IMG/VR virus record: IMGVR_UViG_3300037234_000959
Reading direction: 5' to 3' (one strand)
Source of the DNA: an uncultured virus (IMG/VR IMGVR_UViG_3300037234_000959)
Lineage: Duplodnaviria > Heunggongvirae > Uroviricota > Caudoviricetes
Length of the DNA: 64,000 nucleotides
The notes beneath the pieces are model-generated. The model searched no databases. It saw only the letters and a program-made list of their open reading frames with translations, and was not told where the DNA came from. The translations under genes and the position numbers were made by a program. This document shows, in pieces, positions 1 through 64,000 of this stretch. Every line of letters begins with the position of its first letter. Within the stretch, counting starts at the first letter, position 1.

Positions 1-1
1 A

Positions 2-247
2 ATTCTCTCAGACAATCTCTTCATTGAGACAGATTGCAATAGTGGTGATAAGCGGCGAATACGCAAGAGCTACTGCAAGTGCGGAAAGCCTGTACTGATT
101 GAATACAACACCACGGGTTTTCGCAAAGACGGAAAGCGCATTTTTTATCCTGAGCGTGACCAAGAGGGTTATCACGTTTTTAGATGTAAGACGTGCCGAC
201 AGCCAGTAAACGAGAGCGTGCCAGGTGCCGAATTTGAAAGGAATTGA
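2..247 (+). CDS. Partial Zn-ribbon protein (5' end outside window)
   Basis: Open frame from base 2 to TGA at 245-247, with CKC and CKTC motifs. Confidence 0.55.
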   Translation: MLSDNLFIETDCNSGDKRRIRKSYCKCGKPVLIEYNTTGFRKDGKRIFYPERDQEGYHVFRCKTCRQPVNESVPGAEFERN

Positions 248-346
248 AGCCCTTTTGAAATGATGCCATCGGCAACGCATGGGAGACGTTTTCTTCCTGA
301 GATAATATTTGCGTAGACAAGCATACAGAAGATGCTCTAAAGATGT

Positions 347-730
347 TTGGTTTATAAAGGGAGACGGTATATGAAGAAAAGAGAGGTAATGATGATGGGT
401 TTATTAAGCGGACACCTTTTTTTTGGACACTACCTCAATTCAAGTTATCTTGACTTGGAGGATAGGCCCGTAAAGTACCGGGCAGGGATACACTTGAATT
501 TCAACCTCGGCGAGGACACAACCCTCTACTTGGAGGATGAGACGCTCATAGTGGACAATTCGGACACGGGCTTTAATCCCGGACAGATCAATTACAAAAT
601 TGGAATTATTCGCAAGATGGGCAGTGTCGATATCATATTTAAGCATGAATGTTTGCATCCCATAGACGGAAGAAGCGGAGGGGCTGATGCCCAAAGTTAC
701 AATCTTGTGGAGATGAGGTTAGGATTTTAA
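347..730 (+). CDS. Hypothetical protein, possibly a small outer-membrane beta-barrel
   Basis: Alternating beta-strand pattern, C-terminal ...LVEMRLGF; likely start ATG at 371 after GGGAG. Confidence 0.45.
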   Translation: MVYKGRRYMKKREVMMMGLLSGHLFFGHYLNSSYLDLEDRPVKYRAGIHLNFNLGEDTTLYLEDETLIVDNSDTGFNPGQINYKIGIIRKMGSVDIIFKHECLHPIDGRSGGADAQSYNLVEMRLGF

Positions 731-760
731 TTATAGAGCTACATAGGGAGATGGGGCTTC

Positions 761-961
761 ATGGAACCACTAAAACTATGCGTATATTGCAATAAAAAGC
801 TTACCGGGAGAAAGCAAAAATACTGCAATGAATTATGTCAATTCCGGTTACTTAGTATCCAAAATGATAAACCGGGTAAGTTTAGTGTTTCTCAACATCT
901 CAGGATGTCTCGAGCTGGTAAAAAGCAGGCAGCCGGGAAGATAGGGGTCAGATATAATTAA
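761..961 (+). CDS. Small Zn-finger protein
   Basis: CVYC...YCNELC motif. Confidence 0.6.
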   Translation: MEPLKLCVYCNKKLTGRKQKYCNELCQFRLLSIQNDKPGKFSVSQHLRMSRAGKKQAAGKIGVRYN

Positions 962-984
962 AAACATAACTAATCGAGGGCAAT

Positions 985-1881
985 ATGGAATTAGATGAGA
1001 TTGAACACAAAATAGCCTGCAACGAAATGACAGCTTCTCGGGTATTTACGCAAATGCAGCAACATATTAATGCCGCCACTAAAACGGGATATCAAGGTTC
1101 CGTGAATAATGTCCCGCTAATGAGTGTAAATATGAAACAAGAAGATTTCGACACACTGGTCAACAACCTAAAAACCCAGAGCAACCGGAGTACTCAAGAC
1201 CCGCTCTTTTGTGTGGAGCATAAGCAAAGAATCTGGGGAATAGACCCTGATTATCATGACGGCAATTACGAATGGGTAGATCCTGACGGTACTGATGGGA
1301 CATTCGGAACAAGCGACGACCTAAGGGAGCATCTGATTGAAAACGGATATGACCTCATTGAAGGACTTAAGGAAACGGAGCTCTTCAAAGATTACCCCTT
1401 TCCGGACGACCTGAATGAAGAGACTCTTGACGAATTGTTTAGTAAGTCCGGGATAGTCCTCGACATGGATGATGAAATTAAACTGGGCAACCATAAGTAC
1501 AGAAAGTGCGGCTATGTGGATAACTATGTATTTGTCACGGCTCATTTTACCGAAGCGGCCGCTCTCAAGTACATAGAAGAAAACAGTCACAACCTCACAG
1601 ACCCGCGAACCTTTGTGACAAGCCAGTATCGCTGCGACGAGTGGATCGCCCTAAGGAAGGCCCTTATTGAGGGAAAGTTGGTGTTGACTGAAAGCAAAAA
1701 AGAAAAAATTCGTAAGGACCAGTTGTTAGAGACCAAAGAGTATGGAACAGTAAGGTTTGATGGATTTGATATCTACATGGGGCAAAAAACCCTCAAGCTT
1801 TATTCGGATAAATTCAGACAAACATTTTACCCTCTCCCTGAAATAATAGAATCACAGGGATATGAATTTTTTGACGGATAG
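985..1881 (+). CDS. Phage hypothetical protein (Ead/Ea22-associated type)
   Basis: Long ORF with a QSNRSTQDPLFCV motif recalled from phage accessory proteins. Confidence 0.55.
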   Translation: MELDEIEHKIACNEMTASRVFTQMQQHINAATKTGYQGSVNNVPLMSVNMKQEDFDTLVNNLKTQSNRSTQDPLFCVEHKQRIWGIDPDYHDGNYEWVDPDGTDGTFGTSDDLREHLIENGYDLIEGLKETELFKDYPFPDDLNEETLDELFSKSGIVLDMDDEIKLGNHKYRKCGYVDNYVFVTAHFTEAAALKYIEENSHNLTDPRTFVTSQYRCDEWIALRKALIEGKLVLTESKKEKIRKDQLLETKEYGTVRFDGFDIYMGQKTLKLYSDKFRQTFYPLPEIIESQGYEFFDG

Positions 1882-1897
1882 GAGCCAAAGGATTGCT

Positions 1898-2221
1898 ATG
1901 AATATCAAAACGACAGATGAAGCTAGAAAGAGAATCGCCGAGGCTGGAATTACGAAAGACAATGTGACGGATGAGCAACTACAGATACTTAGGAATTGTA
2001 TTTGCGCAAGAATGATAGACAGTGGTAACTACAACGGCACTTATCGGATGGATGAAAAAGTATCGTTGTTCATGACATGCAGCACCGAGCAATGGGAAGG
2101 GCGAGAGGCTGTTTCTTTTAACAGGGATGACTTCATAGGCTTCGCTGGATGGTCTGATAATAATAACATCCAACCCATATTGCAAGGCGTAGGGGATTGG
2201 CTGACAGCACTTAGTGTCTAA
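1898..2221 (+). CDS. Phage hypothetical protein
   Basis: ORF with REAVSFNRDDFIGFAGW; stop codon overlaps an attC box. Confidence 0.65.
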   Translation: MNIKTTDEARKRIAEAGITKDNVTDEQLQILRNCICARMIDSGNYNGTYRMDEKVSLFMTCSTEQWEGREAVSFNRDDFIGFAGWSDNNNIQPILQGVGDWLTALSV

Positions 2222-2284
2222 CGGTTTGATAACCTGCTGACATAAACGAAGTGTTGGCGGTCAGAGTGCATTATTGGGTTAGGC
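2216..2284 (-). other. Integron attC site
   Basis: Minus strand GCCTAAC-CCAAT-AATGCACTCTGACCGC...GCAGGTTATC-AAACC-GTTAGAC: R''/L''/L'/R' layout, 69 bp. Confidence 0.75.
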
Positions 2285-2311
2285 GAAACAACCTTAATTT
2301 AGAGGGTAGAC

Positions 2312-2575
2312 ATGAAAAATAATTCAGTTAGCGGCATAAAAACAATTAATTTAAACGAAAAACTTTCCGTTGAAAGACATGGAGAAAAAATATTAGCATA
2401 CACATTTCATTTCCCAGATGAAAGCGCGGATTGCATAATATGGAAACTTAAATATGGAAATGGGAAATTTCAACTTATTGCAATAAACGATGAGTATTCA
2501 AACGAAGAAATAATTATTTCTGGTGAAAGAGTTGGGACTAAATGCAATATTGATATCGAGAAATCAGGAGCCTAA
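2312..2575 (+). CDS. AT-rich cassette-borne hypothetical protein
   Basis: ORF with GAGGG RBS, bounded by complementary GTTAGGC (2278-2284) and GCCTAAC (2570-2576). Confidence 0.7.
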   Translation: MKNNSVSGIKTINLNEKLSVERHGEKILAYTFHFPDESADCIIWKLKYGNGKFQLIAINDEYSNEEIIISGERVGTKCNIDIEKSGA

Positions 2576-2606
2576 CAGGTGCTTACCCGCAAAAATGCGG
2601 GGATAT
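2570..2606 (-). other. attI-like site with internal palindrome
   Basis: GCCTAAC-N5-(CCCGCA AAAA TGCGGG); palindrome centre 17.5 nt from the AAC. Confidence 0.55.
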
Positions 2607-2690
2607 TGGATATTAAAGCGAAAAAGCGGAAAGCATAGATACTTTTTTTGCCCTCACTGTTCTGCATTAAAAACACTAAGGAGGTGACGT

Positions 2691-3062
2691 ATGCAAGAGG
2701 ACCTGTTTAAGGAGCGCGAAAATCAGAATATGTCCGATGAGGTGAGGAAGATTTACGACCTCATCTGTCATCACAGGGAAAAAAAGAATGGCATTAAAGT
2801 AAAAAGGATCACCGCATTAACCGGCATCCCGGACCGGTCAGTGAGAGACACCATAAAGGTCTTGGTGGAAACTTACAACCAGCCTATAGGCTCCGGTTCA
2901 TCCGGCTTCTTCATCGCGCAGTCAAGTGAAGAGATACTGGAGGTATATCACAACCTCCTTTCAAGGGCTTTCTCTATATTGAAGCGTGCAAAGGTCTTCA
3001 AGAATAATGCGCACTTAGATGAGGCATTAGGTCAGTTAAGGATGGAACTCAAACCCTCATGA
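2691..3062 (+). CDS. HTH DNA-binding protein
   Basis: IKVKRITALTGIPDRSVRDTIKVL...PIGSGSSGFFIA winged-HTH pattern; GGAGG RBS. Confidence 0.65.
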   Translation: MQEDLFKERENQNMSDEVRKIYDLICHHREKKNGIKVKRITALTGIPDRSVRDTIKVLVETYNQPIGSGSSGFFIAQSSEEILEVYHNLLSRAFSILKRAKVFKNNAHLDEALGQLRMELKPS

Positions 3063-3082
3063 TTAATAGGAAAGAGAGATCT

Positions 3083-3322
3083 ATGCAAAATTCAATGATT
3101 ATAGATTCAAGCATTTTAAACAAGGAAATAAAAACACACCACATTTGTTCTGGCAGGGATTGCAAAGGAAGTAGTGAAAGTATTCCAACTTTCTACGCTG
3201 CAAAGCATGCTTCAAGTGAAGGGTAGAGAAAGACAAAGCATATTAAATTTTGTAAGCCTGGCAAAACATATGTTTGGGTATGCCCATCCTGCGTAGCTGC
3301 TTTTGATTGGGCAAAAGAATAA
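3083..3322 (+). pseudogene. Zn-finger gene interrupted by in-frame TAG
   Basis: ATG 3083...CSGRDC...EG*RKTK...WVCPSC...TAA 3322; TAG at 3224-3226. Confidence 0.55.
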
Positions 3323-3572
3323 GTCATGAAAAATTTAGGGTGCGGAACTATTCCGATCAAGATACTCCCAGTGCATCACTTTAGTTCGGCATCTTATTAT
3401 AAGTAGAAAGAAAAGGGGCACCCTGCCAAGTCTTGCGAGCACAGCAAGCGGCCCCGATAAATTAAATTGAGTATTTCGCCAAGGGTTTACCGGGGCATAC
3501 TCGAACGGTTTGCCAGAACCGAAATAACCTTCAGTCCACGCTATTAGGCACGGACACGAAAGGAGCATTGTT

Positions 3573-4097
3573 ATGAAGAAAGGAAAAGATAATACAGAAC
3601 GGATCCCTTGCGAGAGTTCGGGAAGCAAGGCGCTACCAGCCCTTTGGGAAGAGGGGGGCGGGAAGAGGAATACTGGAAGAGCTCAGATTATCTGTAACTC
3701 GGAAGGCCTACCAAAGAAGTCTCATTTCATAAAAAAATCAGGTACCAGGGCAAACGGCCAGCACGCTTTTCTTTACATAGAAAAGGGAGACGTTATCATC
3801 CGAGCTGAACGTAGCCAGGGAGATATCCAGATTAAGATCTCAGAGATTACTGGCTTCGATATGGAAGGTGAGCCTTATTTGGCCAATCTAAGGCTACTCT
3901 CTGAGTATTCGCATGGCGAATGGACCAACCTGCACGCTACTTTAAGGCTTGGCAGGGCCATTGGCGCCGCTAAAGATAAAATCTCTTGTTATCATTGTCG
4001 TATGCCGCATTATGTTGATGTCGTCGATATCTCTGCTTTATGCTCTTACAACGTAGCGCATAAAACCAACGAGAAGGAGGCAACCCATGTCGCATAA
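3573..4097 (+). CDS. Hypothetical protein
   Basis: AAGGAG RBS; 174-aa ORF. Confidence 0.6.
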   Translation: MKKGKDNTERIPCESSGSKALPALWEEGGGKRNTGRAQIICNSEGLPKKSHFIKKSGTRANGQHAFLYIEKGDVIIRAERSQGDIQIKISEITGFDMEGEPYLANLRLLSEYSHGEWTNLHATLRLGRAIGAAKDKISCYHCRMPHYVDVVDISALCSYNVAHKTNEKEATHVA

Positions 4098-5283
4098 CAA
4101 TGACAATGAAACCGGGGCGCATACGCCTGGTGTAGCAAGAGTTGTCGCAAATGGCGACCTCGAAGAAATACGCACCATACTGGGAGACCGCGAGAGGATC
4201 CGCTATGAGGGTGTCATAAGGCCGGGAATAAAAATACCTCTGGCTCGCTGCACTCCAAAAGAAAAAGAGATCTACAAGGAACTTTATGCCGACAACATCC
4301 CTTTCAACGAGATTGATAAAAAGATGGGAGGCACCGGTAGTTCGAAGCTGAGGCCTTCCAACTGCGACTATTTTACTGTTCGTGAGAATGATTTCAAAAA
4401 TCCGGCAAACGCCCGCCTCATCATGGAAAAGTATGCAGACGAAGATGGTCACGTAAGGCGCTTGCCTATCTGGTTTCCGCTCGGCGAAATACATATGGTT
4501 ATTCCTCATAATTTCAGGGCATTCAGTACCGGTGGCATACGGGCATATTCCTTTTACGAGGGAAATGAGTTGATGTGCAAGCACGTCCCTAAAGACATTA
4601 AAACCCCCAAGAAAGATGACTGGAAGATCAGGCCTTGTGAGGAAACCGCATGCAAGGCATACACAACCAAGGCTTGCCGATTTGGGGGAATATTTAAGGT
4701 CAATGTTCCCGGAGTTAGCGGCATGGGACAAGTGATAATACCAACAAACTCATGGTATGGCCTTGGCGATGCGATAGCCAACCTCAATATGGTTCGTGAA
4801 GTTTATGGACGATTTAACGGGCTTTTCAATGGTAAGCCCTTCCTTGAACTCTGCAAGGTTCAGGAAGAGGTTAAGATCCCCGGGGGAGGAAAACAGAAAC
4901 AATGGCTCCCAACAATTGTTCCTACTGTGGATATGATGGAGCTTGCCCAACATTGCGACCCTGTAAGTATAAGGAACCGGTCTGCTGAGGCCCACTCCCT
5001 CTTGGGAAAACGCAAGGAACCTGAAGCGGCGAAGGGATGTGAAGACACCGCAGAGGCTGTCAAGGCACTTGAGGGCCTTGCTGCCAGGGCGGATGTATCA
5101 ATGGATAAAATCAAGTCATACATCGAGAGAGACTTCACTAGCGAAAGCGGCGTCGCCTTCGAAGACATGTCCGTTGACGAACTGAGGGACGTTTATAGTG
5201 AAATGCACAAAAGGCTTAAGGCCAACAAGGGCGAGTTTATCCAGTACGTCTGCGATGTTCACCAGGAAGAGGGGAGGGCATGA
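4087..5283 (+). CDS. Gp3-like / recombination directionality factor-like protein
   Basis: G.IRPGIK, DYFTV...DF, Cys cluster and TNSWYG motifs; next to sbcCD. Confidence 0.55.
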   Translation: MSHNNDNETGAHTPGVARVVANGDLEEIRTILGDRERIRYEGVIRPGIKIPLARCTPKEKEIYKELYADNIPFNEIDKKMGGTGSSKLRPSNCDYFTVRENDFKNPANARLIMEKYADEDGHVRRLPIWFPLGEIHMVIPHNFRAFSTGGIRAYSFYEGNELMCKHVPKDIKTPKKDDWKIRPCEETACKAYTTKACRFGGIFKVNVPGVSGMGQVIIPTNSWYGLGDAIANLNMVREVYGRFNGLFNGKPFLELCKVQEEVKIPGGGKQKQWLPTIVPTVDMMELAQHCDPVSIRNRSAEAHSLLGKRKEPEAAKGCEDTAEAVKALEGLAARADVSMDKIKSYIERDFTSESGVAFEDMSVDELRDVYSEMHKRLKANKGEFIQYVCDVHQEEGRA

Positions 5284-5480
5284 AAGCATATCTGACCGAA
5301 CTCGAAGCATTTCTCCTTAAAAATGGATGTGACATAGGGGCCTGCGGATTTTGCCCCAAACTCATAGGCAAGGCCTGCAGACACCGTGACCATCCCGGCA
5401 ACACGGCAAAGCAGATGGAGTCTGATATACGCACCGGGCGCAAGAGACATATCGCTGGCCTTTCTATAACTTTTCATTAA
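5280..5480 (+). CDS. Small Cys-rich hypothetical protein
   Basis: ATGA overlap with the upstream gene; CGFC motif. Confidence 0.5.
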   Translation: MKAYLTELEAFLLKNGCDIGACGFCPKLIGKACRHRDHPGNTAKQMESDIRTGRKRHIAGLSITFH

Positions 5481-5510
5481 GGTCATTAAAAATAAGACTT
5501 GGAGGAAAAA

Positions 5511-6848
5511 ATGATTAATCGAATTTTACACACGGCTGACCTGCACTTCTCACCTAAAGCAGACAAGCTCGAAGAAACGATCCGCTGTTCCAACTATATG
5601 CTAGATGTGGCCAAAGAAGAAAAACCGGACGTGGTCATCCTAGCTGGAGACACAATTGATTGTTACGATGGCACTATCAAGCTCGATTCACCAACTGCCA
5701 GGGCGGCGATCAATTTTGTTCAGCGTTGCGCAAGCATCGCGCCCGTTATGATCATCAAGGGAACCAACAGCCACGACCGGAAGGCGCCATACATCTTTCA
5801 GCACCTGCAGGCGAAATATCCGATCTATGTGGGCATGGAGCTTGAGCAGGTTGCGCTGGTTAAAGTTATGGGAGAAAACGGGTGGTCTGGTGGTGGACAT
5901 AAAATGCGTTTTGCACCGCTATCTGAAGCTATGGCAGACGACCACGAAAAAGAAATGATAGCCGCCTTCACCCTCCTTCCAAGCGTTGACAAGAGCTACC
6001 TATACGCAAAAGTGGAGGGCGGCATCCAGGAAGGAAACGCCCAGATTAGGGAACTTCTTCATGACGTGCTGGCCGGGTTCGGCCTGGTTAACGACACGAT
6101 ATCCGCCCCCTGCATTCTTGTTGGCCACGGCATGATAACGGGATCTGAGTTCAGCAGCGGACAAACCGCCATAGGTGAAGACCTCGAATTTGGCGTAGGG
6201 GATCTGCATGCGGCCAAGTGCGACTACTACGCCATGGGACATGTGCATAAATACCAGTCATTTCCCGGCCACGTCTATTACTCCGGTTCTCCCGGTCGCC
6301 TTAATTTTGGTGAGCAGGAAGAGAAAGGATTCCTCATGCCTGAGTTTGAAGGACGGGATGTCAAAGAAGTAAAATTCCATCCCACCCCTGCCCGTCGCTT
6401 TGTCTTCGGAGAAGCCGACTGGCGGGAGGGGGGGAAGGAGGCCGTTCTTTCCAGTATGTCCAAATGTCTTGAAGACTGCAAAGGTGCGGACGTGCGCTTC
6501 AGGTATTCCATCACCGAAGAGGAGCAGACCGCTATCAGGAAGGATGATATTGAAAAGCAGTTTGTTGATGCCGGCGCAAAGAGGGTTAAGATCGAATGCC
6601 AGATACTGCCCAAGGAGCGAGCACGGGCTGAAGGTATAAGCAAGCTTGAGGGCCTTCCGGCTAAGGTTCTTAAATGGGGCGAGACGGTCGGTGAAACCAT
6701 CCCGCAGTCAGTCCTGGATATTGCGGAGGTTATTGAGGGTTTGGACAGTGAAGAACTTATCTCCATGGCCCTAGAGAAAATCGACAGTACTCCACCTGTA
6801 GAGGTTGAGAGTCCTCCGGTCGAGGAAGGTCAAGCATCTCTGCTCTAA
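5511..6848 (+). CDS. sbcD: SbcD/Mre11-family metallophosphoesterase nuclease
   Basis: HTADLH, AGD, GTNSHD, GHG, GHVH and YSGS motifs; GGAGG RBS before ATG 5511. Confidence 0.9.
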   Translation: MINRILHTADLHFSPKADKLEETIRCSNYMLDVAKEEKPDVVILAGDTIDCYDGTIKLDSPTARAAINFVQRCASIAPVMIIKGTNSHDRKAPYIFQHLQAKYPIYVGMELEQVALVKVMGENGWSGGGHKMRFAPLSEAMADDHEKEMIAAFTLLPSVDKSYLYAKVEGGIQEGNAQIRELLHDVLAGFGLVNDTISAPCILVGHGMITGSEFSSGQTAIGEDLEFGVGDLHAAKCDYYAMGHVHKYQSFPGHVYYSGSPGRLNFGEQEEKGFLMPEFEGRDVKEVKFHPTPARRFVFGEADWREGGKEAVLSSMSKCLEDCKGADVRFRYSITEEEQTAIRKDDIEKQFVDAGAKRVKIECQILPKERARAEGISKLEGLPAKVLKWGETVGETIPQSVLDIAEVIEGLDSEELISMALEKIDSTPPVEVESPPVEEGQASLL

Positions 6849-6850
6849 GT

Positions 6851-6971
6851 GTATAACATAAAGATAATCAGCGGCCTGAGCCGCATAATTTAAGGGAGGG
6901 ATTGAAGAATGAAAGCATTGAAAACCGGATTAAAAACCGTGTTGGCCGTCTTTTTCATCGTGGGGTTAGTT
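6851..6971 (-). other. Integron attC site
   Basis: Minus strand AACTAAC-CCCAC-GAT[G]AAAAAGACGGCC...GGCCGCTGATTATC-TTTAT-GTTATAC, 121 bp. Confidence 0.7.
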
Positions 6972-7130
6972 GGATGCGCTGATAAAGAGCAAGGAAAGAC
7001 ACTTGAATTGGCTGAAAATTTTGCGAGAAATTCAGCCATCTATGGCTATGGTGCGGCAAGCAGAGGAGATAGTTTTGAAGAAATGTTGATTAAATATGAT
7101 GCTGCGATAAAAATAACAGAAGCCAATTAA
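6909..7130 (+). CDS. Small lipoprotein (cassette-borne)
   Basis: Signal peptide with lipobox LVGC; starts inside the attC loop. Confidence 0.7.
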   Translation: MKALKTGLKTVLAVFFIVGLVGCADKEQGKTLELAENFARNSAIYGYGAASRGDSFEEMLIKYDAAIKITEAN

Positions 7131-7170
7131 TAAGGATTATATAGACATATGTCTACATAACACTCAAAAG
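7123..7170 (-). other. attI-like palindromic site, copy 1 of a ~34-bp repeat
   Basis: TTATATAGACATATGTCTACATAACACTCAA (7137-7167), nearly identical to 11456-11486. Confidence 0.6.
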
Positions 7171-7250
7171 GCTGTCAAGGCTAAAGAGCCTTATGCTGAG
7201 TGCATCACTTAACGACGATATCTTAATATATAGAAAATCAAGGAGCAATC

Positions 7251-9854
7251 ATGAAACTCGAATCATTACTGTTAAAAGCATCCAAGGGCATACGCGCAGG
7301 CATGGGCCTGGAAGAAGTATTTATAGACCTGACAAAAATCCCGGCAGGGCTTATCGCCGTTGTGGGGGAAAACGGAAAAGGAAAAACGACCATTCTGGAC
7401 AACCTCCATCCTTTCAGGATGATGCCCTATAAGATGAGAAAGTGCAAGAACTGGTCTCCAGCGGCATTCACCTACTACGATCAATTCTACGGCAGCGATG
7501 GCGTAAATGAACTTATCTTCGAGATGGGGGGAGAGAGGTACCGAAAGTATATTCTTATCGATGCTGACCGGAAAAAACAGGAGGCCTATTTTTACAAAGA
7601 GGTTGACGGAGAGTGGAAGCCTTTTGAAGAAAATGGCATAGCGAAAAGCGACGGCAAAACTGCCACCTACGATGCGGCCGTTGAAGCGGTCTGCGGATCC
7701 CCTTCCCTCTTCTTCACCTCAGTCTTTCGCTCCCAGGGGGCAAAGAACCTCTCCGACTACACCCGAGGGGATATCATGGAGATTATCGCTGAGCTCCTTA
7801 ACATTAATCACATCAAAGAACAGGGCGCCAAGGCCGGCGAGGTTGAAAAACACCTCAAGGCCCTCATCGCCCTTGATAACAGCAAGCTCGATATGCTGAA
7901 AGAGTCCATTGATAACCATGATGAGCTGACAGCAACCCTGAACAACAAAAAACAGATCATTGTCAATTACGAGTTCATCATTTCTAATACCACCAAGGAG
8001 ATTGAAGAGAAAAAGGTGGAACTTTCCGGTATTGAGAAAAAAGAGGCGGCGAGAGAATCCGAAAAGGCAAGGCTTAAAGACCTTACAGATGTTCAGGCGC
8101 AGGATGGTTCTGGTCTCGTTGTGTTGGCCCTGGAGAAAAAGGAGCACGAAACCGCCTTTGAGTCCGCCACAGCAAATACAACTGAAAAGCTTACTCGTGC
8201 AGAAGGAGTCCTTGTCACACTGGATGAAGAAAAGAAAGAGCATGAAACCGCCCTTGAGACCGCTACGGCAGATATCAATAAAAAGCTGGCTACGGTCGAA
8301 AAGATTGTTAGCGGCGAAAAAGGAATCAGGGAGAAGGTAGTAGAAGAGAAGACGAAAAAAGATGAAATGGCAAAGAAGAAGACATATCTCCTCGAAGAGG
8401 AAACCGAAAAAGAAACTCTTGAGGATAGGAAAGAACGACTTGCCGAAAAAGAAAAAAGGTTCTCTGATATTAAGATCCAATTAAATGAAGCTAAGTCTCT
8501 TCATGAAAGAGAAATTCAAAGCGCCAAAACCACCCTTGAGCAGGCAGAGCGAGAAGCTGCCAAGCTTGACGGTGTTGATTGCAAGGGAGACGGTGCCGCA
8601 TGGATTAACGAAGGCTGCCTGTTTATCAAGGATGCCGCAGAGGCAAGGACCAGCCTAGAAAAGCTCCGCGCAGACCTGGAAGAAAAATCCAAGCTATCAG
8701 CTGAAATTCTTGAACTCGAAAAAGATCTTAGAGGTCTTCCTGCCATAGAGGCAGAGCTTAAGGATATTGCAGAGTTGCAAACCAGGAACAATAAGTTGAT
8801 AGGCGACTATCGCACCGCCATATCAGTACTAGAAGCAGAGCTCGTCGAAATAGCCAGGTGGACAAAACTTGTACCTCAGATCGACAGGGCCGCAGAGGAT
8901 ATCGAAAGGCTGACGACTGATCTAAAGGTATGTGGAGAGGAAAAGACAAAGGCCATTGATAGGGTCATCATTCAAATCGGCAAAGCAAGGGAAGATATTG
9001 AAGGCCTGGAGGCCGATATTGCCACCAAAGACAAAGAGAGGGTAAAGGCACTGGAGAAGATCGATGGCAAAAAAACCGATATAGAAAAACGTATAAGCGA
9101 AAGAGCTGTTGATATAACAAGACTCACCGCCGCCCTTGGCCAGGATATGGAAACGCTTACCCGAGACATCACAAATGCCATAGGAGAGAAGGCGACCGAG
9201 CTTCGCAGCATAGAGAATAATAAAGAGTTTGTCCAAGGGGAGATAGGGAAGTTAAATGGCAAGCTTGAAGAGATCGTGAAAAAGCAGGGCGAGATCAAGG
9301 TGATTGATAAACGTGTGTCCAGCATTAACAAGGAGATAGCAAAGTGGTCTCTCCTTGCGAAGGCATGCTCCAATGACGGAATTATTCCATTAGAGATTGA
9401 CGATGCGGCCCCAAGTATCTCCGGAATAACCAACGACCTCCTTACTGAGTGTTATGGTTCTCGCTATAGCATTAAGATGGTTACACAGAGCGCAAACGCT
9501 AAAGGAGGGATGAAGGAGAATTTCGATATTCTCGTTTTCGACTCAGAAACTGGTGAATCAGTATCCATTACTGAGAAGTCGGGCGGACAAACAACATGGA
9601 TTGAAGATGCCCTCACTCGGTCTATATGTCTTTACAATATCCATAATTCAGCAAAGGCATATGGCACTATGTTCTGTGATGAAAAGGACGGGATGCTTGA
9701 CCGTGATAAAAAGATGGAGTTTATCGCAGTAAAACGTAAGGCCCTGGCGTTAGGATCTCATGAAAGGGAAATATTCATCAGCCAAACGAAAGACCTTCAG
9801 GATATGGCAGATGGAAAAATTATGTTGACTGATAAAGGAGTAGTACTTTCATAA
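7251..9854 (+). CDS. sbcC: SbcC/Rad50-family SMC-like ATPase
   Basis: Walker A GENGKGKT, long coiled coil, central Cys pair, SGGQ signature, Walker B CDEKDG. Confidence 0.9.
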   Translation: MKLESLLLKASKGIRAGMGLEEVFIDLTKIPAGLIAVVGENGKGKTTILDNLHPFRMMPYKMRKCKNWSPAAFTYYDQFYGSDGVNELIFEMGGERYRKYILIDADRKKQEAYFYKEVDGEWKPFEENGIAKSDGKTATYDAAVEAVCGSPSLFFTSVFRSQGAKNLSDYTRGDIMEIIAELLNINHIKEQGAKAGEVEKHLKALIALDNSKLDMLKESIDNHDELTATLNNKKQIIVNYEFIISNTTKEIEEKKVELSGIEKKEAARESEKARLKDLTDVQAQDGSGLVVLALEKKEHETAFESATANTTEKLTRAEGVLVTLDEEKKEHETALETATADINKKLATVEKIVSGEKGIREKVVEEKTKKDEMAKKKTYLLEEETEKETLEDRKERLAEKEKRFSDIKIQLNEAKSLHEREIQSAKTTLEQAEREAAKLDGVDCKGDGAAWINEGCLFIKDAAEARTSLEKLRADLEEKSKLSAEILELEKDLRGLPAIEAELKDIAELQTRNNKLIGDYRTAISVLEAELVEIARWTKLVPQIDRAAEDIERLTTDLKVCGEEKTKAIDRVIIQIGKAREDIEGLEADIATKDKERVKALEKIDGKKTDIEKRISERAVDITRLTAALGQDMETLTRDITNAIGEKATELRSIENNKEFVQGEIGKLNGKLEEIVKKQGEIKVIDKRVSSINKEIAKWSLLAKACSNDGIIPLEIDDAAPSISGITNDLLTECYGSRYSIKMVTQSANAKGGMKENFDILVFDSETGESVSITEKSGGQTTWIEDALTRSICLYNIHNSAKAYGTMFCDEKDGMLDRDKKMEFIAVKRKALALGSHEREIFISQTKDLQDMADGKIMLTDKGVVLS

Positions 9855-9855
9855 T

Positions 9856-10581
9856 ATGAGAAAAAGACCGGTTAAAGATAGATTCATAGAAAAGCTCGGA
9901 TCTACGACACTATCTACTGGCTGTATTGATTGGCAGGGTGCTAAAAATGATCAAGGGTACGGGCAACTCTCTGTTAATGGTAAACCAAGAGCTGCACACA
10001 TTATCGCCTATGAATTATTTGTCGGGGAAATAAAGAAGGGCCTTTGCGTCATCCATAGGTGTAAAAATAAATCATGCGTCAATCATCAACATCTCTACCT
10101 TGGCAGCCGTGGCGACTACCAGCGACAGAACCTAAAAGAACGTCTGGTAAAAAAACATGGTAAACCTACAGAAACAGGCTGTATAGAGTGGCAAGGACAC
10201 CGCAATGCTTCAGGATATGGGGTAGTTCGTGTCAACAGGGCCACAAAGCTAGCTCACCGAGTTTCTTATGAGGTCTTTGTTAAAGAGATACCAAAGGGAC
10301 TGCAAGTTCTACATAAATGCGACAATCCGGCATGTGTAAATACCGAACATTTATTCCTTGGTACTCATCAAGATAATATGGCAGACAAAAAGAAAAAAGG
10401 GAGAGATGCCATAGGTGAAGCAGTCGGCTGCAGTAAGCTAACTCCAGATGATGTTAGAAAAATAAGAAAAATGAACTCAACTGAGGAGTATTCACTAAAT
10501 CAGATCGGGAGAGTTTTTGGTGTGAGCCATAAAACAATTCAAAAGGTCGTTAATGGTATAACATGGAAACATGTTATCTAG
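9856..10581 (+). CDS. Free-standing HNH homing endonuclease (tandem HNH domains plus HTH)
   Basis: Two CxxWxG...AH...HxCxNxxCVNxxHL units and a C-terminal HTH. Confidence 0.85.
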   Translation: MRKRPVKDRFIEKLGSTTLSTGCIDWQGAKNDQGYGQLSVNGKPRAAHIIAYELFVGEIKKGLCVIHRCKNKSCVNHQHLYLGSRGDYQRQNLKERLVKKHGKPTETGCIEWQGHRNASGYGVVRVNRATKLAHRVSYEVFVKEIPKGLQVLHKCDNPACVNTEHLFLGTHQDNMADKKKKGRDAIGEAVGCSKLTPDDVRKIRKMNSTEEYSLNQIGRVFGVSHKTIQKVVNGITWKHVI

Positions 10582-10649
10582 CCTCGGTATTGCAGGAGAT
10601 GTCCGATGCAAGGATCGTTCTTAGTGACCAAGGCGTAACGGTGCAGTAG
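10581..10649 (+). pseudogene. Displaced remnant of the sbcC 3' end
   Basis: Translates ASVLQEMSDARIVLSDQGVTVQ*, matching SbcC C-terminus TKDLQDMADGKIMLTDKGVVLS*. Confidence 0.75.
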
Positions 10650-10654
10650 GTTTC

Positions 10655-11023
10655 ATGACAAACGAAAAAGATCCTGAAAATATCTGGCTGCTTGAGAGCA
10701 AACAATCTGCAAAAACGTTCGCTGACAAGAGATTAGCGCCACGGCAAGCAGAGATGAATTCATGTGACATTAGGGGATTCTACAATGCAAAGCTTGGCAT
10801 ACCTTACGTGTCTCCCGGAGTAAGGACAATAAATGTCCTCATCCACGGGACTGTTCAGGAATGGACCGCTTACCCTCCCGCCAACGAAGACCCCGACACA
10901 CTGACAGTCAAAAATCATCACGATTATGCTTCGGATGTGTCATTGATCTTCAACGTGAAAACAAAGGAATTAGTCGACTTCAGGAAGAATCATTTTTTAA
11001 GTGAGGCTAAATGGATAGATTGA
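10655..11023 (+). CDS. Hypothetical protein
   Basis: 122-aa ORF in operon orientation. Confidence 0.55.
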   Translation: MTNEKDPENIWLLESKQSAKTFADKRLAPRQAEMNSCDIRGFYNAKLGIPYVSPGVRTINVLIHGTVQEWTAYPPANEDPDTLTVKNHHDYASDVSLIFNVKTKELVDFRKNHFLSEAKWID

Positions 11024-11167
11024 ATAAAGGAGTTCAAGGGCTTGGTTCTATTGCCTGCCTATTAACGAGAAAAGGATAAAACCATGTTTTGTGATAAGGA
11101 GGCTCATTTTATTTATGTGACACCTGCCACAATGCTTTGAGTTCACACGGAACAAATTGCGAGAGCA

Positions 11168-11225
11168 ATAGAACGAAAGAATTAACTGCGCGGCATAGCC
11201 GTCCAAATTGAATGGCATGTTATGG
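11168..11225 (-). other. Integron attC site
   Basis: Minus strand CCATAAC-ATGCC-ATT[C]AATTTGGACGGC TAT GCCGCGCAGTTAAT-TCTTTC-GTTCTAT; 58 bp, 5/6 spacers, extra C in L''. Confidence 0.8.
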
Positions 11226-11449
11226 CACACTTAATTAGAAAGGGGCAGATCACGGCAGAAATAGAACAGGAAGTTAAGACATTTACAGTATATTATTTAT
11301 GTGATGAATGTGGCAAAGGGCGGATGGAGCCAACAGGAATATGTCTGACAAGCAACCCGCTACAATGGCCCCATAAATGTAATAAATGTGGAAGTGAGAA
11401 AACATTTAAGGTGAAATATCCAAGAACTATTTATAGGAATGGGCCATAA
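11222..11449 (+). CDS. Zn-ribbon protein (cassette-borne)
   Basis: CDEC...CNKC; bounded by GTTATGGC and GCCATAAC. Confidence 0.7.
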   Translation: MAHLIRKGQITAEIEQEVKTFTVYYLCDECGKGRMEPTGICLTSNPLQWPHKCNKCGSEKTFKVKYPRTIYRNGP

Positions 11450-11490
11450 CCATGTTTATATAGACATATGTCTATATAACACTCAAGAGG
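11443..11490 (-). other. attI-like palindromic site, copy 2
   Basis: Perfect 24-bp palindrome TTATATAGACATATGTCTATATAA at 11456-11479. Confidence 0.6.
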
Positions 11491-11595
11491 GAGTACTTTA
11501 TTAACTGAACAATGAGAGGAGATTTAAAAAAAGCCCCGCCCCGCTGCCAAGCGAAGCAGGGCAATAAGAAAGGAGCCGCGAACGGCTTGTACTGG

Positions 11596-11626
11596 CCGGA
11601 CTGTTATAGAGCAGTCCGGTTTTTTG
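11596..11626 (+). terminator. Intrinsic terminator at the early/late convergence
   Basis: CCGGACTG...CAGTCCGG followed by a T run. Confidence 0.65.
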
Positions 11627-11771
11627 TTTGGCTTGTACCCCTATATAAGCACCTGCGATAAAACTCAAGGGGAGCCAAAAACTCTTTGATTTGTACCAGG
11701 GCACGCTGCGGTAGTCTGCCAAGGCCTTGCCGCAAGTGGTGGCCTCGCTCTTCCAGTCCCCCGCCCTACCA

Positions 11772-12563
11772 TCACTTCATCTCCGCAAGTTTTGTTTTTA
11801 TCATTGCTTCCGTATTCTTCCCCCATACACCATCGGCAACCAGTCCATTACGTGACTGAAATCCAACAAGGGCCTGTTTTGATGCAGGGCCCCACATCCC
11901 GTCGATAGATCCAACATAGTAACCTAGAAGATTTAAGGCCGTCTGCCTGCCTTTGATAGAAGAAAGATCAACGCTAACCCCGGCATTCGCCCTGATAGCC
12001 AGGATCATCGCCCGCAGCGTATTTCCGGGGCACGCGGGCTTACCGAAATCGAAATGGCCGTAAAGTTGCGAATCACTCCAACCCCACAGTTCACGACAGA
12101 CATCCCATAAAGCGAGGCCCGCAAGCATCTGTTTTCTGTTCGGCTCACCAGACCTTGATGACACATGCCCTTCACCCTTAAAATCACCTACGAACATGAC
12201 TGACATGAATTCGGCATTTTCGTCACCGGGCCTGTCTCGATCGCCATGGCTCCATGTAGATTTATTAAAGTCATTGCAAAGGTGAATCCGACCGCTCTCA
12301 TCAATAGCGAGGGTGTAGAGAATAGATTCGGTCCCTCCTTCCACGACATGACTTTGGGGGCCAGTGTGGTACTTTGCAACCGCTTCAATGGAGTTCCAGG
12401 CAAGTTCCTGGTGCCAGACGAGGCCATCGAGCTTATGTATCAACCTCGTTTTAAATTTCCGGCCTTCCGCATTTACCGGCAAAGAGTCACGAACATCTAT
12501 AGGCTCCTGAAGGCCCAGGACCTTCATTTTTTCCATCAACATTGCAAGCAGCTTCTTTTCCAT
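11772..12563 (-). CDS. Endolysin: N-acetylmuramoyl-L-alanine amidase with peptidoglycan-binding domain
   Basis: Amidase_2-like H...YT...SH...GHFDF..KPACPG; C-terminal DGxWG PG-binding repeats. Confidence 0.85.
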   Translation of the reverse strand: MEKKLLAMLMEKMKVLGLQEPIDVRDSLPVNAEGRKFKTRLIHKLDGLVWHQELAWNSIEAVAKYHTGPQSHVVEGGTESILYTLAIDESGRIHLCNDFNKSTWSHGDRDRPGDENAEFMSVMFVGDFKGEGHVSSRSGEPNRKQMLAGLALWDVCRELWGWSDSQLYGHFDFGKPACPGNTLRAMILAIRANAGVSVDLSSIKGRQTALNLLGYYVGSIDGMWGPASKQALVGFQSRNGLVADGVWGKNTEAMIKTKLAEMK

Positions 12564-12678
12564 ACAAAATTCTCCATTTTATCGAGGCGATCCGTAGCCT
12601 CGCTTTTTCATGTTCTCTGTCTTTCTCCTCTTCCGTCATGGCCATGTAATCGGCGAGAGAAGGAGGGGAGGCCATCGG

Positions 12679-13092
12679 TCAGCCTTTATGTGCTGAGGAA
12701 AAGGCACTTATGGCAGCACCTAAACCGGCGGCTACCACCATCTTTGCAAAATCCCATAAGCGCTGTTTCCATGTGTCACGTTTTTTCTCTTCTCTTACTT
12801 CCCGCTTTTCTTTTTGCTTTTCACCCTTTTTGTCTATGGTGTCCTTGATGCCATCCCTGTGAGTTTCGCAGTCGTCATCAAGCTCCTTTGTAAGGTCAAA
12901 AAGAACTTCAATATCATCACTGTTCTTCTTGACCCGTTCATCGTGCCTGGCTACAAGCCTCCTGATCTTAGACACTTCCTCCTTGCCAGCTTTTAGATCA
13001 TTAAGGGTTTCCTTAATGGAATCAAGCTTATCGCTCAGTTTGCTTTCGAGCATATTGCCGATAAGCGTAATGTCTTCGACTTCAAGTGCCAT
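12679..13092 (-). CDS. Coiled-coil protein with C-terminal TM helix (holin-like)
   Basis: Single C-terminal hydrophobic helix; upstream of the endolysin. Confidence 0.5.
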   Translation of the reverse strand: MALEVEDITLIGNMLESKLSDKLDSIKETLNDLKAGKEEVSKIRRLVARHDERVKKNSDDIEVLFDLTKELDDDCETHRDGIKDTIDKKGEKQKEKREVREEKKRDTWKQRLWDFAKMVVAAGLGAAISAFSSAHKG

Positions 13093-13131
13093 TTTGGAGA
13101 GGTTCCTTTTGTTAAAAGTTAAATATTTTTA

Positions 13132-15384
13132 TCATATAATTTCATAAGAAAATTCATAAGCTATATCTTGCGTACCAATATCATCCCCGTTTAAAAACCC
13201 CTCAAATATTGCTTCGTCATTTACAGGATCACCCAAAATAGCCATAGGATCAATTGCCAAACCGACAGGGCTTGACGATCCATTTCCAACTAAATCCCAA
13301 TAACTGCCTAAATTACTAGCTATAGGTAAATCAAGTCTGAATCTTGTATTGATTCCGGTTGTTGTAATATCAACGGCAACTATCACACCTGAAACCTTAA
13401 CAATATTACCGATTCTTATCCAGAACGCCGGTCTAAGAACTGCGGCATCAATATTCGCAAGATTGGTTAAAGTTGGGGTATATGTGCCCGACGATACTTT
13501 AGCCTGTAATCCTGCTGGAGTTATTGCCCGCTCAGTATCAGTTCCTGCTTGAGTTTCCGCACTTGTGGCGAGTTCTACGATGCCCTTAGCCGTAGTCGAG
13601 GCAACATCTGTAGCCGTTATTACCTTAACTCCATTATGCTGTAAATTAGTGGATTTAATGTTAAAAAGAACTACTGTTTGCCCCGTCCTATCTACTTCAA
13701 AAACACTAACTCGGACACCGAAAGAATCATTACCGGCCTGCAATCTTAATTGTGCGCCGTCTGCTCTCAATAACCAGCCACGTTCACCACTAGCCGCACC
13801 AGATTCAAAAAGTTTAAATTCAGGAGTATTACCAACAACTATAACTTCATCTTCAAATGTTTTATTCGATAAGGTGTCTTCGCTACTTATAGTCGGTACT
13901 TTTACGCCATTATGCTGTAAATTAGTGGATTTAATGTTAAAAAGATCTACTGTTTGTCCTGTCCTATCTACTTCAAAAACACTAACTCGGACACCGAAAG
14001 AATCATTACCGGCCTGCAATCTTAATTGTGCGCCGTCTGCTGAAAGTCGCCAACCACGTTCACCACTGACTGCATCAGATTCAAAAAGTCTTATATCAGG
14101 ATTATTACTAACAAGTTGAAGAATATCGGTGAACGTCTTTATTCCTCCGATATTTTGATCATTTAATAAATCAACAAACACTTTTTTAGTCGTTTTTACA
14201 GTGTTTGTTTGTTCATCAACAATCATTAATATATTCGAGCTTTCTGACGAATTATCAAGGATAACATTCGTCAACGTTCCGCCGCCCGTATTTTGTGAGA
14301 ATCCGTTTATTCGATTCCCTGTCTTGTTTGCATTTATGTGATACCCGGTTGTCAAGGTTCCGGTTGATGAATTCTCGACGTTGATCTTCCCGATAGCGTT
14401 ATCTCCGTCAATTTCAACTGCTTTCGCGGTTGTGCCCGTATGCGACAAAACAATATTCAATACGCCTTCAATTATTGGATTGCTACCAAGCTTCAAAACA
14501 GAAGTTGCAATATTCGTCGCACAAAGAAGTCTTGAGCCGTCAAGAAACTTCAAGGTAACATTATCAGGCAAAACGAATTGAGCCGTAATGGTTTGATCTT
14601 CCTTGACAAGTATTCTGTCACCTGCCGCCGGCGCATCATCTGCCCATGCTACCAAGGTTGCGTAATCGCCTTCAGTGGCATCAATTACTATCCAATCTTC
14701 AACTTGGGGATTATTATTAAGTGTTACGTGACCCCTATCATCCACTACCATTCCAGCAGTGATTAGAGTATTCCCATCCAATCTGTTTAATGTAGCCAGC
14801 TTGTAATGCCAGTGATATAGATTGTTTCCATCAACACCATCAACCGGAACCGTTCCGTTTTCCGCAACCTTAACGGCCCACTTCATCTGCCACATACAAT
14901 AAGTTCGTACCCCTATGGCAGGATTAAATATTTCGCTATCTTCGGTATGGTCTATTTCATCATGCCAAACATCAAGATAAACCTCATCAGTTCTATCTGA
15001 TCCAGATGGGGTTGTAAGGGCAGACTGTGCTTCAGGTTGAGCAGAATAGTCTACATCGGAACCAAGCTCCGGCAGCCAACCATCAAGCAGTAACATCCCT
15101 TCTGTAACAGTAAAATCATTTATTGCCCCTGTGCCGACAATTTTAAAACCATTCCCGAAGGCCCCATCGTTGATAATTATTTTTATGACCTTTCTAAGAA
15201 GATTTAACTGGATTTCCTGCATTAAACCGAATTCCTCTGCCTGTACAGGGACGCCCATCTCCTTCAAGAGCATCATATATTTTTTTGTTTCGTCGTATGG
15301 AAACCGTCCGTAATTACCTACCCAATCATTACCTTCAAGCATAATATACCTCTTATAAAATGATTTCCTGCCACCCGCCGCCAT
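13132..15384 (-). CDS. Tail fibre protein
   Basis: Baseplate-anchor-like N-terminus, ASTTAKGIVELAT fibre repeat, internal duplication. Confidence 0.8.
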   Translation of the reverse strand: MAAGGRKSFYKRYIMLEGNDWVGNYGRFPYDETKKYMMLLKEMGVPVQAEEFGLMQEIQLNLLRKVIKIIINDGAFGNGFKIVGTGAINDFTVTEGMLLLDGWLPELGSDVDYSAQPEAQSALTTPSGSDRTDEVYLDVWHDEIDHTEDSEIFNPAIGVRTYCMWQMKWAVKVAENGTVPVDGVDGNNLYHWHYKLATLNRLDGNTLITAGMVVDDRGHVTLNNNPQVEDWIVIDATEGDYATLVAWADDAPAAGDRILVKEDQTITAQFVLPDNVTLKFLDGSRLLCATNIATSVLKLGSNPIIEGVLNIVLSHTGTTAKAVEIDGDNAIGKINVENSSTGTLTTGYHINANKTGNRINGFSQNTGGGTLTNVILDNSSESSNILMIVDEQTNTVKTTKKVFVDLLNDQNIGGIKTFTDILQLVSNNPDIRLFESDAVSGERGWRLSADGAQLRLQAGNDSFGVRVSVFEVDRTGQTVDLFNIKSTNLQHNGVKVPTISSEDTLSNKTFEDEVIVVGNTPEFKLFESGAASGERGWLLRADGAQLRLQAGNDSFGVRVSVFEVDRTGQTVVLFNIKSTNLQHNGVKVITATDVASTTAKGIVELATSAETQAGTDTERAITPAGLQAKVSSGTYTPTLTNLANIDAAVLRPAFWIRIGNIVKVSGVIVAVDITTTGINTRFRLDLPIASNLGSYWDLVGNGSSSPVGLAIDPMAILGDPVNDEAIFEGFLNGDDIGTQDIAYEFSYEII
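13631..14091. repeat. Near-identical duplication in tail fibre, 276-bp period
   Basis: CCATTATGCTGTAAATTAGTGG begins at both 13631 and 13907. Confidence 0.9.
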
Positions 15385-16225
15385 CGGGGATGAAATATTG
15401 AGCTACTTTTCCCGCTGCCTTGTTTCTGGCGATAACAGATTTAATTATGTTTTTTTCGTCAATGGTTAAGCCGCTTATGTCCTGGCTGAAATAAACCCCG
15501 AAACCTGAAACTACAATTGCCGCCAATACGTTGTCATCAAACAAAACATCTTCCAGTGTATCTGTAGTTGATTGGAGTGTATCTGAATAAAACACGTTCT
15601 GGGCAAAGTGTCCAATATCAAGCACATCCACATAAAAACCAACAAGACCCTCCATCAGCTTAGCTAGTGCCATATTATTAAGCCTGAGCGAACTTGTTTC
15701 GCTTATAACCCTTGCTAGATAATCAGCATCACTTTCCCCTGCTTCTCTCTTAATACCAAAATAGTCAAGGCCCCATTCGTCCAGCCATACACCGCTGGTT
15801 TTATCAAGATACAACTGCTTCTCGGCAAGAACAATATCGTCTAAGGTTTCTTTTAAGGCGTAACCATAGGTATTGAGTTCAGCCCATAGCAAAGAAGTAG
15901 GATATTGCAGATTAGCATCAAGGACCATGTCTTGATCAGGATTTTCAATTAATCCCCTGGCCAACTTAGTTCCATATTCTGCATTTAACAGCGTTACCGT
16001 ATAATCAACCTCAGCATCCAAGGCCGTTACAAGATCAGATAAGGTAATAGTAGATAGATCTATATTTACCGTACCGCCGATTGATACTGCCACCAGTGTA
16101 TAATCTGAGATAGTAATTAAACACGACCCACCTCCATATACCACCGATATGACCGGAATTTTCTTGGCATCCTTATTAAAGATCCCATGTAGACGATTTA
16201 ATAATTTAGTAAATATTCCACCCAT
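15353..16225 (-). CDS. Baseplate wedge protein (gpI-like)
   Basis: WLDEWG..FGIKR..GESDADYLAR motif; follows baseplate J. Confidence 0.75.
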   Translation of the reverse strand: MGGIFTKLLNRLHGIFNKDAKKIPVISVVYGGGSCLITISDYTLVAVSIGGTVNIDLSTITLSDLVTALDAEVDYTVTLLNAEYGTKLARGLIENPDQDMVLDANLQYPTSLLWAELNTYGYALKETLDDIVLAEKQLYLDKTSGVWLDEWGLDYFGIKREAGESDADYLARVISETSSLRLNNMALAKLMEGLVGFYVDVLDIGHFAQNVFYSDTLQSTTDTLEDVLFDDNVLAAIVVSGFGVYFSQDISGLTIDEKNIIKSVIARNKAAGKVAQYFIPDGGGWQEIIL

Positions 16226-17340
16226 CAGTTCACCGTAATACTTACCGTATCAGCTACAACAACCTCATCTACATTTGTGGATACATCGGAGGACGGAACG
16301 CTAATAGCAATATTGTATACCCCATTTATACCCATAATGCGCTCTATTAACTCACTGAGGATGAAATCACTACCTATACCCAAAGACCCTATATATGAGG
16401 CAACTACCTCTTCAGCTTTCGTTTTAATGGTAGTCGTGTCATACCCAGATAGAGCCGTTACGGTTGCCGTGATATCCTGGGGAATCTCTGTAGCTGCATA
16501 AACAATACACACATCCCCAGCAGACTTATAACCTATTATTTTTTCGCCACTGATATCTATATATCCATTAATTAATTTTTGCGCCTCGGTAATAAGTTCA
16601 GCGCTTGTTCCACCTGTCCCATTATATATATAGCAGGCCAAAACTCCATTTGTTACAAAAACTAAATTTGCCTGTTTTACCTGTTCAGCTATTTCCCCGG
16701 ATATATCGTAAAGAATTGCAGTTTTCGCCCCTGTCTCGATGGAAACATCTGTCCCTCTTGATAAGGATTGAACAAACGCGGTAAACCTAGCCCTACGTTG
16801 ATCTTCGGTCTCTTTTTCTAGTCCAGTTGTAAAGCTTGCGGCATTCGACACACTATCAACCCCAGAAATAGCCGTTTTCATAACCGTAATAGTAGCGGCG
16901 CCGGTATTACCAAAAATCCCGGACCTAGTACAAGCAACAAGGGCATTAACTGTGTTTTCTCCTGATAACAAAGTAACTTCAACCTTTGTTTCGTAAACCC
17001 TTTCTTCTTCACTTGTTGTTTTGACCGTTGCTACCAAAGTCCCGATAGGGATAGTTATATCACCCACGGGTGCAATATCGGCGGTGAGTGTAACATAATC
17101 CGTCGCCTTAGTTGCCGGGAGCACTGTATGCCCAAATGCCCTATATATAGAGGTGGGTATAGCTTTCTTTATTGCCCTAAATGTTTGGTAGTAAAAAAAC
17201 TCTAGTTCAAGAGCCACTACCTCGAATTTCGTCCTTGAAGCACTTCCAACAACTACATCAGTGACTTTATTTTGAAGTCCTACATACCATGTAATCATTT
17301 TTGTAGTTATTTCTTCGGACTTCTTAATTCTAAAACTCAT
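16225..17340 (-). CDS. Baseplate J/gp47-family protein
   Basis: G..GN, N..SFTTG.E.ETE..RR.R and RGT motifs. Confidence 0.88.
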   Translation of the reverse strand: MSFRIKKSEEITTKMITWYVGLQNKVTDVVVGSASRTKFEVVALELEFFYYQTFRAIKKAIPTSIYRAFGHTVLPATKATDYVTLTADIAPVGDITIPIGTLVATVKTTSEEERVYETKVEVTLLSGENTVNALVACTRSGIFGNTGAATITVMKTAISGVDSVSNAASFTTGLEKETEDQRRARFTAFVQSLSRGTDVSIETGAKTAILYDISGEIAEQVKQANLVFVTNGVLACYIYNGTGGTSAELITEAQKLINGYIDISGEKIIGYKSAGDVCIVYAATEIPQDITATVTALSGYDTTTIKTKAEEVVASYIGSLGIGSDFILSELIERIMGINGVYNIAISVPSSDVSTNVDEVVVADTVSITVN

Positions 17341-19271
17341 ACTGATATCCTTAGTTTTTCGCTGGTTTCTTTATTTATGGGAAACACATCTGCATCCAAA
17401 TAAATGGAATCACCCTCTATCGTGAAAGTTGAGCGACCAACACCTCTTATCCGTGGATCTCTTAATAGCGTCAACTTGCCTTCTAATTTGGCTCTTTCAT
17501 GCCATATAGGAGATCCCATCTTCCCGATTAATTCAGGGTTTATTGACCCGTATGCAACATGTCCAAGATGTGACAAAGCTTTTAACGGTGTTTTAAGTCG
17601 GTGTTCGAGCTGTACCTGTAGATTGTCTAGCCCCCCTATGGTTGCAAGTTCTCCTGTTTGAGTAGCAACCAGAAATCCATCATCATCCAACAATTCATCA
17701 ACACCATAAAGCTGATCATAGAAAGCCCTATCGTCTACCGTGGAAGCTACTGCCACCTTGCTGGTTCTACTTCCTGGGATTTTGATTTTAGCCCCTGGCT
17801 TCATAAGAGCAAGTTCCTCCTCATGTAGAGTTACAATAGCCGCCACAGTAAATGCATTTACCGTTGGCGACGCCAAGCTTGCGACCCCGCTTGCCACACC
17901 TTCTATCTCAACTATCTCAGATAGCGCCCCCTCGATTAATAACATAAAATTTCCTACCTGAAAGGTGAATCCTGATGGCGTTATTTCTGTAGACTCGGCT
18001 GCAATACCAAAAGATAAGGTTCCCGTTGCTTTCGTCTCAGAAAGAAAATCCTTAGGGTCATCACTGGACAAAATATACGGATATTCAAGATTATTTAATG
18101 TAGCTATCCTTTTCCACTCGGTAGAATCCCCTAGCAACCTCGCTGCAATGGTTTCCAGTGTATCATTCCTGCTAATGGGAGTTTCAAGAGCGGCCACCTC
18201 TGCCACCGCGTTGAGTTCAGGGTCAAACAATGTTAAATCAGGGTCATGCATACTGACCGCTCCAGAATCTTCAGATATCTGTCCAGAGGGGAGCGGGGCA
18301 GTCATAACCTCTTGTGTTCCAGATGTATCTGCCACTGATACGGGAGCATCTCCATCAGGATTAAATAAGTCTTTTTTTGTTTTATAGGTAAGGAGAGTAT
18401 ACTTAGTTTCCCTGAGTAAGTCGGTAAACTCATGCGGCAAATCCTCAAGGCTCGATATTGTGTCTAATATAGAATCAACGGTTGTTATAGCATCCTGTAT
18501 AAGCTCAAACGGAGCTGAAATTAAATCAGATACTCCTTGCCTAAAGGCCGATACGCTTGTTCTTATGGTTGAAAGAGTGCCTTTTACTTCATTAAATTGG
18601 TTCGTAACGCTTGCCATAGTCTCAGAAATCCATGTGTATCCCTCAAGGAGAGTATCCCAAAAGGATACGTCAGCTTCGGTAGGCAACTCACGTAACGTCT
18701 CGAATTCTGTTAGCAGATAATCAGTTTGGGCTTCCTCTTCTTCGTCCAACCGCCTTATTGCAGTTAACTGGATATCGTACTTATATATAGTTCTATGCTG
18801 AATACTCCTCGTAACAAGAAATTTATTAATCTGGACTTCGTAGAAATCTTCATCGGTAAAATTATAAAACTTTATCTTGGCATTTGTATCTGATTCAGTT
18901 AAATTGATCTCTCCTGTATCACTATAGGTTCCAAACTGTCTGTAAAAATCAAGAAATACTGTTTCGATTTCCTTATAAAGCTCCCATCCACTCTGAGGAA
19001 TGCTATTATTGATAGTTTTAGCATTGCCCCCTGGGTGTGTCCCAAGATATCCAAAAGTCCCTTTCAAATTAATAGCAGGAGGACCCCAACCGGTTCTATC
19101 CTCGAATCCACCAGCTTGAGTAAGTGTGAACTTAGCCAAAGGAGTCATCTCCTTAGTGTATGATTCTGGATTAATAGGCAGCACAAAAACACTGCCATCT
19201 GAGGATTCAAACATGAACGGTAGCGTAAGGTCCCTTAATTCAATTCCGATTGTTAATGGTTCGTTAGGCAT
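17337..19271 (-). CDS. Baseplate protein: tube-initiator-like, LysM and gp25-like domains fused
   Basis: LPINPES N-domain; DTLETIAARLLGD..WKRIATLN LysM; RLKTP...YGS...DPRI gp25-like end. Confidence 0.7.
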   Translation of the reverse strand: MPNEPLTIGIELRDLTLPFMFESSDGSVFVLPINPESYTKEMTPLAKFTLTQAGGFEDRTGWGPPAINLKGTFGYLGTHPGGNAKTINNSIPQSGWELYKEIETVFLDFYRQFGTYSDTGEINLTESDTNAKIKFYNFTDEDFYEVQINKFLVTRSIQHRTIYKYDIQLTAIRRLDEEEEAQTDYLLTEFETLRELPTEADVSFWDTLLEGYTWISETMASVTNQFNEVKGTLSTIRTSVSAFRQGVSDLISAPFELIQDAITTVDSILDTISSLEDLPHEFTDLLRETKYTLLTYKTKKDLFNPDGDAPVSVADTSGTQEVMTAPLPSGQISEDSGAVSMHDPDLTLFDPELNAVAEVAALETPISRNDTLETIAARLLGDSTEWKRIATLNNLEYPYILSSDDPKDFLSETKATGTLSFGIAAESTEITPSGFTFQVGNFMLLIEGALSEIVEIEGVASGVASLASPTVNAFTVAAIVTLHEEELALMKPGAKIKIPGSRTSKVAVASTVDDRAFYDQLYGVDELLDDDGFLVATQTGELATIGGLDNLQVQLEHRLKTPLKALSHLGHVAYGSINPELIGKMGSPIWHERAKLEGKLTLLRDPRIRGVGRSTFTIEGDSIYLDADVFPINKETSEKLRISV

Positions 19272-19277
19272 AGTATT

Positions 19278-19311
19278 ATTGTATATTAAAGGTGTTTCAC
19301 ATCAAAACATT
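19278..19311 (-). promoter_or_regulatory. Putative late promoter
   Basis: AATGTTTTG-N19-TACAAT, ATG 6 nt downstream. Confidence 0.65.
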
Positions 19312-19315
19312 TCGG

Positions 19316-19522
19316 CTATGTTATATTTCCAGTATGCTCGCTATCAGGTGCGCCCAATGTCGTTGTAACAAGGATGTTTGCCACAAGATGAGGGATAATA
19401 GCGCCTGCTATAGCGTCGCACAATTCAGGCAATTTAGAATACTCATTATCAAAGAAACCCTTTGATATCAAAAGTGCTTGCATGGACGAAGATAAAGCTG
19501 CTTCAGTTCCTGTTAACGGCAT
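19316..19522 (-). CDS. Small baseplate/spike-associated protein
   Basis: RBS and position just after the spike gene. Confidence 0.55.
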   Translation of the reverse strand: MPLTGTEAALSSSMQALLISKGFFDNEYSKLPELCDAIAGAIIPHLVANILVTTTLGAPDSEHTGNIT

Positions 19523-19532
19523 TTAATTCCCC

Positions 19533-20213
19533 TCACATACTACATTTAACTGTTTCCGATTTTTGAACAATAGGGCTACCCGTGAAATGACACGTAGTTG
19601 CGGCTGTTAGTACCCCTACTACCGGTGCCCCATCGGCTCCTATGATCTCTACCTGTTCGCCTTGAACCGTAGTTTTCCCTGTAGCAATAATATTTGCGTC
19701 GCCCGTAACCGTGATGGTCAGTTTACCACCTATTGTTACACCACCGTCACCAACGACCTCAAGCGTGTCCCCGGCCGCAACATAAACAGAACGATTTCCG
19801 TCCTTATCTATACTCTCATGTGTCCCTCTAAATTTACGATAAGATCTTGGAGAGTTCGCGGAATCAGCTTGTATTTCATTGTTAGCTACAGGCAAGAAAG
19901 CTGTCACTATAGGATCAAAAAAATCCCCGTTAATAAAAGAGACCAGAACATTGTCGCCCTCTTCGGGTGTCACGGATCCGCCCTTAACCTTATTGCAGCT
20001 ATCCGAGGCAGCGATAGGCACGTCATGTATAACGCTATCTAGTTCGTCGTAAAGTTTAATACTTAAGACTGTCTGGTTGGTCTTATTTTCAGCACTGTCT
20101 TTAAGCTTTACCCCGCCGACAACTATCTTACCCCGCACAGGATAAAACATTTCCTGCATCCTCGTAACCACAGGGACTGGCCTCATTGTCTCTTGTTTTC
20201 TGTCACCTTCCAT
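19533..20213 (-). CDS. Baseplate spike (gpV/gp5-like)
   Basis: OB-fold PEEGDNVLVSFING..PIV, beta-helix, C-terminal CHFTG. Confidence 0.8.
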   Translation of the reverse strand: MEGDRKQETMRPVPVVTRMQEMFYPVRGKIVVGGVKLKDSAENKTNQTVLSIKLYDELDSVIHDVPIAASDSCNKVKGGSVTPEEGDNVLVSFINGDFFDPIVTAFLPVANNEIQADSANSPRSYRKFRGTHESIDKDGNRSVYVAAGDTLEVVGDGGVTIGGKLTITVTGDANIIATGKTTVQGEQVEIIGADGAPVVGVLTAATTCHFTGSPIVQKSETVKCSM

Positions 20214-21474
20214 GATCCTGCCCTCTTGTTACGCCCAACTTTGTAGTAAATTCAGGCCCCTCGATAGAGTAACTATTCGCTACCTGCTCAACGAAATACT
20301 CTTTATTTATTCCTACATGTAGCACCCCGTCACCCGCTCTTATTTCCGGGCTACCATGTATAACGAAATCACCACTTTCATATTCATGGTTTAGGTGCAT
20401 CCAGTTCCAAAAAGCCTCTGTACGGGTCTTTACTGCCGCCCTGGCATCGGTGCTACTTCCTTCATTTGATGCAGCTCTATTTTTAGCACCTCCCTCGGAA
20501 AAGAAAGGACTAAACACCGAAGAAGGCTTATAAGGTCTATATCCGTGGAGCCTTACCGATTCTTCGTCATACTTTACGCCATCACCCTTGAGGACAAGCG
20601 CATTTTCGTTGTTTTCCCCTAACTGCATCCCTAACGTAGTCTTGAAATAGATATAATTTATTAGCTCGCTATCACTACGGCCCACGTTTTCATCTACAAT
20701 GTCGACAGCATCAAACTCATGGAAGGTATTCCTTGATAGCTTGCCTGTCTCATCATTAAAGGGAGTTTTTTCAAGGCCAACATGAAATTTCCCGTCAGTG
20801 CCGGTGTAGGTATAGAGCGTATTGTAAGGGGCATTTTCTGCCAGCTTCATCGCAGCCCATACCGATCCAGTATCTCCAGTAACAACCATGTTTTCTTTCT
20901 GCCAATCATCGGGGGAGCTTATAGCATCGGGCAGTATCCATCCGTCCACCCAGTCCCCCAGCTGCTTCGTAAAAAACAGGTCATAAGCAGATTGAACTAA
21001 AGTATTTGGAGTCCCGGCCAAAAGATATCCGTTGAGCTTTTGATAATATGTAGTTGAGTCACCCAGGAACTTATCTACCTTGGCAACATCAAAACCGCAA
21101 TTATTATTGTTTAAGAGTTTACCGAAATCTTGACCTTGTATGCTTATCCTCTGTTCAGGACGTCCCTTATCATCAACCTTGATAACCCTGGCACAACGGC
21201 TCACCAGCCCTAACATGTCCGGCACCAAGCCATCAATTCCCCGTTTTGATAATTCTATCAAAATGATATCGTTCGGCATAAGTAAATCATCATACCTCTT
21301 GTCATCAATCCTTTTGATGAAAGTAGTCTGTATAGTAAAGCCTCCGAAACAGCGTCCATAGGTTTTAGACGTATCTATCTTGATAATATCGTCTGATATA
21401 TCTTCCTTCAGATATCCATTTGCCGCACGGAAGATAGTGACTCTATGCTTAGGATTGTAGGACTTGTAAAACAT
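20203..21474 (-). CDS. Baseplate hub protein
   Basis: GQDFGKLL motif, G.PEIRAG, C-terminal VTRG; follows tape measure. Confidence 0.75.
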   Translation of the reverse strand: MFYKSYNPKHRVTIFRAANGYLKEDISDDIIKIDTSKTYGRCFGGFTIQTTFIKRIDDKRYDDLLMPNDIILIELSKRGIDGLVPDMLGLVSRCARVIKVDDKGRPEQRISIQGQDFGKLLNNNNCGFDVAKVDKFLGDSTTYYQKLNGYLLAGTPNTLVQSAYDLFFTKQLGDWVDGWILPDAISSPDDWQKENMVVTGDTGSVWAAMKLAENAPYNTLYTYTGTDGKFHVGLEKTPFNDETGKLSRNTFHEFDAVDIVDENVGRSDSELINYIYFKTTLGMQLGENNENALVLKGDGVKYDEESVRLHGYRPYKPSSVFSPFFSEGGAKNRAASNEGSSTDARAAVKTRTEAFWNWMHLNHEYESGDFVIHGSPEIRAGDGVLHVGINKEYFVEQVANSYSIEGPEFTTKLGVTRGQDHGR

Positions 21475-23459
21475 TAACTAGGACTCCCACTTACGGATGG
21501 AGCAGACAAGGGGAGGGAGTCTAGCTTGCCTCCTGTTACGATTTTTTCAAGCAATATATTTGTTTTTTCTTGTTCCTCAACCATTTTACTACTATTTTCT
21601 TCAGATTTACCCCCGGTCTTTTGTGATTCAAATCTCTCGGCAAGATCTGCCGTACTAAGACCGCCGTCAATGCCACGAAACTTCTCACCTACTGCCGCGT
21701 CAATCGCTACATTTTTATCAGATTTACCCCCGGTCTTTTGTGATTCAAATCTCTCGGCAAGATCTGCCGTACTAAAACCGCCAGAAACGCCACGAAATTC
21801 CTCACCTACTGCCGCGCCAATCGTTACATTTTTAAGTGTTTTTAAGGCATCGGTCACAGTACTAACTGGCGCCCCTGCCCTTATCTTCAACCTTTCAGCC
21901 TCAGCGGTGGTCTCCATAACGGAAGTAACAGCAAGCTTACCTTCGTATTTCGCTATCCTTTCCGGAGCATCTTTCTCCTTTTTTAGGGCTTCGAGGGCTT
22001 GTGAAGGGGCTCTGTCAACCATCTCTTTAAACCCTGGAGTACCGAGGATATCAGCCTGCTTTGTTGATAGTTCTCCAAACATTGCGCTCAGGTGAGACTT
22101 ACCAATGACAGACAATCCGCCTTCTTTGCTTTTACCCCATTGCTCGTAGGCCAAGTCAAGGATGCCTTTGAGATTTTCAGGGTCCTGCAGACCCTTTTCC
22201 ATTTGGCCCCTAAACTCCCACATCTCTTGAGCGGTTCCCACCTTATCAGCCCCGAGGGCTTTTTGCATGAAAAGCCTACCGCCTACGCCTTGTCCGCCTG
22301 TAGTTATCCCCCTATTTATCTGGGCAAGCATGTCAATCCCGCTTTGCCCCTTGCCTATCATACCAGGCAAAGATTCTAAGTACATTTGCAGCTTATTGAG
22401 GTTTTGGGCTTCTCCAGCCGTGACGGCCGCCCCCCCCGTATTCTTTGCGGCCATCGTCAAGAGTTGCTGAGACCCTTGCATTATTTCTTCTATTCTCCCC
22501 CTGGCACCCAGTGCCGTCGCGGTATCTCTCAGTAATTCTAAATGAGTTTTAAGTTCTTTACCTTGCCAGCCAGTAGCTTGATAAGTACCCCCTGCAAAGC
22601 CAGCCGTGGTACTGGCCTCTATGCCTACCGAACGGGAAAACTCCTTAGCCATTTCCGTGGCTAAGTCTAAGGCAACCCCTCCCATACCTGTAGTTTTGCC
22701 AAGCGCACCAGACAGGCGTAGACTTTCTATAGGCGTGTAACCGAGTGAGGCCTTTGCTCCGCCCGTACCACCTCGCATCTTAAGTGCGGCTTCTTCACTT
22801 GAAAAAGTCTCAAACTCCTTACCTGCTGCCCCTAAATACTTATAAATAGCTCCTGCAGTCAACACCCCAGCAAGAGGCCCGAGCATTTTCTTGCCCATCC
22901 CCATCCAATCAGTGCCTTGCGACCCCATACCGCCAAGCCTTTCGGCCTGCTCCCCGTAGCGCCCCCTTACGCCCTCAAACTGCCTTTCTTTTTTGCCGAA
23001 ATCATATTGGCTGCGATAAGCTTTAATCTGAGAACCCAGAAGAGTAGAACGCTCCTGTCTCTGAATGAATTCTGCGGGGGATTCAAAACCCTTAGGCTTC
23101 TTGTCGAGTTTTACTTTTTCACGGATAAGCTTACCCATTTCAGAGCGGGCATTGCTTAATTCTTTACTGTAGACGGACATATTGTCCGTTACTTGTTTGG
23201 AGAGGCGTGTTGCGTCTTGTAGTTGTTGTTTGTCGAGCAGTCCGCCTTGACGTTCGCCCTTGGTGGCTAGGCCCCGCATTTTACGGATGTCTTCAGTCAT
23301 CTTCCGGATTAAACCGGAAGACTCCTCTAGCCCTTCACCGCCAGGCGTAAGACTTTTCTTGCCAGTCTCATCCAGTTCCTTATTAAGGACCTCGACCTCT
23401 TTCTTGGCCGAAACGACTTGCCCTGTATTAACTAATACCTTGACGCCCAGATCAGCCAT
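21474..23459 (-). CDS. Tape measure protein
   Basis: Long helical Gly/Ala-rich protein after the tail chaperones. Confidence 0.75.
   Translation of the reverse strand: MADLGVKVLVNTGQVVSAKKEVEVLNKELDETGKKSLTPGGEGLEESSGLIRKMTEDIRKMRGLATKGERQGGLLDKQQLQDATRLSKQVTDNMSVYSKELSNARSEMGKLIREKVKLDKKPKGFESPAEFIQRQERSTLLGSQIKAYRSQYDFGKKERQFEGVRGRYGEQAERLGGMGSQGTDWMGMGKKMLGPLAGVLTAGAIYKYLGAAGKEFETFSSEEAALKMRGGTGGAKASLGYTPIESLRLSGALGKTTGMGGVALDLATEMAKEFSRSVGIEASTTAGFAGGTYQATGWQGKELKTHLELLRDTATALGARGRIEEIMQGSQQLLTMAAKNTGGAAVTAGEAQNLNKLQMYLESLPGMIGKGQSGIDMLAQINRGITTGGQGVGGRLFMQKALGADKVGTAQEMWEFRGQMEKGLQDPENLKGILDLAYEQWGKSKEGGLSVIGKSHLSAMFGELSTKQADILGTPGFKEMVDRAPSQALEALKKEKDAPERIAKYEGKLAVTSVMETTAEAERLKIRAGAPVSTVTDALKTLKNVTIGAAVGEEFRGVSGGFSTADLAERFESQKTGGKSDKNVAIDAAVGEKFRGIDGGLSTADLAERFESQKTGGKSEENSSKMVEEQEKTNILLEKIVTGGKLDSLPLSAPSVSGSPS
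21601..21833. repeat. 117-bp (39-aa) tandem duplication in tape measure
   Basis: TCAGATTTACCCCCGGTC begins at both 21601 and 21718. Confidence 0.9.
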
Positions 23460-23823
23460 GTTTCACCTTCGCTACCGCCTCAAATTCGCCAAATAATTCT
23501 TTTTCGAGATCAACTTTTTCGCCGCGCTCTATTTTTGAGATAATATCATCCATAACATCGTCACCAGTTAAAGATAAAGGCTCGCCATCTTGATTTTTGC
23601 AAGTGATACATCCTGTCCTATGCGTTTTTGTCTCGCATTGAGGACAAGTCTTAATTGCTTCCCCGTTATAAACCAGCCAACATTCATATTCATAAATAAT
23701 ATCCTCATCGGTCATGCTTAAGTATCTAGGGTCGGTCGGAGGCAACCTATAGTGGCATCTAAACCAGAATCTATGCCCGTTCCCTTCTGAGTCAGCCTTT
23801 TCGGCTAATTCATTAAGGTTGAA
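23452..23823 (-). CDS. Tail assembly chaperone, frameshift extension
   Basis: Frame open from 23823: FNLNELAEK...FWFRCHYRLPPTDPRYL; no good start codon of its own. Confidence 0.65.
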   Translation of the reverse strand, partial: FNLNELAEKADSEGNGHRFWFRCHYRLPPTDPRYLSMTDEDIIYEYECWLVYNGEAIKTCPQCETKTHRTGCITCKNQDGEPLSLTGDDVMDDIISKIERGEKVDLEKELFGEFEAVAKVKHG

Positions 23824-24178
23824 ACGTGGCTAGCCAGTCGGCCACCTCCTTGTAAGCGGCATTTATAGCAGGCTGATCTGTATCATAAGTTGTCGTGGCA
23901 TTAAACCAGTCGGGGATCTTCTCACCAATAACCTTAAACTTTGTAAAAATATAGTTGTTATTGCCGGCTTCAATTCTTATTTGGTCGGCGTCAACTCGTC
24001 CATACTTATTGAGGTTGGCCGCATCCATTATGGATATTTCAGTTTCATCGGCTAAGGTAGGTCGTCTTACGCGGAATTCCCCGGCATAGTTATCGCCGAA
24101 AGGTAGCTTGGTGGATGGATTGATTAATTTATCTATAGAAAATATTTTTATATTATCTAACATATTGGCTCCTATCAT
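23813..24178 (-). CDS. Tail assembly chaperone
   Basis: G.FRVRRPTL...PDWF; lies between tube and tape measure. Confidence 0.7.
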   Translation of the reverse strand: MIGANMLDNIKIFSIDKLINPSTKLPFGDNYAGEFRVRRPTLADETEISIMDAANLNKYGRVDADQIRIEAGNNNYIFTKFKVIGEKIPDWFNATTTYDTDQPAINAAYKEVADWLATFQP

Positions 24179-24223
24179 TTAAAGATCAATTAAAATTCAT
24201 TTACAACTACAGGCTGTAAATAT

Positions 24224-24245
24224 AGGCGGGGCCGAAACCCCGCCT
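24224..24245 (-). terminator. Hairpin after tail tube
   Basis: AGGCGGGG-CCGAAA-CCCCGCCT. Confidence 0.6.
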
Positions 24246-24260
24246 TGAATCACTCTTGAA

Positions 24261-24668
24261 TCACTTAAGCTTGCTTAGTGCCATACCAGAGGCATTTTCC
24301 ATGACAATGGCATGTTTACCGTAAGACCTACCAACGGTGTTTATTTTACACCCGCTATAATGCTCAAGGGTACGCCCGGAGATCTTGTCGTATATCTCCA
24401 GCTCAAACTCTACCCCCGTTAACGGGTTTGTGCTAGTTGGAGAGAAACCTTTATCAACAAGCCTGTCTCCGTAAACAAAAGACTTGGTAAGGTTAAAGGA
24501 ATAATCGGTTTCGCCATCGACTAATTCCTGCCCCTCCCTGTCCCCTATTCCGCTAAGCTTTTGCAGCCCGAACGAGTCATTAAAGTCAACATTCTGGACA
24601 ATTCCTATAACTTCCCCGTCGAGTTTAAGAACCGCTCTATTACCATGTACTGTGTTTTTGACAGCCAT
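24261..24668 (-). CDS. Tail tube protein
   Basis: 135 aa directly after sheath; tube-like motifs (GIG...E, Y.GCK). Confidence 0.8.
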   Translation of the reverse strand: MAVKNTVHGNRAVLKLDGEVIGIVQNVDFNDSFGLQKLSGIGDREGQELVDGETDYSFNLTKSFVYGDRLVDKGFSPTSTNPLTGVEFELEIYDKISGRTLEHYSGCKINTVGRSYGKHAIVMENASGMALSKLK

Positions 24669-24680
24669 TTATAGACCTCC

Positions 24681-26456
24681 CTATAATTGTACCGTAAAGA
24701 CGGTCGGTTTGAGATGATAAGTACTAAATATGTGGTTAATCGGCAATATAGGCTCGGCCTCATAATCAATGTATCTATTCAGACCATCAACCCTTAATTG
24801 AGTTTTCTCAGGATCAAAAGACCTTATTAGGTCAGAGGTCTTAGCGGCCTGAAGTATGGCATTGGTAATATTGAGGATTGTTTCATCAGCACCCTCAGTG
24901 CCTTCCTTGCCTATAAACCTAACATGACCGTTTCTTATCTCCCTGGCGATATAATTGACGCCTCTTCTTACAGAGTACTCAATTCTATGCGCATCGTCTG
25001 ACTGCAGCCATGTAGTTACCTGCCTTGAAACAACATACCCTGCCCCCAGTTCAGTATCAAGTATCGGGACAGCTCCCCCGTCGATAATCATCTCCTTGAT
25101 TTCCTCAATCCGGAGATCAACCTCGAGGCCAAGGCATCTGAGATATTTACGGGTCAAGGGCATGACAGGCGAACTCCCTGCCGCCATCCCTGCATACATG
25201 CAAGCAGTTATATAGGCAGGATACAGTTTGGCTACTCCATCAGGATCATAATGATAAGATCCCAGCCCAGCATGAACAGTGCAATCAGAGTTAAGGGCTT
25301 TAAATGCAGCTGTTAGCACTCCTAGAGCCGTAGTTCTCGCTTCCTCATTGCCCCAAACCTGCAAGGCGCCCCCGGTAAAGAAATCTCTTTCGCTTTTCCC
25401 GTCAGGCCCGCTCATATAACTGCAATGACTATCTCCCATTGCATGTATCGAGGCGCTGGAAGAAAGAGCTACTATGATGTCAACATCCACGGTCTTGAGC
25501 AGGTCAAAGGCTGTCTGCCAGTCACTGTTAGCCGTTACACCATCTGCACCACTTGCAAGGTACGTCCAGTCAATATTAGTCGGCACGGTGCCAGCATCGG
25601 CAATCCTTGTCGCACTAACGTATGCTGATTGAGTCGTTGCACCTCCTGTGGCATTCAGAGCATCTATGATAGATTGCAGATCGGCTTTTACCGTATAAGC
25701 CGCAGTCTTAATATCCTCAGCCGTCACGGTATCAAGTTCCATACCGAGGTCAGTTTTTGGCCGGTCAGTTTTTATGACCACCGTATAGACTCCGGTCGCG
25801 ATTATCGCATCGGTCAAAGACTGTATAGTGGTATACACATTCAAGTCCAGACTGAGGTCATCGGCAGGCGCCCCCGTGCAAGCAGTTGTGAGTAAATGTG
25901 TTGCAGCCGAAATATTGATCGTCATCGCCGCCGCCGATCCAGCCCCTGTATACTCAATCGTAAACGATTCCTTCTCGATATTATCGAAAATCTCTGTTTC
26001 GTCCTCGTATGCAACAGATATCTTCTTGCCTACAATGGTTCCAGCCTCTATCTTCGCCTTTACCTGGTTTGATGGCACTCCGTATATAAAACTTGTGAGT
26101 GTCAGCACATCTGCCGCCGCACCATCCTTAAATGTCTTGGATGCCCTTACCGCCGGATTCACAGGAACGAAGTCAACAGAACTTGCTCCTGGTACTTCAC
26201 TTCCAGGTGAAGGGTCAAACAGCAATTGTGCTGCAAGCCTTGCCTCTTCAGAATTGGGGTGCATAAGTGTCTGTGCGAGTGATGGACTACCTACCGTTTT
26301 GATCTTTTGGGGCTCCATAAGGCCTATCATCTCGCCAAGGACAACAACTCTGCCAGCTGCTCCGAGTTGAACCCGATTCAATCCGGCAGAATCAACCTCG
26401 GATGCTGCCTGCGGAATAACATAATATTTACCATTCCAAAGCGTTCCCTTTCCCAT
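24681..26456 (-). CDS. Tail sheath protein
   Basis: 591 aa with sheath motifs (L..G.DG, LTRK, VTT, PIN.I). Confidence 0.9.
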   Translation of the reverse strand: MGKGTLWNGKYYVIPQAASEVDSAGLNRVQLGAAGRVVVLGEMIGLMEPQKIKTVGSPSLAQTLMHPNSEEARLAAQLLFDPSPGSEVPGASSVDFVPVNPAVRASKTFKDGAAADVLTLTSFIYGVPSNQVKAKIEAGTIVGKKISVAYEDETEIFDNIEKESFTIEYTGAGSAAAMTINISAATHLLTTACTGAPADDLSLDLNVYTTIQSLTDAIIATGVYTVVIKTDRPKTDLGMELDTVTAEDIKTAAYTVKADLQSIIDALNATGGATTQSAYVSATRIADAGTVPTNIDWTYLASGADGVTANSDWQTAFDLLKTVDVDIIVALSSSASIHAMGDSHCSYMSGPDGKSERDFFTGGALQVWGNEEARTTALGVLTAAFKALNSDCTVHAGLGSYHYDPDGVAKLYPAYITACMYAGMAAGSSPVMPLTRKYLRCLGLEVDLRIEEIKEMIIDGGAVPILDTELGAGYVVSRQVTTWLQSDDAHRIEYSVRRGVNYIAREIRNGHVRFIGKEGTEGADETILNITNAILQAAKTSDLIRSFDPEKTQLRVDGLNRYIDYEAEPILPINHIFSTYHLKPTVFTVQL

Positions 26457-26458
26457 TT

Positions 26459-26701
26459 TTATTTGCCTCCCTTATTTTGCTTAAGCCATGCGGCCCATGA
26501 CATTTTCACTGGCTGCGATTTGAAAAGATTATACAGTTCAGTCCAGCTTGATTTAGGCTTCCTGCCTCCATCTGAAGACATAAGCTGCGCAAAGGCGCTC
26601 TTCATTTCAACTTCTTTGTTTGATACGGAGGATAGAAATTCATTCAAAGGAATATCGAATTCCTTAACCTCCTTCTTTATGCCTTTTTCCGCTTTTGCCA
26701 T
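26459..26701 (-). CDS. Small protein upstream of sheath
   Basis: GGAGG RBS; position typical of myoviral tails. Confidence 0.6.
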   Translation of the reverse strand: MAKAEKGIKKEVKEFDIPLNEFLSSVSNKEVEMKSAFAQLMSSDGGRKPKSSWTELYNLFKSQPVKMSWAAWLKQNKGGK

Positions 26702-26722
26702 AAACCCTCCTTTAAAAAACTT

Positions 26723-27385
26723 TTATAATGCGGTATTTATTCCTTCTTTGTACACCCCTAATGGAGCGATTTGCTTATACCATGTATGTGCCACCTTAGC
26801 CGACATAGTAAGCCTCCTTGCAAACATATCAACTGGCTGCATGTCAGGGGCAAGCGCAAGGTCAGCCAAGGATAAATCAATCTCCTGCACCCCCATTGTG
26901 GCGAAAGAGTCTAAATTATCCAGTATTACATGTCTGCATAAAATAGATAGGTATTCCGCTTCAATAGGATTTTTACATACAATATCAACATTCCATTGAC
27001 CGGTTGCAAAATAGCCATATTCATGTTTATACGCTACAACTTCCTCTGATTCATTTAAGACTTCGGTAGAGCATCCAGTAGCATCGCCCAACCCTCGCCC
27101 AGCAGTTCCTTCACTTCCAGTTGAGATAGCTATCTGAGGAAAAGATGCGTCCAAACGTGGAAAATGCGGCAAGATATAGAGATAGTTCTTGTCATCGTCA
27201 CGCTCTTGCAGGTTATCAGTGATCTCCAACCCGTTAAGGTAATTTACGATCTCACATCTTCGACTGTCATTCCATGACGGCTCTTCGAATATCTCCTTGA
27301 TCAGATCAGTCGGGTTATCCTGTACAGCTGCCAGTGATGACATGAAGAGATCTGAAAGATATAATTTTAAACTTGGATATCCCAC
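26723..27385 (-). CDS. Tail terminator/completion protein
   Basis: FPR...FPQIAI motif; position before sheath. Confidence 0.6.
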   Translation of the reverse strand: MGYPSLKLYLSDLFMSSLAAVQDNPTDLIKEIFEEPSWNDSRRCEIVNYLNGLEITDNLQERDDDKNYLYILPHFPRLDASFPQIAISTGSEGTAGRGLGDATGCSTEVLNESEEVVAYKHEYGYFATGQWNVDIVCKNPIEAEYLSILCRHVILDNLDSFATMGVQEIDLSLADLALAPDMQPVDMFARRLTMSAKVAHTWYKQIAPLGVYKEGINTAL

Positions 27386-28144
27386 TTATCTTACCCCTAT
27401 ATGCATACCGACTGATACCTGATCAAGATCAATAATATCCATTATTGCCGCGTCCCTCACCATCTTTTCCACTCCAGGTCGACAGTAATCTGCTACATGC
27501 GCGGCAACCTTATACGCTGGGTTGCCCGGATGCCACCAGGCACCAGAGGGTGAACTGTCGGAGACCACCCTGAAGGTCATGTACTTACTTTGAGTCTTTT
27601 CACCATACTTCTTTTCAACCTTCTTCATCCCTTCATAGATTCCGCTACGATGAGGGCTACCTGTTACTTTATTTGCTCTTGCTGGATATGTCTTCTCGGT
27701 TCCTCTTAATCTCTGTCCTGGCTTTAAGCGCATCGCCTTCTTTAAAATACTGGCGGGCATCACCCCAGAAAAGTGCTGATTTACACTGGCTCCGCCCGGC
27801 GTTCTGTGCCTAAAGGGGATAATATTGTATCTTCCTCCCCCTTTGGAGCTCCTGGCCTTTGGCCCACCAAGGAGCATAGGCTTCATATCCCAAGGCGCCT
27901 TGCCGTCTTCAAAGTCTATAGCCACTTGTTTAGTTGCCAGAACATGGCCCTCAAAACGGCCTGAGTTCGGAAGATTTAATTGCCTGCCTATAATAATACT
28001 GTCGGCCGCTTCCCTTCTCCTGTTAATGTTTGCCTTGATTACCGGTAAGCCTGGGATAGTCCCCATGTAAGCTTGCTGCCAAGTTGCAAACACGTAATTT
28101 GCAGCAAGAGCAACGGCACCTTCTATATTTTTAAGCTCACTCAC
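27386..28144 (-). CDS. Neck/tail completion protein
   Basis: PWDMKP, IIPFRH and YMTFRVVSD.S...WWHPG motifs of Herelleviridae-like neck proteins. Confidence 0.7.
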   Translation of the reverse strand: MSELKNIEGAVALAANYVFATWQQAYMGTIPGLPVIKANINRRREAADSIIIGRQLNLPNSGRFEGHVLATKQVAIDFEDGKAPWDMKPMLLGGPKARSSKGGGRYNIIPFRHRTPGGASVNQHFSGVMPASILKKAMRLKPGQRLRGTEKTYPARANKVTGSPHRSGIYEGMKKVEKKYGEKTQSKYMTFRVVSDSSPSGAWWHPGNPAYKVAAHVADYCRPGVEKMVRDAAIMDIIDLDQVSVGMHIGVR

Positions 28145-28773
28145 GGAATATGCCTTTGTCTCAAGAAAACCTTAGAGCCGATATCCTCACCGTGGCTTAT
28201 CCTTGTAGATGGAGGAATGAAGGCTATCCATTCAATGTATGCCTTATACTTAACGGTATAGCGAATTCCAGTTGCCGGCTTACTCCCTTCTACCGGTTTA
28301 TCTTGCCAGACCCACTCAATGAGCTTGCCGTTAAACTGAAAGTCTATATTTTCCTTATAGACAATTTTGTTTTCATCCCGGAGATAAATGTTTGACACGG
28401 CCTCATAGTAGAGCGTATCGTAATCATCATTTCCCCTTATAATGGCATCGCCCTCACCGTATGGTAGCGGCCATGTAAATATTATCTTGTCATGCTCAGA
28501 GACAGTATCGCTTGTAAGGGGGCTGAAGATACAGTCTCCTGGATAGAAAAGTCCCGATTCTAAAAGCTTCCGATTGCCCGAGATACTTGTTATGAGCCCG
28601 ACAATCTCTTTTTCGTCCTCATGCGTATAACCCTCACCCTTGCAGTTTGAGCATCCTGGTTCTGGCTGGCCTTCTTTATTGGCCATGCACCAACAGCGAA
28701 GGCCTACAAGATGCCTGACCGTCTCCCCCTCGGTGACAACAAAGCCATCTATGGGAACGGGATCTATAGGCAT
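28141..28773 (-). CDS. Head completion/neck protein
   Basis: CWC...C..C.G.GY N-terminus. Confidence 0.65.
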   Translation of the reverse strand: MPIDPVPIDGFVVTEGETVRHLVGLRCWCMANKEGQPEPGCSNCKGEGYTHEDEKEIVGLITSISGNRKLLESGLFYPGDCIFSPLTSDTVSEHDKIIFTWPLPYGEGDAIIRGNDDYDTLYYEAVSNIYLRDENKIVYKENIDFQFNGKLIEWVWQDKPVEGSKPATGIRYTVKYKAYIEWIAFIPPSTRISHGEDIGSKVFLRQRHIP

Positions 28774-30140
28774 TACATTATCACCATGGAGATGCCCCTG
28801 TTTTTGCCCCTAAGCCGTGCCTTATTATTTTTAATCCAGTCGGAATATTCTTTTGTCGTCGCTGAATAGATCCCGAAAGTAGCACTGGATGTATAAGAAA
28901 CGGAGCGGCTTACACCATCCTTGCTGTTCGACTCAGAAGCAAAGCCTGCCCTGTAAGCTTGACCTGCCACTGTTAGCAAGGGTATGGCCGCCGTATATCC
29001 AATATATTTCAAGATATCGCCTGTTATTTTATCCAGGCCGGCAACGCCCTTGTATCTCCAAAAACCAGGTATACATTCACGACGTCCAAAGAAGTTGATA
29101 TGCTGCCAGAATGTCCAGTATTGCGAATACTCGGTGTTGTGAGGCAAGATATCCAGCCCCCCGCTTTTATCATTAACAACAAGTGCTCCGCTTCTTATTT
29201 CAAGAGCAGCCGTATCTCCCACATAACCGGTAACCTCGGTTATCTTCCTCACCCTGTTTAATGGCAGGTTGATATGCCATGCCAGTAGATTCATGTTGAA
29301 GGCATCGGCATAGAAAGCCGTTGTGGGTACTTTATGATCAAACCATTCGCCAGCCTCAGGGTTGGACCAGTACGGCTCCGTTGCTACCCTTTTAGGCTCA
29401 AGAAAACAGTCAAAGTAAGATTCTATCTCAGAAACGGACTTCTTGATCTCTTCACGGATTGTTTCATCGGTCATCTCTTTAAGGGCTATAAGAATCGCCT
29501 CGGACGCATCCGCTTCAGGCAACTCAAAGTGATCTATATCAACCTCAATGTAGTTACCTCTTGTATCAGGCAATATCTCTACTGGAACCGAATCATTAAG
29601 AGTAACTGTTTGCCCCCCGCCCCAGCTCAGCTTACCGTTAACCTGATCGTAAACCAGATTATAGAGGCCTGCTACCGTTCCGCTCGACACCTCCGTGACC
29701 GTAACACCGGTAACAGATGTAGGCTGTTTTTTTGGATATTTTACTTCGGAGGCATAGAGAGTGGCACCATAAGTATAGCCGCTACGCATTTCATCAACGG
29801 TAATAATTGAAATATAAAGCGTTTCAGATTTGACCTCAAGAAGGTCTTGAACAGCCTTAACGAAATACTCCCCTTCAGTACAGAGTGCAAATTCATCGGC
29901 ATCCTGAATCTCGGTAATATCAAACTCTACGATCTCACCTTTTGGGTAGTCACCATCCAGTGTTATATCCTGAAAAGAAACTTCCAGGCCATCCTTCCGG
30001 CAAAGGGAGACCTTTACGGTCTCCCCTGCCAACCCAGTGGAGGGAGTTGGAAGAACACGAACTTTTATCTTTGAGCGCGATGGCTCAAAGCGCGAAAACT
30101 CGCTACGGTTAATCTTTAGTATGATACCAGTAAGTGCCAT
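28773..30140 (-). CDS. Head-tail adaptor/neck protein
   Basis: C-terminal S.SKDGVSRS.S.TSSA...YSA motif. Confidence 0.7.
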   Translation of the reverse strand: MALTGIILKINRSEFSRFEPSRSKIKVRVLPTPSTGLAGETVKVSLCRKDGLEVSFQDITLDGDYPKGEIVEFDITEIQDADEFALCTEGEYFVKAVQDLLEVKSETLYISIITVDEMRSGYTYGATLYASEVKYPKKQPTSVTGVTVTEVSSGTVAGLYNLVYDQVNGKLSWGGGQTVTLNDSVPVEILPDTRGNYIEVDIDHFELPEADASEAILIALKEMTDETIREEIKKSVSEIESYFDCFLEPKRVATEPYWSNPEAGEWFDHKVPTTAFYADAFNMNLLAWHINLPLNRVRKITEVTGYVGDTAALEIRSGALVVNDKSGGLDILPHNTEYSQYWTFWQHINFFGRRECIPGFWRYKGVAGLDKITGDILKYIGYTAAIPLLTVAGQAYRAGFASESNSKDGVSRSVSYTSSATFGIYSATTKEYSDWIKNNKARLRGKNRGISMVIM

Positions 30141-30154
30141 GGGCTACCTGTTGA

Positions 30155-30376
30155 TTATCTTACTTCGATCTTTTTTGCTTCAGTCGCGGAATTAGCAAGC
30201 GTCTCTACATAGTCTTCGTCCGTAACTCCGCCATCAGCATCCAGCTTGGCCAGAAGAGCAGCATAGTTGGTTTTGAGTTCATCCATCTCATCAACGAGCG
30301 TGTTGTGCTCGCCCCTCAGTGCCTTTCCCGCCCTGTCCCATAGTGCCTTTATCGGCGTAAGTATCGATCTTGCCAT
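30155..30376 (-). CDS. Small virion (head decoration-like) protein
   Basis: LLAKLDADGGVTD.DY motif; AGGAGG RBS. Confidence 0.55.
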   Translation of the reverse strand: MARSILTPIKALWDRAGKALRGEHNTLVDEMDELKTNYAALLAKLDADGGVTDEDYVETLANSATEAKKIEVR

Positions 30377-30448
30377 CTCTCAAATCCTCCTTTATAGGTT
30401 TTTTTTAAACTGGCTGAAGCTCGAATATTTTCAAGTTACGGACAGATT

Positions 30449-30482
30449 AAAAAAAGGGGCGGGCGATATACCCGCCCCTTTC
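30449..30482 (-). terminator. Intrinsic terminator
   Basis: GGGGCGGG...CCCGCCCC with an A run on the plus strand. Confidence 0.7.
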
Positions 30483-30504
30483 AAATATTGCTTTTTTGAG
30501 CTTA

Positions 30505-31014
30505 CTACTTGCCTTGCTGAAGCTCATCAAGACGATCTTGCATCTCTCCGGTGTAGGTCTTTCTCGTGTCCTTTTTTGCCGTTTCATCAGCAATCAGTTC
30601 CATGAGAAGCGCCTGACTGTCACAACCGGGAAGAAGATCCTTGAGCTCATTGAGATTGTTAAGAGCTGCATAGCTCTCTTTAGAAAGGCCTTCTCCGGCT
30701 CCGTCCTCAGATCCAGCTCCGTCCTCAGATCCAGCTCCGTCCTCAGATCCAGCTCCGTCCTCAGATCCAGCTCCGTCCTCAGATCCAGCTCCGTCGGGAT
30801 TTTTATTATCCTCAGTCTCTACCTTCTTTGCAGAGGCTCTGGACTTAGGCTTTTCATATCCCGGGATAGTGAGAAGAACGTCACGCGTTGCCGCATCTAC
30901 TTGAGCAACGCCCTTGCCGTCTTTGTCCTCAAAGATAACTGGTATATTTTCACCCTTTACAGGGACATTGATCTTTCCGACATGCTTCGAAATAATCGTA
31001 TGCTTTTCTGACAT
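30505..31014 (-). CDS. Post-capsid protein with GAGSED repeats
   Basis: AAGGAG RBS; repeat linker. Confidence 0.7.
   Translation of the reverse strand: MSEKHTIISKHVGKINVPVKGENIPVIFEDKDGKGVAQVDAATRDVLLTIPGYEKPKSRASAKKVETEDNKNPDGAGSEDGAGSEDGAGSEDGAGSEDGAGSEDGAGEGLSKESYAALNNLNELKDLLPGCDSQALLMELIADETAKKDTRKTYTGEMQDRLDELQQGK
30698..30795. repeat. Perfect 18-bp tandem repeat, 5 copies
   Basis: CCGTCCTCAGATCCAGCT x5 from 30701. Confidence 0.95.
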
Positions 31015-31065
31015 AATTAGCTCCTTTCAAGATATATTAAACGAATAATTAAAGGGTTTAAGATA

Positions 31066-31089
31066 AGGGCGGGGAGTTACCCCCGCCCT
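31066..31089 (-). terminator. Hairpin after major capsid gene
   Basis: AGGGCGGGG-AGTTAC-CCCCGCCCT. Confidence 0.6.
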
Positions 31090-31109
31090 GGGTTAATGAA
31101 AGATGTTAC

Positions 31110-32573
31110 CTACTGCGGCGTATAGCTACCGCAGTTCTTGTAGACCCTGACTCTCTCGGGTGCCTTAAGTACAAGCACGATGTAGAGCAGGAGCAAGAAC
31201 GGGAAGGTTGTATCCACCTGAGGTAGAGGCATCTTGGCAAGAGGTGCAAGCTGAGCAATTGTGATATCCTTGCTGTCAGGCTTGATTACCAGCGAGAGAC
31301 CATTTGCGGCCTTGCCGGCTGCATCTACCGTTCTCCATCCGTTAAGGTCAACGAATGTAGCATTACCAGAGGCAGGTTGAGTGATACGACCTATCCATCT
31401 TGCCGTGGTCACATCGTCAACAGTACTCCTGTAGATCCTGTATCCAGTTGCAGCATCTACCCTCGTGATAGTGAGAGTAATCTTCTGCCCTACTGTTGCC
31501 GCCTGTCCGCCGGATGCGACCGTTAGGCTTTCTCCTGAGTCATTAAAGGCGGAAACAAAGTAGTAGTAGGTATCGGCCTCAAGCTTAGAGGTTGCCTCTG
31601 AGGCAGCCGCTGGGCTCGCTGCGGCAGATGCGGCAGGCGCACTAGCATCAGCTACTGCCAGAGGCGCAGAACCCTCAACCTCTTCCATCAGGATGGAGTG
31701 ATCAAGGCCAATGTTACCGAACTGATTCTCATAAGCAGGCACCTTAAAGCCAGGTGTATATTCAGCACCACGGCTATTATCCTTGTTGTGCCTCACGATG
31801 TTACGATCCTGATACTGCTTATTAATACCGTCGGAAACATGAGCGCTCATTATTGCGCTATACCCGTTAACAGTTGCCTGCTTACCGGTTGTGACGAGAT
31901 CAAGAGCTGACTCATCAAGCTGCTCAAAACCAAAAGCGGCACCTTCCATATCAACGACATTGCTAGGGTTAACCGCCTCAAGCTCAGTGAGGATGCCGTT
32001 CATGTTGACCTCGACACCGTTTTCGTCCTTGATGGCCTCCTGACCGAAAAGAAGTTCTCTCTCTAGCCTTTCGAGCATTTCCATTGTCCTGTCCCGGTTT
32101 TCCCTGACAGTAGGATCCTCAAATGCACCACCCATGTTTCCGGTAGTTATCATTTGATGAGTGATTCCACCCTTGACGCCCAGGTACTTGGTATACTCAC
32201 CCTTTCTTTCGAAGCTGGACACTCCGCCCTTAGGCGCTCCACCTTCACGGAATCCAAGAGATCCCCTTCTACTGCCATACCCTTTATGCTTATTGTACTC
32301 ATAATAGGGCTGAGCACTTGGCACTTTCGGCAACATATTATAGAGCTTAAAGTGCTGCTCCGTAATCAAAACCTCGGTCATTACTCCGTCGAGATTTTCC
32401 AGCATATGAGGGCCACCTACTATTCCCCCTGGTCCGCTGTTTGTAGTCGTAAGGGCCTTTGCAAGATCGTCGATGATGTCGTCACCCGTCAAAGTGCCAC
32501 CACTCGGCGTCACATAACCCTGAGACTTTAACATCTCATCAAATGTTTGAACCTTTTGGTCCTTTTGGTCCAT
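31110..32573 (-). CDS. Major capsid protein (Herelleviridae-like)
   Basis: KALTT...ENLD N-terminus, LFG...GI, QLAPLAKMPL; follows protease and scaffold. Confidence 0.88.
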   Translation of the reverse strand: MDQKDQKVQTFDEMLKSQGYVTPSGGTLTGDDIIDDLAKALTTTNSGPGGIVGGPHMLENLDGVMTEVLITEQHFKLYNMLPKVPSAQPYYEYNKHKGYGSRRGSLGFREGGAPKGGVSSFERKGEYTKYLGVKGGITHQMITTGNMGGAFEDPTVRENRDRTMEMLERLERELLFGQEAIKDENGVEVNMNGILTELEAVNPSNVVDMEGAAFGFEQLDESALDLVTTGKQATVNGYSAIMSAHVSDGINKQYQDRNIVRHNKDNSRGAEYTPGFKVPAYENQFGNIGLDHSILMEEVEGSAPLAVADASAPAASAAASPAAASEATSKLEADTYYYFVSAFNDSGESLTVASGGQAATVGQKITLTITRVDAATGYRIYRSTVDDVTTARWIGRITQPASGNATFVDLNGWRTVDAAGKAANGLSLVIKPDSKDITIAQLAPLAKMPLPQVDTTFPFLLLLYIVLVLKAPERVRVYKNCGSYTPQ

Positions 32574-32634
32574 TTTCTACCTCCTCTTATATATTTTTTA
32601 TTAAAAGTAAACTTGCAAACCCGAATCGAAAGAA

Positions 32635-33363
32635 CTACGCTGCGGGAATCTCTAAGCCTATAATCTTCTTGACATCATCGGGAAGCCCGAGCACACCTTT
32701 TGAAGCAAAGGCGCTCAAGAAGTAAGGCTTAACAGTGCCGTCATCAATAGCCTTCTTGAGGTCTGCCTGGATTTCCGTCCGGCTTTTCACCATCTGCTCG
32801 CCCTGATCGGTTTTATCAGCCCCGAGCTGGGTCTTTGATGCTCCGACGGGCTGTTTGCCTGCCTGTGCAGAAACGTCCTGAACAGACTTTGTGAGATGGC
32901 CAACTACAGAGGCCTGCTTAAAGACGACCGTGGAGAGAAGTTTCATTCCACTCAAAAGAGTATCGAGCTTGGCATCTACACCTGCAGTGCCAGCTTCTAC
33001 AGACTTTCTGAGATCAGCAAATTCCTCACTTGCCTTCACCATCTCCGCGTGTAGTTCCTCATCTCCGAGCTCAAGCCCTTCAAGCTCTGACTTGCTAAGC
33101 CCTTCCAGGTCGTCATCACCACCACCATCGCCGCCCTCATCACCCGACTCGTCACCGCTCTTGAAGAGACTCCCCATGGCCGCCTCGCTCTCTTCTACAG
33201 CCTTTTTGAGAGCATCAACCTCGGTAGGAACTACAGGTTCACCGCCGCCAAGAGCGGTCTCAGCCTCCCTGAGAGTATCCATAGCTTTTTTCAGATCCTC
33301 ATCGCTGGCTGTATTCCCCACCTGTTTTTTAGCTTCTACAGCTAACTCTTCCTCCGTCTTCAT
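32635..33363 (-). CDS. Scaffold protein
   Basis: Acidic helical protein between protease and capsid, with nine hydrophobic-x-K(S/A) motifs. Confidence 0.7.
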   Translation of the reverse strand: MKTEEELAVEAKKQVGNTASDEDLKKAMDTLREAETALGGGEPVVPTEVDALKKAVEESEAAMGSLFKSGDESGDEGGDGGGDDDLEGLSKSELEGLELGDEELHAEMVKASEEFADLRKSVEAGTAGVDAKLDTLLSGMKLLSTVVFKQASVVGHLTKSVQDVSAQAGKQPVGASKTQLGADKTDQGEQMVKSRTEIQADLKKAIDDGTVKPYFLSAFASKGVLGLPDDVKKIIGLEIPAA

Positions 33364-33392
33364 ACACATTCCTCCTTTTGCTATTTGATTTT

Positions 33393-34316
33393 TTAACTAC
33401 TGATTAACCCTGCCGTTTTGGCAAAGGCGTAAAAGTCCGGGTTTTTACCCGAACCGTGGATGATTTTTTTAAGGAATTTAAACGTGTCGTCTGAACTGCA
33501 GCAGGTGCAATCAGTCATATGTTTTGCGGCACCCTGGATGCCTTTGTGAAAATACCCGGTCTTTCTGTCATAGCAATCACACTGCTTGTCACCATAGAGA
33601 ACCTTAGACATGCCTCTATCCAGATTTTCCAGCATAAGAGCCCCTGTAGTAGCGGTGGACATAGCTTTTTCCATTCCCTTTGTCAGGAAGTCTATATTGG
33701 TGGGGGCATCGGCCTTATTGCCGCACTTGCGTGAGGGGTTGTAATTAGAACTGCCGGGGGTACAGCCGCCACAGCAAAGTGATTTAGCAAACATCTCTAC
33801 GCTGCATTTAGCATTTACCGGCTTGTGAGTGAGGGCAACGTTCCTGGCAATGGACTTAACGACCTTTTTGCCCCGACGTTGGACATAACTGCCTTCGATG
33901 GAGTATGCAAGCTTTCTGGTTCCGCTTTTCTTAAGCTGAAGACCAAGCTGCCACATTTCATTAGCAAGTTTTATCTGTTCGCTCTCGTTTGAATCTCCCT
34001 TAAAAAGCTCTCCCTCTACCCATAGGCCATTTTCCCGCATTTCTACCAGTGTGGGTATACCTATAATGATAGGAAACTTCGCCCCGCCTATAGTTTGCTT
34101 TTGGTGGTCGTAGTTGATATATCCTTCTCGCATTAAGGGTCCGAAATCCATCCCCTTCTGGAGGATCGATTCGCCGTCCTTGTCAAGATCTTCAGTTGAT
34201 GCATAGCCTTTTATGCAGCGCTTTCCTTCGCCTTCGCTCTTCTCGATGAGTTCGACAGAGTCAACAGGGATATCTATATAAAAAGTGTCTTCGTCTGTGG
34301 CTTCTATGTTTTCCAT
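33393..34316 (-). CDS. Prohead protease
   Basis: GYASTEDLDKDGE, NYDH, YSIEG and VALT.KPVN motifs; GGAGG RBS before ATG 34316. Confidence 0.88.
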   Translation of the reverse strand: MENIEATDEDTFYIDIPVDSVELIEKSEGEGKRCIKGYASTEDLDKDGESILQKGMDFGPLMREGYINYDHQKQTIGGAKFPIIIGIPTLVEMRENGLWVEGELFKGDSNESEQIKLANEMWQLGLQLKKSGTRKLAYSIEGSYVQRRGKKVVKSIARNVALTHKPVNAKCSVEMFAKSLCCGGCTPGSSNYNPSRKCGNKADAPTNIDFLTKGMEKAMSTATTGALMLENLDRGMSKVLYGDKQCDCYDRKTGYFHKGIQGAAKHMTDCTCCSSDDTFKFLKKIIHGSGKNPDFYAFAKTAGLISS

Positions 34317-34429
34317 TTTCCTCCAAATCAAAAAAGGCGACACTAAAAGGAATTCTCCCCTCAAATGCCGCCTATAATCCTTACTGGCTAACGACCGGTT
34401 AAGGCCCTGGCTTGCTCAGATCAAGCGAT

Positions 34430-34612
34430 TTATTCGGTTTTCATTATGAGACCGCCCTTGCGGGTTTTCTCAATCACATATCCCCTGCCTTCGTGCTGAA
34501 ACCGGCAAGGAAATGAATCTATTTTAACGACAGGAACGGGAGCCCCCTTCCTGCTCTTCCTCAACAAGAACACACTGGATAACTTTTTCTTGTGGCTATC
34601 GATTTTATCCAT
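34430..34612 (-). CDS. Small HemP-like protein
   Basis: FQHEGRGYVIEKTRKGGLIMK resembles the HemP family motif. Confidence 0.45.
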   Translation of the reverse strand: MDKIDSHKKKLSSVFLLRKSRKGAPVPVVKIDSFPCRFQHEGRGYVIEKTRKGGLIMKTE

Positions 34613-34620
34613 TTCTTAAC

Positions 34621-34654
34621 ATTATATGATAGTATTCGTCATATACAAAACATT
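34621..34654 (-). promoter_or_regulatory. Putative late promoter
   Basis: AATGTTTTG-N19-TATAAT. Confidence 0.65.
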
Positions 34655-34793
34655 CCTAATAAAAATATTTCTTTTTTCGCAAAACACCTTTAATGCATCA
34701 CTTTAACTCGGCATCTTATTATATATAGAAGGAAATTGATTAAATCTTAAAAGAAACAGTTGATTTCATTAAGTATTTATTTTCACTTTAAGC

Positions 34794-34822
34794 TTGACAC
34801 CTATACCCCACTGGGATACAAT
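34794..34822 (+). promoter_or_regulatory. Sigma70 promoter of accessory island
   Basis: TTGACA-N17-TACAAT, with an imperfect inverted repeat in the spacer. Confidence 0.75.
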
Positions 34823-34874
34823 AAGAATCAAGAGGTGAGGAAAACGCCCAAACCGGAACCAGGGAGAAAGAAAA

Positions 34875-35128
34875 TGAAGAAAGTATATATAGCAAGCGGC
34901 AATGAGGGTACACTGGGAGTTTTTACTAATCACGACGCGGCATATCAAAGAATATGTCTTGAAGTAGAGAATGCAAATGATTTGCAAGTATCGAGAAAGG
35001 AATCAGAAAGGCTGGTCAATATGCACGAATATGGATCTGTTCTTATTAGGCACGAAACAACTGCTTTCCATATCAATGTTGAGCCGCTACAAGTCAATAA
35101 TGCCCTGAAGCTAAATGGGACAACATGA
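34875..35128 (+). CDS. Hypothetical protein
   Basis: ATG after GGGAG, downstream of the promoter. Confidence 0.55.
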
Positions 35129-35340
35129 CACCCCAGCAAATCAAAGAGGCCCGGCAAAAGCTGGGCATCTCCCAAGTCGAAATGGCTGAACTTTGCGGCA
35201 TCGACAAAGGGACGTGGTTAAAATGGGAAAAAGGAACACGGAAACCGAACGCTATTGGACTGCAACACATTAAGGTTTTGATGTGGCTGGACAAAATAGG
35301 GAGACTTGCCGACTGGCAATTACAAAATAAAATTAACTAG
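35125..35340 (+). CDS. XRE-family HTH regulator
   Basis: IKEARQKLGISQVEMAELCGI...WEKG.RKP. Confidence 0.85.
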   Translation: MTPQQIKEARQKLGISQVEMAELCGIDKGTWLKWEKGTRKPNAIGLQHIKVLMWLDKIGRLADWQLQNKIN

Positions 35341-35353
35341 GAGATTTAATCGT

Positions 35354-36091
35354 ATGGAAAGCACAAAAGAGGCACTAATAGAGTCCATCAAGAAAATGAT
35401 ACCCGTTGGGAATAGACTAGAACTGCCCAAGAACGATATTTTTCCAAACTATGCTCAGGTGAAAAAGGCATTAATAACTGCTGGTGGAAAATATAAGAAA
35501 TGTGGTTTTGAGTTTACGGAAAATGCAGAGGTAATTCAGAGTAGATTAGTGGGTGGCGAGGCAATTAACGATAAGAAAAAATACCAGTTTTTTGCCACTC
35601 CTTCAGAGTTAGCAGAGCGCTTAGTTGCATTGGCTGAGATAACGCCATATTGTAGGGTTGGTGAGCTTCAGGCCGGGCAAGGTGCTATTGCTAACTTGGT
35701 TAAACCAATTGCAAGAGAGTGTGTAGTTGTGGAGCTTATGCCCGAGAACTGTAAGGCCCTGCTAAGACAAGGCTGGAATGTGATCGAGGGCGACTTACTA
35801 TCTATGAGTATTAAGGATTTAGGCGGAGGTTTTGACAGAATCATAGCAAACCCACCATTTACAAAGAACCAAGATGTTGACCACATTAAGCATATGTTTT
35901 CGATGTTAAATGCTAAAGGAAAGCTGGTCAGCATGGCAAGCAAAAGCTGGATACATGGAAGTCAGAAAAAGCAAGTTGCATTTAGAGATTGGTTGGACGA
36001 TGTTGATGCAACTATTACTGAGGTTCCCGCTGGTGCATTCAAGGAAAGTGGGACTTCTATTGGTACAGTTATCGTAGAAATTAATAAATAA
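35354..36091 (+). CDS. Amino (N6-adenine-type) methyltransferase
   Basis: FFATP, AGQGAIA SAM loop, IIANPPF, FKESGT. Confidence 0.8.
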   Translation: MESTKEALIESIKKMIPVGNRLELPKNDIFPNYAQVKKALITAGGKYKKCGFEFTENAEVIQSRLVGGEAINDKKKYQFFATPSELAERLVALAEITPYCRVGELQAGQGAIANLVKPIARECVVVELMPENCKALLRQGWNVIEGDLLSMSIKDLGGGFDRIIANPPFTKNQDVDHIKHMFSMLNAKGKLVSMASKSWIHGSQKKQVAFRDWLDDVDATITEVPAGAFKESGTSIGTVIVEINK

Positions 36092-36130
36092 ACGACTGCA
36101 GGTAGCAGCATAAATTTGAGAAGGTTGCCA

Positions 36131-36655
36131 ATGTTTAAGGATAATAGGAATTCTTACTCGACATCTAACAAGTTGACCCCGGAGAAGGTGCGACAGATAC
36201 TTGCTTACAATAATAAAACTGGTGTCTTTAGATGGAGGAAGGCCCCACGGCGAGGGATAAGGGCTGGTTCTATTGCAGGACACACCAATAAAAGAGGTTA
36301 TGTAGAAATTAGGATTGATAAAACTCTTTATCTCGCTCACCGTTTGGCATGGCTATATGTAACCGGAGGGTGGCCAAAAGGAGAGATTGACCATATCAAT
36401 GCTAGTAAAGGGGACAACCGGTTTAGCAATTTACGCGATGCTACTCGCTCAGTGAATCAGCAGAATATGAAAAGAGCACAGAAAAATAACCATGTTGGGC
36501 TTCTCGGGGTATCTCCAAAAAGAAAAAAATGGCGCGCCCGAATTACTGTTGATAGCCGTGAGGTTAACCTCGGCGTGTATGATTCACCAGAAGAGGCGCA
36601 TAATGCTTACATTAAAGCGAAGCGTAAACTTCATAAAGAAGGTTGTGAAATTTAG
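36131..36655 (+). CDS. HNH endonuclease with AP2-like domain
   Basis: AHRLAW, IDHIN..K.DNR..NLR, WRARI...LG.YD. Confidence 0.85.
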   Translation: MFKDNRNSYSTSNKLTPEKVRQILAYNNKTGVFRWRKAPRRGIRAGSIAGHTNKRGYVEIRIDKTLYLAHRLAWLYVTGGWPKGEIDHINASKGDNRFSNLRDATRSVNQQNMKRAQKNNHVGLLGVSPKRKKWRARITVDSREVNLGVYDSPEEAHNAYIKAKRKLHKEGCEI

Positions 36656-36675
36656 CGGCATAGAAAGGAGCGGCC

Positions 36676-36861
36676 ATGCCTACAAAAAGAAAACCTACTG
36701 AAGATGGGTCCGAAGATCTTCTCGCAGCATGTGTAAGGCTAAAGGCGAGGATCGAAAAAAAACTTAAGTCTGGCAAACTAAGTCAGGAAGATAGAACTAA
36801 ATTTGAAAGGGCCTTAAGAGCAACCAAGCGAAACATAGGAAAGGCTAAGAGGATGATTTAA
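36676..36861 (+). CDS. Small basic hypothetical protein
   Basis: AAGGAG RBS. Confidence 0.5.
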   Translation: MPTKRKPTEDGSEDLLAACVRLKARIEKKLKSGKLSQEDRTKFERALRATKRNIGKAKRMI

Positions 36862-36873
36862 GGGAGAAACAAA

Positions 36874-37056
36874 ATGACACCGACAAAAGTGTGCACCATG
36901 ATGAATAAAGCTTATGATATATTGAAAACTATGAGCATTGATGAAATAAAGCAAGCGTCAAAAAAGGTAGCATCTAGCATGTCTTTAGGTCAGACAATTC
37001 TTTTTCAGCATCAATGTCGATTTGCAATCTCTAAAAAGATATCGGGGGCGTGGTAG
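36874..37056 (+). CDS. Hypothetical protein
   Basis: GGGAG RBS. Confidence 0.5.
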   Translation: MTPTKVCTMMNKAYDILKTMSIDEIKQASKKVASSMSLGQTILFQHQCRFAISKKISGAW

Positions 37057-37060
37057 TAAA

Positions 37061-37501
37061 ATGACAATCAAGCTTGATCAAATTGTTATTTCTGCATTTC
37101 CTGGCACCGGCAAAACATATCTTTGTGCTAAATCGAGGAGATGTTTGGTAGAAAAAGAGTGCTGGGAGTTTTCAAAGGCAGCTAACTTTCCGGAAAATTA
37201 TGTGAGTGAAATTAAGCATTCGATTGGCGGCGCAGATGCGGTTTTTATTAGCACAAACAAACAAGCGCTTGACATGTTAATTGTTGATGGGATTCCAGTT
37301 ATTTTAGTTTACCCAGTAATAGAATTAAAAAATGAATATATGGAGCGATATGTGGAGCGAGGAAGCCATCCAGATTTTATTGATGCCATGAACACATATT
37401 GGGAGCGGTGGCTAGAAGAGCTTAATAAGAGAAGTGATTGCAAAAAACACGTGCTGCAAGCTGGGCAATTTATCGAAAATGCAATGCCTTGGTTGGTATA
37501 A
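37061..37501 (+). CDS. P-loop (nucleotide kinase-like) protein
   Basis: ISAFPGTGKT; Y..RY..RG lid. Confidence 0.7.
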   Translation: MTIKLDQIVISAFPGTGKTYLCAKSRRCLVEKECWEFSKAANFPENYVSEIKHSIGGADAVFISTNKQALDMLIVDGIPVILVYPVIELKNEYMERYVERGSHPDFIDAMNTYWERWLEELNKRSDCKKHVLQAGQFIENAMPWLV

Positions 37502-37621
37502 CGCTATTCTCAGGGGCTTGCGGTTTAGAGCCCGAAACTTTATGACAAGGAAGAGGTGACAGAATGGGAAACGAAAAATCAGAGACATCGGCAGCAAGTC
37601 CCTTGCAGAAATTGGTTATGC
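37496..37621 (-). other. Integron attC site
   Basis: Minus strand GCATAAC-CAATT-TCTGCAAGGGACTTGC...GCAAGCCCCTGAGA-ATAGC-GTTATAC, 126 bp. Confidence 0.8.
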
Positions 37622-37962
37622 CGTTACAGCCTATTGCGAATGGCCGATTTGTGCCGAATCGTATAGTGGAGATATTACTTGAAGCCGCACCAATTGGCTT
37701 GAATGAACTCGCCTGTATGGAATTTACAGCACAAGAGAGGATGCAATTTGCACAGTTAATCGGATATTCTCTTTCTGGCTTCGGTGAACTTAGCTATGTT
37801 GATGATGAGACTTACACAGCCGCAGAGAAAGCAGCCGATGGCGTGACAGAAGAAGAAGCCAGGAGCGCGACATTAAGGGAACAGCTTGACGAAGCCCGAA
37901 AGGGAGTAAAGGCTGCGGCCTCCGTGTTGTTCAGAATGCACCCTGACGACTTAGAGGCATAA
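37564..37962 (+). CDS. Cassette-borne phage hypothetical protein
   Basis: QFAQLIGYSLSGFGELSYV motif; bounded by GTTATGCC and GGCATAAC. Confidence 0.7.
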   Translation: MGNEKSETSAASPLQKLVMPLQPIANGRFVPNRIVEILLEAAPIGLNELACMEFTAQERMQFAQLIGYSLSGFGELSYVDDETYTAAEKAADGVTEEEARSATLREQLDEARKGVKAAASVLFRMHPDDLEA

Positions 37963-37993
37963 CTAACGATGGTGGGAATTAATTCCTGATATC
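37956..37993 (-). other. attI-like site with internal palindrome
   Basis: GGCATAAC, then GGAATTAATTCC (37975-37986) centred 17.5 nt from the AAC. Confidence 0.55.
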
Positions 37994-38006
37994 ACTATAA
38001 AAAGTG

Positions 38007-38034
38007 AAAAGCCCCTCATATTAGAGGGGCTTTT
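38007..38034. terminator. Bidirectional terminator
   Basis: AAAAGCCCCTC...GAGGGGCTTTT between convergent genes. Confidence 0.8.
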
Positions 38035-38056
38035 CTTTGCTTACAAAAAGAGGTTA

Positions 38057-38329
38057 TTAGTTTACGGCATCCTTCAGCGACTTGCCCGCCTTGAACTTAG
38101 GCGCCTTTGATGCTTTGATCTGGATAGCCTCCCCGGTCTGGGGATTTCTTCCGGTTCTTGCCGCACGGCTTGAGACATCAAATGTACCAAATCCTACAAG
38201 AGTAACCTTATCACCTTTCTTAAGCGCATCCGCTACACCGCCAACAAAGGCACCTACCACCTTATCGGCAGCTGCCTTGGATATGCCCGCTTCGTCTGCT
38301 ATGTGCGCTACTAGATCTGATCTGTTCAT
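38057..38329 (-). CDS. hup: HU family DNA-binding protein
   Basis: VTLVGFGTF...[27 protein letters not shown]. Confidence 0.95.
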
Positions 38330-38351
38330 ACTGTTATCACCTCACTTTAAG

Positions 38352-39873
38352 TTAGAGTTCATCCGCCAGGTTAATAGAAGTCTGGTCGGTTGTATCAATC
38401 ACTATAGCCGCCTGTTTAAGAACTTTCGACTTTACATCATACTTGCACCCCTTGACAAGAGTAATTTCAAGGTGACCATCGATGTCGGTCTTAAACTCTT
38501 TGCCCGATGGATCAATGATATTCCCACTTACCGCCTTTGGTGGGTTCTTCAGCTCCACCGTGAAAGCGACATCCGCTGAGACCTCAACACCGATATCAAT
38601 GAGGTCTATGATAAGCAAGCAGGCATCAGGATTGCCAGGCTGAGGTATAAGGACCGTATCGCCATAGTAGGTATGGGTGGCATTACCGTCAACGACCATA
38701 ATTGCCGGCGTGGGGGTGAATGTCCAGCCCGCTTTCTGGAAGATCAGCGCATACGTGCCGTCATCTCTTCCTATTGCCCGCTGCCCGTTCGCGTCGGTAC
38801 CAACCCTCCCCATGTATAAAGAAAGACCTTCATTGTGTACGGATATGTCCGCATCAGCGATAGGCGTTGTCCCGCCAGTTTCATACAATTGGATGGTAAC
38901 AGCACGGGAGCCGGTGAGTATCTGGGCAGATTCAACCGTAACCGATAGCATTACCCGCCTATGCGACGATGGGTCTGTGTCATTGATGTGGTTTGCACCG
39001 TATGTCGCATCAGCTTGCGTTATTTCGAAGTATGCAAACTTTGCCGTCAACTTGCCTACGGGAAGAGCATCACCTGCGGCCGTTGCATTAATCCAGAAAT
39101 AATAGATTCCTGTTGATGCCCGCGTCAGCAGTTGCGGGAGGTTCACCTGAGGAGCGTGGTGACATAGATTCATGGTACCCAATGGGGTGCCGACATTGTC
39201 CGCAAACATTGCGATCTTGTTGTCGTTGATATCTGTAAAAATCGCACCTACGCCATTATAGAACCTTGGGTTGACTCCCGGATCCGTGATATCCGCCGGG
39301 TCAAAAAGATTGCTGTTTGCATCGGTGATAAGAACATCAATCTTAATGTAATTATCGCCGTCCTGTATCTGCTTAATGTCGGTAAGGTTTGTCTGGAGAT
39401 GCTCAGTTATGCCCAGGTTGTTCACCCTACTGTTTGTAGCCGCAGTTATGTCGGATATTGCCGGCAGGCTATCGGTGGCCTCATTAAACGTGCCGTCCCC
39501 CAAGTTGACCTCTGCCTTTGCGGTAGCATTCATTGTATCGGGGCGAAAAAGACCACGCAACCAATTGCCCATGGAGGTTATGCCTGCGAATATGGAGAGG
39601 ATACTTGCCAGTGTTGTCTGTCTTGCCAGATCATTATCGGCCGGGCTGAATATACCAACGACAAAATTCTCAGGGCTAGCCGTCTCATAAATATAATAAT
39701 CAGTATCTTCGGTTATATTCGGGTTTGTAAGTTTGTATATTCCTCCCCCGCGCTCAGTTAATGTCATACCTGTTTGAGATACAGCGGCATTGTTCGATAT
39801 CTTCTTACACCACTCAACCGTAATATCGGCAAAATCAAGTTCTGTATTACCTAATTTTATAATGTCATGTGCC
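38352..39873 (-). CDS. Putative virion structural protein with Ig/transthyretin-like domains
   Basis: Likely start MAHD after AAGGAG; TDANG...G.Y motif. Confidence 0.55.
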
Positions 39874-41271
39874 ATGTATTCTCCTTGATCGTTGTGGTGA
39901 GTAATCTCCGCGTATTTTACGATTGCCATAATAAGAGTTTGGATGCCAAACTTCTTCTGCTCCTTCCGTATATTCAAACTTCAAAAAAGGCGGGTCGCCA
40001 GCACCTTCACTTGAATAGAATTGCTCATATTCCCCCGCTACTGCGTCGTCCGTTCTCCAAAGAAACCCATAGTTAGTTGAAGGGTTCTCTATCATATCCT
40101 GCAAGGTTGCTGGCGTTAAATCAAATGTATGAGTTCCGGATGAACCTACAAAAGTGGTGGACTCTGGAATTGTTTGATAGTCTACTCCTGCCGTCCGACA
40201 CCCCTCACTATCCCAGGGAACGGTGTTGAACTTCCTCCAATTAAAACAGGGTTCGTCAATTCCTGCTGTCGTACCATCTTTTGTTCCATCTACCCAATCA
40301 CCAGCTAGAATTCTATGGATTTTGTGATTATAGCCATTACCACTCCTGCCAGATGAAGTAGCCCCCAGATGCCCTGATAATATAGTAATGCCTAAACCTG
40401 AATATGCGGTCAAATCTGTATTACTTAGTATATCTGATTCATTTGCGCCAGCTACAAATCTATGCGTCCACATTATAGGTGTAGCTCCATAGTTTTTATC
40501 AAGATTCAGAGCGAAGTTAGATAATAGAGTTTCAATGAAAGTACCGCTAACACCATCAATGGTGAAATAAGGGTCAACCTTTACTGGAGCAGCAGCTTGT
40601 CTAAGCCATGAGATATCCACAATCCGCTTAATAATAGTCTGTCTGCCGCCCTCAACAGAACCAAGATCCAGTACGACTTCTCCTCTCTCGCCGTTAGCAT
40701 CCTCTGCCCATGGCGCATGTATCATGATCGGTTCGGGGCCATCAAGGAGTATGCCGCCATTGACCTCTTTATAGGTATATCCGCCGCCAAGTTCCTCAAT
40801 ACTGAACTTAAAACTATCAGGCGCGTTTAAAGGGTCGTCAAGCACCATTACAACAGCAACACCCTTATACGTCGGAGTATGCTCAATAGTCACACCTTTC
40901 TGGGCCTTAAATTTTGGCTTATTATCAGTGATCGATTCGAATGAACAGTTCGCCCCTTCATACCTTAGGCGTATGCCTGTGCCGGATTCATATTGGAGTG
41001 TTACTTCATGTTTGTTTAAAGATGAAGGATTGACAAAAGAGAGGTTGCCATATCTCCCTTCATTAACGCGCCAAGGGTTTCTATCTCCAATCCTCTCAGT
41101 AAGGCCCATATCACAAGGAACAAAGAGTCCGCTATTTTTGTCCCTTTTATTAAGGCCATTTTGGAGGATCGCCCTGATAATGGGAGACTCCACACCCGTC
41201 TTAATATCTTTGTGCGTCCTGCCCGTGATGATCTCGTTTATATCCAGATCTTTATGAAAAATTTGCGGCAT
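39865..41271 (-). CDS. DNRLRE/CBM96-like domain virion protein
   Basis: NYG...NYGFL...FYSSE...P.L...Y pattern; APWAEDANG. Confidence 0.6.
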   Translation of the reverse strand: MPQIFHKDLDINEIITGRTHKDIKTGVESPIIRAILQNGLNKRDKNSGLFVPCDMGLTERIGDRNPWRVNEGRYGNLSFVNPSSLNKHEVTLQYESGTGIRLRYEGANCSFESITDNKPKFKAQKGVTIEHTPTYKGVAVVMVLDDPLNAPDSFKFSIEELGGGYTYKEVNGGILLDGPEPIMIHAPWAEDANGERGEVVLDLGSVEGGRQTIIKRIVDISWLRQAAAPVKVDPYFTIDGVSGTFIETLLSNFALNLDKNYGATPIMWTHRFVAGANESDILSNTDLTAYSGLGITILSGHLGATSSGRSGNGYNHKIHRILAGDWVDGTKDGTTAGIDEPCFNWRKFNTVPWDSEGCRTAGVDYQTIPESTTFVGSSGTHTFDLTPATLQDMIENPSTNYGFLWRTDDAVAGEYEQFYSSEGAGDPPFLKFEYTEGAEEVWHPNSYYGNRKIRGDYSPQRSRRIHGT

Positions 41272-44200
41272 TATACCTTTACCCGCTTAAGCAAAAACAA
41301 CCCTCTCCCTTCAACCATCTCCATAGCCTTCTTCAAAGTCTTTTCCTTCTTAATCAACCTAAAGAGGTTTTCCATCACCTTGTTGATTTTATTCCTCTCC
41401 ACTCCCTCAGGATAAGGGAAGACCTGCTCCCACTCTCCTTTTTCGTTCGGCATGACCTGCCCCACGTTACTGGCATGACCGACCAGGTAGGTATTCGTCC
41501 GGCCAGTCTTCTTGAGTTTATCTTCCATAAAACCCTCGAAGGATCTGGCTGCCATCTCTTTAGGTGACGACCAGTAGGAGGACTTGCGGCCTTCCAGTTC
41601 TTCTATGCGCCTGGCGCTGGCGAGGAACTTGCTCCCACGGGAAGCAGGGTCAACAAATGTACCCTTACTCCCCTTGTGGTGGGCAACAGACATCTCTCGG
41701 AAAAGTTTGTAATTCTTGTCCGCTTTTTTCCCCGAACCAAACCTTCCTTCAGTGCGAAGTTCATGTAGCTTATCAATAGCACCTTGCAGGTTTTTAGCAT
41801 CTTTAATTGTATGAAAAGCGGAGCCAGCCCTGTTAGAGGGGGAGGTCCTAGCCTCAAGCTGACTCTTCCAGTGATCACGCTCTCTATCGGTCAAGGTAAC
41901 GGTTTGTTTCTGTCCATGTTCGCCTGCGGTCATGATTTCAACCAGATCGCCGAACGCCTTTTGGACAGGGGTTGATTGCATTTCCTTAGAAGTATCGGTA
42001 CTGAACGTTATCGTTCCACTCCCCACTGCACCCCTATCGACTTCACCGGCTATGTGATCAACAGCGTGAAACCATTCATGACTAAGGGACCCGCCCCCTT
42101 TCATCTTCGTCAGATTGATAGCCATATACTGGCTTTCGTAATGAGCGGCCGCCTTTGACAGGCCCTGCCCTCTGGCACCAAATGCCATAGAAAGCCTGTT
42201 ATTCATAGAAATGTCCTTGTCGGGGATACTGAGCATGTCCGCCATATCCTGAAAAGCCATTGCGCACTGCTCTACATGAAACTTGGCAGAATTGACATCC
42301 TTAAGTACCCAGTTTCCGGACTGTACGTTTTTAAGCTTAAACTGTTTCTGGAGCTCTTCCGTTGTGTTTGAGACAAGCGGACTTCCCCCCGTGCGCTCTA
42401 TATGATCGGCTACGGCAAGCTGAAAGCGGACATTTTGCTTTGTCCCCTTCTTAACCGTGCTCTCTCCCTTGGCAAAGGAGTAATCCTTAACCCTGCCGAC
42501 ACGGGCGGCGGAAACATGTTTACCGAATGCATCAGAGCCCTTAAAGCTGCGGAATTTAACGACAGCGTAAAACTTCTTGCCCAACGCTAGATTGCCACGG
42601 GTGAGGATATTGTCTTCCACATTCCGGCGCTTAACGACCTCCCGAAAGAGTCTCATTTCTGCCTGCGCTTCTCCGGACTTTTTGTAATGGGAGTCCATTG
42701 TCTTCTGATTTTTCTTACGCCATGCAGCATCGATGTCAAATAACTTATTTACTTTCTTATCGAGTACCTTAAATTTTTTCTCCAATTCTGGATCAGCTTT
42801 CCATCCTCTACGGGTTCTCGCCTGCCGCTCATAATTCATACTATCACGTTCCTTAGATGGCCCGTAGTAGGCGCCCCACACCTTGTCGTGTTCTTCACGC
42901 AAATCACGGTATTTGTTCCAAGCGTTACTATGCTTCCCGTCTAGCTTCTTATATGTCTTTACCTCTTCAGGGTTTAGAACAAAACCATCAACCTCCTCTT
43001 CAATCTCCTTGAGATTTTTCATTACATCGTCAATGGTCTTGACCTTCTCCATTCTATCCTTCAGCGAATTAATGCCAAAGACGAAATCTTCCCTCAACTG
43101 CGGCAAGTCATCTGGACGGATAGCAACAGCCGTGTATATTTTCTGGATGAGGAAGGCGGCGCCGGGCTCTACTCCTCGCTTTTCCATCTCATCGAAGGTT
43201 GAGGCTCCGAAGACGTTCTGCTTATTAATAAGGTTATAGGCCTCCTTCGGGTTTTCCTCCAAAGACATCCAGTCAAGATCAGGCCCCCTGAGTCCTCGCT
43301 TATCCCGGATGAACGATCTTATCTGCAGAAGGGCTTGCTCCTTCCTGGACCCCGGGATATTCCCAACATCCTTAAACCGATAGTCTTTAGACCGATAGTC
43401 AAGGTCATCTTCAGGGGCAGTCTTTTTTGTCCTAATGTCGGTATGTTCTCTTACTTGGACAATCTTGCCTGCCTTGGTTTTCCGAGTGTGGGCCTTTACC
43501 CGAGATTTCATAAGAAAAAGACCTGATGCCATTTCTACGATTGACTTAGTTATTCTTGGCCTCCCTAAGGGGCGACCCATCCATGAATCTGTACCACGGT
43601 CAACCATCACAGATTCACGAACTGAGTAGGGTTCATTATTGTTAAAAAATATTGCATCGGTAGCAACTTTACCCTGAACGGCCTCTATGATATTTTTTCT
43701 CATTGCATCGGTTAGCTTGTCGGATCTATTGGCAGTCATGATAACCTCAGGGGATCCAAACTCTCTTGCTCTACCCCTCAGATAATCAGCGAGCCCTTCC
43801 TTATTCTTGGACATGCCTACTGGTATTTCCTGTATGCCCCTAATTTTTCCATCTGAACCACGGTAAAAGACGTTAATGAAATCATCAGGTGTTTTTAAAT
43901 CCTTGGCAAACCTTATAACATCTTCTTGTCCGCTGATCTTTTTTCCGAGCAAAGGATGAGGAAGCGACGGCTCTATAAATGTATCGACCTTTTCTTCAAG
44001 CTTAAATGTTTCCGGCTCCTTGGTCAACCTTACTTCACCGGGAAGATGGGCTACACCTATAGTGGAATATTCATTTGAATTAATAATCACATGCCCCTTT
44101 ATCTCGGGAATACGATCGATAAGATAACTGGTTAATTGTACATCTGCCCCGGACGGCTTTGACCGGCCGCTGGGATGGTTATGTAGAAGCCACACGCTAT

Positions 44201-44741
44201 CAGCGCCAAGTCGCTTGATCCTGTCTTTTAACTCGTGGACTTCTTTTGCTGGTTCTTTGGCAAAGGCTATTACCATGCCAGGCATACGACTTGTCCTCCC
44301 TTCGTGGCCTACAACCTTACCTTCCTTTGTATATATATAGCGGGTGGTTTCAAATTGTGGATTCCGGTAGACCTGTGCGAGTACCGCGATATCTTCAGCG
44401 TTTTTAGCCTCACGACCACGGAGATCTATATATCCCTTGTTCGCCAGTTCCGACGTTATGCCCACACCGAGAGTCTTAACGCCTCCCTTGCGCACCTTTT
44501 TTTCCATTCGATGGGTAGCGGCAAGAGCCTCAGCTGCTATCTGCAGGTTGAGCTTATCCTTTTTGTAGACCTCATGGTTATCGGAAAGATACTTTGCCGC
44601 AAGGGATGGGGAAGAAAGTTGGTGGGATTCCGCCTTTTTGGTTCTGCTATCCTCATGCTCTTTTACGAGAACAACCTTGCCACTTTTTAGCCTGCGGGAA
44701 TGCCCCTTAACACGCGATTTCAATAGCAGAGGAAAAAACAT
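41271..44741 (-). CDS. Large polyvalent protein: JAB/RadC plus LPD1/zincin-like
   Basis: HNHPSG...PS.AD JAB; AFGARG...AHYE...HEWFH; YWS...EM.AR.FE...YP.G.ER LPD1. Confidence 0.75.
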   Translation of the reverse strand: MFFPLLLKSRVKGHSRRLKSGKVVLVKEHEDSRTKKAESHQLSSPSLAAKYLSDNHEVYKKDKLNLQIAAEALAATHRMEKKVRKGGVKTLGVGITSELANKGYIDLRGREAKNAEDIAVLAQVYRNPQFETTRYIYTKEGKVVGHEGRTSRMPGMVIAFAKEPAKEVHELKDRIKRLGADSVWLLHNHPSGRSKPSGADVQLTSYLIDRIPEIKGHVIINSNEYSTIGVAHLPGEVRLTKEPETFKLEEKVDTFIEPSLPHPLLGKKISGQEDVIRFAKDLKTPDDFINVFYRGSDGKIRGIQEIPVGMSKNKEGLADYLRGRAREFGSPEVIMTANRSDKLTDAMRKNIIEAVQGKVATDAIFFNNNEPYSVRESVMVDRGTDSWMGRPLGRPRITKSIVEMASGLFLMKSRVKAHTRKTKAGKIVQVREHTDIRTKKTAPEDDLDYRSKDYRFKDVGNIPGSRKEQALLQIRSFIRDKRGLRGPDLDWMSLEENPKEAYNLINKQNVFGASTFDEMEKRGVEPGAAFLIQKIYTAVAIRPDDLPQLREDFVFGINSLKDRMEKVKTIDDVMKNLKEIEEEVDGFVLNPEEVKTYKKLDGKHSNAWNKYRDLREEHDKVWGAYYGPSKERDSMNYERQARTRRGWKADPELEKKFKVLDKKVNKLFDIDAAWRKKNQKTMDSHYKKSGEAQAEMRLFREVVKRRNVEDNILTRGNLALGKKFYAVVKFRSFKGSDAFGKHVSAARVGRVKDYSFAKGESTVKKGTKQNVRFQLAVADHIERTGGSPLVSNTTEELQKQFKLKNVQSGNWVLKDVNSAKFHVEQCAMAFQDMADMLSIPDKDISMNNRLSMAFGARGQGLSKAAAHYESQYMAINLTKMKGGGSLSHEWFHAVDHIAGEVDRGAVGSGTITFSTDTSKEMQSTPVQKAFGDLVEIMTAGEHGQKQTVTLTDRERDHWKSQLEARTSPSNRAGSAFHTIKDAKNLQGAIDKLHELRTEGRFGSGKKADKNYKLFREMSVAHHKGSKGTFVDPASRGSKFLASARRIEELEGRKSSYWSSPKEMAARSFEGFMEDKLKKTGRTNTYLVGHASNVGQVMPNEKGEWEQVFPYPEGVERNKINKVMENLFRLIKKEKTLKKAMEMVEGRGLFLLKRVKV

Positions 44742-45131
44742 CTATGCCCTCCCAGTTACTTTTTTAATTAACAAACCAGCGCCCCTCATCATATGACCAA
44801 TACTCCCCTTTCGGGCAAACTGCCCTTTGTGACCCCTTGCGTCATGACGTTCAGGCTCCTTTGGCGGCTCTCCGCTTTGCTGCTCGGTAAGACTATTGCA
44901 GTAATCAACGGTCGCCTTCAGGCCCGCAACAGCCTCCTTCAATTGTTCACGGGATTCGAGTAGGTCACTATCATCTGGCGCCTTAGCCAATTTTTTGTCC
45001 ACGCCTTTGAGTAAGGAGACGGCCGCATCGTATTTCTTATTGACCCTCTGGAGATCCTTAAGAACCATAGATACTTCGTTAGCGGTCTCATCCCTACGCT
45101 TATGTAGCTTTCTTGTTACCGTATTTTTCAC
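44742..45131 (-). CDS. Coiled-coil hypothetical protein
   Basis: AAGGAG RBS; ends GLLIKKV. Confidence 0.55.
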   Translation of the reverse strand: MKNTVTRKLHKRRDETANEVSMVLKDLQRVNKKYDAAVSLLKGVDKKLAKAPDDSDLLESREQLKEAVAGLKATVDYCNSLTEQQSGEPPKEPERHDARGHKGQFARKGSIGHMMRGAGLLIKKVTGRA

Positions 45132-45267
45132 AGTTTGCTCCTTTTACAATATGAGCTTTCTTCCTTCATCATGCTTTACACGCCCTGATTTGATGCAATC
45201 GGCCATATGTAGAAACGCTTCCCCCGGTTTTCCTTTTCCGTCATCAAGGAAAAATGTCTTTAAGATA

Positions 45268-45681
45268 TTATTTTTTCTTAAACTTATCAATTGCACCCTG
45301 AACACCGTAATATCCGAAGTAAAAGACTATTGCAGCAAAGAAGGCTGCACCGATCTTCAGGGCCGTGTTTAACTTCAATAGAAATTCTGCCCACTCTTTA
45401 TTAAACATCCAAGCCGTGCCGATGACAAAAAGTTGTAACAGTTGCGCCTTGACTATCAGGAAAGCTATTTCACGCCGCGCCTTGCTTCTTTCAGAATTCT
45501 GTTCCATGTTCAATTTCTGAAATTCAAGAAACTGATCCATGCCTTTCTGACTATATTGAATCTTCTCTTCTTCTGTCAGAATCAAAACATCAATTGCACT
45601 TCTGATGTCTCCAACAGTATCAATAGCAGCATCTGCAGCCTTGCTGCCAGAATTCAACCAGGTTAAAGGGTTCCAGTTCAT
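45268..45681 (-). CDS. Holin-like membrane protein (3TM-holin-like)
   Basis: T.EEK motif, two TM helices, FYFG. Confidence 0.6.
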   Translation of the reverse strand: MNWNPLTWLNSGSKAADAAIDTVGDIRSAIDVLILTEEEKIQYSQKGMDQFLEFQKLNMEQNSERSKARREIAFLIVKAQLLQLFVIGTAWMFNKEWAEFLLKLNTALKIGAAFFAAIVFYFGYYGVQGAIDKFKKK

Positions 45682-45905
45682 TTCTCTTCCCCGCTGACCT
45701 GCACTCCCATCTTTTGTTCCGCAATCTTCTGCAGCACTTTAGGACAGAACGCACCGACAAGATATGCCGTGAATATATAGATCCCGTTACTGGCATCTGC
45801 CGGATTTTTATATACGATGTAGCATCCGGTCACAATCGCAGCAACAAGACATGTGAAACTCATGATACGCAAACTTGAAACATTACCGTTATCTTCTTTA
45901 AACAT
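45678..45905 (-). CDS. Two-TM holin-like protein
   Basis: EDNG.VSSLR.M, two TM helices, K.LQK.AE. Confidence 0.65.
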   Translation of the reverse strand: MFKEDNGNVSSLRIMSFTCLVAAIVTGCYIVYKNPADASNGIYIFTAYLVGAFCPKVLQKIAEQKMGVQVSGEEK

Positions 45906-45907
45906 AA

Positions 45908-46561
45908 TCAATCTCCCTTTTTCATACCAAATTTGATAGTTAACAAAAAACCACATTCATTCTCTATGGTGCCGATTAAGGACCGGTACTCTCTCAAGCA
46001 ATAAATTTTGCCAACACCTTTGGTATACGGTACTACGGAACTAACCTTATATTTTTCGATATAATCACCTGAATCATTGATATCGGGCTGGTAGTAGTAG
46101 GTGGCCTTCACAATATCCCTATAAGCGTATACAGGTCGATGCGAAGCCCTTACCTTGCCTTTGCCTGTAACATGGTCATAATCATACAATACGCCCGTGC
46201 TGAAAGACAAAACATGGTCACCTTGTAATATATAATACTTAGGCCCTACGCCCAGGTAATTATTTCTTGTTTCTTTAATATTGTTATAATTAGCAACATT
46301 AAAAAACCATGTCTTCCAATTATCATTTATCGGGCGATCATAGTAGATCTTCAGTGAGCCCTTGTCCTTGGTTACGATATCATCTTCAGCATGAGCGTAC
46401 TCAGCCTTTAATTGGATAGCTTCTATTGAACCCGATAAAGAAACATCATATTCATGCCCGTTTATAGGTTTGGTCAATTTGACTTCCAGTGTTGCCCCGG
46501 AGGAGAAAGAAGGGGCTAATAATAAAGCGATCAGCAATAAGAGACTAAACTTCATTTTCAC
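45908..46561 (-). CDS. Secreted outer-membrane beta-barrel-like protein (DUF481-like)
   Basis: Signal peptide; aromatic beta-strand pattern, G.G.KYY, YYQP. Confidence 0.55.
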   Translation of the reverse strand: MKMKFSLLLLIALLLAPSFSSGATLEVKLTKPINGHEYDVSLSGSIEAIQLKAEYAHAEDDIVTKDKGSLKIYYDRPINDNWKTWFFNVANYNNIKETRNNYLGVGPKYYILQGDHVLSFSTGVLYDYDHVTGKGKVRASHRPVYAYRDIVKATYYYQPDINDSGDYIEKYKVSSVVPYTKGVGKIYCLREYRSLIGTIENECGFLLTIKFGMKKGD

Positions 46562-46964
46562 CGGTTCTCATAATATCAGCCAATTCAGTAGCTCGTTTCC
46601 CCACCTGATTCGCCCACTTACTATCAAGCATCTGCTTTGAAGCCTCTTCATAGTCTCCGACATTTAGCGCAGCCCACATTTTCTTGAATTGGCCTAATCT
46701 TTTTATGCCCATATTGAAGCACATGTTTACAAGAACATTGTGTCGTTCGAAAGACAATACTTTTATTATCGGATAAACGAGGTTAAGTTCCTGATTGCAT
46801 ATCACGATATCGTTATGGAGTAGGTACATGGCCTCGTCTTTCGAGATACCTCTATCATCCAGGTTCCTGCCTATCGCTATAGTCAGCTTGTTTGCGGAAC
46901 ACCTGTAAGGGAACTGCCTGTATCCCTCATGTCTCAACAATTGCTCCTCTAGTGTTTCGTTCAT
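46545..46964 (-). CDS. T4-type (GH24) lysozyme
   Basis: HEG.R..PY.CS..KLTI.IGRNL, M.FNMG, MLDS.WA.QV..RA. Confidence 0.9.
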   Translation of the reverse strand: MNETLEEQLLRHEGYRQFPYRCSANKLTIAIGRNLDDRGISKDEAMYLLHNDIVICNQELNLVYPIIKVLSFERHNVLVNMCFNMGIKRLGQFKKMWAALNVGDYEEASKQMLDSKWANQVGKRATELADIMRTGENEV

Positions 46965-46978
46965 ATATACCTCCTTGG

Positions 46979-47419
46979 TTAATTCTTGCATCCTATCTTT
47001 TCAAGCACTTTAACCAGAGCATCAAAGTTCTTTTGGTTCTGATCTATATTTGCTTGATACTGTTCAAATGCAACCTTATTATGGATGATCAGCTGCTTCT
47101 CTAAAGAACTCATGCTGATATCACGTTCCTTGCTTAGTTGTTTTAGGGCGGAAGAGAAGCGATCCCCTATTAACCCCAGGTCTTTATCAAACTCTTCAAC
47201 TATCTCTTTAATATCTGCCTTTACTTCAAGCCGAAGTTCTTTTACACCACCATAGTGATTATCATTACGAATCTCACACTCATGACCAGTTACTACATTG
47301 GAGATCTTTCGATTAAGATCCCAAATCCACCTGCCGTACAGGCCAAGCGTTAATGACATCAAGCCTATAGATATACCGATGACCCATAAAAGTAGTCCTA
47401 CCTGGGCTTGGATCTCCAT
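46979..47419 (-). CDS. N-terminal TM plus coiled-coil protein
   Basis: Single TM helix; upstream of lysozyme. Confidence 0.6.
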   Translation of the reverse strand: MEIQAQVGLLLWVIGISIGLMSLTLGLYGRWIWDLNRKISNVVTGHECEIRNDNHYGGVKELRLEVKADIKEIVEEFDKDLGLIGDRFSSALKQLSKERDISMSSLEKQLIIHNKVAFEQYQANIDQNQKNFDALVKVLEKIGCKN

Positions 47420-47541
47420 CTCTCGCTTCCCCCTGTCTTAAGATTTATTGATTAAGAGCCAGAAGCCCCAAGAAGATACCATTGACAATAGCCATAAACC
47501 AATGTTCTTCATGTATTACCCGCGCTTTACCCTGCTAACCC

Positions 47542-47835
47542 TTAGGGGTTTAAAATCGCCTCTATCTGAGTTAACTGGCCCTCCGTTGCATCATACAACG
47601 CTCCGTGGATAGCATGTATTCTTGCAGCCCTGAGATTAGCCTCTGCCGCTGCCAATTCTGCAAGTATCCTTGCATTATAATATGACTCTCCGTTTGAATA
47701 TCCGGCAAATGCCGCAGATTTATCTACCGATGCGCGTTGACTTTCTGTGAGCGTACTATAGTCAAGAGCGAATACTTTTCCACTACACATCACCAATACC
47801 GCTAACATTAAACCAAGTATCTTAATCATCTTCAT
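47542..47835 (-). CDS. Signal-peptide protein
   Basis: MKMIKILGLMLAVLVMCSGKVFA. Confidence 0.65.
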   Translation of the reverse strand: MKMIKILGLMLAVLVMCSGKVFALDYSTLTESQRASVDKSAAFAGYSNGESYYNARILAELAAAEANLRAARIHAIHGALYDATEGQLTQIEAILNP

Positions 47836-47854
47836 ATTTTTGCTCCTTTATTAT

Positions 47855-48850
47855 TTAATTTCCTATTTTAAAGATATTCAATCCTAAATCGGATATATTC
47901 AATCTTACATTGTCTTTATTGGCTTTATATCGCAACGTCAACACGTCTCCGGCTTCTACGTTAAATTCTATAGGAAACGCTATAACAGCACTGGAAAAAG
48001 ATTCTATGAGTTTAACTTCATCTATATGTAATTTGTGCGAATCAGAACAAGCTACGTCATTATGTCGAATTGCTACTTCGAACGCTCCATTATCCACATA
48101 TTGACTAGCAGGGCCAATGGAAGCAAATTTCCAACTTACTCTCTCATAAGGTTCTACAGCTGCTCCTACATCCTCAAAGTCTTTTGCCAAAATGTTAGCA
48201 TCTACATGCAATCCAGTAGAATAATTTTTAAATAACACATTAGCCCAATGATTAGTATTATTACTCTGATAAGCACTCGTACCTATCACTATATAAGCGG
48301 GGTCAATTACATCACTAAAACCAATTCGTATTTCCATACACCCCGTACTGCCCGTACCACTCTCTATAGCTATTAAATCATCCCCATCACTGGCGTAAAG
48401 ATATCTGATAGAAGATTGAGTATCGAATACAGCGCTACCACTATCAGAAGTAATATTCCTATAAGTCGGCAATAGCTCTGGTCCTTTAGCCATTGAGCGC
48501 TTAATGTCATCGATTGCTGAATTATTCTTGAATACTGCCATTGTGATAGTAGATCCAGATGGGGCCTTAAAGGAGGCGTGTAATACTCCCACATATCTAC
48601 CTTCTAGTCCCGTGCCGAAAGTCATAGTCCCAGCACCTTCATCAATAGTTATCCCTATTGTAGCACTAGAAGATGTTACACCTGACCATTGGATGAAGAC
48701 TGTAGTAAGGGTTTGGAAAGTTCCATCTCCTCCATTATTGTCTTCATGCATATATGCACCCGGGGTATTGGTTATATAGGTGGCATTTGCTTTGCTTATA
48801 AATAAGGATAACACCATAAGCAAAATAACCAGTACTATTGTTTTTTTCAT
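47855..48850 (-). CDS. Signal-peptide beta-rich protein
   Basis: MKKTIVLVILLMVLSLFISKANA; C1q/BclA-like strands. Confidence 0.65.
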   Translation of the reverse strand: MKKTIVLVILLMVLSLFISKANATYITNTPGAYMHEDNNGGDGTFQTLTTVFIQWSGVTSSSATIGITIDEGAGTMTFGTGLEGRYVGVLHASFKAPSGSTITMAVFKNNSAIDDIKRSMAKGPELLPTYRNITSDSGSAVFDTQSSIRYLYASDGDDLIAIESGTGSTGCMEIRIGFSDVIDPAYIVIGTSAYQSNNTNHWANVLFKNYSTGLHVDANILAKDFEDVGAAVEPYERVSWKFASIGPASQYVDNGAFEVAIRHNDVACSDSHKLHIDEVKLIESFSSAVIAFPIEFNVEAGDVLTLRYKANKDNVRLNISDLGLNIFKIGN

Positions 48851-48864
48851 ATTAAATTCTCCCT

Positions 48865-50079
48865 TTAAAATTGCTCACTCCATACAAGGCTACCTGTGGC
48901 ATCTGTTGTGGAAGAAGTAGCCTCTACGCTTAAGGTTAATGTTTCGCCGGGTTCAAGAACAATATTGTACTGAGACAAATCAATAACATCTCCAGTACTT
49001 TTGCTCACTGATATAGTGAATATTGGTTCTCCTCCAGTTAATGTTGTCCCTGCTATATCATAGCTTACAACACTGGTATTCGCACTTATATCACTATAAC
49101 TGGGACTCCCGCCAAGAGTTGCATTTTTTACTAATCGGATAATCGCAGGCTTGGTGCCATCAACACCATAACTGAAGGATTTTAATTCTATTTCTACTCT
49201 ATTGGTTTTGGTTACAAAAAGAGCCTTATTCTGGATTGTTACAATATTTGTTTCAGTTGTCGTAACTGCTGCCTTATCATTTGAAATAGACACAATGTTG
49301 CCCAACTCTGCTTCTTTGCCCTCAATACCGCCCATCATTGACGATGTTTGAAGCATTACATTGGTGTCGTTGGATGTGTTAATTACTTCAGCATGAAGAG
49401 GCAGTGAAGGATTAAAGATAGATGGATCTGTATAAGCGTTGGCATATTCTATAGTATGGACTTTGATAAAATCACCTGTTGGCGGGTTTTCTATCCAAAA
49501 AGTAATGGCGCCAAAGCCTAGCCACTGATACCTTATTTGATATACATTCCCTTTAGTTATATCAATGAATGGGAGCGCTCCTGCCCCAGTAGCTTTATCA
49601 TTACTCCATGCTGTTTGAGCCGTCCAATTATCAACGCTATTTTGCCGTCTTAGAATTCCAAATGTAGCTCCATTGCAGCCAAAGAAAAACCCATCAACAG
49701 CATCTCCTATCCCTAGTATTTGGCTTGAACCATCAACACACGCAGTATATATAGTAGTATCCCTTATAACCGACCCTTGCCCTTGTCTATATGACAAAAC
49801 ACGCCTCGACCAAAGATATGCTGCGGAAGAAGATGCCGCAGTTGTTTGTAATACGGCTTTAGAATTTGATTGCGTTACAGTCCCAGAGCCTACTGTAGAT
49901 GTGTTTACAAAGGCGGCATTTATATTGTAAGAAAAACCTATCTGTACTTTTGGGGTTATTTCGCCTACTAATAACCCACCGAAGGCTGTTTTTTGTAATG
50001 ATTCTGGTGGAGCATAAGTTGCAAAGGCAATCGTTGGAACCAGCAGTAATGCCAATAAAAATATTTTTAAGAGTCTCAT
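48865..50079 (-). CDS. Signal-peptide protein resembling phage structural/lectin-like proteins
   Basis: MRLLKIFLLALLLVPTIAFA; Y..GQG, DGFFFG, YQWLGFG, NPSLPL. Confidence 0.65.
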   Translation of the reverse strand: MRLLKIFLLALLLVPTIAFATYAPPESLQKTAFGGLLVGEITPKVQIGFSYNINAAFVNTSTVGSGTVTQSNSKAVLQTTAASSSAAYLWSRRVLSYRQGQGSVIRDTTIYTACVDGSSQILGIGDAVDGFFFGCNGATFGILRRQNSVDNWTAQTAWSNDKATGAGALPFIDITKGNVYQIRYQWLGFGAITFWIENPPTGDFIKVHTIEYANAYTDPSIFNPSLPLHAEVINTSNDTNVMLQTSSMMGGIEGKEAELGNIVSISNDKAAVTTTETNIVTIQNKALFVTKTNRVEIELKSFSYGVDGTKPAIIRLVKNATLGGSPSYSDISANTSVVSYDIAGTTLTGGEPIFTISVSKSTGDVIDLSQYNIVLEPGETLTLSVEATSSTTDATGSLVWSEQF

Positions 50080-50090
50080 GTCATACCTCA

Positions 50091-50729
50091 TTATTTTATA
50101 AGTAAGTTATCCTTATAGGTAAAATATGTAATATTCTCATTTCGAGTTGTTATACATCTGGCCGCAACCCCATCTATAGTTTCTGCTCCTGCCGGATCAA
50201 TACAGCAGCTATTCCCTGATGCATCTATCTTTTTTACATTACCAATTCGTTGCCCCACAACTCCCGAGGCTGAAACTATATAAATGTCAATATCGTCAGC
50301 CGTTGCATCACATATGATTTGATTTTTATTATTGATAGCAGAATAATTACTAAATATGGTTGTTGTGCTTGTAAAAGTCGACAACAACATAAACGAGGTA
50401 TCGGGTAAACCGTTAAGAGTTTTGGCGTCAACATTACCGGTAAAATTAGTGAAGCTCGTTTCAAGGCTGTTGAGCTGGCTCGATACATTCGCCAATACTG
50501 GCATCGCAACGGGATCTGTTTCAGTCCCAAGCGTTCCAGTCCCATATGACGAATAATCACCAAAAACAATCTTATCGCCAGGCACTAAAGGGCTTACCAC
50601 CCCCGTCCTGCTATCACGTATCCACCCTGATTCGCGAGGGTCGATAGTTTTACCCCCTTTTTCGGTGCGTCTGCCATAGGCTGGAAACGCCATCGCAAGG
50701 ATAAGTATTGCTAAAAGTATTTTTTTCAT
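50091..50729 (-). CDS. Signal-peptide protein with fibre-like C-terminus
   Basis: MKKILLAILILAMAFPAYG; DAKTLNG and KKIDASGN...ETIDG motifs. Confidence 0.65.
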   Translation of the reverse strand: MKKILLAILILAMAFPAYGRRTEKGGKTIDPRESGWIRDSRTGVVSPLVPGDKIVFGDYSSYGTGTLGTETDPVAMPVLANVSSQLNSLETSFTNFTGNVDAKTLNGLPDTSFMLLSTFTSTTTIFSNYSAINNKNQIICDATADDIDIYIVSASGVVGQRIGNVKKIDASGNSCCIDPAGAETIDGVAARCITTRNENITYFTYKDNLLIK

Positions 50730-50824
50730 TATCACTTCCCCTTTTTTATGTGTTAGCTCCGTAAAACTACCTTCTTCAGGTGGCAGATATAAGGAGCGGG
50801 CTTCGAGAAGCCCTAATCTTTTAC

Positions 50825-50853
50825 TTGCTATTTACAAAACAATCATTTACAAT
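50825..50853 (+). promoter_or_regulatory. Putative leaderless tnpB promoter
   Basis: TTGCTA-N17-TACAAT, ATG 7 nt downstream. Confidence 0.5.
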
Positions 50854-50860
50854 GTAAATC

Positions 50861-52051
50861 ATGATAATTAATAAGGCATACAGTTTTCGTTTGTATCCAA
50901 CAAAAGAGCAGGAGAACTTGTTTGCTCAACATTTCGGGTCATGCCGTTTTGCTTATAATCACTTTCTTCGTCAAAGGATAGACTTCTATGCCGAGAATAA
51001 GGAGAGCGATAAGATAGGTTTAACATATTGCGACACCTCCAGAATGTTGACGGAACTTAAAAAACAACCGGAAACTGTCTGGCTTAAAGATGTCAATTCT
51101 CAATCCCTTCAGCAGTCCCTTCGCCGTCTTGACGTTGCTTACAATAATTTCTTTAGCAAGAAGGCTCAATTCCCGAAGTTTAAAAGTAAGCATAAAAAAC
51201 AATCTTTTCAGGTTCCTCAGAATTTCAGCATAGATATTGATAATGGACTTCTTTCTATCCCTAAAATCGGCTCTCTTAAAATCGTATTGCACCGGGGAAC
51301 CGAAGGAACTATGAAAAGCATCACTATATCCAAGACACCTTCTGGTAAATACTTTGCCTCCATCCTTTGCGAGATAGAGAAGGATATCAAGCCTAAACAG
51401 ACTGGTGGGCAGATAGGTATTGATCTTGGCCTCAAGTCTTTTATCGTAACCTCCGAGGGTGAAAGTATTGGTGCTCCTAAGTTCCTCCGCAAGTCTGAAA
51501 ACAAGCTTGCCCGGCTTCAGCAGCTCCATTCCCGCAAAAAGAAAGGAAGCAACAGAAGAAACAAAGCGAGAATAAAAGTTGCTCGCATATATGAAAAAAT
51601 TTCCAATCAGAGAAATGACTTCCTTCATAAACTGAGTCACCGTCTGACTAGCGAGAACCAAGCTATCCTTGCCGAAGACTTGAATATTAAGGGAATCATG
51701 GCGAATCATTGTCTGGCTAAGTCCGTTTCGGATGCTGGCTGGTCGGAGTTTATTCGTCAAATCAAATATAAATCTGAATGGAACGGGGTATATTTTGGAC
51801 AGATTGACAGATTCTTTCCAAGTAGTAAGCGATGTGCAGTTTGCGGCTGGATAAATCAATCCCTTTCCCTTAAAGATAGGGAATGGACTTGTCAGGGTTG
51901 CGGCCAAGTTATTGATCGTGATTTGAATGCTGCTCAAAATATCCTCCAATTTGGTTTGCTTCAACGTACCGAGGGACGCTCGGAAACGAAACGCCCAGGG
52001 AGACCACGTGCTGTTAGACGGGTCGCTGAACTGGGAAGCCGCCTGCGTTAG
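50861..52051 (+). CDS. tnpB: RNA-guided endonuclease TnpB
   Basis: N-terminal HTH; RuvC GIDLG / EDL / DRDLNAA; CxxC...CxxC Zn finger. Confidence 0.95.
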   Translation: MIINKAYSFRLYPTKEQENLFAQHFGSCRFAYNHFLRQRIDFYAENKESDKIGLTYCDTSRMLTELKKQPETVWLKDVNSQSLQQSLRRLDVAYNNFFSKKAQFPKFKSKHKKQSFQVPQNFSIDIDNGLLSIPKIGSLKIVLHRGTEGTMKSITISKTPSGKYFASILCEIEKDIKPKQTGGQIGIDLGLKSFIVTSEGESIGAPKFLRKSENKLARLQQLHSRKKKGSNRRNKARIKVARIYEKISNQRNDFLHKLSHRLTSENQAILAEDLNIKGIMANHCLAKSVSDAGWSEFIRQIKYKSEWNGVYFGQIDRFFPSSKRCAVCGWINQSLSLKDREWTCQGCGQVIDRDLNAAQNILQFGLLQRTEGRSETKRPGRPRAVRRVAELGSRLR

Positions 52052-52063
52052 CAGGCGGAGCCG

Positions 52064-52480
52064 TCACTTAAACTTACGTGCTGAAGCGGCCAAGATGGTT
52101 AATTCCAGCTCTACCGTCCCTGTTGCGTTTACGGCATCTACGTTATTAATATACAGATAGAGATAGGCTTCCCTTGGTGTATCTGCATTGGCATAGTGCT
52201 TATGTATCTCAGTGGCCACATATCGGACGTCAATGCCAGTTTCGACAAACAGTTCTTTTACCGTGGGTGGCGTAACATCCTTTTCGCTTCTCAGGGATAT
52301 ATCAAAATTCTCCGAGTCACAAGTTACGGCCAGGTCGACAAGTTTCCCGCCCTCGGGCGCAATAAGTCGTATCTGATCAGACAATGTGCCGGCAGCGATC
52401 GACGGGATGGTAAATTTATGAATATGTAGATGCTTCATCTCGTATAGTTTGTCGTCGGAATCTTCACTGGCATCTATCAT
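52064..52480 (-). CDS. Hypothetical (probably virion) protein
   Basis: GAGGAG RBS; stop codon supplied by the IS end. Confidence 0.6.
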   Translation of the reverse strand: MIDASEDSDDKLYEMKHLHIHKFTIPSIAAGTLSDQIRLIAPEGGKLVDLAVTCDSENFDISLRSEKDVTPPTVKELFVETGIDVRYVATEIHKHYANADTPREAYLYLYINNVDAVNATGTVELELTILAASARKFK

Positions 52481-52592
52481 AATAAATTCTCCTCTTGATT
52501 TTGATTAATTTTTTAAAAGAGTTTTAAACTTACATATACAGCAATATGTGTTATGATAATCCTATCATTACCTACGATTCAGCGAGGGTTTC

Positions 52593-53165
52593 ATGTCTAA
52601 ACGTTCTACTTATGGTCATATTCGTTATTTCCCTCGTCAAAAAACACCATATAGACTGATTAGTGTTACTGTGGATGGAATCAGAAGGCAAAGATTCGAA
52701 CATCGGCTTGTAATGGAAGAATTTTTGGGGCGTCCGCTTAACAATGATGAGGTGGTTCATCATATTGACGGCAATGGCCTTAATAATGATCCGAGCAACC
52801 TTGAAGTTCTTACACAATCCAAACATCAAAATTTGCACCTGTTTAATGGTCCCCACAAATGGTCGCTGGAGGAAGCAATCAAACTTAGAGGACAAGGTAA
52901 AACATTTGACTACATCGCAAACCATTTTAAGGTAGCCCCTGCTAGCATTCTCACCGCTTTTTATAGAAGAGATCTGCCAACAACTGATTTGCGATGGGGA
53001 ACAAACAAATGGGATGTCGAAAAAGGAATATCTCTTCTTAAGGAGGGGCACTCCCTCTCCTATATTGCTAAAGCAATGGATATTACGTCCCCATCTGTGA
53101 GAAAGGCCTTTGTGAAGCGTGGTCTGCTTCCACCCCCAGTTCCCAGAAAAAAATCTTTTAAATAA
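52593..53165 (+). CDS. HNH homing endonuclease with HTH repeats
   Basis: EHRLVME..LGRPL...EVVHHIDG...NN...NL. Confidence 0.85.
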   Translation: MSKRSTYGHIRYFPRQKTPYRLISVTVDGIRRQRFEHRLVMEEFLGRPLNNDEVVHHIDGNGLNNDPSNLEVLTQSKHQNLHLFNGPHKWSLEEAIKLRGQGKTFDYIANHFKVAPASILTAFYRRDLPTTDLRWGTNKWDVEKGISLLKEGHSLSYIAKAMDITSPSVRKAFVKRGLLPPPVPRKKSFK

Positions 53166-53179
53166 AAATAATATCATAT

Positions 53180-54235
53180 TTATTTTGCTACCCGTCTCTT
53201 TTTCCACATTAATGGCATAGACTTAATAATTTTTGCTGTCTTCTCCTTGGTCGCCAATACCTTGTCCTTGAACTGCTCCATGGGCATAGTAGTCATGCTG
53301 CCAAGGAATCTTTTGTCGTTGTAGTGGGCAAGATAGGCAGACTTAGCTTCGCTCATAGAGGCAAAGCCAAGCATACATTTCTGTTCATCATAGGTTTTAA
53401 ATTCAGGCGCCTTCATCTGGTGGACTATATAAGCGCTCTTCGCATCCTTATGGGGCCCAACATAGCAATCTACATGATCACCATCGCTACCCTCAGTCAT
53501 CCTGATGTAGCCATAAGGACATTTCATACGGGTTGTGCCGTTCTCCTTATTATGCGGATCGTACCACTGCCTGATGCTACCCTTGCGATTTTCGACGGAT
53601 ATATTCAGACCTTGGAAGTTCATGCGGCCGTGGAGGGAGCGGGATTTAAGGAGATAAGGGACTAAGGCAGGAAGAGACTTTTTGATTGTTTTATGGATGT
53701 AGTGACCATCCACCTTTTCGATCTCATCCAGATTAACCGTAAAGGTTCCACTACCCTTTTCCATCTCAATCCTGTTTGATGCTGGCATTACCTTAGTCAC
53801 CTTCATGATTCCGAAAGCGCGATTACCTGTGTCTACTGAATCGCCAGGCTTTATCGCCTTCCCCGGCTTCTTCTCAGGATCCTCTTTATCCTTGCCGCTC
53901 CCGCCCGTCGCATGCTCATAGAGGTTCCTGAATGCCTTGTCGGGACTCAGCTCGCCGCCTTCGCCAAATTTCTCTTGAAACTCATCTGCAACTTCCTTAG
54001 GGATGCCCGTCCTATGCTTGAATGCGGCATATGCCGTTTCGAAGCTGTCGTGCTTAGCCACCTCGCTAACAATTGCCGAAAGTCCACTACTCATAGATGG
54101 AGCCTTGGCAGTCTTCTTACTCCTTATGTCTTCATGTTGGCGAACCTGAACGATTTTCCCGCCCTTCGTCTTCCTTGTATGCTCTTTGACGACGGACTTG
54201 ACCATTTGCTCTAGTTTAGAAAGGGAAATGTACAT
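53180..54235 (-). CDS. Polyprotein with inorganic-pyrophosphatase-like (InPase) domain
   Basis: EN.KGS.R...YGYI..T.G.DGDHVDCYVG...DE.KCMLGF; N-terminal basic tag. Confidence 0.75.
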   Translation of the reverse strand: MYISLSKLEQMVKSVVKEHTRKTKGGKIVQVRQHEDIRSKKTAKAPSMSSGLSAIVSEVAKHDSFETAYAAFKHRTGIPKEVADEFQEKFGEGGELSPDKAFRNLYEHATGGSGKDKEDPEKKPGKAIKPGDSVDTGNRAFGIMKVTKVMPASNRIEMEKGSGTFTVNLDEIEKVDGHYIHKTIKKSLPALVPYLLKSRSLHGRMNFQGLNISVENRKGSIRQWYDPHNKENGTTRMKCPYGYIRMTEGSDGDHVDCYVGPHKDAKSAYIVHQMKAPEFKTYDEQKCMLGFASMSEAKSAYLAHYNDKRFLGSMTTMPMEQFKDKVLATKEKTAKIIKSMPLMWKKRRVAK

Positions 54236-56847
54236 TGAACTACCTCCGATTTTTTAATTCGCTTACTTGCTTCTTTTAAAGTTTTTTGACTTACCCCAAC
54301 TACTCCAGAACGACCTTTTTCATCTCTAAAACCCTCGATGTCCTTAAAGGTAAGAAACCGTGTTTTGCCAACAACGGACTTCTTCTTTTCAGGCTTAAAC
54401 GTGCTGTGAACTACGTTCCCCTTTTCCCTTTTCCGGTAAACCATGGAGACAACTTCTTTGTTCCCCTGTTCCGCAAAGATGATTGCATCAGCTTTCTTCT
54501 TCAAACCAAGCAGTCCACGACCATCAGCCCACTTGACGAAGAAACCATATCCGTTTTCGGCAACATCGGGAGTATCAAGCTTTTTGAACTTCTCGATAAT
54601 TGTGCTCTCTTCCCGGGGGAGGCTCGAAGATTTTTTAAGAAGAAATACCCTTGCCGCCATGGACTTCCTTAATTCTACTAGCTCCATAGATATAATATCG
54701 TTCTTAATCTTATCCCATGTTTTTTTCGTAAAAGGCCCGTCAGCAAGATCATTGCCTCTATTACGGTCTTCACCTGCTTCAGGCTTCCTCGCTGAACAAA
54801 CACAGCCAAGATATCCATCGGTATCTTTCGATGTCGAGATATAATTACTTCTATCTATGGCACGAACACTATATTTGTATCTATCGGTATAAAGATTGAA
54901 GGCAACACCTATCTCTGAATTGCCATGATCGTCTCCTTGTCCCCAGTCTTCTTTGATATCTACAAATTTATCAACACGACAGTATCTTGCGATTTCCTGT
55001 AACCACTCGTTTTTGAGAGTTTCTATTTTAGACATTTTATTATAAGACTTCTTAAGCAAAAACACCTTAGGAGCCAATATAAGCGCTTTTCTCTTCTGTT
55101 CAGAAGAGCATGTCTTTTCGAGTTCGGCGCCCTTAGGCAAAAGCAAGGGTATGCCTTTTTCTGCAAGAGACTTCCGAAGGCAGTACGTTCCATCTTTACC
55201 TAAATAAAGGTGATAGGCGTTGTTGTAGTGTTCATGTCCATGGGTACTCTCGCTCTTCTCTATACCACGAAGTCTATCTACCATGTCTCCAAAGAGTCCC
55301 TTAAAGGTAACACTCCATATCTGCTCAACCGCATGCCGCCAGCTAGTAAACCTGACAGCCCTGTCATCGAGGTAGATGTCTGCTATCGGCTTGCCCGGGT
55401 TCGTCCCTTCCGGCTGGTTTGGATTGATATTGATAAAATGATAAGAGATTTCATTATTGGCAAGATACGCCCTTAGCGCCGGGGTGTCTTCTCTGGTTGT
55501 AAATACAATAATCATGAAGCCAAATTCTGTAAGCTTCTGCATGGCCTCCACCGCCCCCGGGAGAACTTCTCCAAAAACATCATTTCCCTGAAAACCCTTA
55601 GAGTAGTCGGCAATGACACCATCGAAATCAACGCATACCGTTTTGTGTCCAGAAGAAACGCTCTTCCTGAGATCAAGAGCCTCCCGCATACTCTTCATGT
55701 AGTCCTGAAGGTCTTCAATGCCTCCAAGATCGCGCATCTTAACAAGGGCACCCTTGACGGCATCGGCAACATTATTGCGGGTCCATGCATATTCCTCTTG
55801 ATATTTCGTGCCCCTCTCTTTAAGCTTCTCGGCAATTTGCTCATTGGTATGTGGCTCATTATCACCGAGACCGAACTTCATACTAATCAGGTCGGCATCT
55901 GTTGAAGGGATCCGCGAAAGAAACTTCTCGATCGCTTTTTCTTTCGGAGGAAGCGCGAATCTTTCATGTTCAGGAGCGCTACTTAAGGCAGCAAGATTCC
56001 GCCTTGCTTCCGGATCCTCTTCGCCAGACTGGATGTCTATATGCTCTCTGCGTCTCTTGTTCTGGGTATTTACAACCTGTAGGGCTGAGTTTTTTCCTTC
56101 TCTCGACATGGAAACAAATATTCTACTCTTGTCTCGCTTTCCAGCCAGATGATCCTTGAATTCCTGTATATCCTTATCCGGGGTTTGAGCCGCCTCCCTA
56201 CGCAATGCATTCAGCATCCCTATGGCATATTCAGAAACCATGTCCGCATAATCATCATCATGGACACGAATAAACTCCCCGCTTGGATCAAAGCTTGTGT
56301 CCATATTATTCTGCTTGGCCAACCTGTGAACGCGATTAATGATATATCCCTTAATCCTATCATTAGTCAAAATATCTTCCTCGGTCATGCCAAGTCGCTT
56401 CATTCCTTTTTCACTCCTCTTCAGGCTTTCCTCTGAAGTAAGTACACGGTGAGCGCTGATCTTATCTCCTTTTGTGTAGCGAGTGTCCTTCTTACCCTTC
56501 TCCTGAAATGCCTTTAGCGATATAACCTGGCTCTTAGGGAGTATGTAGTTGATCACCTGGCCCTCGTTGCCCCGCTTACCCTTTATATGGTAATTCTCTG
56601 CCTTTGCGCCGACAATAACTCCCCTTCTCGCCCTTGCGGCCCCTTTAGGCCTGAAAACAACCTCCGTCCCCTTAGGGAGGCCCTTTTCTTTCCCGGTCTT
56701 CTTTTTGCGGATATCAGAATATTCCTTTACCTGAACCACTTTCCCGCCCCTTGTTTTCCGAACATGGGCCTTGACCACGGACTTGATAAGAAGGAGGTCC
56801 GTTGCAATGCCCAAGATAAAGGACTTAGATGTTTTTTTGTCAGCCAA
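54211..56847 (-). CDS. Polyprotein: basic tag, KOW-like, sigma70-like, HAD phosphatase and unknown domains
   Basis: Region 2- and 4-like motifs; VDFDGV...KP.ADIYLDD. Confidence 0.7.
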   Translation of the reverse strand: MADKKTSKSFILGIATDLLLIKSVVKAHVRKTRGGKVVQVKEYSDIRKKKTGKEKGLPKGTEVVFRPKGAARARRGVIVGAKAENYHIKGKRGNEGQVINYILPKSQVISLKAFQEKGKKDTRYTKGDKISAHRVLTSEESLKRSEKGMKRLGMTEEDILTNDRIKGYIINRVHRLAKQNNMDTSFDPSGEFIRVHDDDYADMVSEYAIGMLNALRREAAQTPDKDIQEFKDHLAGKRDKSRIFVSMSREGKNSALQVVNTQNKRRREHIDIQSGEEDPEARRNLAALSSAPEHERFALPPKEKAIEKFLSRIPSTDADLISMKFGLGDNEPHTNEQIAEKLKERGTKYQEEYAWTRNNVADAVKGALVKMRDLGGIEDLQDYMKSMREALDLRKSVSSGHKTVCVDFDGVIADYSKGFQGNDVFGEVLPGAVEAMQKLTEFGFMIIVFTTREDTPALRAYLANNEISYHFININPNQPEGTNPGKPIADIYLDDRAVRFTSWRHAVEQIWSVTFKGLFGDMVDRLRGIEKSESTHGHEHYNNAYHLYLGKDGTYCLRKSLAEKGIPLLLPKGAELEKTCSSEQKRKALILAPKVFLLKKSYNKMSKIETLKNEWLQEIARYCRVDKFVDIKEDWGQGDDHGNSEIGVAFNLYTDRYKYSVRAIDRSNYISTSKDTDGYLGCVCSARKPEAGEDRNRGNDLADGPFTKKTWDKIKNDIISMELVELRKSMAARVFLLKKSSSLPREESTIIEKFKKLDTPDVAENGYGFFVKWADGRGLLGLKKKADAIIFAEQGNKEVVSMVYRKREKGNVVHSTFKPEKKKSVVGKTRFLTFKDIEGFRDEKGRSGVVGVSQKTLKEASKRIKKSEVVQCTFPFLN

Positions 56848-56895
56848 TTACAGACTCCATTCAATTTACGAAAACTTGTCTAAATTATTCCGAAA

Positions 56896-58107
56896 TTATT
56901 CCTTCTTTGCCCATGGCTCATATCCTGTATATGCATAAGGGCCCATACAAGAGCACCACGGATGAACCAGCCCGGCAACCGGCTTAAGCGCTTCCGCCCC
57001 ATCGACGCGACGATTTGAACTTACCATCCCGCTTCGAACAGGATAAGGCTTGCGGCCTATGTTGTTGCCATGCTTAAGCATTTCTGCCAGCTTGAAGAGC
57101 TTAGGTGTGCCGTCTGGTTTAACGTAAAGGTGAATACACTGTTCGCATGCTGTAGGTAGTGGCATCTTATAGACAAGCTGATCAGGCCCAAAGGTCTCCA
57201 AGAGCTCCAGTCCTTGCCCCTGTCTTCGCGCATCCCCTAACTCGTAAAATGCGATCTTGTCCCAGTCGCGCTCGTGATCTTGAAACTTTGTTGCCATTTC
57301 ACTGGAAAAACCTTGCCAGTTATCGACCAGACTGCCACCTTCCCGTTTGAGTTCATGTCCGTGGTAATCAATTGCCATCTTCCTGACAATCTCTCTATTT
57401 CTGGCAGATGCCGCCTGCCCGAACTCTTTTGACAGCCCGTCGCCGAATGCTGTAATAAAGTTTGCTGTCTGCTGCTCTGCAACGGCTATAGCGTGGACAT
57501 CGGGTTTTATGAGAGGCATTTCAAGGGCAAGCTTCATTACTTCATCAAAGCTCTTCCCTTTTTCTACCGCCTGATACAACCTCCCGAAGAGGAAGGCGTT
57601 TTGTACAAGCTTCTTTTCTGCCGACATGGCCACGGCAAAGGCCTTTGGCGTTACACTCTTATCTATAAAGCCGAGTTCCTTCCACCTCTTCAGCACTTCT
57701 ATAGAGGGCTCAAAGTCAACTGACTCCATCTGTGCGGCGACAAAACCGAAGCGGTCCTTTATCGCCTCCTGAATAGTTCTTATCTCTTCCTTGGATAGAG
57801 CGTGTTCGAACGGCTTTTCGGCCTTTTCTAATCCAGCCCCGTCCTCTTCTTCCGCCTTTTCCAGTCTTTCCGTAAAGAAGGTGTCTAAATATCCCTCAAC
57901 CCATTCTACAGATTCACCAAAGAGCGCCTGAAACCGTCTATACAATTCCTTCATTGCAGGATGACTCGGTTCCCTCGGGCCACGGGCCTTTTCTGCCTTC
58001 AGAGACTTAACGATATCCTCAGCAAGTCCGGACTCCCTGGCAAGCGAGACTATCGCCTTTTGAAGCTCCTCTCCCTCGAGGTTATGTTCGATTACAAGTT
58101 CACTCAT
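56896..58107 (-). CDS. MuF-like head morphogenesis protein
   Basis: ACEQC...HPWCSC; downstream of portal. Confidence 0.7.
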   Translation of the reverse strand: MSELVIEHNLEGEELQKAIVSLARESGLAEDIVKSLKAEKARGPREPSHPAMKELYRRFQALFGESVEWVEGYLDTFFTERLEKAEEEDGAGLEKAEKPFEHALSKEEIRTIQEAIKDRFGFVAAQMESVDFEPSIEVLKRWKELGFIDKSVTPKAFAVAMSAEKKLVQNAFLFGRLYQAVEKGKSFDEVMKLALEMPLIKPDVHAIAVAEQQTANFITAFGDGLSKEFGQAASARNREIVRKMAIDYHGHELKREGGSLVDNWQGFSSEMATKFQDHERDWDKIAFYELGDARRQGQGLELLETFGPDQLVYKMPLPTACEQCIHLYVKPDGTPKLFKLAEMLKHGNNIGRKPYPVRSGMVSSNRRVDGAEALKPVAGLVHPWCSCMGPYAYTGYEPWAKKE

Positions 58108-58111
58108 TGAA

Positions 58112-58339
58112 TTAATACAGTCTAATGATTTGGATTAACAAAACTATAATTCCAATAAAACCAACACCCAAAACGGTACTCATCTCTACACACATAGGAG
58201 TTGCATATTTACACCAATTATCGTAACTGAGTTCCCGATATTTCCACGGATGACTTTCCGGGAAAAAAGGCTTGCACATACGCATAACAATATATGAAGG
58301 AATCAATAAGAATTTTTTCACAGCTTTGCCTTCTTTCAT
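58112..58339 (-). CDS. Small membrane protein
   Basis: C-terminal TM helix. Confidence 0.45.
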   Translation of the reverse strand: MKEGKAVKKFLLIPSYIVMRMCKPFFPESHPWKYRELSYDNWCKYATPMCVEMSTVLGVGFIGIIVLLIQIIRLY

Positions 58340-58667
58340 GATTGCATCCCCGCCCTGGCTGCAAAATATCCGGCAGGATGTCCTGTTATTTCTTCCCTGG
58401 TCTCTACAAGCTCAAACTCGAAAAAGTCATGATAATCGCATGAGGATCCTGAAGCATCGATACTGGGAGTCACCTTAATATACTTATCTTTAACAAACTG
58501 ATACTGCCAGACAAGTTGCCCCCTTACCTCGAGAACATTTTCTAAGGTGACGGGAAGGTCTTCAGTGTGTGGCCTCTCATGGTTCCCGGGGCAACGGAAA
58601 AAAGGCGACGACAGGTCACCCCACCATTCACAACCTCTTCAGATAACCAACCCTTAAGGACCTTCAC
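58336..58667 (-). pseudogene. Frameshifted Cys/His protein (DUF6527-like)
   Basis: GTG start; frame changes at a T6 run (~58598-58603) into FRCPGNH...VTPSI...CDYH. Confidence 0.45.
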
Positions 58668-58668
58668 T

Positions 58669-60459
58669 TTAATCCTCCAGTTTTATTCTCAAAAACTTAG
58701 TTTCCCGCTGTGACTTCTCTATTTTATCGTCAGGGCTCTCAGTTGACTTTCTTTCGGCAACCTTATTTCCTTTCTGCTTGTCACCTTCGAAGAGTCCTCC
58801 ATCTTCATTCTCGTTACCATTGTTGTCAAAGCCGTCAAACATCCCGCCCTCACCGTTGTCGGCTCCTTCACCACCCTCACCCTCACCACCGCCCAACATA
58901 TCCATAGTGCTTAAATAGGTTGACATAGGGGCATCGGCAGGGAAATTCCAAGGGTTTTTCGGGTCATTAATATCACCGATAGGCTTCATACCTTCTTCCA
59001 TCCTGGCCTCATTCTTGGAGAGCCAGCCCTTTGTCCTCTTATCACGAAGCTCAAGAACTTCCTTCTCATCTTCATTATCGAACCCGGTCAATACCAGTTT
59101 CAGATCATCATAGCGGGGCTTGATAAGGTCTTGTGTCCACCACTCGCACAAATCAAGAAGAGAGGGCTTAAGGCCGTGTTCCTTACTCTCTGCAATCTCC
59201 CCGGCTGGATCGTGGGTGCTCATATGACTACCGGTTCCCTGGTCGGCAGAGAAATTAAGGACCGTGGGGTGGGCACCATATGCAGCGCATTTGAACATAA
59301 TCATGAAACGAAACAGCTCATCAAAGAGCATGTCCTTTGGAGATTCACGGAGCTTGTGAGTCTCTACTTTGAAGCTCTGAGCATCTGCCCCCGTCCCGGT
59401 ACTAATAACAGGAAGTCTCCAGTTGTTCTTTGGTCCCCCCGCCTCACCCAGGATATGCTGCTTAAAGGAATCAAGACCTTCTTTGTCAAAGTCTCCAGCA
59501 ACAGTAAGGATATTTTCAGGGTAATTGGTTTTGAAGAGTTCTTTGTTGTATGTCCATGCATATAGAAGGGTAGTTGTAAGATCGAGGCTTATCTCCAGAC
59601 GGCTTTCCCCATAGCCCCATTTATTGAGTTCATCACTTGGATTGGATATATGGACAGATATTTCGTCTTCCGTATAGGCCTCGACAACCATACCGTCTAC
59701 CATCTGAACATAAGCTGACTTCGCTATATCAAAGCCACTGCTGTAGCTCATCTTGGTCATAGTGTCCTGGCTAACCTTACCGCTCGGCTCATTTTTCTTT
59801 GCCCACTCACGCACAGACTCATCAACATTCTTTATCGTATCGCCCGGTAGCCAGTGGAAAGAGGCATAGCCCTTGCCGTCTTGCCTGTGATAGCGGCGTA
59901 TAACCTTACGATCTATGATAAGTTCGGCCTGTATAAGCCTCGATACGAGATCCTTGATGCCGTTATGTACTCGAATTCCGTGCGGATATATATCTGTGTA
60001 TTCAATGGGGGTGGGGTTGCCGATAAGCTCTTCCATCTCAAGGCAACGCTTCTTGATATCATCGGTCACCTTAAAGTCAGGATCATCATAGAGATCATGG
60101 ACAACTTTAAAACCTGGCTGTTTTTGCTTGGCATCAATAGAGCGCTGCCAGATAGATTTCATCTGGTCTTTACGGATACGGATCAGAATACGATCGACAA
60201 ATGATTTCTTTGCAGAGTCCCTGAGCATGGCAAAGGAAACGCTGTCCACGGGCTTTTCACGGGCACCGTGGGCAATCATATTCTGAAACATGTAGTTGCT
60301 GAAGAAGCGGGACTGATTGTCACCCTCACCCTTGGCGATGTTTCTCGCCTCGGCTTTAACAAGACCATCATAGTCCCGGTCGGAAACTATGATGCCGGCA
60401 GGTGTGACATGTGGATTTACAATGTTTGCGAGCTGCTTTTGCAGTAGGATATCATTCAT
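58669..60459 (-). CDS. Portal protein
   Basis: YVQ..DG, NP......GYGESRLE, KDM.F, GLKPSL, NEAR...G..PI; likely start ATG 60459. Confidence 0.9.
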   Translation of the reverse strand: MNDILLQKQLANIVNPHVTPAGIIVSDRDYDGLVKAEARNIAKGEGDNQSRFFSNYMFQNMIAHGAREKPVDSVSFAMLRDSAKKSFVDRILIRIRKDQMKSIWQRSIDAKQKQPGFKVVHDLYDDPDFKVTDDIKKRCLEMEELIGNPTPIEYTDIYPHGIRVHNGIKDLVSRLIQAELIIDRKVIRRYHRQDGKGYASFHWLPGDTIKNVDESVREWAKKNEPSGKVSQDTMTKMSYSSGFDIAKSAYVQMVDGMVVEAYTEDEISVHISNPSDELNKWGYGESRLEISLDLTTTLLYAWTYNKELFKTNYPENILTVAGDFDKEGLDSFKQHILGEAGGPKNNWRLPVISTGTGADAQSFKVETHKLRESPKDMLFDELFRFMIMFKCAAYGAHPTVLNFSADQGTGSHMSTHDPAGEIAESKEHGLKPSLLDLCEWWTQDLIKPRYDDLKLVLTGFDNEDEKEVLELRDKRTKGWLSKNEARMEEGMKPIGDINDPKNPWNFPADAPMSTYLSTMDMLGGGEGEGGEGADNGEGGMFDGFDNNGNENEDGGLFEGDKQKGNKVAERKSTESPDDKIEKSQRETKFLRIKLED

Positions 60460-60465
60460 ACTGAT

Positions 60466-60499
60466 ATTGTATGACAATATGCGTTATTTACAAAACATT
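60466..60499 (-). promoter_or_regulatory. Putative late promoter
   Basis: AATGTTTTG-N19-TACAAT, ATG 6 nt downstream. Confidence 0.65.
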
Positions 60500-60534
60500 T
60501 CTACAATTTCTATTTTGTCTATTTAGGCCTGCCG

Positions 60535-60783
60535 CTATTCTATTCTAAGGTCAGAATGTGGCGAATAGAACGAAACGTACCTGCGGCCTGTGCCCTTGCA
60601 GTCAACGCACGGCAGGGAAAGAGGCGGCAATGTGGCGTCCGGGTGAAACTTAGTCCAGTCACCATCGCCGCCACACTCAATACAGTCTGTGATTCCCACG
60701 CCTCCACCAAGGTCTTCAATAGTCTGCTGTGCAAATGGCCCGGTGCATCCGTGCATGTAAATATCATGTAGCCTCGCGGCCAC
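60535..60783 (-). CDS. DnaJ-type Zn-finger small protein
   Basis: CIECGGDG...CVDCKGTG. Confidence 0.6.
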   Translation of the reverse strand: MAARLHDIYMHGCTGPFAQQTIEDLGGGVGITDCIECGGDGDWTKFHPDATLPPLSLPCVDCKGTGRRYVSFYSPHSDLRIE

Positions 60784-60786
60784 ACC

Positions 60787-61884
60787 TCACACCCTCATCG
60801 GCATAACAATAGCGATACTCTCAGGATCCTTGTCACACTGGAGCAGTATAGGATCTTGATCGCCTTTGGCACTAAGGATAAGGGTCTCTCCCGTCATCAC
60901 GGTCATGAACTCCAGGAGGTACTTGGCATTAAACCCTAAAGTAATTGCCTCACCGGCATATTCAACTTGTGCCTCCTCCGTTGCATCTCCAAGCCCGGGG
61001 TTCGTGGTAGATAGCATCATGACCCCACTTTTTAGCTCTAGCCGGATCGCCCTTGTTTTATCATCTGAAAGGATAGCAACCCGCTTTACAATACTTATTG
61101 CCTCCTTACGATTAATGCTAATAGATGGGCCTGAATATTCGGGAATGACCTGTTCATAGTCGGGGAACTCGCCCTCGATAAACCTACTGATAACCACCGT
61201 GTCCCCTGCCCTAAGGACTGCATGATTGCCCTTAAAGCCCATTTCTACATTGTCAGCTCCATCAAGGACCTTCCTGAATTCCTGTATTCCACCACGGGGG
61301 ACAATATGACCCCGCTTTTCCTCTTTAACGGGACTGCCGTGAACGACTACGGCAAGCCGGTGGCCGTCGGTGGAGACAAGCTTTATACCTACATCACTCA
61401 CATGCTCCACATAAACGCCGCCAAGGTTATATCTCGACTGGTCCGTAGATACGGAAACTATTACCTTGTCTATCATGCTGGACAGAACGGATGCCTTAAC
61501 CTCAACGGTTTCGGTTTCATCAACAAGCGGGATCCTGGGGAAATCATCCATATCAAATCCCACCATTTTAAAACGAGCCTTACCTGACGATATCTCAACC
61601 CAATGGTTTTTAGCCTTTGAAATTGCAACCTCAGCTCCGGGGGCTTCCTTTACAATGTCCAGCAACTTCTTTGCCGGTAGACAGATAGAACCCTCTACAA
61701 CTGTCTCGGCCTCTATCTCTTCAATGATGCTCACCTCAAGGTTGGTTGTTGTCAACTTAAGGTAGCCGTCTTCTGCCTTAATCAAGACCGATGAGAGTAT
61801 GGGCATGGTATGGACACTACCTACCGCTCCCTGGACTTTACTGAGCGCTGCCATCAGTTTGTTTTTACTTATCGTGATCTTCAT
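60787..61884 (-). CDS. dnaN: DNA polymerase III beta sliding clamp
   Basis: PILSSVLI, STDGHRLA, EG.FPDYEQVIP, GFNAKYL, VMPMRV. Confidence 0.95.
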   Translation of the reverse strand: MKITISKNKLMAALSKVQGAVGSVHTMPILSSVLIKAEDGYLKLTTTNLEVSIIEEIEAETVVEGSICLPAKKLLDIVKEAPGAEVAISKAKNHWVEISSGKARFKMVGFDMDDFPRIPLVDETETVEVKASVLSSMIDKVIVSVSTDQSRYNLGGVYVEHVSDVGIKLVSTDGHRLAVVVHGSPVKEEKRGHIVPRGGIQEFRKVLDGADNVEMGFKGNHAVLRAGDTVVISRFIEGEFPDYEQVIPEYSGPSISINRKEAISIVKRVAILSDDKTRAIRLELKSGVMMLSTTNPGLGDATEEAQVEYAGEAITLGFNAKYLLEFMTVMTGETLILSAKGDQDPILLQCDKDPESIAIVMPMRV

Positions 61885-62030
61885 TTGTTACCTCCAGCGT
61901 TATTATTTGTTGTCACCTGGTTACTCCTTTTTTTAAAAGCCAGATGGCTACGAGAACAAGGGGCCCATCCCCTCCCCGGTAAGACATCCGGGCATCTGGC
62001 AAACTTAGTATTATAGATCTTAGGTGCTCA

Positions 62031-62480
62031 CTAGAATGGGATATCGTCGTCTTCAAAATCATCAGACCCGCCGGGTGATGAACCCTGTCTGCCAGCGGAT
62101 GAACCCTGAGAGCTACCACCCCTGCTACTATCAGAAGCACCGCCGTTCCCTACCTGGCCAAGCATGGTCATGTTGTTGGCCACTATCTCAGTTGTCTGCT
62201 TCTTGTTGCCGTCCTTATCATCCCATTCTCTTGTCTGGAGCCTGCCTTCAATATAGACCTGCTTTCCCTTGAAGAGGTATTCGCCGCATATCTCGCCTAG
62301 CTTGCCCCATGCAACAATGCGATGCCATTCAACTTTTTCCTCTTTGTTGCCGTCTTTGCCTGTCCACCTTTCGGAGGTTGCAAGACTGAAAGAGGCTACG
62401 GCTTGACCAGCCTTAGTGTATCTGACTTCCGGATCCCTTCCGAGATTCCCAACCAGTATTACTTTATTTACACCTGCCAT
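62031..62480 (-). CDS. ssb: Single-stranded DNA-binding protein
   Basis: [15 protein letters not shown]...EWHRIV...DDDIPF. Confidence 0.97.
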
Positions 62481-62541
62481 GACTTCTCCTTTTCTGCTTT
62501 ATTTGAGTTTTATATGAAGAACGCTGTAGTTAAAAAAACAC

Positions 62542-62736
62542 CTAATTCAGCCTATCCAGCATGGCCTTTGTCAGGTTAATATCCACCTTCTGCATTTCCT
62601 GCAATAGCATGATGGCTAAGTTCTGGGCCGCAGTGTTCGTGCTAATATCACTCACCTTCCCTAATCCCTCAGCATTGAATGTTACTTCCAGTTCCCCGCC
62701 TTCAATGTCTTTTACCTTCAGTTCAAATTCAGCCAT
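62542..62736 (-). CDS. Hypothetical protein
   Basis: ORF in operon orientation. Confidence 0.5.
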   Translation of the reverse strand: MAEFELKVKDIEGGELEVTFNAEGLGKVSDISTNTAAQNLAIMLLQEMQKVDINLTKAMLDRLN

Positions 62737-62752
62737 AATCCTGCAACCTCCC

Positions 62753-63067
62753 TTAGTCGCTTATCTCATCAATAATCTTTTGCACTCTTAATGTTACCTT
62801 GTCGAGTGCGAAATAGGCCGCAATTGCACCTCCAGTTTGTTCAGAGTAACATCCGCAGGCAGCGGTTAAGGTGGGGCTGTCAATCAGCCGCTTCACATCT
62901 TCAAGAGAAGCAACTAACCCAGCGCTGCTAGGGCTAGACATGGCTGCTTCTTTCTCTTTGAGGGCGGCATTCCAAGCTTCTCTTGCATTTTCTTTATGTG
63001 GTGCCGTAAAAGCTGTATCACGTTTCCATCCATACTTTTCTTTCCACCATTCATCAAATGTTTTCAT
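62753..63067 (-). CDS. Hypothetical protein containing an attC half-site
   Basis: GGAGG RBS; FDEWW...AWNAA motif. Confidence 0.55.
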   Translation of the reverse strand: MKTFDEWWKEKYGWKRDTAFTAPHKENAREAWNAALKEKEAAMSSPSSAGLVASLEDVKRLIDSPTLTAACGCYSEQTGGAIAAYFALDKVTLRVQKIIDEISD

Positions 63068-63110
63068 CTTCCCTCCTCCTCAGTCTAGCCGTAGAGCGTT
63101 CTATTCGGCG

Positions 63111-63614
63111 TCAAAGCTTCGGACATACAGAAATATCTATTGCCTTATACCATCCGTCCATTTGAATTGTCGCAGCATAGCGGCCAAGTGGCTTGCGTTC
63201 CGTGCTGAGGATTTTAGCACCCAGTCCCTTTGCAATGTGCTGCATCAAGTCATGGTTCCCAACTGCATCATCAATCCACGGTACCGCAATAACGTCAAGG
63301 TCACGCTCCCTGGATCCGTGCGCCCCTATGGCATACCCCACTTCCTTTGCCAGCTCACGGATACGGTCAATAGGTGGCAACCTGGGTTCATCCCATCCCT
63401 CACATGGCTCAAATGTCGCCTCTCCGCACTTCCAGCATTTAGCGCCCTCCCTGGGAGCCCTACATTGAGGACAACGCCGGGGCACCTGTTCAACATCTTT
63501 TTCGTATTTTCGGTCATCAAATATCACTCCCTCCCCGCAATATTTACATTTCCCTTTTACAATTTCATTGTCGCAAATGGCTGTCATTCTGCACTTAGGG
63601 CAGGTCATGTCCAT
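63111..63614 (-). CDS. Zn-ribbon plus minimal nucleotidyltransferase-like protein
   Basis: Several CxxC; HGS..RDLDVIAVPW. Confidence 0.6.
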   Translation of the reverse strand: MDMTCPKCRMTAICDNEIVKGKCKYCGEGVIFDDRKYEKDVEQVPRRCPQCRAPREGAKCWKCGEATFEPCEGWDEPRLPPIDRIRELAKEVGYAIGAHGSRERDLDVIAVPWIDDAVGNHDLMQHIAKGLGAKILSTERKPLGRYAATIQMDGWYKAIDISVCPKL

Positions 63615-63644
63615 CCTTCTATCTCCTTAAGTGGCAAAGCCCAC

Positions 63645-63998
63645 TTAGCTTAATCGGTTATCTACCTTTTTCCATACACGGCGTAATTCTTTTATATCAA
63701 GTAATAAGGTGGCCCTTTCTGCCGCATATTTTGCCGACTTAATATTGTTTTCTGTAGGGCTTACACAAAGGGCATTGATGACATTAATTAAAGCTAAGCG
63801 ATCGGGTAAAGACGCAGAATTAACTACCCTCCTCAATACTTCTTCGGCGGCGCGGCAGGTAACACTTTCATATCTGTCACCACCTATTAGCCGAATATCT
63901 CTATCCATCGCTTCTCTTGTCGCGTATTTTGCGTACTGCTGCAACGTATTTTCGGTGCGGCATACCCTGTCGATAAACTCTAGCTCCTTATCGCTCAT
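63645..63998 (-). CDS. Hypothetical protein
   Basis: 117-aa ORF in operon orientation. Confidence 0.5.
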   Translation of the reverse strand: MSDKELEFIDRVCRTENTLQQYAKYATREAMDRDIRLIGGDRYESVTCRAAEEVLRRVVNSASLPDRLALINVINALCVSPTENNIKSAKYAAERATLLLDIKELRRVWKKVDNRLS

Positions 63999-64000
63999 CC

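Follow-up and report, generated by a model that had tools for sequence, protein, structure and literature searches.

Four small gene cassettes with inverted integron-type attC sites in a marine-sediment phage

The window analysed here, a 64,000-nucleotide stretch of an uncultured virus of the class Caudoviricetes (IMG/VR IMGVR_UViG_3300037234_000959), contains four attC-type sites, all inverted relative to the genes that they accompany (Table 1); this observation of the original prediction is confirmed. The four sites are most probably genuine integron-type attC sites, each belonging to one small cassette inserted in plus-strand phage modules and presumably moved by an integron integrase. The presence of four inverted cassettes in a marine-sediment phage suggests that phages trade small genes via the integron machinery. 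Overall, the original interpretation is supported, with the exception of some details addressed below.

Table 1. Coordinates of attC sites, cassettes and repeats in the window (R1 and R2, covariance model scores; own end, match of the cassette end to its own R'' box; a vertical bar marks the cut)
Feature	Positions	Strand	Description
attC1	2216..2284	-	69 nt; R'' GCCTAAC, R' GTTAGAC; R1 17.1 bits, R2 17.2 bits
Cassette C1	2222..2575	+	354 bp; right end GCCTAA|C; own end 7/7
attC2	6851..6971	-	121 nt; R'' AACTAAC, R' GTTATAC; R1 15.7 bits, R2 19.4 bits
Cassette C2	6857..7130	+	274 bp; ORF 6909-7130, 73 aa
attC3	11168..11225	-	58 nt; R'' CCATAAC, L'' ATTCAA.., L' ..TTAAT, R' GTTCTAT; R1 14.0 bits, R2 19.0 bits
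Cassette C3	11174..11449	+	276 bp; ORF 11222-11449; own end 8/8
attC4	37496..37621	-	126 nt; R'' GCATAAC, R' GTTATAC; R1 28.4 bits, R2 30.4 bits
Cassette C4	37502..37962	+	461 bp; ORF 37564-37962, 132 aa; own end 8/8
C3b, possible decayed fifth unit	11024..11173	-	from motifs and sequence; no GTT-type R', no ORF
44-nt repeat, copy 1	7128..7171	.	starts at C2 right cut; holds 24-nt palindrome TTATATAGACATATGTCTACATAA
44-nt repeat, copy 2	11447..11490	.	starts at C3 right cut

The sites were compared with two attC covariance models, R1 derived from 38 real attC sites and R2 from 117 sites; both are home-made, so that the E-values are rough. With filters off, R1 yields 6 matches at E<=10 in a search space of 128 kb, and the top four are the predicted sites, each matched at full length on the minus strand. 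R2 likewise puts these four on top (attC4, E 6.5e-6; attC2, E 0.0086; attC3, E 0.011; attC1, E 0.036), followed by a best remaining window match of 11.0 bits. Because no plus-strand match at E<=10 is found at any of the four sites, the claim that the attC geometry is inverted relative to the plus-strand ORFs is upheld. The same kind of search in integron loci, the positive control, gave 111 matches of which 110 lie on the cassette-sense strand; attCs of these loci at E<=0.001 span 30-72 bits, and three of the four window sites score far lower, at 17-19 bits. Unrelated phage-like loci of similar G+C content, 98 kb in all, reach at most 13.1 bits with R1 and 10.5 bits with R2.

Two further tests give no signal. 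Strict RYYYAAC...GTTRRRY pairs spaced 45-160 nt apart are not enriched in the window, with 8 seen against a mean of 12.7 (sd 5.6) in 100 dinucleotide shuffles; the 8 are four places counted on both strands and, among the four sites, include only attC1. The folding of the bottom strands, suggested as a check with the original prediction, does not set the sites apart either: none of the eight DNA folds (four sites, both strands) is stabler than the shuffles (z -0.86 to +0.88). These two outcomes, along with the E-values of 0.009-0.036 obtained for three sites with roughly calibrated models and the abundance of inverted 7-mer matches (0.05 per anchor), would suit a view in which short AAC...GTT inverted repeats and TAA end motifs of intergenic DNA had arisen by accident and the best of many had been picked. 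Such a chance origin is nevertheless very improbable, given that four matches of at least 17 bits occur in 64 kb and none above 10.5 bits in the 98 kb control, that all four sites are on one strand and at gene ends, and that exact own ends, an empty site and a precise-ended unit shared with other contigs are found as detailed below. Pairing itself is conserved: in 18 phage sites outside the model-building set, 88% of the pair cells are paired versus 64.9% in shuffles, a level reached by none of 500; slid controls give 27-39%, and compensatory changes are seen at 15 of the 20 pairs. The four window sites retain 9-13 of the 13 L-box pairs (attC1, 9; attC2, 11; attC4, 12; attC3, all 13), with 6/7 R-box pairs in attC1, attC3 and attC4 and 4/7 in attC2; the A of GAC is unpaired in all four, as is the bulged base in attC1.

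The complementary ends that are typical of circular cassettes stand, in exact form, in three of the four cassettes (C1, C3 and C4), each of which ends with the reverse complement of its own R'' box (P = 4.8e-4; by chance, a 7-mer ending in AAC is preceded at 100-700 nt by its reverse complement in 98/1967 cases, or 0.050). All ten motifs of the five predicted complementary pairs are in place: GTTAGGC 2278 / GCCTAAC 2570, GTTAGTTGG 6965 / CCAATTAAT 7123 (7/9 matching, at attC2 and the end of C2), GTTATGGC 11219 / GCCATAAC 11443 (attC3 and C3), GTTATGCC 37615 / GGCATAAC 37956 (attC4 and C4) and GTTCTATTGC 11045 / GCAATAGAAC 11165; the last pair, however, comes without a model-supported attC. Across six sequences, 20 of 24 attCs have the exact own-end 7-mer, which in 12 of these 20 is the R' box of the next attC; for 14 of them, the longest plus-strand ORF stops exactly at the cut. 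Every window cassette is backwards: the top strand of its attC corresponds to the minus strand, with the ORF on the plus strand, so that the coding-strand order is cut, attC (reverse complement), ORF, TAA, cut. All four ORFs have their TAA stop at the inferred cut, TAA|C or, in C2, TAA|T, and this stop is the complement of TTA within the crossover core G|TTA.

The left cut of C1 directly follows the TAA stop of the phage ORF 1862-2221, and its 87 aa ORF (2312-2575), the stop of which ends at the cut, has no match in Pfam, PHROGs or PADLOC. Cassette C2 is located between an SbcD-like gene (5499-6848) and an SbcC-like gene (7251-9854), two genes that overlap by 4 nt in a syntenic relative (L005). 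Its left cut is at a TAA|C 8 nt past the upstream stop; the far end, with two mismatches to its own R'' box, gives TAA|T, which reads A|TT on the attC strand, unlike the published G|WT core. The C2 ORF has its ribosome-binding site and its first 21 codons within the variable middle of attC2, and its N-terminus, by reading of the sequence, resembles a lipoprotein signal that ends in LVGC. A terminator-like stem is present within attC2 on the minus strand (6884-6871). No relatives of the C1 and C2 ORFs were found for a comparison of mobility.

The sites could conceivably be ordinary phage regulatory hairpins, that is terminators, RNA-processing or translational-control stems, with a convergent likeness to attC and no site-specific recombination. 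Each lies just upstream of, or across, an ORF start, two enclose a ribosome-binding site, attC2 includes the stem just mentioned, and the view that attC sites hold weak terminators is cited by Qi et al. (PMC9892861). This reading, which we consider quite unlikely, leaves unexplained why each gene has, at its far end, the reverse complement of the outer box of the hairpin, why homology between phages is bounded at AA|C, or why relatives miss or replace the unit at the cut; regulatory and recombination roles are, in any case, not mutually exclusive.

The 75 aa product of C3 belongs to phrog_9369 (PHROG match E 2e-9) and is zinc-ribbon-like; the start codon is within the R'' box and the TAA stop is at the cut GCCATAA|C, with no stop codon at the left cut, AGAA|C. 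A homolog of this ORF is located in an array of five attCs in another locus (L168), where attCs score up to 51 bits. In the adjacent region, the minus strand carries, at 11054-11045, GCAATAGAAC, which exactly complements the 10 nt that follow the attC3 cut and is succeeded by a TTGAA/TTCAA stem. Neither R1 nor R2 matches this possible fifth unit (C3b) at E<=10. The two copies of a 44-nt repeat that start at the right cuts of C2 and C3 are 86% identical, and the respective pattern has 4 matches (two places, both strands) against 0.61 expected; the head of copy 2, on the minus strand, TATAAAC-ATG-G|TT, has the geometry of attI1, CTAAAAC-AAA-G|TT (plasmid R100, locus L082).

Cassette C4 provides the clearest view of mobility. 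It begins directly after the TAA stop of the phage ORF 37022-37501 and its right end, GGCATAA|C, is 40 nt upstream of a bidirectional terminator (38006-38035); the ORF has its ribosome-binding site and its first 19 codons within the middle of attC4. In a blastn comparison with another phage contig (L163), 78% DNA identity is confined to 37506-37963 of the window and the flanks are unrelated. Four homologous C4 cassettes all begin with AA|C and finish with GAGGCATAA|C amid unrelated flanks, and an attC4 homolog is retained at different places in three other contigs (L163, L164 and L166). Judging by this homology, which ends at both cuts, C4 is a mobile, discrete unit. Near-identical population variants, which are single assembled contigs at >=85% likeness rather than reads, also differ at the cuts: one contig of run X3 has an empty C3 site, ..GAGCAATAGAAC plus 6 nt joined straight to 11457, and a contig of run X2 agrees up to 6857, the C2 cut, and is unlike the window beyond. 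The relative with overlapping SbcD- and SbcC-like genes, L005, carries an array of six cassettes in the same inverted layout, with six minus-strand attCs that score 32-55 bits, exact complementarity at four of five junctions, and ORFs with Pfam or PHROG matches on the plus strand; in the closest IMG/VR relative (G001), no attC was found.

The capture of host integron pieces by Vibrio phages is documented (PMC9892861), and the low scores of the window sites, the two mismatches at the end of C2 and the decayed look of C3b would suit inactive remnants of part of a chromosomal integron of the host, acquired by illegitimate recombination and taking no part in ongoing exchange. Such an origin is extremely improbable: the four precise-ended units are spread over 35 kb at gene ends instead of forming one block, their ORFs are co-directional with the phage operons, the C3 ORF is in a PHROG family, C4 is common to phage contigs at different places, and close population variants differ at the cuts.

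As predicted, no integrase is detectable in the window, either by Pfam scans of its 80 ORFs or by tblastn with three tyrosine recombinases (best E 0.023). An IntI model likewise finds no match at E<=0.001 in five viral records with such arrays, two of which are rated complete. This absence, and a uniform antisense layout that is unlike bacterial integrons, could be taken to indicate real cassettes moved by a different enzyme, for example, a Xer-type or other tyrosine recombinase of related phages, in a phage-specific system. Such a system is unlikely, considering that a model built solely from bacterial class 1 type attCs matches these sites (the maximum is 55 bits for L005 and 51 bits for L168), which have kept the R boxes, the L boxes and the GAC bulge; that attC arrays often adjoin IntI relatives encoded in viral contigs (25 loci, 38-62% identity); and that IntI1 recombines phage-borne attCs (Qi et al., PMC9892861).

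Movement by an integron integrase is thus the preferred explanation. The enzyme would recombine a circular cassette, through its folded bottom strand, with a G|TT core of the double-stranded phage DNA, following the attC x attG route that has been described in genomes of bacteria. Where phage operons are tightly packed, such a core could conveniently and harmlessly be the complement of a stop codon followed by C (TAA|C); the cuts of C1 and C4, two of the four cassettes, sit exactly at the TAA|C of the upstream gene. Insertion at this position would preserve the upstream stop codon and set the attC polarity opposite to transcription; then, as we propose, only cassettes with antisense ORFs would be expressed, through read-through from phage promoters. 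The new TAA|C at the end of each inserted cassette could let arrays grow, as in L005. The integrase itself would come from the host or a co-infecting element. Both this supply in trans and the reading of the ORFs from phage promoters, envisaged already in the original prediction, are deduced from the layout.

Clusters of attC in phages have already been published (Qi 2023, Front Microbiol, PMC9892861), as has the insertion of single cassettes into genomes (Loot preprint); the uniform antisense, stop-codon-coupled layout was not found in a literature search. Classical class 1 cassettes share with those in the window the R''-spacer-L''...L'-spacer-R' arrangement, the bulged bases, the G|TT crossover and a start complementary to the own R'' box, and the box lengths of the compact, 58-nt attC3 equal those of the 60-nt attC of aadA1 (plasmid R100, locus L082). 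However, the ORFs of classical cassettes run in the attC direction and are read from Pc beside attI and intI, whereas the window cassettes have an antisense ORF with the attC in front of it on the coding strand, and no intI, Pc or proven attI is present. The designation 'mini-integrons' is therefore not appropriate, because no attI, Pc promoter or intI is shown.

Phage CALINs (PMC9892861) resemble the window in having phage-borne attCs, small ORFs and no integrase. Three of the published phage CALIN genomes were scanned with R2, and each contains attCs: TJE1 (3), H101 (3) and MW202573 (4); according to R2, they are opposite to the annotated genes in H101 and MW202573 and sense-oriented in TJE1. 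In PMC9892861, the arrays of TJE1 and PH101 are described as typical, and the text consulted contains no remark on antisense ORFs. Unlike these clusters, the window sites are single and 4-26 kb apart, with antisense ORFs that stop at the crossover point.

The best fit for C1-C4 is with single-attC cassette insertions similar to SALINs, a SALIN being a single attC site without an integron-integrase (bioRxiv 10.1101/2022.09.11.507474). In that work, IntI inserts cassettes at genomic 5'-GWT-3' sites (attG), in E. coli without strand or transcription bias (Loot et al.). Common to these insertions and the window are a lone attC accompanied by one CDS, with neither an att site nor an integrase in the vicinity, the G|WT core and expression via nearby promoters. 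SALINs and attG are described for bacterial chromosomes, in contrast to the phage cassettes, all four of which run in the direction of the operon and antisense to their attC, with two of the four cuts exactly at the upstream stop codon.

The window carries four dispersed attC sites on its minus strand, opposite to the plus-strand ORFs of their cassettes (C1-C4; see the table), and every box pair that the original prediction had listed for them was found in place. The sites were assessed with two covariance models derived from integrons. Taking intI1 from plasmid R100, 80 genome loci encoding IntI1 or its relatives were collected, and AAC...GTT hairpins upstream of intI in these loci served as candidate attCs. 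The first model, R1, was seeded with 38 hand-picked sites (35 of the 48 unique candidates and 3 others; near-copies and two doubtful candidates were excluded), among which the R- and L-box pairs are kept in 25-38 of the 38 sequences, depending on the pair (alignment A2). At E<=0.001, R1 matches 117 sites in 75 loci, including 111 in integron loci, and the second model, R2, was built from these 117 sites. R2 recovers attCs in three published phage genomes with CALINs (attC clusters without an integrase), namely TJE1 (3), H101 (3) and MW202573 (4); Qi et al. (PMC9892861) also count three in TJE1.

With filters off, R1 yields six matches at E<=10 in the window, and the top four, all full length, are the predicted sites, at 28.4, 17.1, 15.7 and 14.0 bits. 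The R2 scores are 30.4, 19.4, 19.0 and 17.2 bits (E 6.5e-6 to 0.036, rough values from home-made models), with the next best match at 11.0 bits; unrelated phage-like loci with a comparable G+C content, 98 kb in all, reach at most 13.1 bits with R1 and 10.5 bits with R2, and 76 kb of further loci retrieved with an SbcD-like query, excluding the syntenic relative L005, reach 10.7 bits. The opposite strand of the four sites gives no match at E<=10 with either model, in agreement with the predicted polarity. All four sites align over their full length in both models, with 4-6 of 7 pairs in the R box and 9, 11, 13 and 12 of 13 pairs in the L box of attC1-attC4, respectively; in all four, a base bulges out behind the third L'' position and the A of GAC is unpaired. 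On the top strand, the first bulge is C in attC3 alone and G in the other three. In an alignment of 18 phage sites outside the model, 88% of the pair cells are paired versus 64.9% in shuffles (0 of 500 reach this value), with compensatory changes in 15 of 20 pairs; this alignment was fitted to the model and hence is biased toward structure.

Two simpler tests did not single out the sites. Pairs of the textbook form RYYYAAC...GTTRRRY are not enriched in the window (8 versus 12.7 +/- 5.6 in 100 shuffles), and of the four sites the textbook consensus fits the first alone; such a count is too blunt because real sites deviate from RYYYAAC/GTTRRRY outside the AAC/GTT. Folding, which the original prediction had proposed as a check, failed as well: none of eight single-strand DNA folds beat shuffled sequences (z from -0.86 to +0.88). 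The stems are A+T-rich, and in two of the sites about 70 nt of coding sequence lie inside the hairpin. Considering the model scores, the controls and the box pairing, the sites are real and the fold and consensus tests are insensitive. A possible decayed unit (C3b, 11024-11173) received no support as an attC from R1 or R2. One further weak match, located between the HU gene and the next minus-strand gene, scores at chance level (11.0 bits, E 2 with R2; 9.3 bits with R1). A search of the window against Rfam at gathering thresholds and a tRNA scan gave no match.

Features of the window: gene modules, cassettes, attC sites and side observations
Feature	Coordinates	Strand	Remarks
Early/accessory genes	347-11449	+	include Gp3-like protein, HNH endonuclease
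attC1	2216-2284	-	site of C1
Cassette C1	2222-2575	+ (ORF)
Indel region	3047-3359
32-nt direct repeat	3370-3401, 7199-7230		78% identical
SbcD-like phosphoesterase	5499-6848	+	Metallophos
attC2	6851-6971	-	site of C2
Cassette C2	6857-7130	+ (ORF)
44-nt repeat	7128-7171, 11447-11490		86% identical
SbcC-like protein	7251-9854	+	phrog_77, 'SbcC-like subunit of palindrome specific endonuclease'
HNH_3 endonuclease gene	9856-10581	+
attC3	11168-11225	-	site of C3
Cassette C3	11174-11449	+ (ORF)
Lysis, tail, capsid genes	11772-34612	-
Second small module	34760-37962	+
HNH_3 endonuclease gene	36116-36655	+
attC4	37496-37621	-	site of C4
Cassette C4	37502-37962	+ (ORF)
Weak attC-like match	38345-38407	-	chance level
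TnpB / IS605 OrfB gene	50861-52051	+	alone amid - strand phage genes
Rest of window		-	HU protein, polyvalent protein, portal, DnaN, SSB

The window represents all or a large part of the genome of an uncultured tailed phage. Megablast against 50,697 phage records detected no near match to pieces of it, and the entire stretch is present in one run only, a marine sediment metagenome that is probably its source. A comparison of the phage DnaN with a protein atlas returned mixed phyla and pointed to no single host. The SbcD-like/SbcC-like pair borders cassette C2 on both sides; given this position and the palindrome-specific annotation of phrog_77, a hairpin-cutting nuclease pair adjoins hairpin-forming attC sites. 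Each plus-strand module contains one HNH_3 gene, one of the two with an HTH_38 and the other with an AP2 domain, and both are likely homing endonucleases. The TnpB gene, with OrfB_IS605 (2.8e-27), Cas12f1-like TNB and HTH_OrfB_IS605 domains (Pfam), looks like a TnpB-only insertion sequence within the phage. The copies of the 32-nt repeat (AGTGCATCACTT...ATCTTAWTATA) precede the genes starting at 3573 and 7251 and may represent a phage promoter or operator.

The six bases that follow the upstream G/TT (the slash marks the cut) of an integrated cassette are the cassette's own and pair with its own R'', and a cassette start TTRRRY complementary to its own R'' is the mark of a circular intermediate. 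Read on the minus strand, the cassette ends in the window show this complementarity, exactly in C1 (7/7), C3 (8/8) and C4 (8/8) and in 7 of 9 positions in C2, as had been predicted. The right-hand motifs include the TAA with which each ORF stops, and this initially seemed a trivial origin of the complementarity; by background, 98 of 1967 anchors have such a 7-mer at a distance of 100-700 nt, which gives P = 4.8e-4 for three exact cases out of four. Across six sequences, the exact 7-mer of the own end (the far end of the cassette, matched to its own R'') is present for 20 of 24 attCs; it coincides with the R' box of the next attC in 12 of these 20, and for 14 of the 20, the longest plus-strand ORF ends precisely on the cut. 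On the coding strand of the window, a TAA at the cut closes the ORF in every cassette. C1 has its left cut at GTCTAA/C (2216-2222) and C4 at GTATAA/C (37496-37502); each lies immediately behind a TAA that ends a phage ORF, 1862-2221 and 37022-37501, respectively. The left cut of C2 reads GTATAA/C, 8 nt past the stop of the SbcD-like gene.

The inverted arrangement is found in other phages as well. No attC occurs in the 64.7 kb of G001, the nearest relative in IMG/VR at about 53% protein identity. The more distant L005, which is syntenic with the window and 36-48% identical over three shared genes, carries six attCs, all on the minus strand, right after its SbcC-like gene. The window has C2 in the 402-nt gap that separates its SbcD-like and SbcC-like genes; in L005, these two genes share a 4-nt overlap. 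At four of the five L005 junctions, the R' after the site and the R'' of the following one are exact reverse complements; the sixth cassette ends with GGCATAA/C, and in four of the six cassettes a plus-strand ORF has its TAA stop at the cut. ORFs with family matches, such as Phage_ProQ_C_like (1e-15) and HTH_31, are on the plus strand, so that every L005 ORF with a family match or with a stop at the cut is antisense to the attCs. This inverted array also includes a two-ORF cassette (14569-15183) encoding a 98-aa protein and an 82-aa HTH protein, a pair that looks like a toxin-antitoxin-style module. The strand call of the model is reliable because 110 of the 111 R1 matches in integron loci lie on the cassette-sense strand and because the L005 sites, compared strand by strand, score 32-55 versus at most 11.6 bits. 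The ORFs are antisense to the attC in all four cassettes of the window, in the cassettes of four other viral contigs that carry a C3- or C4-family gene (L163, L164, L166, L168) and, to judge by the annotated genes, in H101 and MW202573; TJE1 is sense-oriented.

C4 has the character of a unit. Relatives of its protein, with 57-79% identity, are encoded in four other viral contigs; L163, L164 and L166 have arrays of 2-4 attCs, in which the start of the gene again falls within a 120-nt attC of opposite strand. The DNA likeness between the window and L163 (78%) is confined to window positions 37506-37963, with nothing else within 1 kb on each side, and all four C4-type units start with AA/C and end with GAGGCATAA/C, with unrelated flanks. 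The L163 record has direct terminal repeats, is rated complete and contains minus-strand attCs only, at two locations apart from each other. The C3 protein family occurs within the five-attC array of L168. PADLOC gave no match for the four cassette proteins, the relatives in IMG/VR amount to one weak match for the C1 ORF (31% over 49 aa) and none for the C2 ORF, and the AlphaFold model of the C4 protein (5 sequences; mean pLDDT 44) is too poor for a fold search.

Cassette mobility, for which the original prediction proposed to look for precise gain or loss in relatives, is shown for C4 by the unit shared between unrelated flanks and for C3 by an empty site in one contig, and is partial for C2, again in one contig. 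For the latter two, contigs from four further runs, of marine sediment or cold seeps, were aligned to window positions 1500-12000 at a likeness of at least 85%, and this population evidence, coming from single assembled contigs, is suggestive rather than conclusive. One contig of run X3 fits the window from 11457 rightward, and its leftward sequence reads ...GAGCAATAGAAC AAGTGC, where GAGCAATAGAAC corresponds to 11163-11174, the left edge of C3; the 6-nt distance to the palindrome of the 44-nt repeat is kept. This join corresponds to an empty C3 site. One contig of run X2 fits through 6857, the left cut of C2, and then departs for 197 letters that begin like the reverse complement of another attC; another X2 match covers only 11172-11216, the core of attC3, with other flanks around it. 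Three joints (6972-7187, 10987-11527 and 10876-11559), with short sides or unknown sequence in between, were excluded from the evidence. Separately, X2 and X6 contigs skip 313-318 bp at 3047-3359 and carry GTT or GTTAGAGC instead; the extra piece of the window holds the end of ORF 2691-3062 and a small ORF (3059-3226), and no attC-like site was found in it, which makes this an indel of a different kind.

As predicted, no integrase was found in the window: Pfam scans of 80 ORFs revealed no tyrosine recombinase, tblastn with IntI1, an IntI relative and the G001 recombinase gave a best E of 0.023, and there is no intI next to the cassettes as in a complete integron. An IntI model at E<=0.001 detected none in the five viral records with C3- or C4-family genes, four of which have attC arrays and two of which are rated 100% complete; the same search was positive in 14 of 14 control genomes. 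IMG/VR has 32 loci encoding relatives of IntI, of which 25 share 38-62% identity with IntI1, and attC arrays adjoin many of these viral loci (39 matches). By the longest ORF, genes beside them are antisense in 11 cases versus sense in 8, a noisy measure in G+C-rich DNA. At one locus (L187, 7625-8463), three attCs lie downstream of the IntI-like gene on the same strand, a 'reverse integron' layout rather than a divergent one.

A CALIN requires a cluster of at least two attC sites (PMC9024848). The gaps between the four sites of the window are 4,566, 4,196 and 26,270 nt, and the sites do not form such a cluster; the clustering distance used for CALINs is 4 kb. Each of the four units consists of one CDS and one attC with no other att site or integrase nearby and qualifies as a SALIN (single attC without an integrase). 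The 44-nt repeat, which contains a 24-nt palindrome and begins at the right cuts of C2 and C3, is a possible landing pad or operator. The heads of C3 (TATAAAC-ATG-G/TT) and L005 (GCTAAAC-TAT-G/TT), two of nine heads inspected, can be compared with attI1 (CTAAAAC-AAA-G/TT); judging from sequence, the repeat and these attI1-like AAC-N3-G/TT heads offer an unproven hint of preferred landing pads.

The data show the sites with their polarity, the cassette ends, C4 as a discrete unit and, in one contig, the empty C3 site. We infer that an integrase supplied in trans recombines cassettes with a G/TT core of the phage, as the original prediction proposed. An integron integrase from outside would act on the folded bottom strand (the plus strand of the window) of a circular cassette and join it to a G/TT core in the phage DNA; a gene ending with TAA-C would provide this core on its complementary strand. 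A core at TAA-C would preserve the upstream stop and force the attC opposite to transcription, so that the phage operon would then read only cassettes with the ORF antisense to the attC; such cassettes would bring their own TAA at the cut and thereby recreate the target. A broader reading, which is tentative and in our judgment slightly more doubtful than probable, is that tailed phages own a cassette pool with genes antisense to attC, and that integron recombination is a general, stop-codon-coupled means by which phages without an integrase swap accessory genes at many loci, with integrases lent by hosts or other phages. Under the pool reading, the G/TTA core would double as a TAA stop, and a cassette could drop behind any gene end with TAA-C, sparing the stop of that gene and making the next landing site.

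Altogether, the data point to phages that use integron recombination sites in mirror image, with small phage genes packaged as antisense cassettes, single at gene ends or in arrays, that are common to unrelated phages without an integrase. If true, this would explain, by a concrete mechanism open to testing, some of the mosaicism in phage accessory genes and would offer cassettes a route between phages and bacterial integrons; viromes could be searched for an attC on the non-coding strand with an ORF ending in TAA/C. Integrons are treated as bacterial devices whose own promoter reads the cassettes. In the literature covered, which mostly excludes subscription journals, neither stop-codon coupling nor phage cassettes of uniformly antisense orientation were found described. 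Phage CALINs and their recombination by IntI1 have already been published, and Qi et al. (PMC9892861) report five other phage attCs recombined by the integron integrase; single cassettes at genomic G/WT sites, and the term SALIN, appear in Loot et al. (bioRxiv 10.1101/2022.09.11.507474). To these known systems, the window adds single cassettes in dispersed form, stop codons as targets and, in one contig, a natural empty site.

What the first reader, a model, noticed from the sequence alone, without database searches (positions are those of the whole stretch)
41271..56847. Shared ~29-aa basic tag on unrelated cargo domains: a candidate virion addressing or ejection signal
Seen four times: KSRVKGHSRRLKSGKVVLVKEHEDSRTKK and KSRVKAHTRKTKAGKIVQVREHTDIRTKK (start and middle of the 1156-aa protein), KSVVKEHTRKTKGGKIVQVRQHEDIRSKK (351 aa) and KSVVKAHVRKTRGGKVVQVKEYSDIRKKK (878 aa). 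Each starts at a hydrophobic-x-KS site and precedes a different cargo. The genes lie between portal/MuF and the prohead protease. Established: MuF-linked polyvalent proteins (RadC, LPD1, InPase) are proposed to be packaged and injected. Inference: cleavage exposes the tag as a new N-terminus that binds DNA or directs co-ejection, giving a modular protein-delivery system.
Basis: partly seen in the sequence, partly recalled or inferred. Interest (0 to 1): 0.85.

Follow-up and report, generated by a model that had tools for sequence, protein, structure and literature searches.

The report
Basic hairpin tag on phage cargo
An uncultured ~90-kb tailed phage marks its packaged anti-host proteins with one repeated ~30-residue basic hairpin preceded by a likely "cut here" site; the label recurs in hundreds of uncultured-phage proteins, is undescribed in the sources I checked, and could explain how such proteins are cut apart and kept with the DNA.

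Summary
The window holds exactly four copies of the tag in three minus-strand genes. They are kept by selection, not by recent duplication.

The tag is one cassette of a large family with no Pfam or PDB sequence match. A tag profile finds 549 protein clusters at E<=1e-3, and 111 of the 150 best hold 2-5 copies. The tags sit at the N-terminus of, or between, classic polyvalent-protein domains such as InPase, ART, RadC, ParB, topoisomerase IB, SNF2 and SAM lyase. All the carriers come from metagenomic, phage-like contigs.

AlphaFold2 models the core as a confident two-stranded beta-hairpin. Just upstream lies an unstructured but equally conserved motif, hydrophobic-x-Lys|Ser/Ala. The same motif is about 8-fold enriched in this phage's scaffold and occurs at conserved spots near the capsid protein's N-terminus.

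Best reading: the prohead protease cuts before each tag. The basic hairpin then stays on the released cargo and holds it to DNA. Neither the cleavage nor the DNA binding is shown. This is a new variant of a known kind, and it can be tested.

The parts
41271..44741 (-). P0001, 1156-aa polyvalent protein: leader, tag 1, RadC/JAB module, tag 2, HExxH region, LPD1, C-terminal FLLK|RVKV
44721..44741 (-). 7-residue leader MFFPLLL that precedes Lys8 (P1) of tag 1
44634..44720 (-). tag copy 1 (P1 Lys plus a 28-residue basic hairpin unit)
44106..44222 (-). RadC-like JAB domain core (aa 174-212)
   Evidence: PF04002, E 1.1e-6
43422..43508 (-). tag copy 2 (internal, aa 412-440), preceded by GLFLM
41940..42611 (-). 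region shared with large phage polyvalent proteins (phrog_29900/18947/616), holding HEWFH at nt 42066-42080; candidate zincin-like peptidase, no Pfam match
41343..41591 (-). LPD1 domain (aa 1051-1133)
   Evidence: PF18796, E 7e-19
41274..41297 (-). C-terminal FLLK|RVKV: a site-like motif at the very end of the protein, with no cargo after it
53180..54235 (-). P0002, 351 aa: 12-residue leader, tag, unassigned ~150 aa, bare site, InPase
54113..54199 (-). tag copy 3
53642..53653 (-). bare LLK|S site (K197|S198) four residues before the InPase domain; no tag follows
53261..53632 (-). InPase domain (aa 202-325)
   Evidence: PF18823, E 1.4e-38
54211..56847 (-). P0003, 878 aa: leader, tag, unassigned regions, HAD-like domain, then two modules each preceded by VFLLK|KS
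56698..56784 (-). tag copy 4
55318..55677 (-). HAD-like phosphatase module (aa 391-510)
   Evidence: phrog_1238, E 1.5e-27; PF00702, E 0.0012, below cut-off
55048..55062 (-). bare FLLKK site (aa 596-600)
54631..54645 (-). bare FLLKK site (aa 735-739)
56896..58107 (-). 403-aa protein after the portal, weakly MuF-like (no Pfam or PHROG hit; BLASTP E 9e-5 and 0.011 to the post-portal proteins of L003 and L017, the latter hitting phrog_115 minor head protein)
58669..60477 (-). portal protein
33393..34364 (-). head maturation protease, the proposed enzyme for the phi-x-K|S/A sites
   Evidence: phrog_1028, E 2.9e-45
32635..33369 (-). acidic scaffold-like protein with 9 phi-x-K-[SA] motifs in 244 aa
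   Evidence: assigned by position and composition; no family hit
31110..32573 (-). major capsid protein; candidate sites EMLK|S (nt 32523-32537) and DLAK|A (nt 32454-32468) near the N-terminus

Best explanation
The tag is a portable two-part cassette used by a group of uncultured tailed phages on proteins that travel inside the capsid.

Part 1 is an unstructured linear motif, hydrophobic-x-Lys|Ser/Ala. I infer that it is a cleavage site of the phage's own head maturation protease.

Part 2 is a ~22-residue two-stranded beta-hairpin followed by a D-x-R-x-K-K tail. It is strongly basic. One face carries Val/Ala and the other Lys/Arg/His.

Proposed sequence of events (all of it inferred):
1. The polyvalent precursors enter the procapsid with the scaffold.
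2. The protease degrades the scaffold and cuts the precursors before each tag.
3. Each released enzyme module then begins with the basic hairpin, while untagged fragments can leave.
4. The hairpin binds the incoming DNA, so the module is retained and leaves with the DNA at infection. There the cargo enzymes (RadC, InPase, ART, ParB, topoisomerase IB, SAM lyase, SNF2 and others) act early against host defences.

What is shown: the cassette itself, its copy number, its spread, its position relative to domains, the hairpin prediction, and the sharing of the site motif with scaffold and capsid protein.
For: Copies and spread:
- The window holds four copies under purifying selection.
- The tag profile finds 549 representative proteins at E<=1e-3 and 100 at <=1e-10 among 1.84 billion.
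- Of the 150 best, 111 have 2-5 copies, 307 copies in all.
- In 82 of 150 the first tag's Lys lies within the first 30 residues; leaders are mostly 5-15 aa.
- Genome counts: 4 in a complete 90-kb relative, 6 in a 31%-complete contig, 7 (divergent) in an 87%-complete contig.

Cargo:
- Of 134 tagged proteins scanned, 60 carry Pfam domains. InPase 23, ART-PolyVal 14, LPD1 12, ParB_N 10, S-AdoMet_lyase 9, Topoisom_I 8, SNF2 6, RadC 5, Zeta_toxin 3.

Context:
- Portal, terminase or minor head genes flank the tags in the window and in L003/L004, L010, L017 and L022.

Site motif over 281 copies:
- P3 is L/M/I/F/V in 91%, P1 is K in 90%, P1' is S in 55% and A in 33%.
- These positions are as conserved as the hairpin core, yet they lie in the part that AlphaFold2 leaves unstructured. 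The mean pLDDT is 59 for residues 1-10 against ~90 for residues 11-30, with strands at 9-17 and 23-31.

The same motif in proteins a prohead protease is expected to cut:
- Window scaffold: 9 phi-x-K-[SA] in 244 aa (36.9 per 1000) against 4.5 per 1000 over 65 ORFs. The protease has 15.5, the MuF-like protein 12.4, P0002 and P0003 11.4 each.
- Lysines lying in phi-x-K-small: 9 of 25 in the window scaffold (1.9 expected), 11 of 23 in L013 (1.4 expected), 8 of 26 in L022 (1.5 expected).
- Capsid proteins of three phages keep phi-x-K|S/A near the N-terminus: EMLK|S and DLAK|A; ELCK|S and LKK|A; MMK|A.

Charge:
- Window tags carry +6 to +8. The mean is +5.5 over 281 copies.

Precedent:
- Prohead-protease-processed, ejected head proteins are known in T4 and SPN3US (passages of PMC10052503).
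Against: - No cleavage, virion presence, DNA binding or ejection has been observed. Every carrier is metagenomic.
- Many leaders are only about 5 residues long, so cutting would remove very little.
- P0001 and its relative P0018 end in GLFLLK followed by 2-4 residues with no cargo after them. This fits a binding motif or a vestige better than a useful cut.
- Not every module is tagged. The InPase of P0002 and two modules of P0003 follow bare sites.
- The scaffold of L022 uses mostly K-G. I counted it only after widening P1' to S/A/G post hoc; by S/A alone it is not enriched (2 in 322 aa).
- Two proteins of cultured Bacteroides phage BS162P1 begin directly with a hairpin-like core and have no phi-x-K site. 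The hairpin can therefore exist without the site.
- A zincin-like HExxH region in P0001 offers another candidate protease.
- Foldseek found no significant structural match for the hairpin.
- The scaffold is assigned by position and composition only.
Confidence: 0.5

Rival explanations
1. The hairpin is mainly a loading (capsid-targeting) signal. It binds the poly-acidic tract of the scaffold, or the inner face of the capsid or portal, during procapsid assembly. DNA binding is secondary or absent. This can coexist with cleavage at phi-x-K|S.
For: - The scaffold-like proteins of all three tag-bearing phages examined carry long acidic tracts, flanked by phi-x-K-small motifs.
- The hairpin is amphipathic and basic.
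- In P1, DarA-Hdf cargo sits on the inner capsid surface (abstract of PMC12810830).
- The T4 capsid targeting sequence is a short N-terminal signal; this is stated generally in passages of PMC10052503, and the details are recalled.
Against: - If the precursor is cut only after assembly, one signal per polyprotein would suffice for loading. Yet 111 of 150 proteins carry 2-5 copies.
- No partner was tested, because the complex predictor was unavailable.
Confidence: 0.2
2. The sites are cut by the zincin-like metallopeptidase carried in the polyvalent proteins themselves (HEWFH region of P0001), acting in cis and in trans, not by the prohead protease. This is the processing route that Iyer et al. 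2017 proposed for polyvalent proteins.
For: - P0001 holds an HExxH region shared with large phage polyvalent proteins.
- 13 of 150 tagged proteins hold the same region, always together with LPD1.
- The paper proposes MPTase autoprocessing (passages of PMC5512222).
Against: - 137 of 150 tagged proteins lack the region, although one copy per genome could act in trans.
- The motif is most enriched in the scaffold and is present near capsid protein N-termini, which are the usual substrates of a prohead protease.
- The region has no Pfam peptidase match.
Confidence: 0.12
3. Nothing is cut. The hydrophobic-x-K-S/A residues and the hairpin form one structural connector or nucleic-acid-binding unit that recurs between domains of intact polyvalent proteins. 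The resemblance to scaffold motifs is a shared composition or usage bias.
For: - Very short leaders, and site-like motifs at extreme C-termini.
- The N4 virion RNA polymerase is packaged unprocessed (passage of PMC5512222).
- The BS162P1 hairpins lack the site.
Against: - P3 and P1 are conserved at about 90% in a segment predicted to be unstructured.
- Bare sites without hairpins mark other module boundaries.
- Lysines lie in the motif 5- to 8-fold more often than composition predicts in three scaffolds.
Confidence: 0.13

Closest known systems
Polyvalent proteins of phages and conjugative elements (Iyer, Burroughs, Anand, de Souza, Aravind 2017, PMC5512222)
   Same: - The domain repertoire is the same (InPase, RadC, LPD1, ART, ParB, SNF2, topoisomerase).
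- The genes lie beside portal and terminase genes.
- The paper likewise proposes packaging and injection with the DNA, and proteolytic processing.
   Different: - In the passages I read (term searches for cleav, linker, basic, hairpin, repeat, interdomain and prohead protease) no conserved inter-domain tag or prohead-protease site is described. The word 'linker' does not occur.
- The paper proposes processing by zincin-like MPTases.
- Its supplementary domain files on FTP were not seen.
- The tag matches no Pfam family, the LPD families included.
T4 capsid targeting sequence and internal proteins (IPI-III, Alt)
   Same: A short N-terminal leader ends in a prohead-protease site. The mature proteins are basic, stay in the head and are injected with the DNA. 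The details are recalled; the general statement is in PMC10052503.
   Different: - T4 cuts after Glu, whereas P1 here is Lys.
- In T4 the address is the removed leader. Here the conserved ~28-residue element lies after the cut and would be retained.
- The element recurs inside polyproteins.
- There is no sequence relation.
Ejection-protein propeptides of giant phages SPN3US and phiKZ
   Same: Many internal head proteins are trimmed by the prohead protease at one short motif. Several motif copies occur within propeptides and scaffold-like regions (passages of PMC10052503).
   Different: - Those propeptides are 20-254 residues long and are discarded.
- The cleavage position there is a Glu (e.g. 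E-124; the full motif is recalled).
- No retained basic hairpin is present.
Phage P1 Dar system (DarA, Hdf, DarB, DdrB)
   Same: Anti-restriction cargo is packaged in the head. It is partly proteolytically processed and contacts the capsid and the DNA (abstract of PMC12810830; passages of PMC5512222).
   Different: Loading there depends on dedicated proteins (DarA/Hdf), not on a short repeated tag. PHROG hits to 'DarB-like' families here come from the InPase region only.
MuF-fused effectors and toxins
   Same: The cargo genes lie next to the portal and a MuF-like gene. The aim is to deliver an enzyme with the DNA (passages of PMC5512222).
   Different: There the cargo is covalently fused to MuF. 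Here there is no fusion: none in 3 window proteins, and MuF_C in 1 of 134 tagged proteins.
   Same: It describes a short conserved peptide that divides a giant phage head-cluster protein into modules and was read as a cut-here tag.
   Different: The motif differs (G-F/L-x-Q), the proposed enzyme differs (a zinc protease), and no basic hairpin is reported. I did not test it here.

Membership tests
Polyvalent proteins (Iyer et al. 2017) | Two or more unrelated effector-type domains in one polypeptide | tested here: met
   P0001 has RadC plus LPD1 plus an HExxH region. P0002 has InPase plus an unassigned region. P0003 has a HAD-like domain plus at least 3 unassigned modules.
Polyvalent proteins (Iyer et al. 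2017) | Encoded with a portal-terminase packaging or head gene cluster | tested here: met
   The portal, a weakly MuF-like gene, the protease, the scaffold and the capsid protein lie on the same strand.
Any Pfam family, including LPD1-LPD40 (for the tag itself) | Profile match of the tag | tested here: not met
   0 families for 5 of 5 tag peptides at E<=10. No PDB sequence match at E<=10.
T4-type capsid targeting sequence | A short N-terminal leader that ends at a prohead-protease site | tested here: inconclusive
   Leaders of mostly 5-15 aa end in phi-x-K in 82 of 150 proteins. The link to the protease rests only on the motif being shared with scaffold and capsid protein.
T4-type capsid targeting sequence | Cleavage after Glu (L/I-x-E; motif recalled) | tested here: not met
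   P1 is Lys in 90% of 281 copies.
T4-type capsid targeting sequence | The leader is necessary and sufficient for packaging and is removed in the virion | not testable with these tools
   Needs virion proteomics and reporter fusions.
MuF-fused cargo | Cargo covalently fused to a MuF domain | tested here: not met
   No Phage_Mu_F or MuF_C domain in P0001-P0003. MuF_C occurs in 1 of 134 tagged proteins.
Prohead-protease substrates of this phage | The site motif is shared with scaffold and capsid protein | tested here: met
   Scaffold 36.9 per 1000 aa against 4.5 per 1000 overall. The capsid protein has EMLK|S and DLAK|A, and the sites are conserved in two other phages.
Prohead-protease substrates of this phage | Actual cleavage by the protease | not testable with these tools
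   The complex predictor was unavailable. No cultured carrier with the site is known.

The most novel reading that the evidence does not exclude
The cassette is a general, transferable 'cut-and-keep' address label. Any protein placed behind hydrophobic-x-K|S plus the basic hairpin would be co-assembled into the procapsid, cut free by the head protease, held on the genome by the hairpin, and injected with the DNA. This would explain how polyvalent proteins swap modules freely. It would also give a short natural tag for loading chosen proteins into phage heads.
Probability: 0.3. Interest if true: 0.9.

Novelty: new variant of a known kind. Interest (0 to 1): 0.75.

Why it matters
How polyvalent and other ejected phage proteins are chosen for packaging, cut into working pieces and carried into the host has been argued mostly from domain content. 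This finding offers a short, sharply defined sequence element found in at least 549 protein clusters. It has a predicted shape and a candidate enzyme, and a few peptides and one protease could test it. If it holds:
- It gives a rule for reading module boundaries in hundreds of unannotated giant phage proteins.
- It flags the unassigned modules behind tags as probable injected effectors: 74 of the 134 tagged proteins scanned have no Pfam domain.
- It gives a compact natural handle for studying protein delivery by phages.

Tried and rejected
- **Whole genome of the window:** none is held.
- **Cultured phages and plasmids:** tblastn with a window tag found nothing at E<=0.01. With the whole tagged protein P0018, the 30 of 204 records listed all matched only residues 955-1320, not the tags. 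With a 52-aa tag stretch at E<=10 there were two weak rows (E 1 and 5). One of them led to Bacteroides phage BS162P1, whose two small proteins score E 3e-9 and 3e-7 against my local tag HMM but cover only the hairpin core. No paper names that phage.
- **Representative prokaryote genomes:** 44 pattern matches, none confirmed. The patterns were narrow, so this is weak evidence of absence.
I used A1 instead.
- **ESM Atlas:** no usable hit.
- **Foldseek of the hairpin against PDB:** no match at E<=0.001. The top rows (E>=1) are assorted hairpins and were not used.
- **Is the L022 642-aa tagged protein the head protease?** Only BLASTP E 0.001 (N-terminal part) and 0.05 (C-terminal LxNLDRG segment) to the window protease. 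There is no PHROG or Pfam hit. I keep it as a lead only.
- **Literature on the cleavage specificity of related (SPO1-like) head proteases:** two papers opened, nothing found.
- **Readthrough from P0001 into the next gene:** rejected, because the downstream protein shows no tag remainder.
- **Weak hits L008/L009 (a provirus, regulatory-gene context):** they cover only part of the hairpin and I do not count them as family members.
- **By-eye impression of a sigma-factor-like helix-turn-helix in P0003 aa ~300-380:** no Pfam support at E<=1.
- **G002 downstream region:** fetched to find a scaffold. It holds more giant tagged proteins but no capsid genes.

Full report
**1. The observation**

The four tags align with 14 invariant columns: K, S, V, K, H, R, G, K, V, V, D, R, K, K.

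An HMM of the four copies was run over all 1069 six-frame stop-to-stop frames of the window. It finds only these four (E 2e-24 to 1e-26), and the next best hit has E 0.7. A degenerate DNA pattern for K-S-x-V-K gives 9 matches against 2.7 expected, four of them at the tags.

The copies are not a recent DNA duplication. 13 of the 14 invariant residues use more than one codon. Third-position identity is 0.21-0.52, while amino-acid identity is 0.59-0.79. All part coordinates were checked by translation.

**2. The surroundings**

The window is a tailed-phage genome segment with a contractile tail. It encodes a tail sheath, baseplate proteins, the major head protein (phrog_752), a head maturation protease (phrog_1028), a portal, a DNA clamp, SSB and SbcCD. 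The portal is only 24-29% identical to portals of SPO1-like and other large myoviruses. A complete 90,199-bp relative exists among viral contigs; its capsid protein and protease are each 58% identical to the window's.

Gene order on the minus strand is:
- portal;
- a weakly MuF-like 403-aa protein;
- P0003, then P0002;
- inserted plus-strand HNH and TnpB genes;
- three proteins with signal-peptide-like N-termini, then lysis-like genes;
- P0001;
- a plus-strand block;
- protease, an acidic scaffold-like protein, and the capsid protein.

The cargoes are unrelated to one another:
- RadC/JAB;
- an HExxH region plus LPD1;
- InPase;
- a HAD-like domain;
- several modules with no family.

**3. A second motif**

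A strict hydrophobic-[LF]-L-[LM]-K pattern occurs 12 times in frames of 80 aa or more. Seven of these lie in the three tagged proteins. The other five lie in alternative or antisense frames that overlap real genes.

Besides the tag sites, it marks:
- K197|S198, four residues before the InPase of P0002;
- two VFLLK|KS boundaries in P0003;
- the extreme C-terminus of P0001 (FLLK|RVKV).

**4. The family**

A 13-sequence tag profile (window copies plus copies from viral contigs) was searched against 1.84 billion representative proteins. It found 549 proteins at E<=1e-3, 100 at <=1e-10 and 7 at <=1e-30.

Among the 150 listed:
- 39 have one copy, 74 two, 30 three, 5 four and 2 five.
- In 82 the first tag's Lys lies within the first 30 residues, after leaders of mostly 5-15 aa.
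- In 7 the last tag lies within 25 residues of the C-terminus.

I scanned 134 of the 150 against Pfam (P0138-P0153 were left out, and the two batches used cut-offs of 1e-5 and 1e-4). 60 carry domains, almost all from the polyvalent-protein repertoire:

| Pfam domain | Proteins (of 134) |
|---|---|
| InPase | 23 |
| ART-PolyVal | 14 |
| LPD1 | 12 |
| ParB_N | 10 |
| S-AdoMet_lyase | 9 |
| Topoisom_I | 8 |
| SNF2 | 6 |
| RadC | 5 |
| DUF5661 | 4 |
| Zeta_toxin | 3 |
| MuF_C | 1 |

The other 74 carry none.

A second search that returns sources listed 99 proteins. All come from metagenome assemblies or MAG bins, are named 'hypothetical' at best, and often lie on contigs of 40-105 kb.

Wherever the flanks were long enough, portal, terminase or minor-head genes lie beside the tags (L003/L004, L010, L017, L022). 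Complete or large contigs carry 4, 6 and 7 copies.

The tag has no Pfam match and no PDB sequence match. tblastn finds no hit in plasmids at E<=0.01, and a pattern scan of 185,579 species genomes confirms none (narrow patterns).

**5. Shape and conservation**

Over 281 copies the profile reads:

| Position | Residues |
|---|---|
| P3 | L/M/I/F/V 91% |
| P1 | K 90% |
| P1' | S 55%, A 33% |
| P3' | V/I 90% |
| P6' | H/Y 83% |
| P8' | R 80% |
| P13' | G 77% |
| P18' | V 76% |
| P21' | H/Y 75% |
| P23' | D 52% |
| P25' | R 59% |

After these positions comes K/A/E/P-rich linker sequence.

AlphaFold2 on the 13-row alignment gives a two-stranded hairpin, with strands at residues 9-17 and 23-31. Mean pLDDT is about 90 for residues 11-30 and 59 for residues 1-10; the overall mean is 71.

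The hydrophobic-x-K part is therefore as conserved as the fold but lies outside it. That is what one expects of a linear recognition motif.

Net charge from P1' to P28' is +6 to +8 in the window and +5.5 on average.

**6. Which enzyme?**

The motif phi-x-K-[SA] occurs at these densities:

| Protein | Count | Per 1000 aa |
|---|---|---|
| 65 window ORFs together | 87 in 19,169 aa | 4.5 |
| scaffold-like protein | 9 in 244 aa | 36.9 |
| protease | 5 in 323 aa | 15.5 |
| MuF-like protein | 5 in 403 aa | 12.4 |
| P0002 | 4 in 351 aa | 11.4 |
| P0003 | 10 in 878 aa | 11.4 |

Counted per lysine, 9 of 25 scaffold lysines sit in phi-x-K-small (1.9 expected from composition). The figure is 11 of 23 in the relative's scaffold (1.4 expected). 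It is 8 of 26 in the distant L022 scaffold (1.5 expected), where P1' is mostly Gly. I widened P1' to include Gly after seeing that sequence. By S/A alone L022 has only 2 in 322 aa.

The capsid proteins of the three phages keep such sites near the N-terminus:
- window: EMLK|S and DLAK|A;
- relative: ELCK|S and LKK|A;
- L022: MMK|A.

Scaffolds and capsid N-termini are the usual substrates of a prohead protease. I therefore infer that this enzyme also cuts before the tags.

The rival enzyme is the HEWFH region of P0001. 13 of 150 tagged proteins share that region, and it corresponds to the MPTase route proposed by Iyer et al.. It cannot be excluded as a trans-acting protease.

**7. What the hairpin does**

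This part is inference. A retained, basic, amphipathic beta-ribbon at the new N-terminus of each released module would suit DNA binding. It would hold the module in the head while untagged scaffold fragments leave, and it would take the module out with the genome.

The multiplicity of tags within single polyproteins argues for a role after cutting rather than only in loading. Loading by binding to the acidic scaffold tracts remains a serious and compatible alternative.

These points count against a strict 'one tag per cargo' rule:
- bare sites before some modules;
- site-like motifs at the C-termini of P0001 and P0018;
- two proteins of cultured Bacteroides phage BS162P1 that start directly with a hairpin-like core and have no site. 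In that record neither Peptidase_S78 nor a relative of the window's protease was found, and other protease families were not searched.

**8. Comparison with what is known**

The proteins are members of the polyvalent-protein class. The tag itself is not a member of any described family that I could test.

In function it resembles the T4 capsid targeting sequence and internal proteins, and the protease-trimmed ejection proteins of SPN3US and phiKZ. It differs from them in three ways:
- P1 is Lys;
- the conserved element lies after the cut;
- it recurs between modules.

Searches for papers that combine polyvalent proteins with prohead protease, InPase with ART-PolyVal, or polyprotein with ejection proteins returned only Iyer et al. 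2017 or unrelated work. Term searches inside that paper found no description of such a tag; its FTP supplements were not seen.

I did not test it here.

**9. Verdict**

My confidence by component:
- conserved cargo cassette of uncultured phages: about 0.95;
- the site is cut by the prohead protease: about 0.65;
- the hairpin retains cargo on DNA for co-ejection: about 0.4.

For the combined reading I give 0.5.

Noticed in passing
window 33393-34364 (-) aa ~225-255, compared with window 31110-32573 (-) aa ~36-62: The C-terminal part of the protease (KGMEK|AMSTATTGALMLENLDRG) mirrors the N-terminal segment of the capsid protein (DLAK|ALTTTNSGPGGIVGGPHMLENLDG). The same pairing is seen in L022. 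It may be a mimicry by which the protease is built into the procapsid.
   Followed up: partly
L022 8900-10828 (+): A 642-aa protein lies just upstream of the scaffold and capsid genes. It carries one tag between a weakly protease-like N-terminal part (BLASTP E 0.001) and a C-terminal part with the LxNLDRG segment. It may be a head protease that itself carries the tag. It has no family hit.
   Followed up: partly
L023 (OP172706.1, Bacteroides phage BS162P1) 7445-7780 and 7787-8482 (+): Two adjacent small proteins of a cultured 88.9-kb phage begin MKKEK and then a hairpin-like core (YQRRTK-S/T-GK-x-VTV-K/R-AH). They lie upstream of the QueD, terminase, portal and capsid genes. This is the only cultured lead for the hairpin.
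   Followed up: partly
window 50861-52051 (+), 52593-53165 (+), 36116-36655 (+), 9856-10581 (+): An IS605-type TnpB gene and three HNH endonuclease genes sit on the opposite strand inside or beside the structural gene block. They look like mobile insertions.
   Followed up: no
window 47855-50735 (-): Three consecutive proteins (214, 408 and 331 aa) have signal-peptide-like hydrophobic N-termini. They lie between the tagged genes and the lysis-like genes. The middle one hits phrog_1645, 'virion structural protein'.
   Followed up: no
window 53180-53260 (-) and 41274-41297 (-): P0002 ends in MPLMWKKRRVAK and P0001 ends in GLFLLKRVKV. Both look like the first residues of a site plus tag, cut short by the stop codon. 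P0018, a relative of P0001, ends in GLFLLKKA.
   Followed up: partly
window 13553-14116 (+), antisense to the tail-fibre gene 13132-15384 (-): A repeated peptide (CCKLVDLMLKR, twice, 92 residues apart) in the antisense frame reveals an internal direct repeat in the tail-fibre gene.
   Followed up: no
L024 1207-7557 (+) and 7700-11269 (+): A second phage lineage (G002) encodes 2116-aa and 1189-aa proteins carrying tags downstream of its three small tagged proteins. It has six tags within 31 kb.
   Followed up: partly

Follow-up and report, generated by a model that had tools for sequence, protein, structure and literature searches.

An uncultured myovirus encodes, beside its head genes, an 878-residue multi-domain protein whose first conserved module is very likely a homolog of the sigma70 family. 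Since this front part folds like a sigma factor, the phage may deliver, along with its DNA, a preformed subunit for promoter recognition. That the module acts as such a virion-delivered sigma is the reading we put forward here, at a probability of roughly 45%.

The first-pass annotation of the window, by which we mean the whole 64,000-nucleotide stretch of viral DNA analysed here, had described a divergent sigma70-like factor within a putative virion polyprotein and had quoted several peptides from it, leaving the strand unstated. All of these peptides are found in a single minus-strand open reading frame, where they span nt 55660-56346, essentially the 55720-56400 originally given: YIINRVHRLAK (aa 168-178), DMVSEYAIGMLNALRR (aa 201-216), LSRIPSTDADLISMKFGL (aa 310-327), EPHTNEQIAEKL (aa 331-342), TRNNVADAVKGALVKMR (aa 356-372), and the closing YMKS (aa 383-386) and LRKS (aa 393-396). 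Plus-strand coding over the same interval was ruled out, the frame being riddled with stops. The whole minus-strand frame (P0001, 54211-56847, 878 aa) begins with a TTG codon preceded by GGAG and specifies a polyvalent multi-domain protein; it is a real gene, as its closest relatives in an exhaustive HMMER search reach 47% identity, and an identical copy of the protein was found in a public collection. Unrelated units are joined in this one polypeptide, namely the sigma-like module, a HAD phosphatase and at least two further segments.

The conserved module comprises residues ~138-385. With aa 140-390 as the query, exhaustive HMMER retrieved 61 proteins at E<=1e-3, 42 of them at <=1e-10 and seven at <=1e-30. 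We treat 53 of these matches as the family, having set aside six proteins with Sigma70_r4 repeats (P0051, P0055, P0056, P0059, P0060 and P0063) and two beta-propeller proteins that matched over short stretches. The 61 matching proteins, together with a family profile that matches sigma factors in the PDB, indicates that the stretch does not owe its sigma-like appearance to chance. In the 53 metagenomic relatives the module always lies near the N-terminus, at about aa 115-400 of proteins that range from 188 to 2131 aa, and the succession of domain 2, acidic linker and region 4 is kept in relatives down to ~21-25% identity. Many of these relatives are polyvalent proteins; the other domains carried by family members include ddrB-ParB (9 proteins), SNF2 helicase (7), HAD (3), InPase, LPD1 and RadC (2 each) and MuF_C (1). 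A word-index homolog search with aa 140-390 returned the protein itself and nothing else, and when 50,697 records of cultured phages were searched by tblastn, using the module and its relatives P0036 and P0022 as queries, nothing related to the module came up. The sole match of a locus search with the 878-aa protein was an identical 11.5-kb viral contig, the same search with the relative P0005 gave no match, and among the 15 members listed for ten clusters of relatives one is called 'hypothetical protein' and the others are nameless.

Sequence profiles and fold alike identify the C-terminal half of the module as a homolog of sigma region 4. This helix-turn-helix (HTH) domain (aa 301-385; 55693-55947, minus strand) carries an insert of ~13 residues within the HTH turn (KERGTKYQEEYAW) and is preceded by an acidic, flexible linker (aa 269-300, containing DIQSGEEDPEARRNLAAL; 55948-56043, minus strand; pLDDT 51-67), which the family profile aligns to the sigma region 3.2/4.1 segment. 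When the family profile was searched against the PDB, sigma factors accounted for 41 of the 43 rows at E<=10, six rows falling at E<=1e-3. The best match, SigA 8h3v_G (E 1.1e-5), spans linker, region 4 and C-terminal tail; profile positions 237-260 align with the SigA stretch ahead of region 4, and the YMKS motif at the end of the module lines up with the tail in which SigA/RpoD naturally end. In hhalign, the region-4 half matched RpoD at 94.8% (E 5e-8), RpoS at 84.9% and RpoE at 4%, with 11 non-sigma negative controls all at or below 0.6%. The fold agrees: in a VIA structure search, SigD4 (3vep_D) was matched with Z 8.4 over 68 of 68 residues at an rmsd of 3.3, and SigW with Z 8.2 at an rmsd of 2.0.

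Curated family models place the module beneath their thresholds, neither the Pfam Sigma70_r2 and Sigma70_r4 models nor any NCBIfam sigma model reaching its cut-off. In NCBIfam, the module from the window matched sigma models exclusively (TIGR02997 at 2.5e-4, RpoD_Cterm at 1.4e-3, MzaA at 3e-3 and rpoS at 5.8e-3), at 16-20 bits against cut-offs of at least 354 bits. The sigma70-ECF model was matched by four of the seven relatives scanned (E 0.003-0.04), from profile position 49-63 onwards, that is, from late domain 2 through region 4. No Pfam sigma family was matched by the window sequence by itself, even at E<=10, and Sigma70_r4 was matched by one of 29 family members (E 0.0021). A single-sequence PDB search of the module returned no sigma factor, yielding noise such as armadillo-repeat designs.

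The N-terminal half of the module (aa 138-268, corresponding to model residues 18-148; 56044-56436, minus strand) is a helical domain whose predicted fold matches that of sigma domain 2. AlphaFold2 modelled it with pLDDT 93-98 over model residues 21-140; the domain contains an 18-residue insert that bears a beta-hairpin. Six sigma domain-2 entries were matched by VIA at Z 6.0-6.9 with 69-92 residues aligned, among them 1sig_A (Z 6.9), SigI6 8i24_F (Z 6.8), the SigE N-terminal domain 8b3z_A (Z 6.7, 80 of 80 residues), pro-sigmaK 8vjl_B (Z 6.4) and 3ugo_A (Z 6.0); of the nine rows among the best 50 that are restricted to the N-terminal half, six are sigma domain 2. Against six E. coli sigmas, hhalign gave this half at most 0.4%, which is not significant. 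A permissive run recovered the expected colinear register at a probability of 1.4% (sequence-profile probabilities <=1.6%), and in this non-significant register the RpoD segment STYATWW pairs with SRIFVSM, so that the aromatics of -10 recognition (YATWW) are not conserved. ECF sigmas likewise differ at the -10-recognition positions. The at least 120 RpoE homologs listed are all at least 86% identical and therefore useless for a better domain-2 test. Of the two sigma regions originally proposed, then, region 4 stands on profile and fold, and region 2 on its fold and a colinear but statistically insignificant register.

The structure of the module as a whole points the same way. The AlphaFold2 model built from 53 sequences has a mean pLDDT of 85.7, with values of 90 or more in 179 of 275 residues; prediction from the single sequence gave an unusable mean of 44. 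In a Foldseek search of the PDB, all 50 rows listed were the sigma chain of an RNA polymerase (RNAP) complex or a sigma model, with alignments of 264-381 columns and probabilities of up to 0.97, at E-values that all exceeded 1e-3. Sigma factors likewise made up 36 of the best 50 VIA matches among 48,161 chains, led by HrdB (Z 9.5) and Taq sigmaA (Z 9.1), in a range (Z 6-9.5) where, by the tool's own note, helical proteins may match by arrangement alone. The top named rows in BFVD were phage sigma factors (E-values >1e-3), and in the ESM Atlas structure search all ten clusters listed were sigma70, the best over 171 residues with a TM of 0.47/0.63. The domain-2-like part, acidic linker and region 4 follow the two-domain architecture of ECF-type sigma70-family factors, and the module is very probably a real derivative of this family in a new context.

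That context begins with the leader. A basic N-terminal segment (aa 19-50, LLIKS followed by VVKAHVRK...; 56698-56793, minus strand) with the very basic sequence LLIKSVVKAHVRKTRGGKVVQVKEYSDIRKKK is a candidate capsid-targeting and cleavage signal. The basic tag claimed by the first-pass annotation is real, in that these residues are 59% identical (19/32, E 3e-9) to aa 5-36 of a second large polyvalent-like protein of this phage, 1156 aa in length (41271-44741, minus strand), which begins with MFFPLLLKS and has the same leader. Between leader and module lies a small beta-rich, SH3/Tudor-like but unassigned domain (aa ~55-112, GTEVVFRPKG..RRGVIVG..; 56512-56685, minus strand), whose columns are conserved across the family (A1) and whose Atlas structure neighbours come from mixed families at a TM of 0.44-0.50. 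The module is followed by a HAD-type phosphatase domain with a DFDG motif (aa 397-510; 55318-55659, minus strand; phrog_1238 E 1.5e-27, NCBIfam HAD_phos_BT0820 E 2.1e-5), to which phage HAD genes are matched by tblastn, and finally by C-terminal segments (aa 560-878; 54214-55170, minus strand) that match no family in Pfam, PHROGs, PDB or PADLOC and are split by further short motifs ending in K-S.

Motifs of the form hydrophobic-L-K/R-K-S flank the sigma-like unit and mark other domain borders as well. Two of them, YMKS (aa 383-386) and LRKS (aa 393-396; together 55660-55701, minus strand), close the module, as had been suggested, and the same two columns read K-S in 25 of the 41 relatives with residues there. 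Further sites are LRKS at 557, LKKS at 598, LRKS at 726, LKKS at 737 and IKKS at 864. A broad pattern finds eight sites in the 878-aa protein, and a strict one five, against 0.69 expected (Poisson P 7e-4). A hydrophobic residue followed by K-S also occurs within the first 45 residues of 25 of 52 relatives, mostly at residues 2-20. Elsewhere in this phage, the motif recurs in the capsid protein (aa 14-17) and the presumed scaffold, as well as at the beginning of the 1156-aa protein and ahead of an InPase domain. This recurrence, in the scaffold, at further borders between domains and near the N-terminus of the capsid protein, makes the motifs probable prohead-protease sites. In SP-10 and DAC19, the N-terminal capsid position that aligns with the motif is not K-S.

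The placement of the module in a multi-domain protein beside head genes is borne out by the gene order, which runs from the portal gene (58669-60477; PF04860 E 1.3e-10, phrog_12 E 5e-21) through a 403-aa gene and the 878-aa gene to an adjoining gene for a 351-aa InPase-domain protein (53180-54235; PF18823 E 1.4e-38, phrog_4660 'minor head protein' E 1.5e-26). In the latter, YLLKS directly precedes the InPase domain, which is a polyvalent-protein domain. A related viral contig (L022) has the same order of portal, 406-aa gene, 1695-aa homolog and InPase protein, the homolog consisting of module, HAD and helicase. The 878-aa gene shares one minus-strand block with the portal and InPase genes, the gene of the prohead maturation protease (33393-34364; phrog_1028 E 2.9e-45), which is the candidate enzyme for the K-S sites, and the major capsid gene (31110-32573; phrog_752 E 2e-46), in whose product MLKS (aa 14-17) precedes the part common to other capsid proteins, tblastn homology beginning at aa 47-53. 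Elsewhere in the window, a bipartite motif, TGCATCACTT-N10-WCTTAWTATA, occurs at 3372, 7201 and 34694; no tRNAs were found, and PADLOC returned no matches. The best relatives of the TnpB gene, at 72-76% identity, are in MAGs assigned to an archaeon bin, two Nitrospirota and one Peptococcaceae.

From these observations we infer a sequence of packaging, cleavage, ejection, core binding and promoter recognition with a specificity of its own. The leader would bring the 878-aa protein into the prohead, its first unit (aa ~24-386) comprising, as we envisage it, the basic leader, the small beta domain, the domain-2-like helical domain, the acidic linker and the region-4 HTH. Cleavage by the prohead protease at the hydrophobic-L-K/R-K-S motifs would then free the sigma-like unit, the HAD phosphatase and other cargo, leaving the sigma-like unit with a C-terminus that coincides with that of primary sigmas. 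The cleaved pieces would exit the capsid together with the DNA, and the sigma-like protein would bind the host RNAP core and direct it to phage promoters, or off host promoters, before phage gene expression. We consider it probable that the 878-aa protein is packaged, head-associated cargo, and the balance tips slightly in favour of the module binding the RNAP core. More tentative, and on the whole doubtful, is the proposal in its full breadth: an entire, as yet unnamed and uncultured family of large phages, comprising ~50 clusters at 50% identity, would pack a sigma70-family factor made in advance into the capsid, where it would form the leading module of polyvalent cargo proteins. Freed by the prohead protease at L-K/R-K-S sites and injected with the DNA, the factor would reprogramme the host RNAP core to phage promoters at time zero, ahead of any phage gene expression.

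Several other explanations would account for part of these data. The sigma fold could have been reused as a DNA-binding module that does not engage the RNAP core, serving to protect the ends of the phage genome, to condense DNA in the head, as a pilot function, or as a repressor or activator after entry. Such reuse would suit a module in which the half supported by sequence, region 4, is a DNA-binding HTH adjoined by a very basic leader, in which five of 29 family members weakly match the recombinase HTH family PF07508, and whose VIA list contains generic HTH proteins (small terminase 4xvn_A at Z 7.2, DosR, DesR, EL222 and SorC). For binding DNA, however, a lone HTH would be enough, whereas here domain 2, linker and region 4 have been kept together to ~21-25% identity; full-length sigma chains (Z 9.5 and 9.1) outscore entries of domain 4 (8.4), and the C-terminal tail aligns with the tails of primary sigmas. 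We regard this explanation as rather unlikely. A sigma decoy, which would recognise no promoter and would instead sequester the RNAP core in a host shut-off, or else a host anti-sigma or sigma-binding factor, has a precedent in PhyR, whose sigma-like domain binds the anti-sigma NepR. That domain also turns up in the VIA list (3t0y_C, Z 6.6), the permissive register does not preserve the aromatics of -10 recognition, and with an insert in the HTH turn the module may read the -35 element less well. Against this, the W-T-R-N residues with which the recognition helix starts belong to the best-conserved positions of the family, W235 and N238 being invariant in alignment A3, which argues for a retained specific contact; a partner for the decoy is not identifiable in the data, and we hold a decoy to be unlikely.

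The module might also act without ever being packaged, if the protein were made late and worked in the producing cell, for instance as a late or middle sigma released from the polyprotein, the K-S motifs then serving as linkers or being cut by a different protease. Phages normally express their sigma factors inside the cell, and the aligned capsid position of SP-10 and DAC19 is without the motif; still, the gene lies between those of portal and prohead protease, among InPase and polyvalent-type genes, with its synteny conserved in L022, and its leader is common to two cargo-like proteins of this phage. Its relatives, moreover, are fused to ddrB-ParB, MuF_C, LPD1 and InPase, which PMC5512222 treats as parts of polyvalent proteins, tying ddrB-ParB and MuF to head packaging. 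We find an unpackaged factor quite improbable. Finally, a generic HTH and an unrelated helical bundle might resemble a sigma factor through chance or convergence. The Foldseek E-values, all above 1e-3, the Z values within the range that VIA warns of for helical proteins and the failure of Pfam to match would all be expected in this case, but sigma factors came first in five independent lines (the PDB profile search, controlled hhalign, NCBIfam, and three structure libraries searched with the AlphaFold2 model plus the Atlas's own model), and the two domains occur in the order expected of a sigma factor, joined by the expected kind of linker, so that we give this possibility very little weight.

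The closest counterparts of the module are the two-domain (group 4 or ECF) sigmas, which it resembles in having a domain 2-like part, an acidic linker and region 4, with no domain 3; the ECF holoenzyme sigmas sigmaL (6dv9_F, Z 8.1, 150 of 174 residues) and sigmaH (5zx2_F, Z 7.4) were both matched. Unlike a stand-alone ECF factor of ~190 aa, however, the module is preceded by ~135 residues of leader and beta domain and followed by enzymes in the same polypeptide; it adds the 18-residue insert in domain 2 and the 13-residue insert in the HTH turn, and by sequence its region 4 is nearer to primary sigmas (RpoD 94.8% versus RpoE 4%). Its best viral structural neighbours are stand-alone phage sigmas, such as the factors encoded by Synechococcus phages S-CBWM1 and ACG-2014f or by Bacillus phages: rows 2-5 in BFVD are phage sigma factors (probability 0.91-1.00), and viral Sigma70_r2/r4 clusters are among the Atlas feature neighbours. 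Phage sigmas of this kind are separate genes expressed after infection, whereas here the module is fused into a multi-domain protein linked to head genes. MzaA, a sigma70-family protein of the MZA anti-phage system (NF041931), is likewise long and multi-domain and has its sigma-like part towards the C-terminus, and the relative P0007 matches positions 564-684 of the 726 in the MzaA profile at E 1.9e-7, compared with 3e-3 for the window's own module; MzaA, though, is a host defence protein, and our family scores 16-30 bits against its cut-off of 800 bits.

In combining many effector domains in one polypeptide beside packaging genes, the 878-aa protein resembles the polyvalent proteins described by Iyer et al. 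2017 (PMC5512222), whose hallmark domains ddrB-ParB, SNF2, InPase, LPD1, RadC and MuF_C are carried by the relatives of our module. For these proteins of phages and conjugative elements, proteolytic processing and a 'jump-starting' of transcription have been proposed in that paper (PMC5512222), in whose main text the word 'sigma' occurs 0 times and transcription is illustrated by the N4 virion RNA polymerase. Processing is attributed there mainly to zincin-like metallopeptidases (PMC5512222), none of which was found here. In the literature covered, including passages of PMC5512222, PMC7824862 and PMC7318152, no packaged sigma is described, nor any polyvalent or virion protein with a sigma domain. 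A virion-delivered sigma would extend the repertoire of polyvalent proteins by a domain not seen in it before, and the L-K/R-K-S motif and shared leader, if confirmed, would provide a signal for capsid targeting and release with which foreign proteins could be loaded into phage heads.

How phages take over host transcription is a classic problem, to which our reading, if true, would contribute the possibility that promoter specificity itself is deliverable as a protein, accounting for the start-up of some phages whose early promoters are non-host-like. The N4 virion RNA polymerase, the phiKZ virion RNAP and the T4 ADP-ribosyltransferase Alt are packed into heads, injected and reprogramme transcription at time zero. 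To our knowledge, the virion-delivered transcription tools described so far are whole RNAPs and RNAP-modifying enzymes, sigma factors being thought to be made only after infection. Injection of a sigma would represent a third strategy: N4 and phiKZ deliver a whole polymerase and T4 Alt modifies that of the host, whereas the phage studied here would rely on the core enzyme of its host, its putative cargo being the promoter-specificity subunit only.

The peptides from which the first-pass annotation had read a sigma70-like factor at 55720..56400, inside a putative virion polyprotein, are indeed encoded there, but on the minus strand; that reading had named no strand, and the plus-strand frame of this stretch is packed with stops. 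They belong to an 878-aa ORF (54211-56847, minus strand; TTG start, GGAG ahead) and occupy aa 168-178, 201-216, 310-327, 331-342 and 356-372 of its product, with the closing motifs YMKS and LRKS at aa 383-386 and 393-396. Pfam and PDB searches with the window's own module sequence (aa ~138-385) gave no match, and a word-index search returned solely the 878-aa protein itself. Searched exhaustively with HMMER against 1.84 billion cluster representatives, aa 140-390 matched 61 sequences at E<=1e-3, of which 42 remained at <=1e-10 and 7 at <=1e-30. Two beta-propeller proteins, aligned over short stretches, were left out, as were six proteins (P0051, 55, 56, 59, 60 and 63) that match the C-terminal part of the query only and consist of repeated Pfam Sigma70_r4 domains, a first sign that the proposed 'region 4' is real.

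We treat the remaining 53 proteins as the family: they align along the full query, and the module occupies roughly residues 115-400 of chains 188-2131 aa long. They additionally carry ddrB-ParB (9 proteins), SNF2 helicase (7), HAD (3), InPase, LPD1 and RadC (2 each) and MuF_C (1) domains, which are those of the 'polyvalent proteins' as described in the text of Iyer et al. 2017 (PMC5512222). Of 15 members listed in the clusters of 10 relatives, one is called 'hypothetical protein' and the others are nameless; no relative of the module was found among 50,697 cultured-phage records.

The region-4-like stretch is borne out by sequence. When a profile of 29 family members was compared with all PDB sequences, 41 of the 43 rows at E<=10 were sigma factors, six of them at E<=1e-3 and SigA (8h3v_G) best at 1.1e-5. 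The alignment spans the acidic segment ahead of region 4 (..EDDPE..R.. in the family, ..EEDSRLGDFIE.. in sigma), regions 4.1 and 4.2, and the C-terminal tail (..LRGFL against ..LKEYI or ..LRDYL), which places YMKS at the position where primary sigmas end. With hhalign, the trimmed C-terminal half matched E. coli RpoD at 94.8% probability (E 5e-8), RpoS at 84.9% and RpoH at 20%, in the region-4 register for all six E. coli sigmas, against at most 0.6% for 11 unrelated E. coli proteins. In NCBIfam, the module region of the 878-aa protein itself hit nothing but sigma models (TIGR02997, 2.5e-4; RpoD_Cterm, 1.4e-3; MzaA, 3e-3; rpoS, 5.8e-3), all well under the model cut-offs. The general sigma70-ECF model matched four of seven relatives scanned (E 0.003-0.04); these matches begin at profile position 49-63 and stop at ~145, running from the last part of domain 2 across region 4. 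Against this stands the Pfam Sigma70_r4 model, which matched just one of 29 family members (E 0.0021).

AlphaFold2 reached a pLDDT of 44 from the single sequence; with the 53-row family alignment (A2), aa 121-395 were modelled at a mean pLDDT of 85.7 (pTM 0.60, 179 of 275 residues >=90). In this model two helical domains, at model residues 18-148 and 182-265, are well defined, and the linker between them is of low confidence. Foldseek gave no PDB match at E<=1e-3 (best E 4.1e-3, probability up to 0.97, 264-381 aligned columns); all 50 rows listed were the sigma chain of an RNA polymerase complex or a sigma model. VIA-align, in which helical proteins with Z below ~8-13 may share a mere common arrangement, ranked full-length sigmas highest among 48,161 representative chains (HrdB 7vpd_F, Z 9.5; Taq sigmaA 4xln_F, Z 9.1), followed by the region-4 domains SigD4 (Z 8.4, 68/68 aligned, 3.3 A), CnrH and SigW (both 8.2) and by ECF holoenzyme sigmas such as sigmaL (Z 8.1 over 150 aligned residues). 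Sigma factors make up 36 of the 50 rows listed. Phage-encoded sigma factors were the top named rows in BFVD, and the ESM Atlas' own model of the protein found sigma70 clusters in all ten structure rows listed, the best with 171 residues aligned (aa 154-382; TM 0.47/0.63).

Domain 2 is the weak point of the sigma assignment by sequence, its matches being matches of fold. Six of the nine VIA-align rows confined to the N-terminal half are sigma domain 2 (1sig_A, Z 6.9; SigI6, 6.8; SigE N-terminal domain, 6.7, 80/80 aligned; pro-sigmaK, 6.4; RpoS region 2, 6.1; Taq domain 2, 6.0), the other three being gamma-secretase, an epitope scaffold and PG0816; at such helical Z values the match, taken alone, is moderate. 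With hhalign, this half scored at most 0.4% against the six E. coli sigmas. A permissive comparison with aligned sigma region 2 reached a probability of only 1.4%, though its register is the one that the structural ranges predict. RVHRLAKQN is placed over LVISIAKKY (region 2.1); after a 13-residue insert, DMVSEYAIGMLNALRR faces DLIQEGNIGLMKAVDK (region 2.2), and SRIFVSM faces STYATWW. The two peptides originally assigned to 'region 2' are thus those that fall on regions 2.1 and 2.2. In sigma region 2.2, the acidic D and E contact the beta' clamp helices; in this register both are retained in the module, and the aromatic -10-melting residues lack conservation.

A hydrophobic-(L)-K/R/I/M-K-S motif recurs at eight sites of the 878-aa protein (aa 20, 383, 393, 557, 598, 726, 737 and 864), most of them domain borders; a stricter pattern occurs five times, where the frequency in the other 58 ORFs predicts 0.69 (Poisson P 7e-4). 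The proposed closure of the module by YMKS/LRKS agrees with the family, in which 25 of 41 relatives with residues in the two module-end columns have K-S (F-L-K-S) there; 25 of 52 relatives carry the motif in their first 45 residues, many of the others being apparently truncated. Elsewhere in the phage the motif occurs in the presumed scaffold protein, immediately ahead of the InPase domain of the next gene product, and at residue 6 of a 1156-aa protein (41271-44741, minus strand) whose domains are of polyvalent type. The capsid protein has it at aa 14-17, ahead of the part common to other capsids; the capsid N-termini of SP-10 and DAC19 differ at the aligned position. The basic tag, too, is real: aa 19-50, following the first motif, share 59% identity with the beginning of the 1156-aa protein, making this an N-terminal tag common to two cargo-like proteins of one phage. 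These features fit a capsid-targeting leader and candidate prohead-protease sites, for which the T4 internal proteins provide a precedent. The 1156-aa protein, which begins MFFPLLLKS with the same leader, further has a stretch resembling RadC/JAB (aa 175-225) and, at aa ~770-930, a CLCA_X/phrog_29900 domain. Beyond the HAD domain of the 878-aa protein, at least two segments (aa ~602-729 and ~741-866; 54214-55170, minus strand) matched nothing in Pfam, PHROGs, NCBIfam, PADLOC or PDB sequences, and are putative cargo domains.

The gene content of the window is that of a tailed, myovirus-type phage. On the minus strand lie the portal (58669-60477), a 403-aa gene without known function between portal and 878-aa gene, the 351-aa InPase-domain protein (53180-54235; minor head protein in PHROGs), the prohead protease (33393-34364), the presumed scaffold gene in the head block, the major capsid protein (31110-32573; identity to cultured phages <=26%), and sheath, baseplate and fibre genes. 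Contig L001, from a viral metagenome, shares an identical 11.5-kb stretch, and a related viral contig (L022) has the same order of portal, 406-aa gene, 1695-aa homolog (module, HAD and helicase) and InPase protein. Portal and prohead protease are adjacent in SP-10, whereas ~24 kb (34365-58668) separate them here, with polyvalent-type proteins, the InPase protein, a methyltransferase, HNH endonucleases and TnpB, and appear to form an expanded block of cargo or ejection proteins. The TnpB/IS605 OrfB gene (50861-52051) is inserted on the plus strand inside the head-gene block; its nearest relatives (72-76% identity), in metagenome-assembled genomes of an archaeon bin, two Nitrospirota and one Peptococcaceae, indicate no clear host. 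Directly upstream of the portal, 60787-62480 (minus strand) encode a DNA polymerase III beta clamp (365 aa, all three Pfam domains) and SSB.

We consider it very probable that the module is homologous to sigma; a chance resemblance is highly improbable. The protein is probably packaged, judging by leader, K-S motifs and gene neighbourhood; that it instead acts unpackaged as an intracellular sigma, as phage sigmas normally do, seems quite unlikely. Binding of the RNA polymerase core is slightly favoured. A module that binds DNA without the core, as its better-supported region 4 might allow, is unlikely, since the entire arrangement of domain 2, linker and region 4 is kept in relatives down to 21-25% identity, which argues for more than DNA binding. 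A PhyR-like sigma decoy, with which the lack of conserved melting residues would be compatible, is a little less likely again. For the full chain, the best reading, in which a virion-delivered sigma-family protein would engage the host RNA polymerase core upon entry, we estimate a probability of about 0.45.

The bipartite, promoter-like sequence TGCATCACTT-N10-WCTTAWTATA occurs in three exact plus-strand copies (3372-3401, 7201-7230 and 34694-34723; 0.02 expected), each just upstream of a plus-strand gene block (starts 3573, 7251 and 34760), and a weaker copy at 50304-50333; four matches were reached in none of 100 shuffles. Its -10 part is near consensus and its upstream TGCATC is unlike TTGACA, so that a phage-specific sigma could recognise it. 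A 44-nt element containing the palindrome TATATAGACATATGTCTATATA occurs twice (86% identical), at 7128-7171 in the intergenic stretch 6849-7250 that precedes the gene with its start at 7251, and at 11447-11490 in the intergenic stretch 11024-11771 after the final gene of that plus-strand block; it may be an operator or terminator. Other repeats are coding: six tandem copies of an 18-nt unit (30676-30813), specifying a short repeated peptide, in a 169-aa ORF (30505-31014, minus strand) adjoining the capsid gene, a 218-nt sequence present in two copies (13621-14114, 89% identical) in a fibre-like gene of 750 aa, and, in a tail lysin-like gene of 661 aa, a 117-nt tandem pair (21594-21827, 91% identical).

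Sigma factors and polyvalent proteins are each already known. Pfam, PHROGs, NCBIfam and PADLOC have no entry, as such, for a sigma-family module that forms the N-terminal part of polyvalent proteins linked to the head, the word 'sigma' does not occur in the main text of the founding polyvalent-protein paper (Iyer et al. 2017, PMC5512222), and the literature searched yielded no description of a packaged sigma. In lacking domain 3, the module has the architecture of the two-domain, ECF-type sigmas; despite this, its region 4 is closer by sequence to that of primary sigmas.
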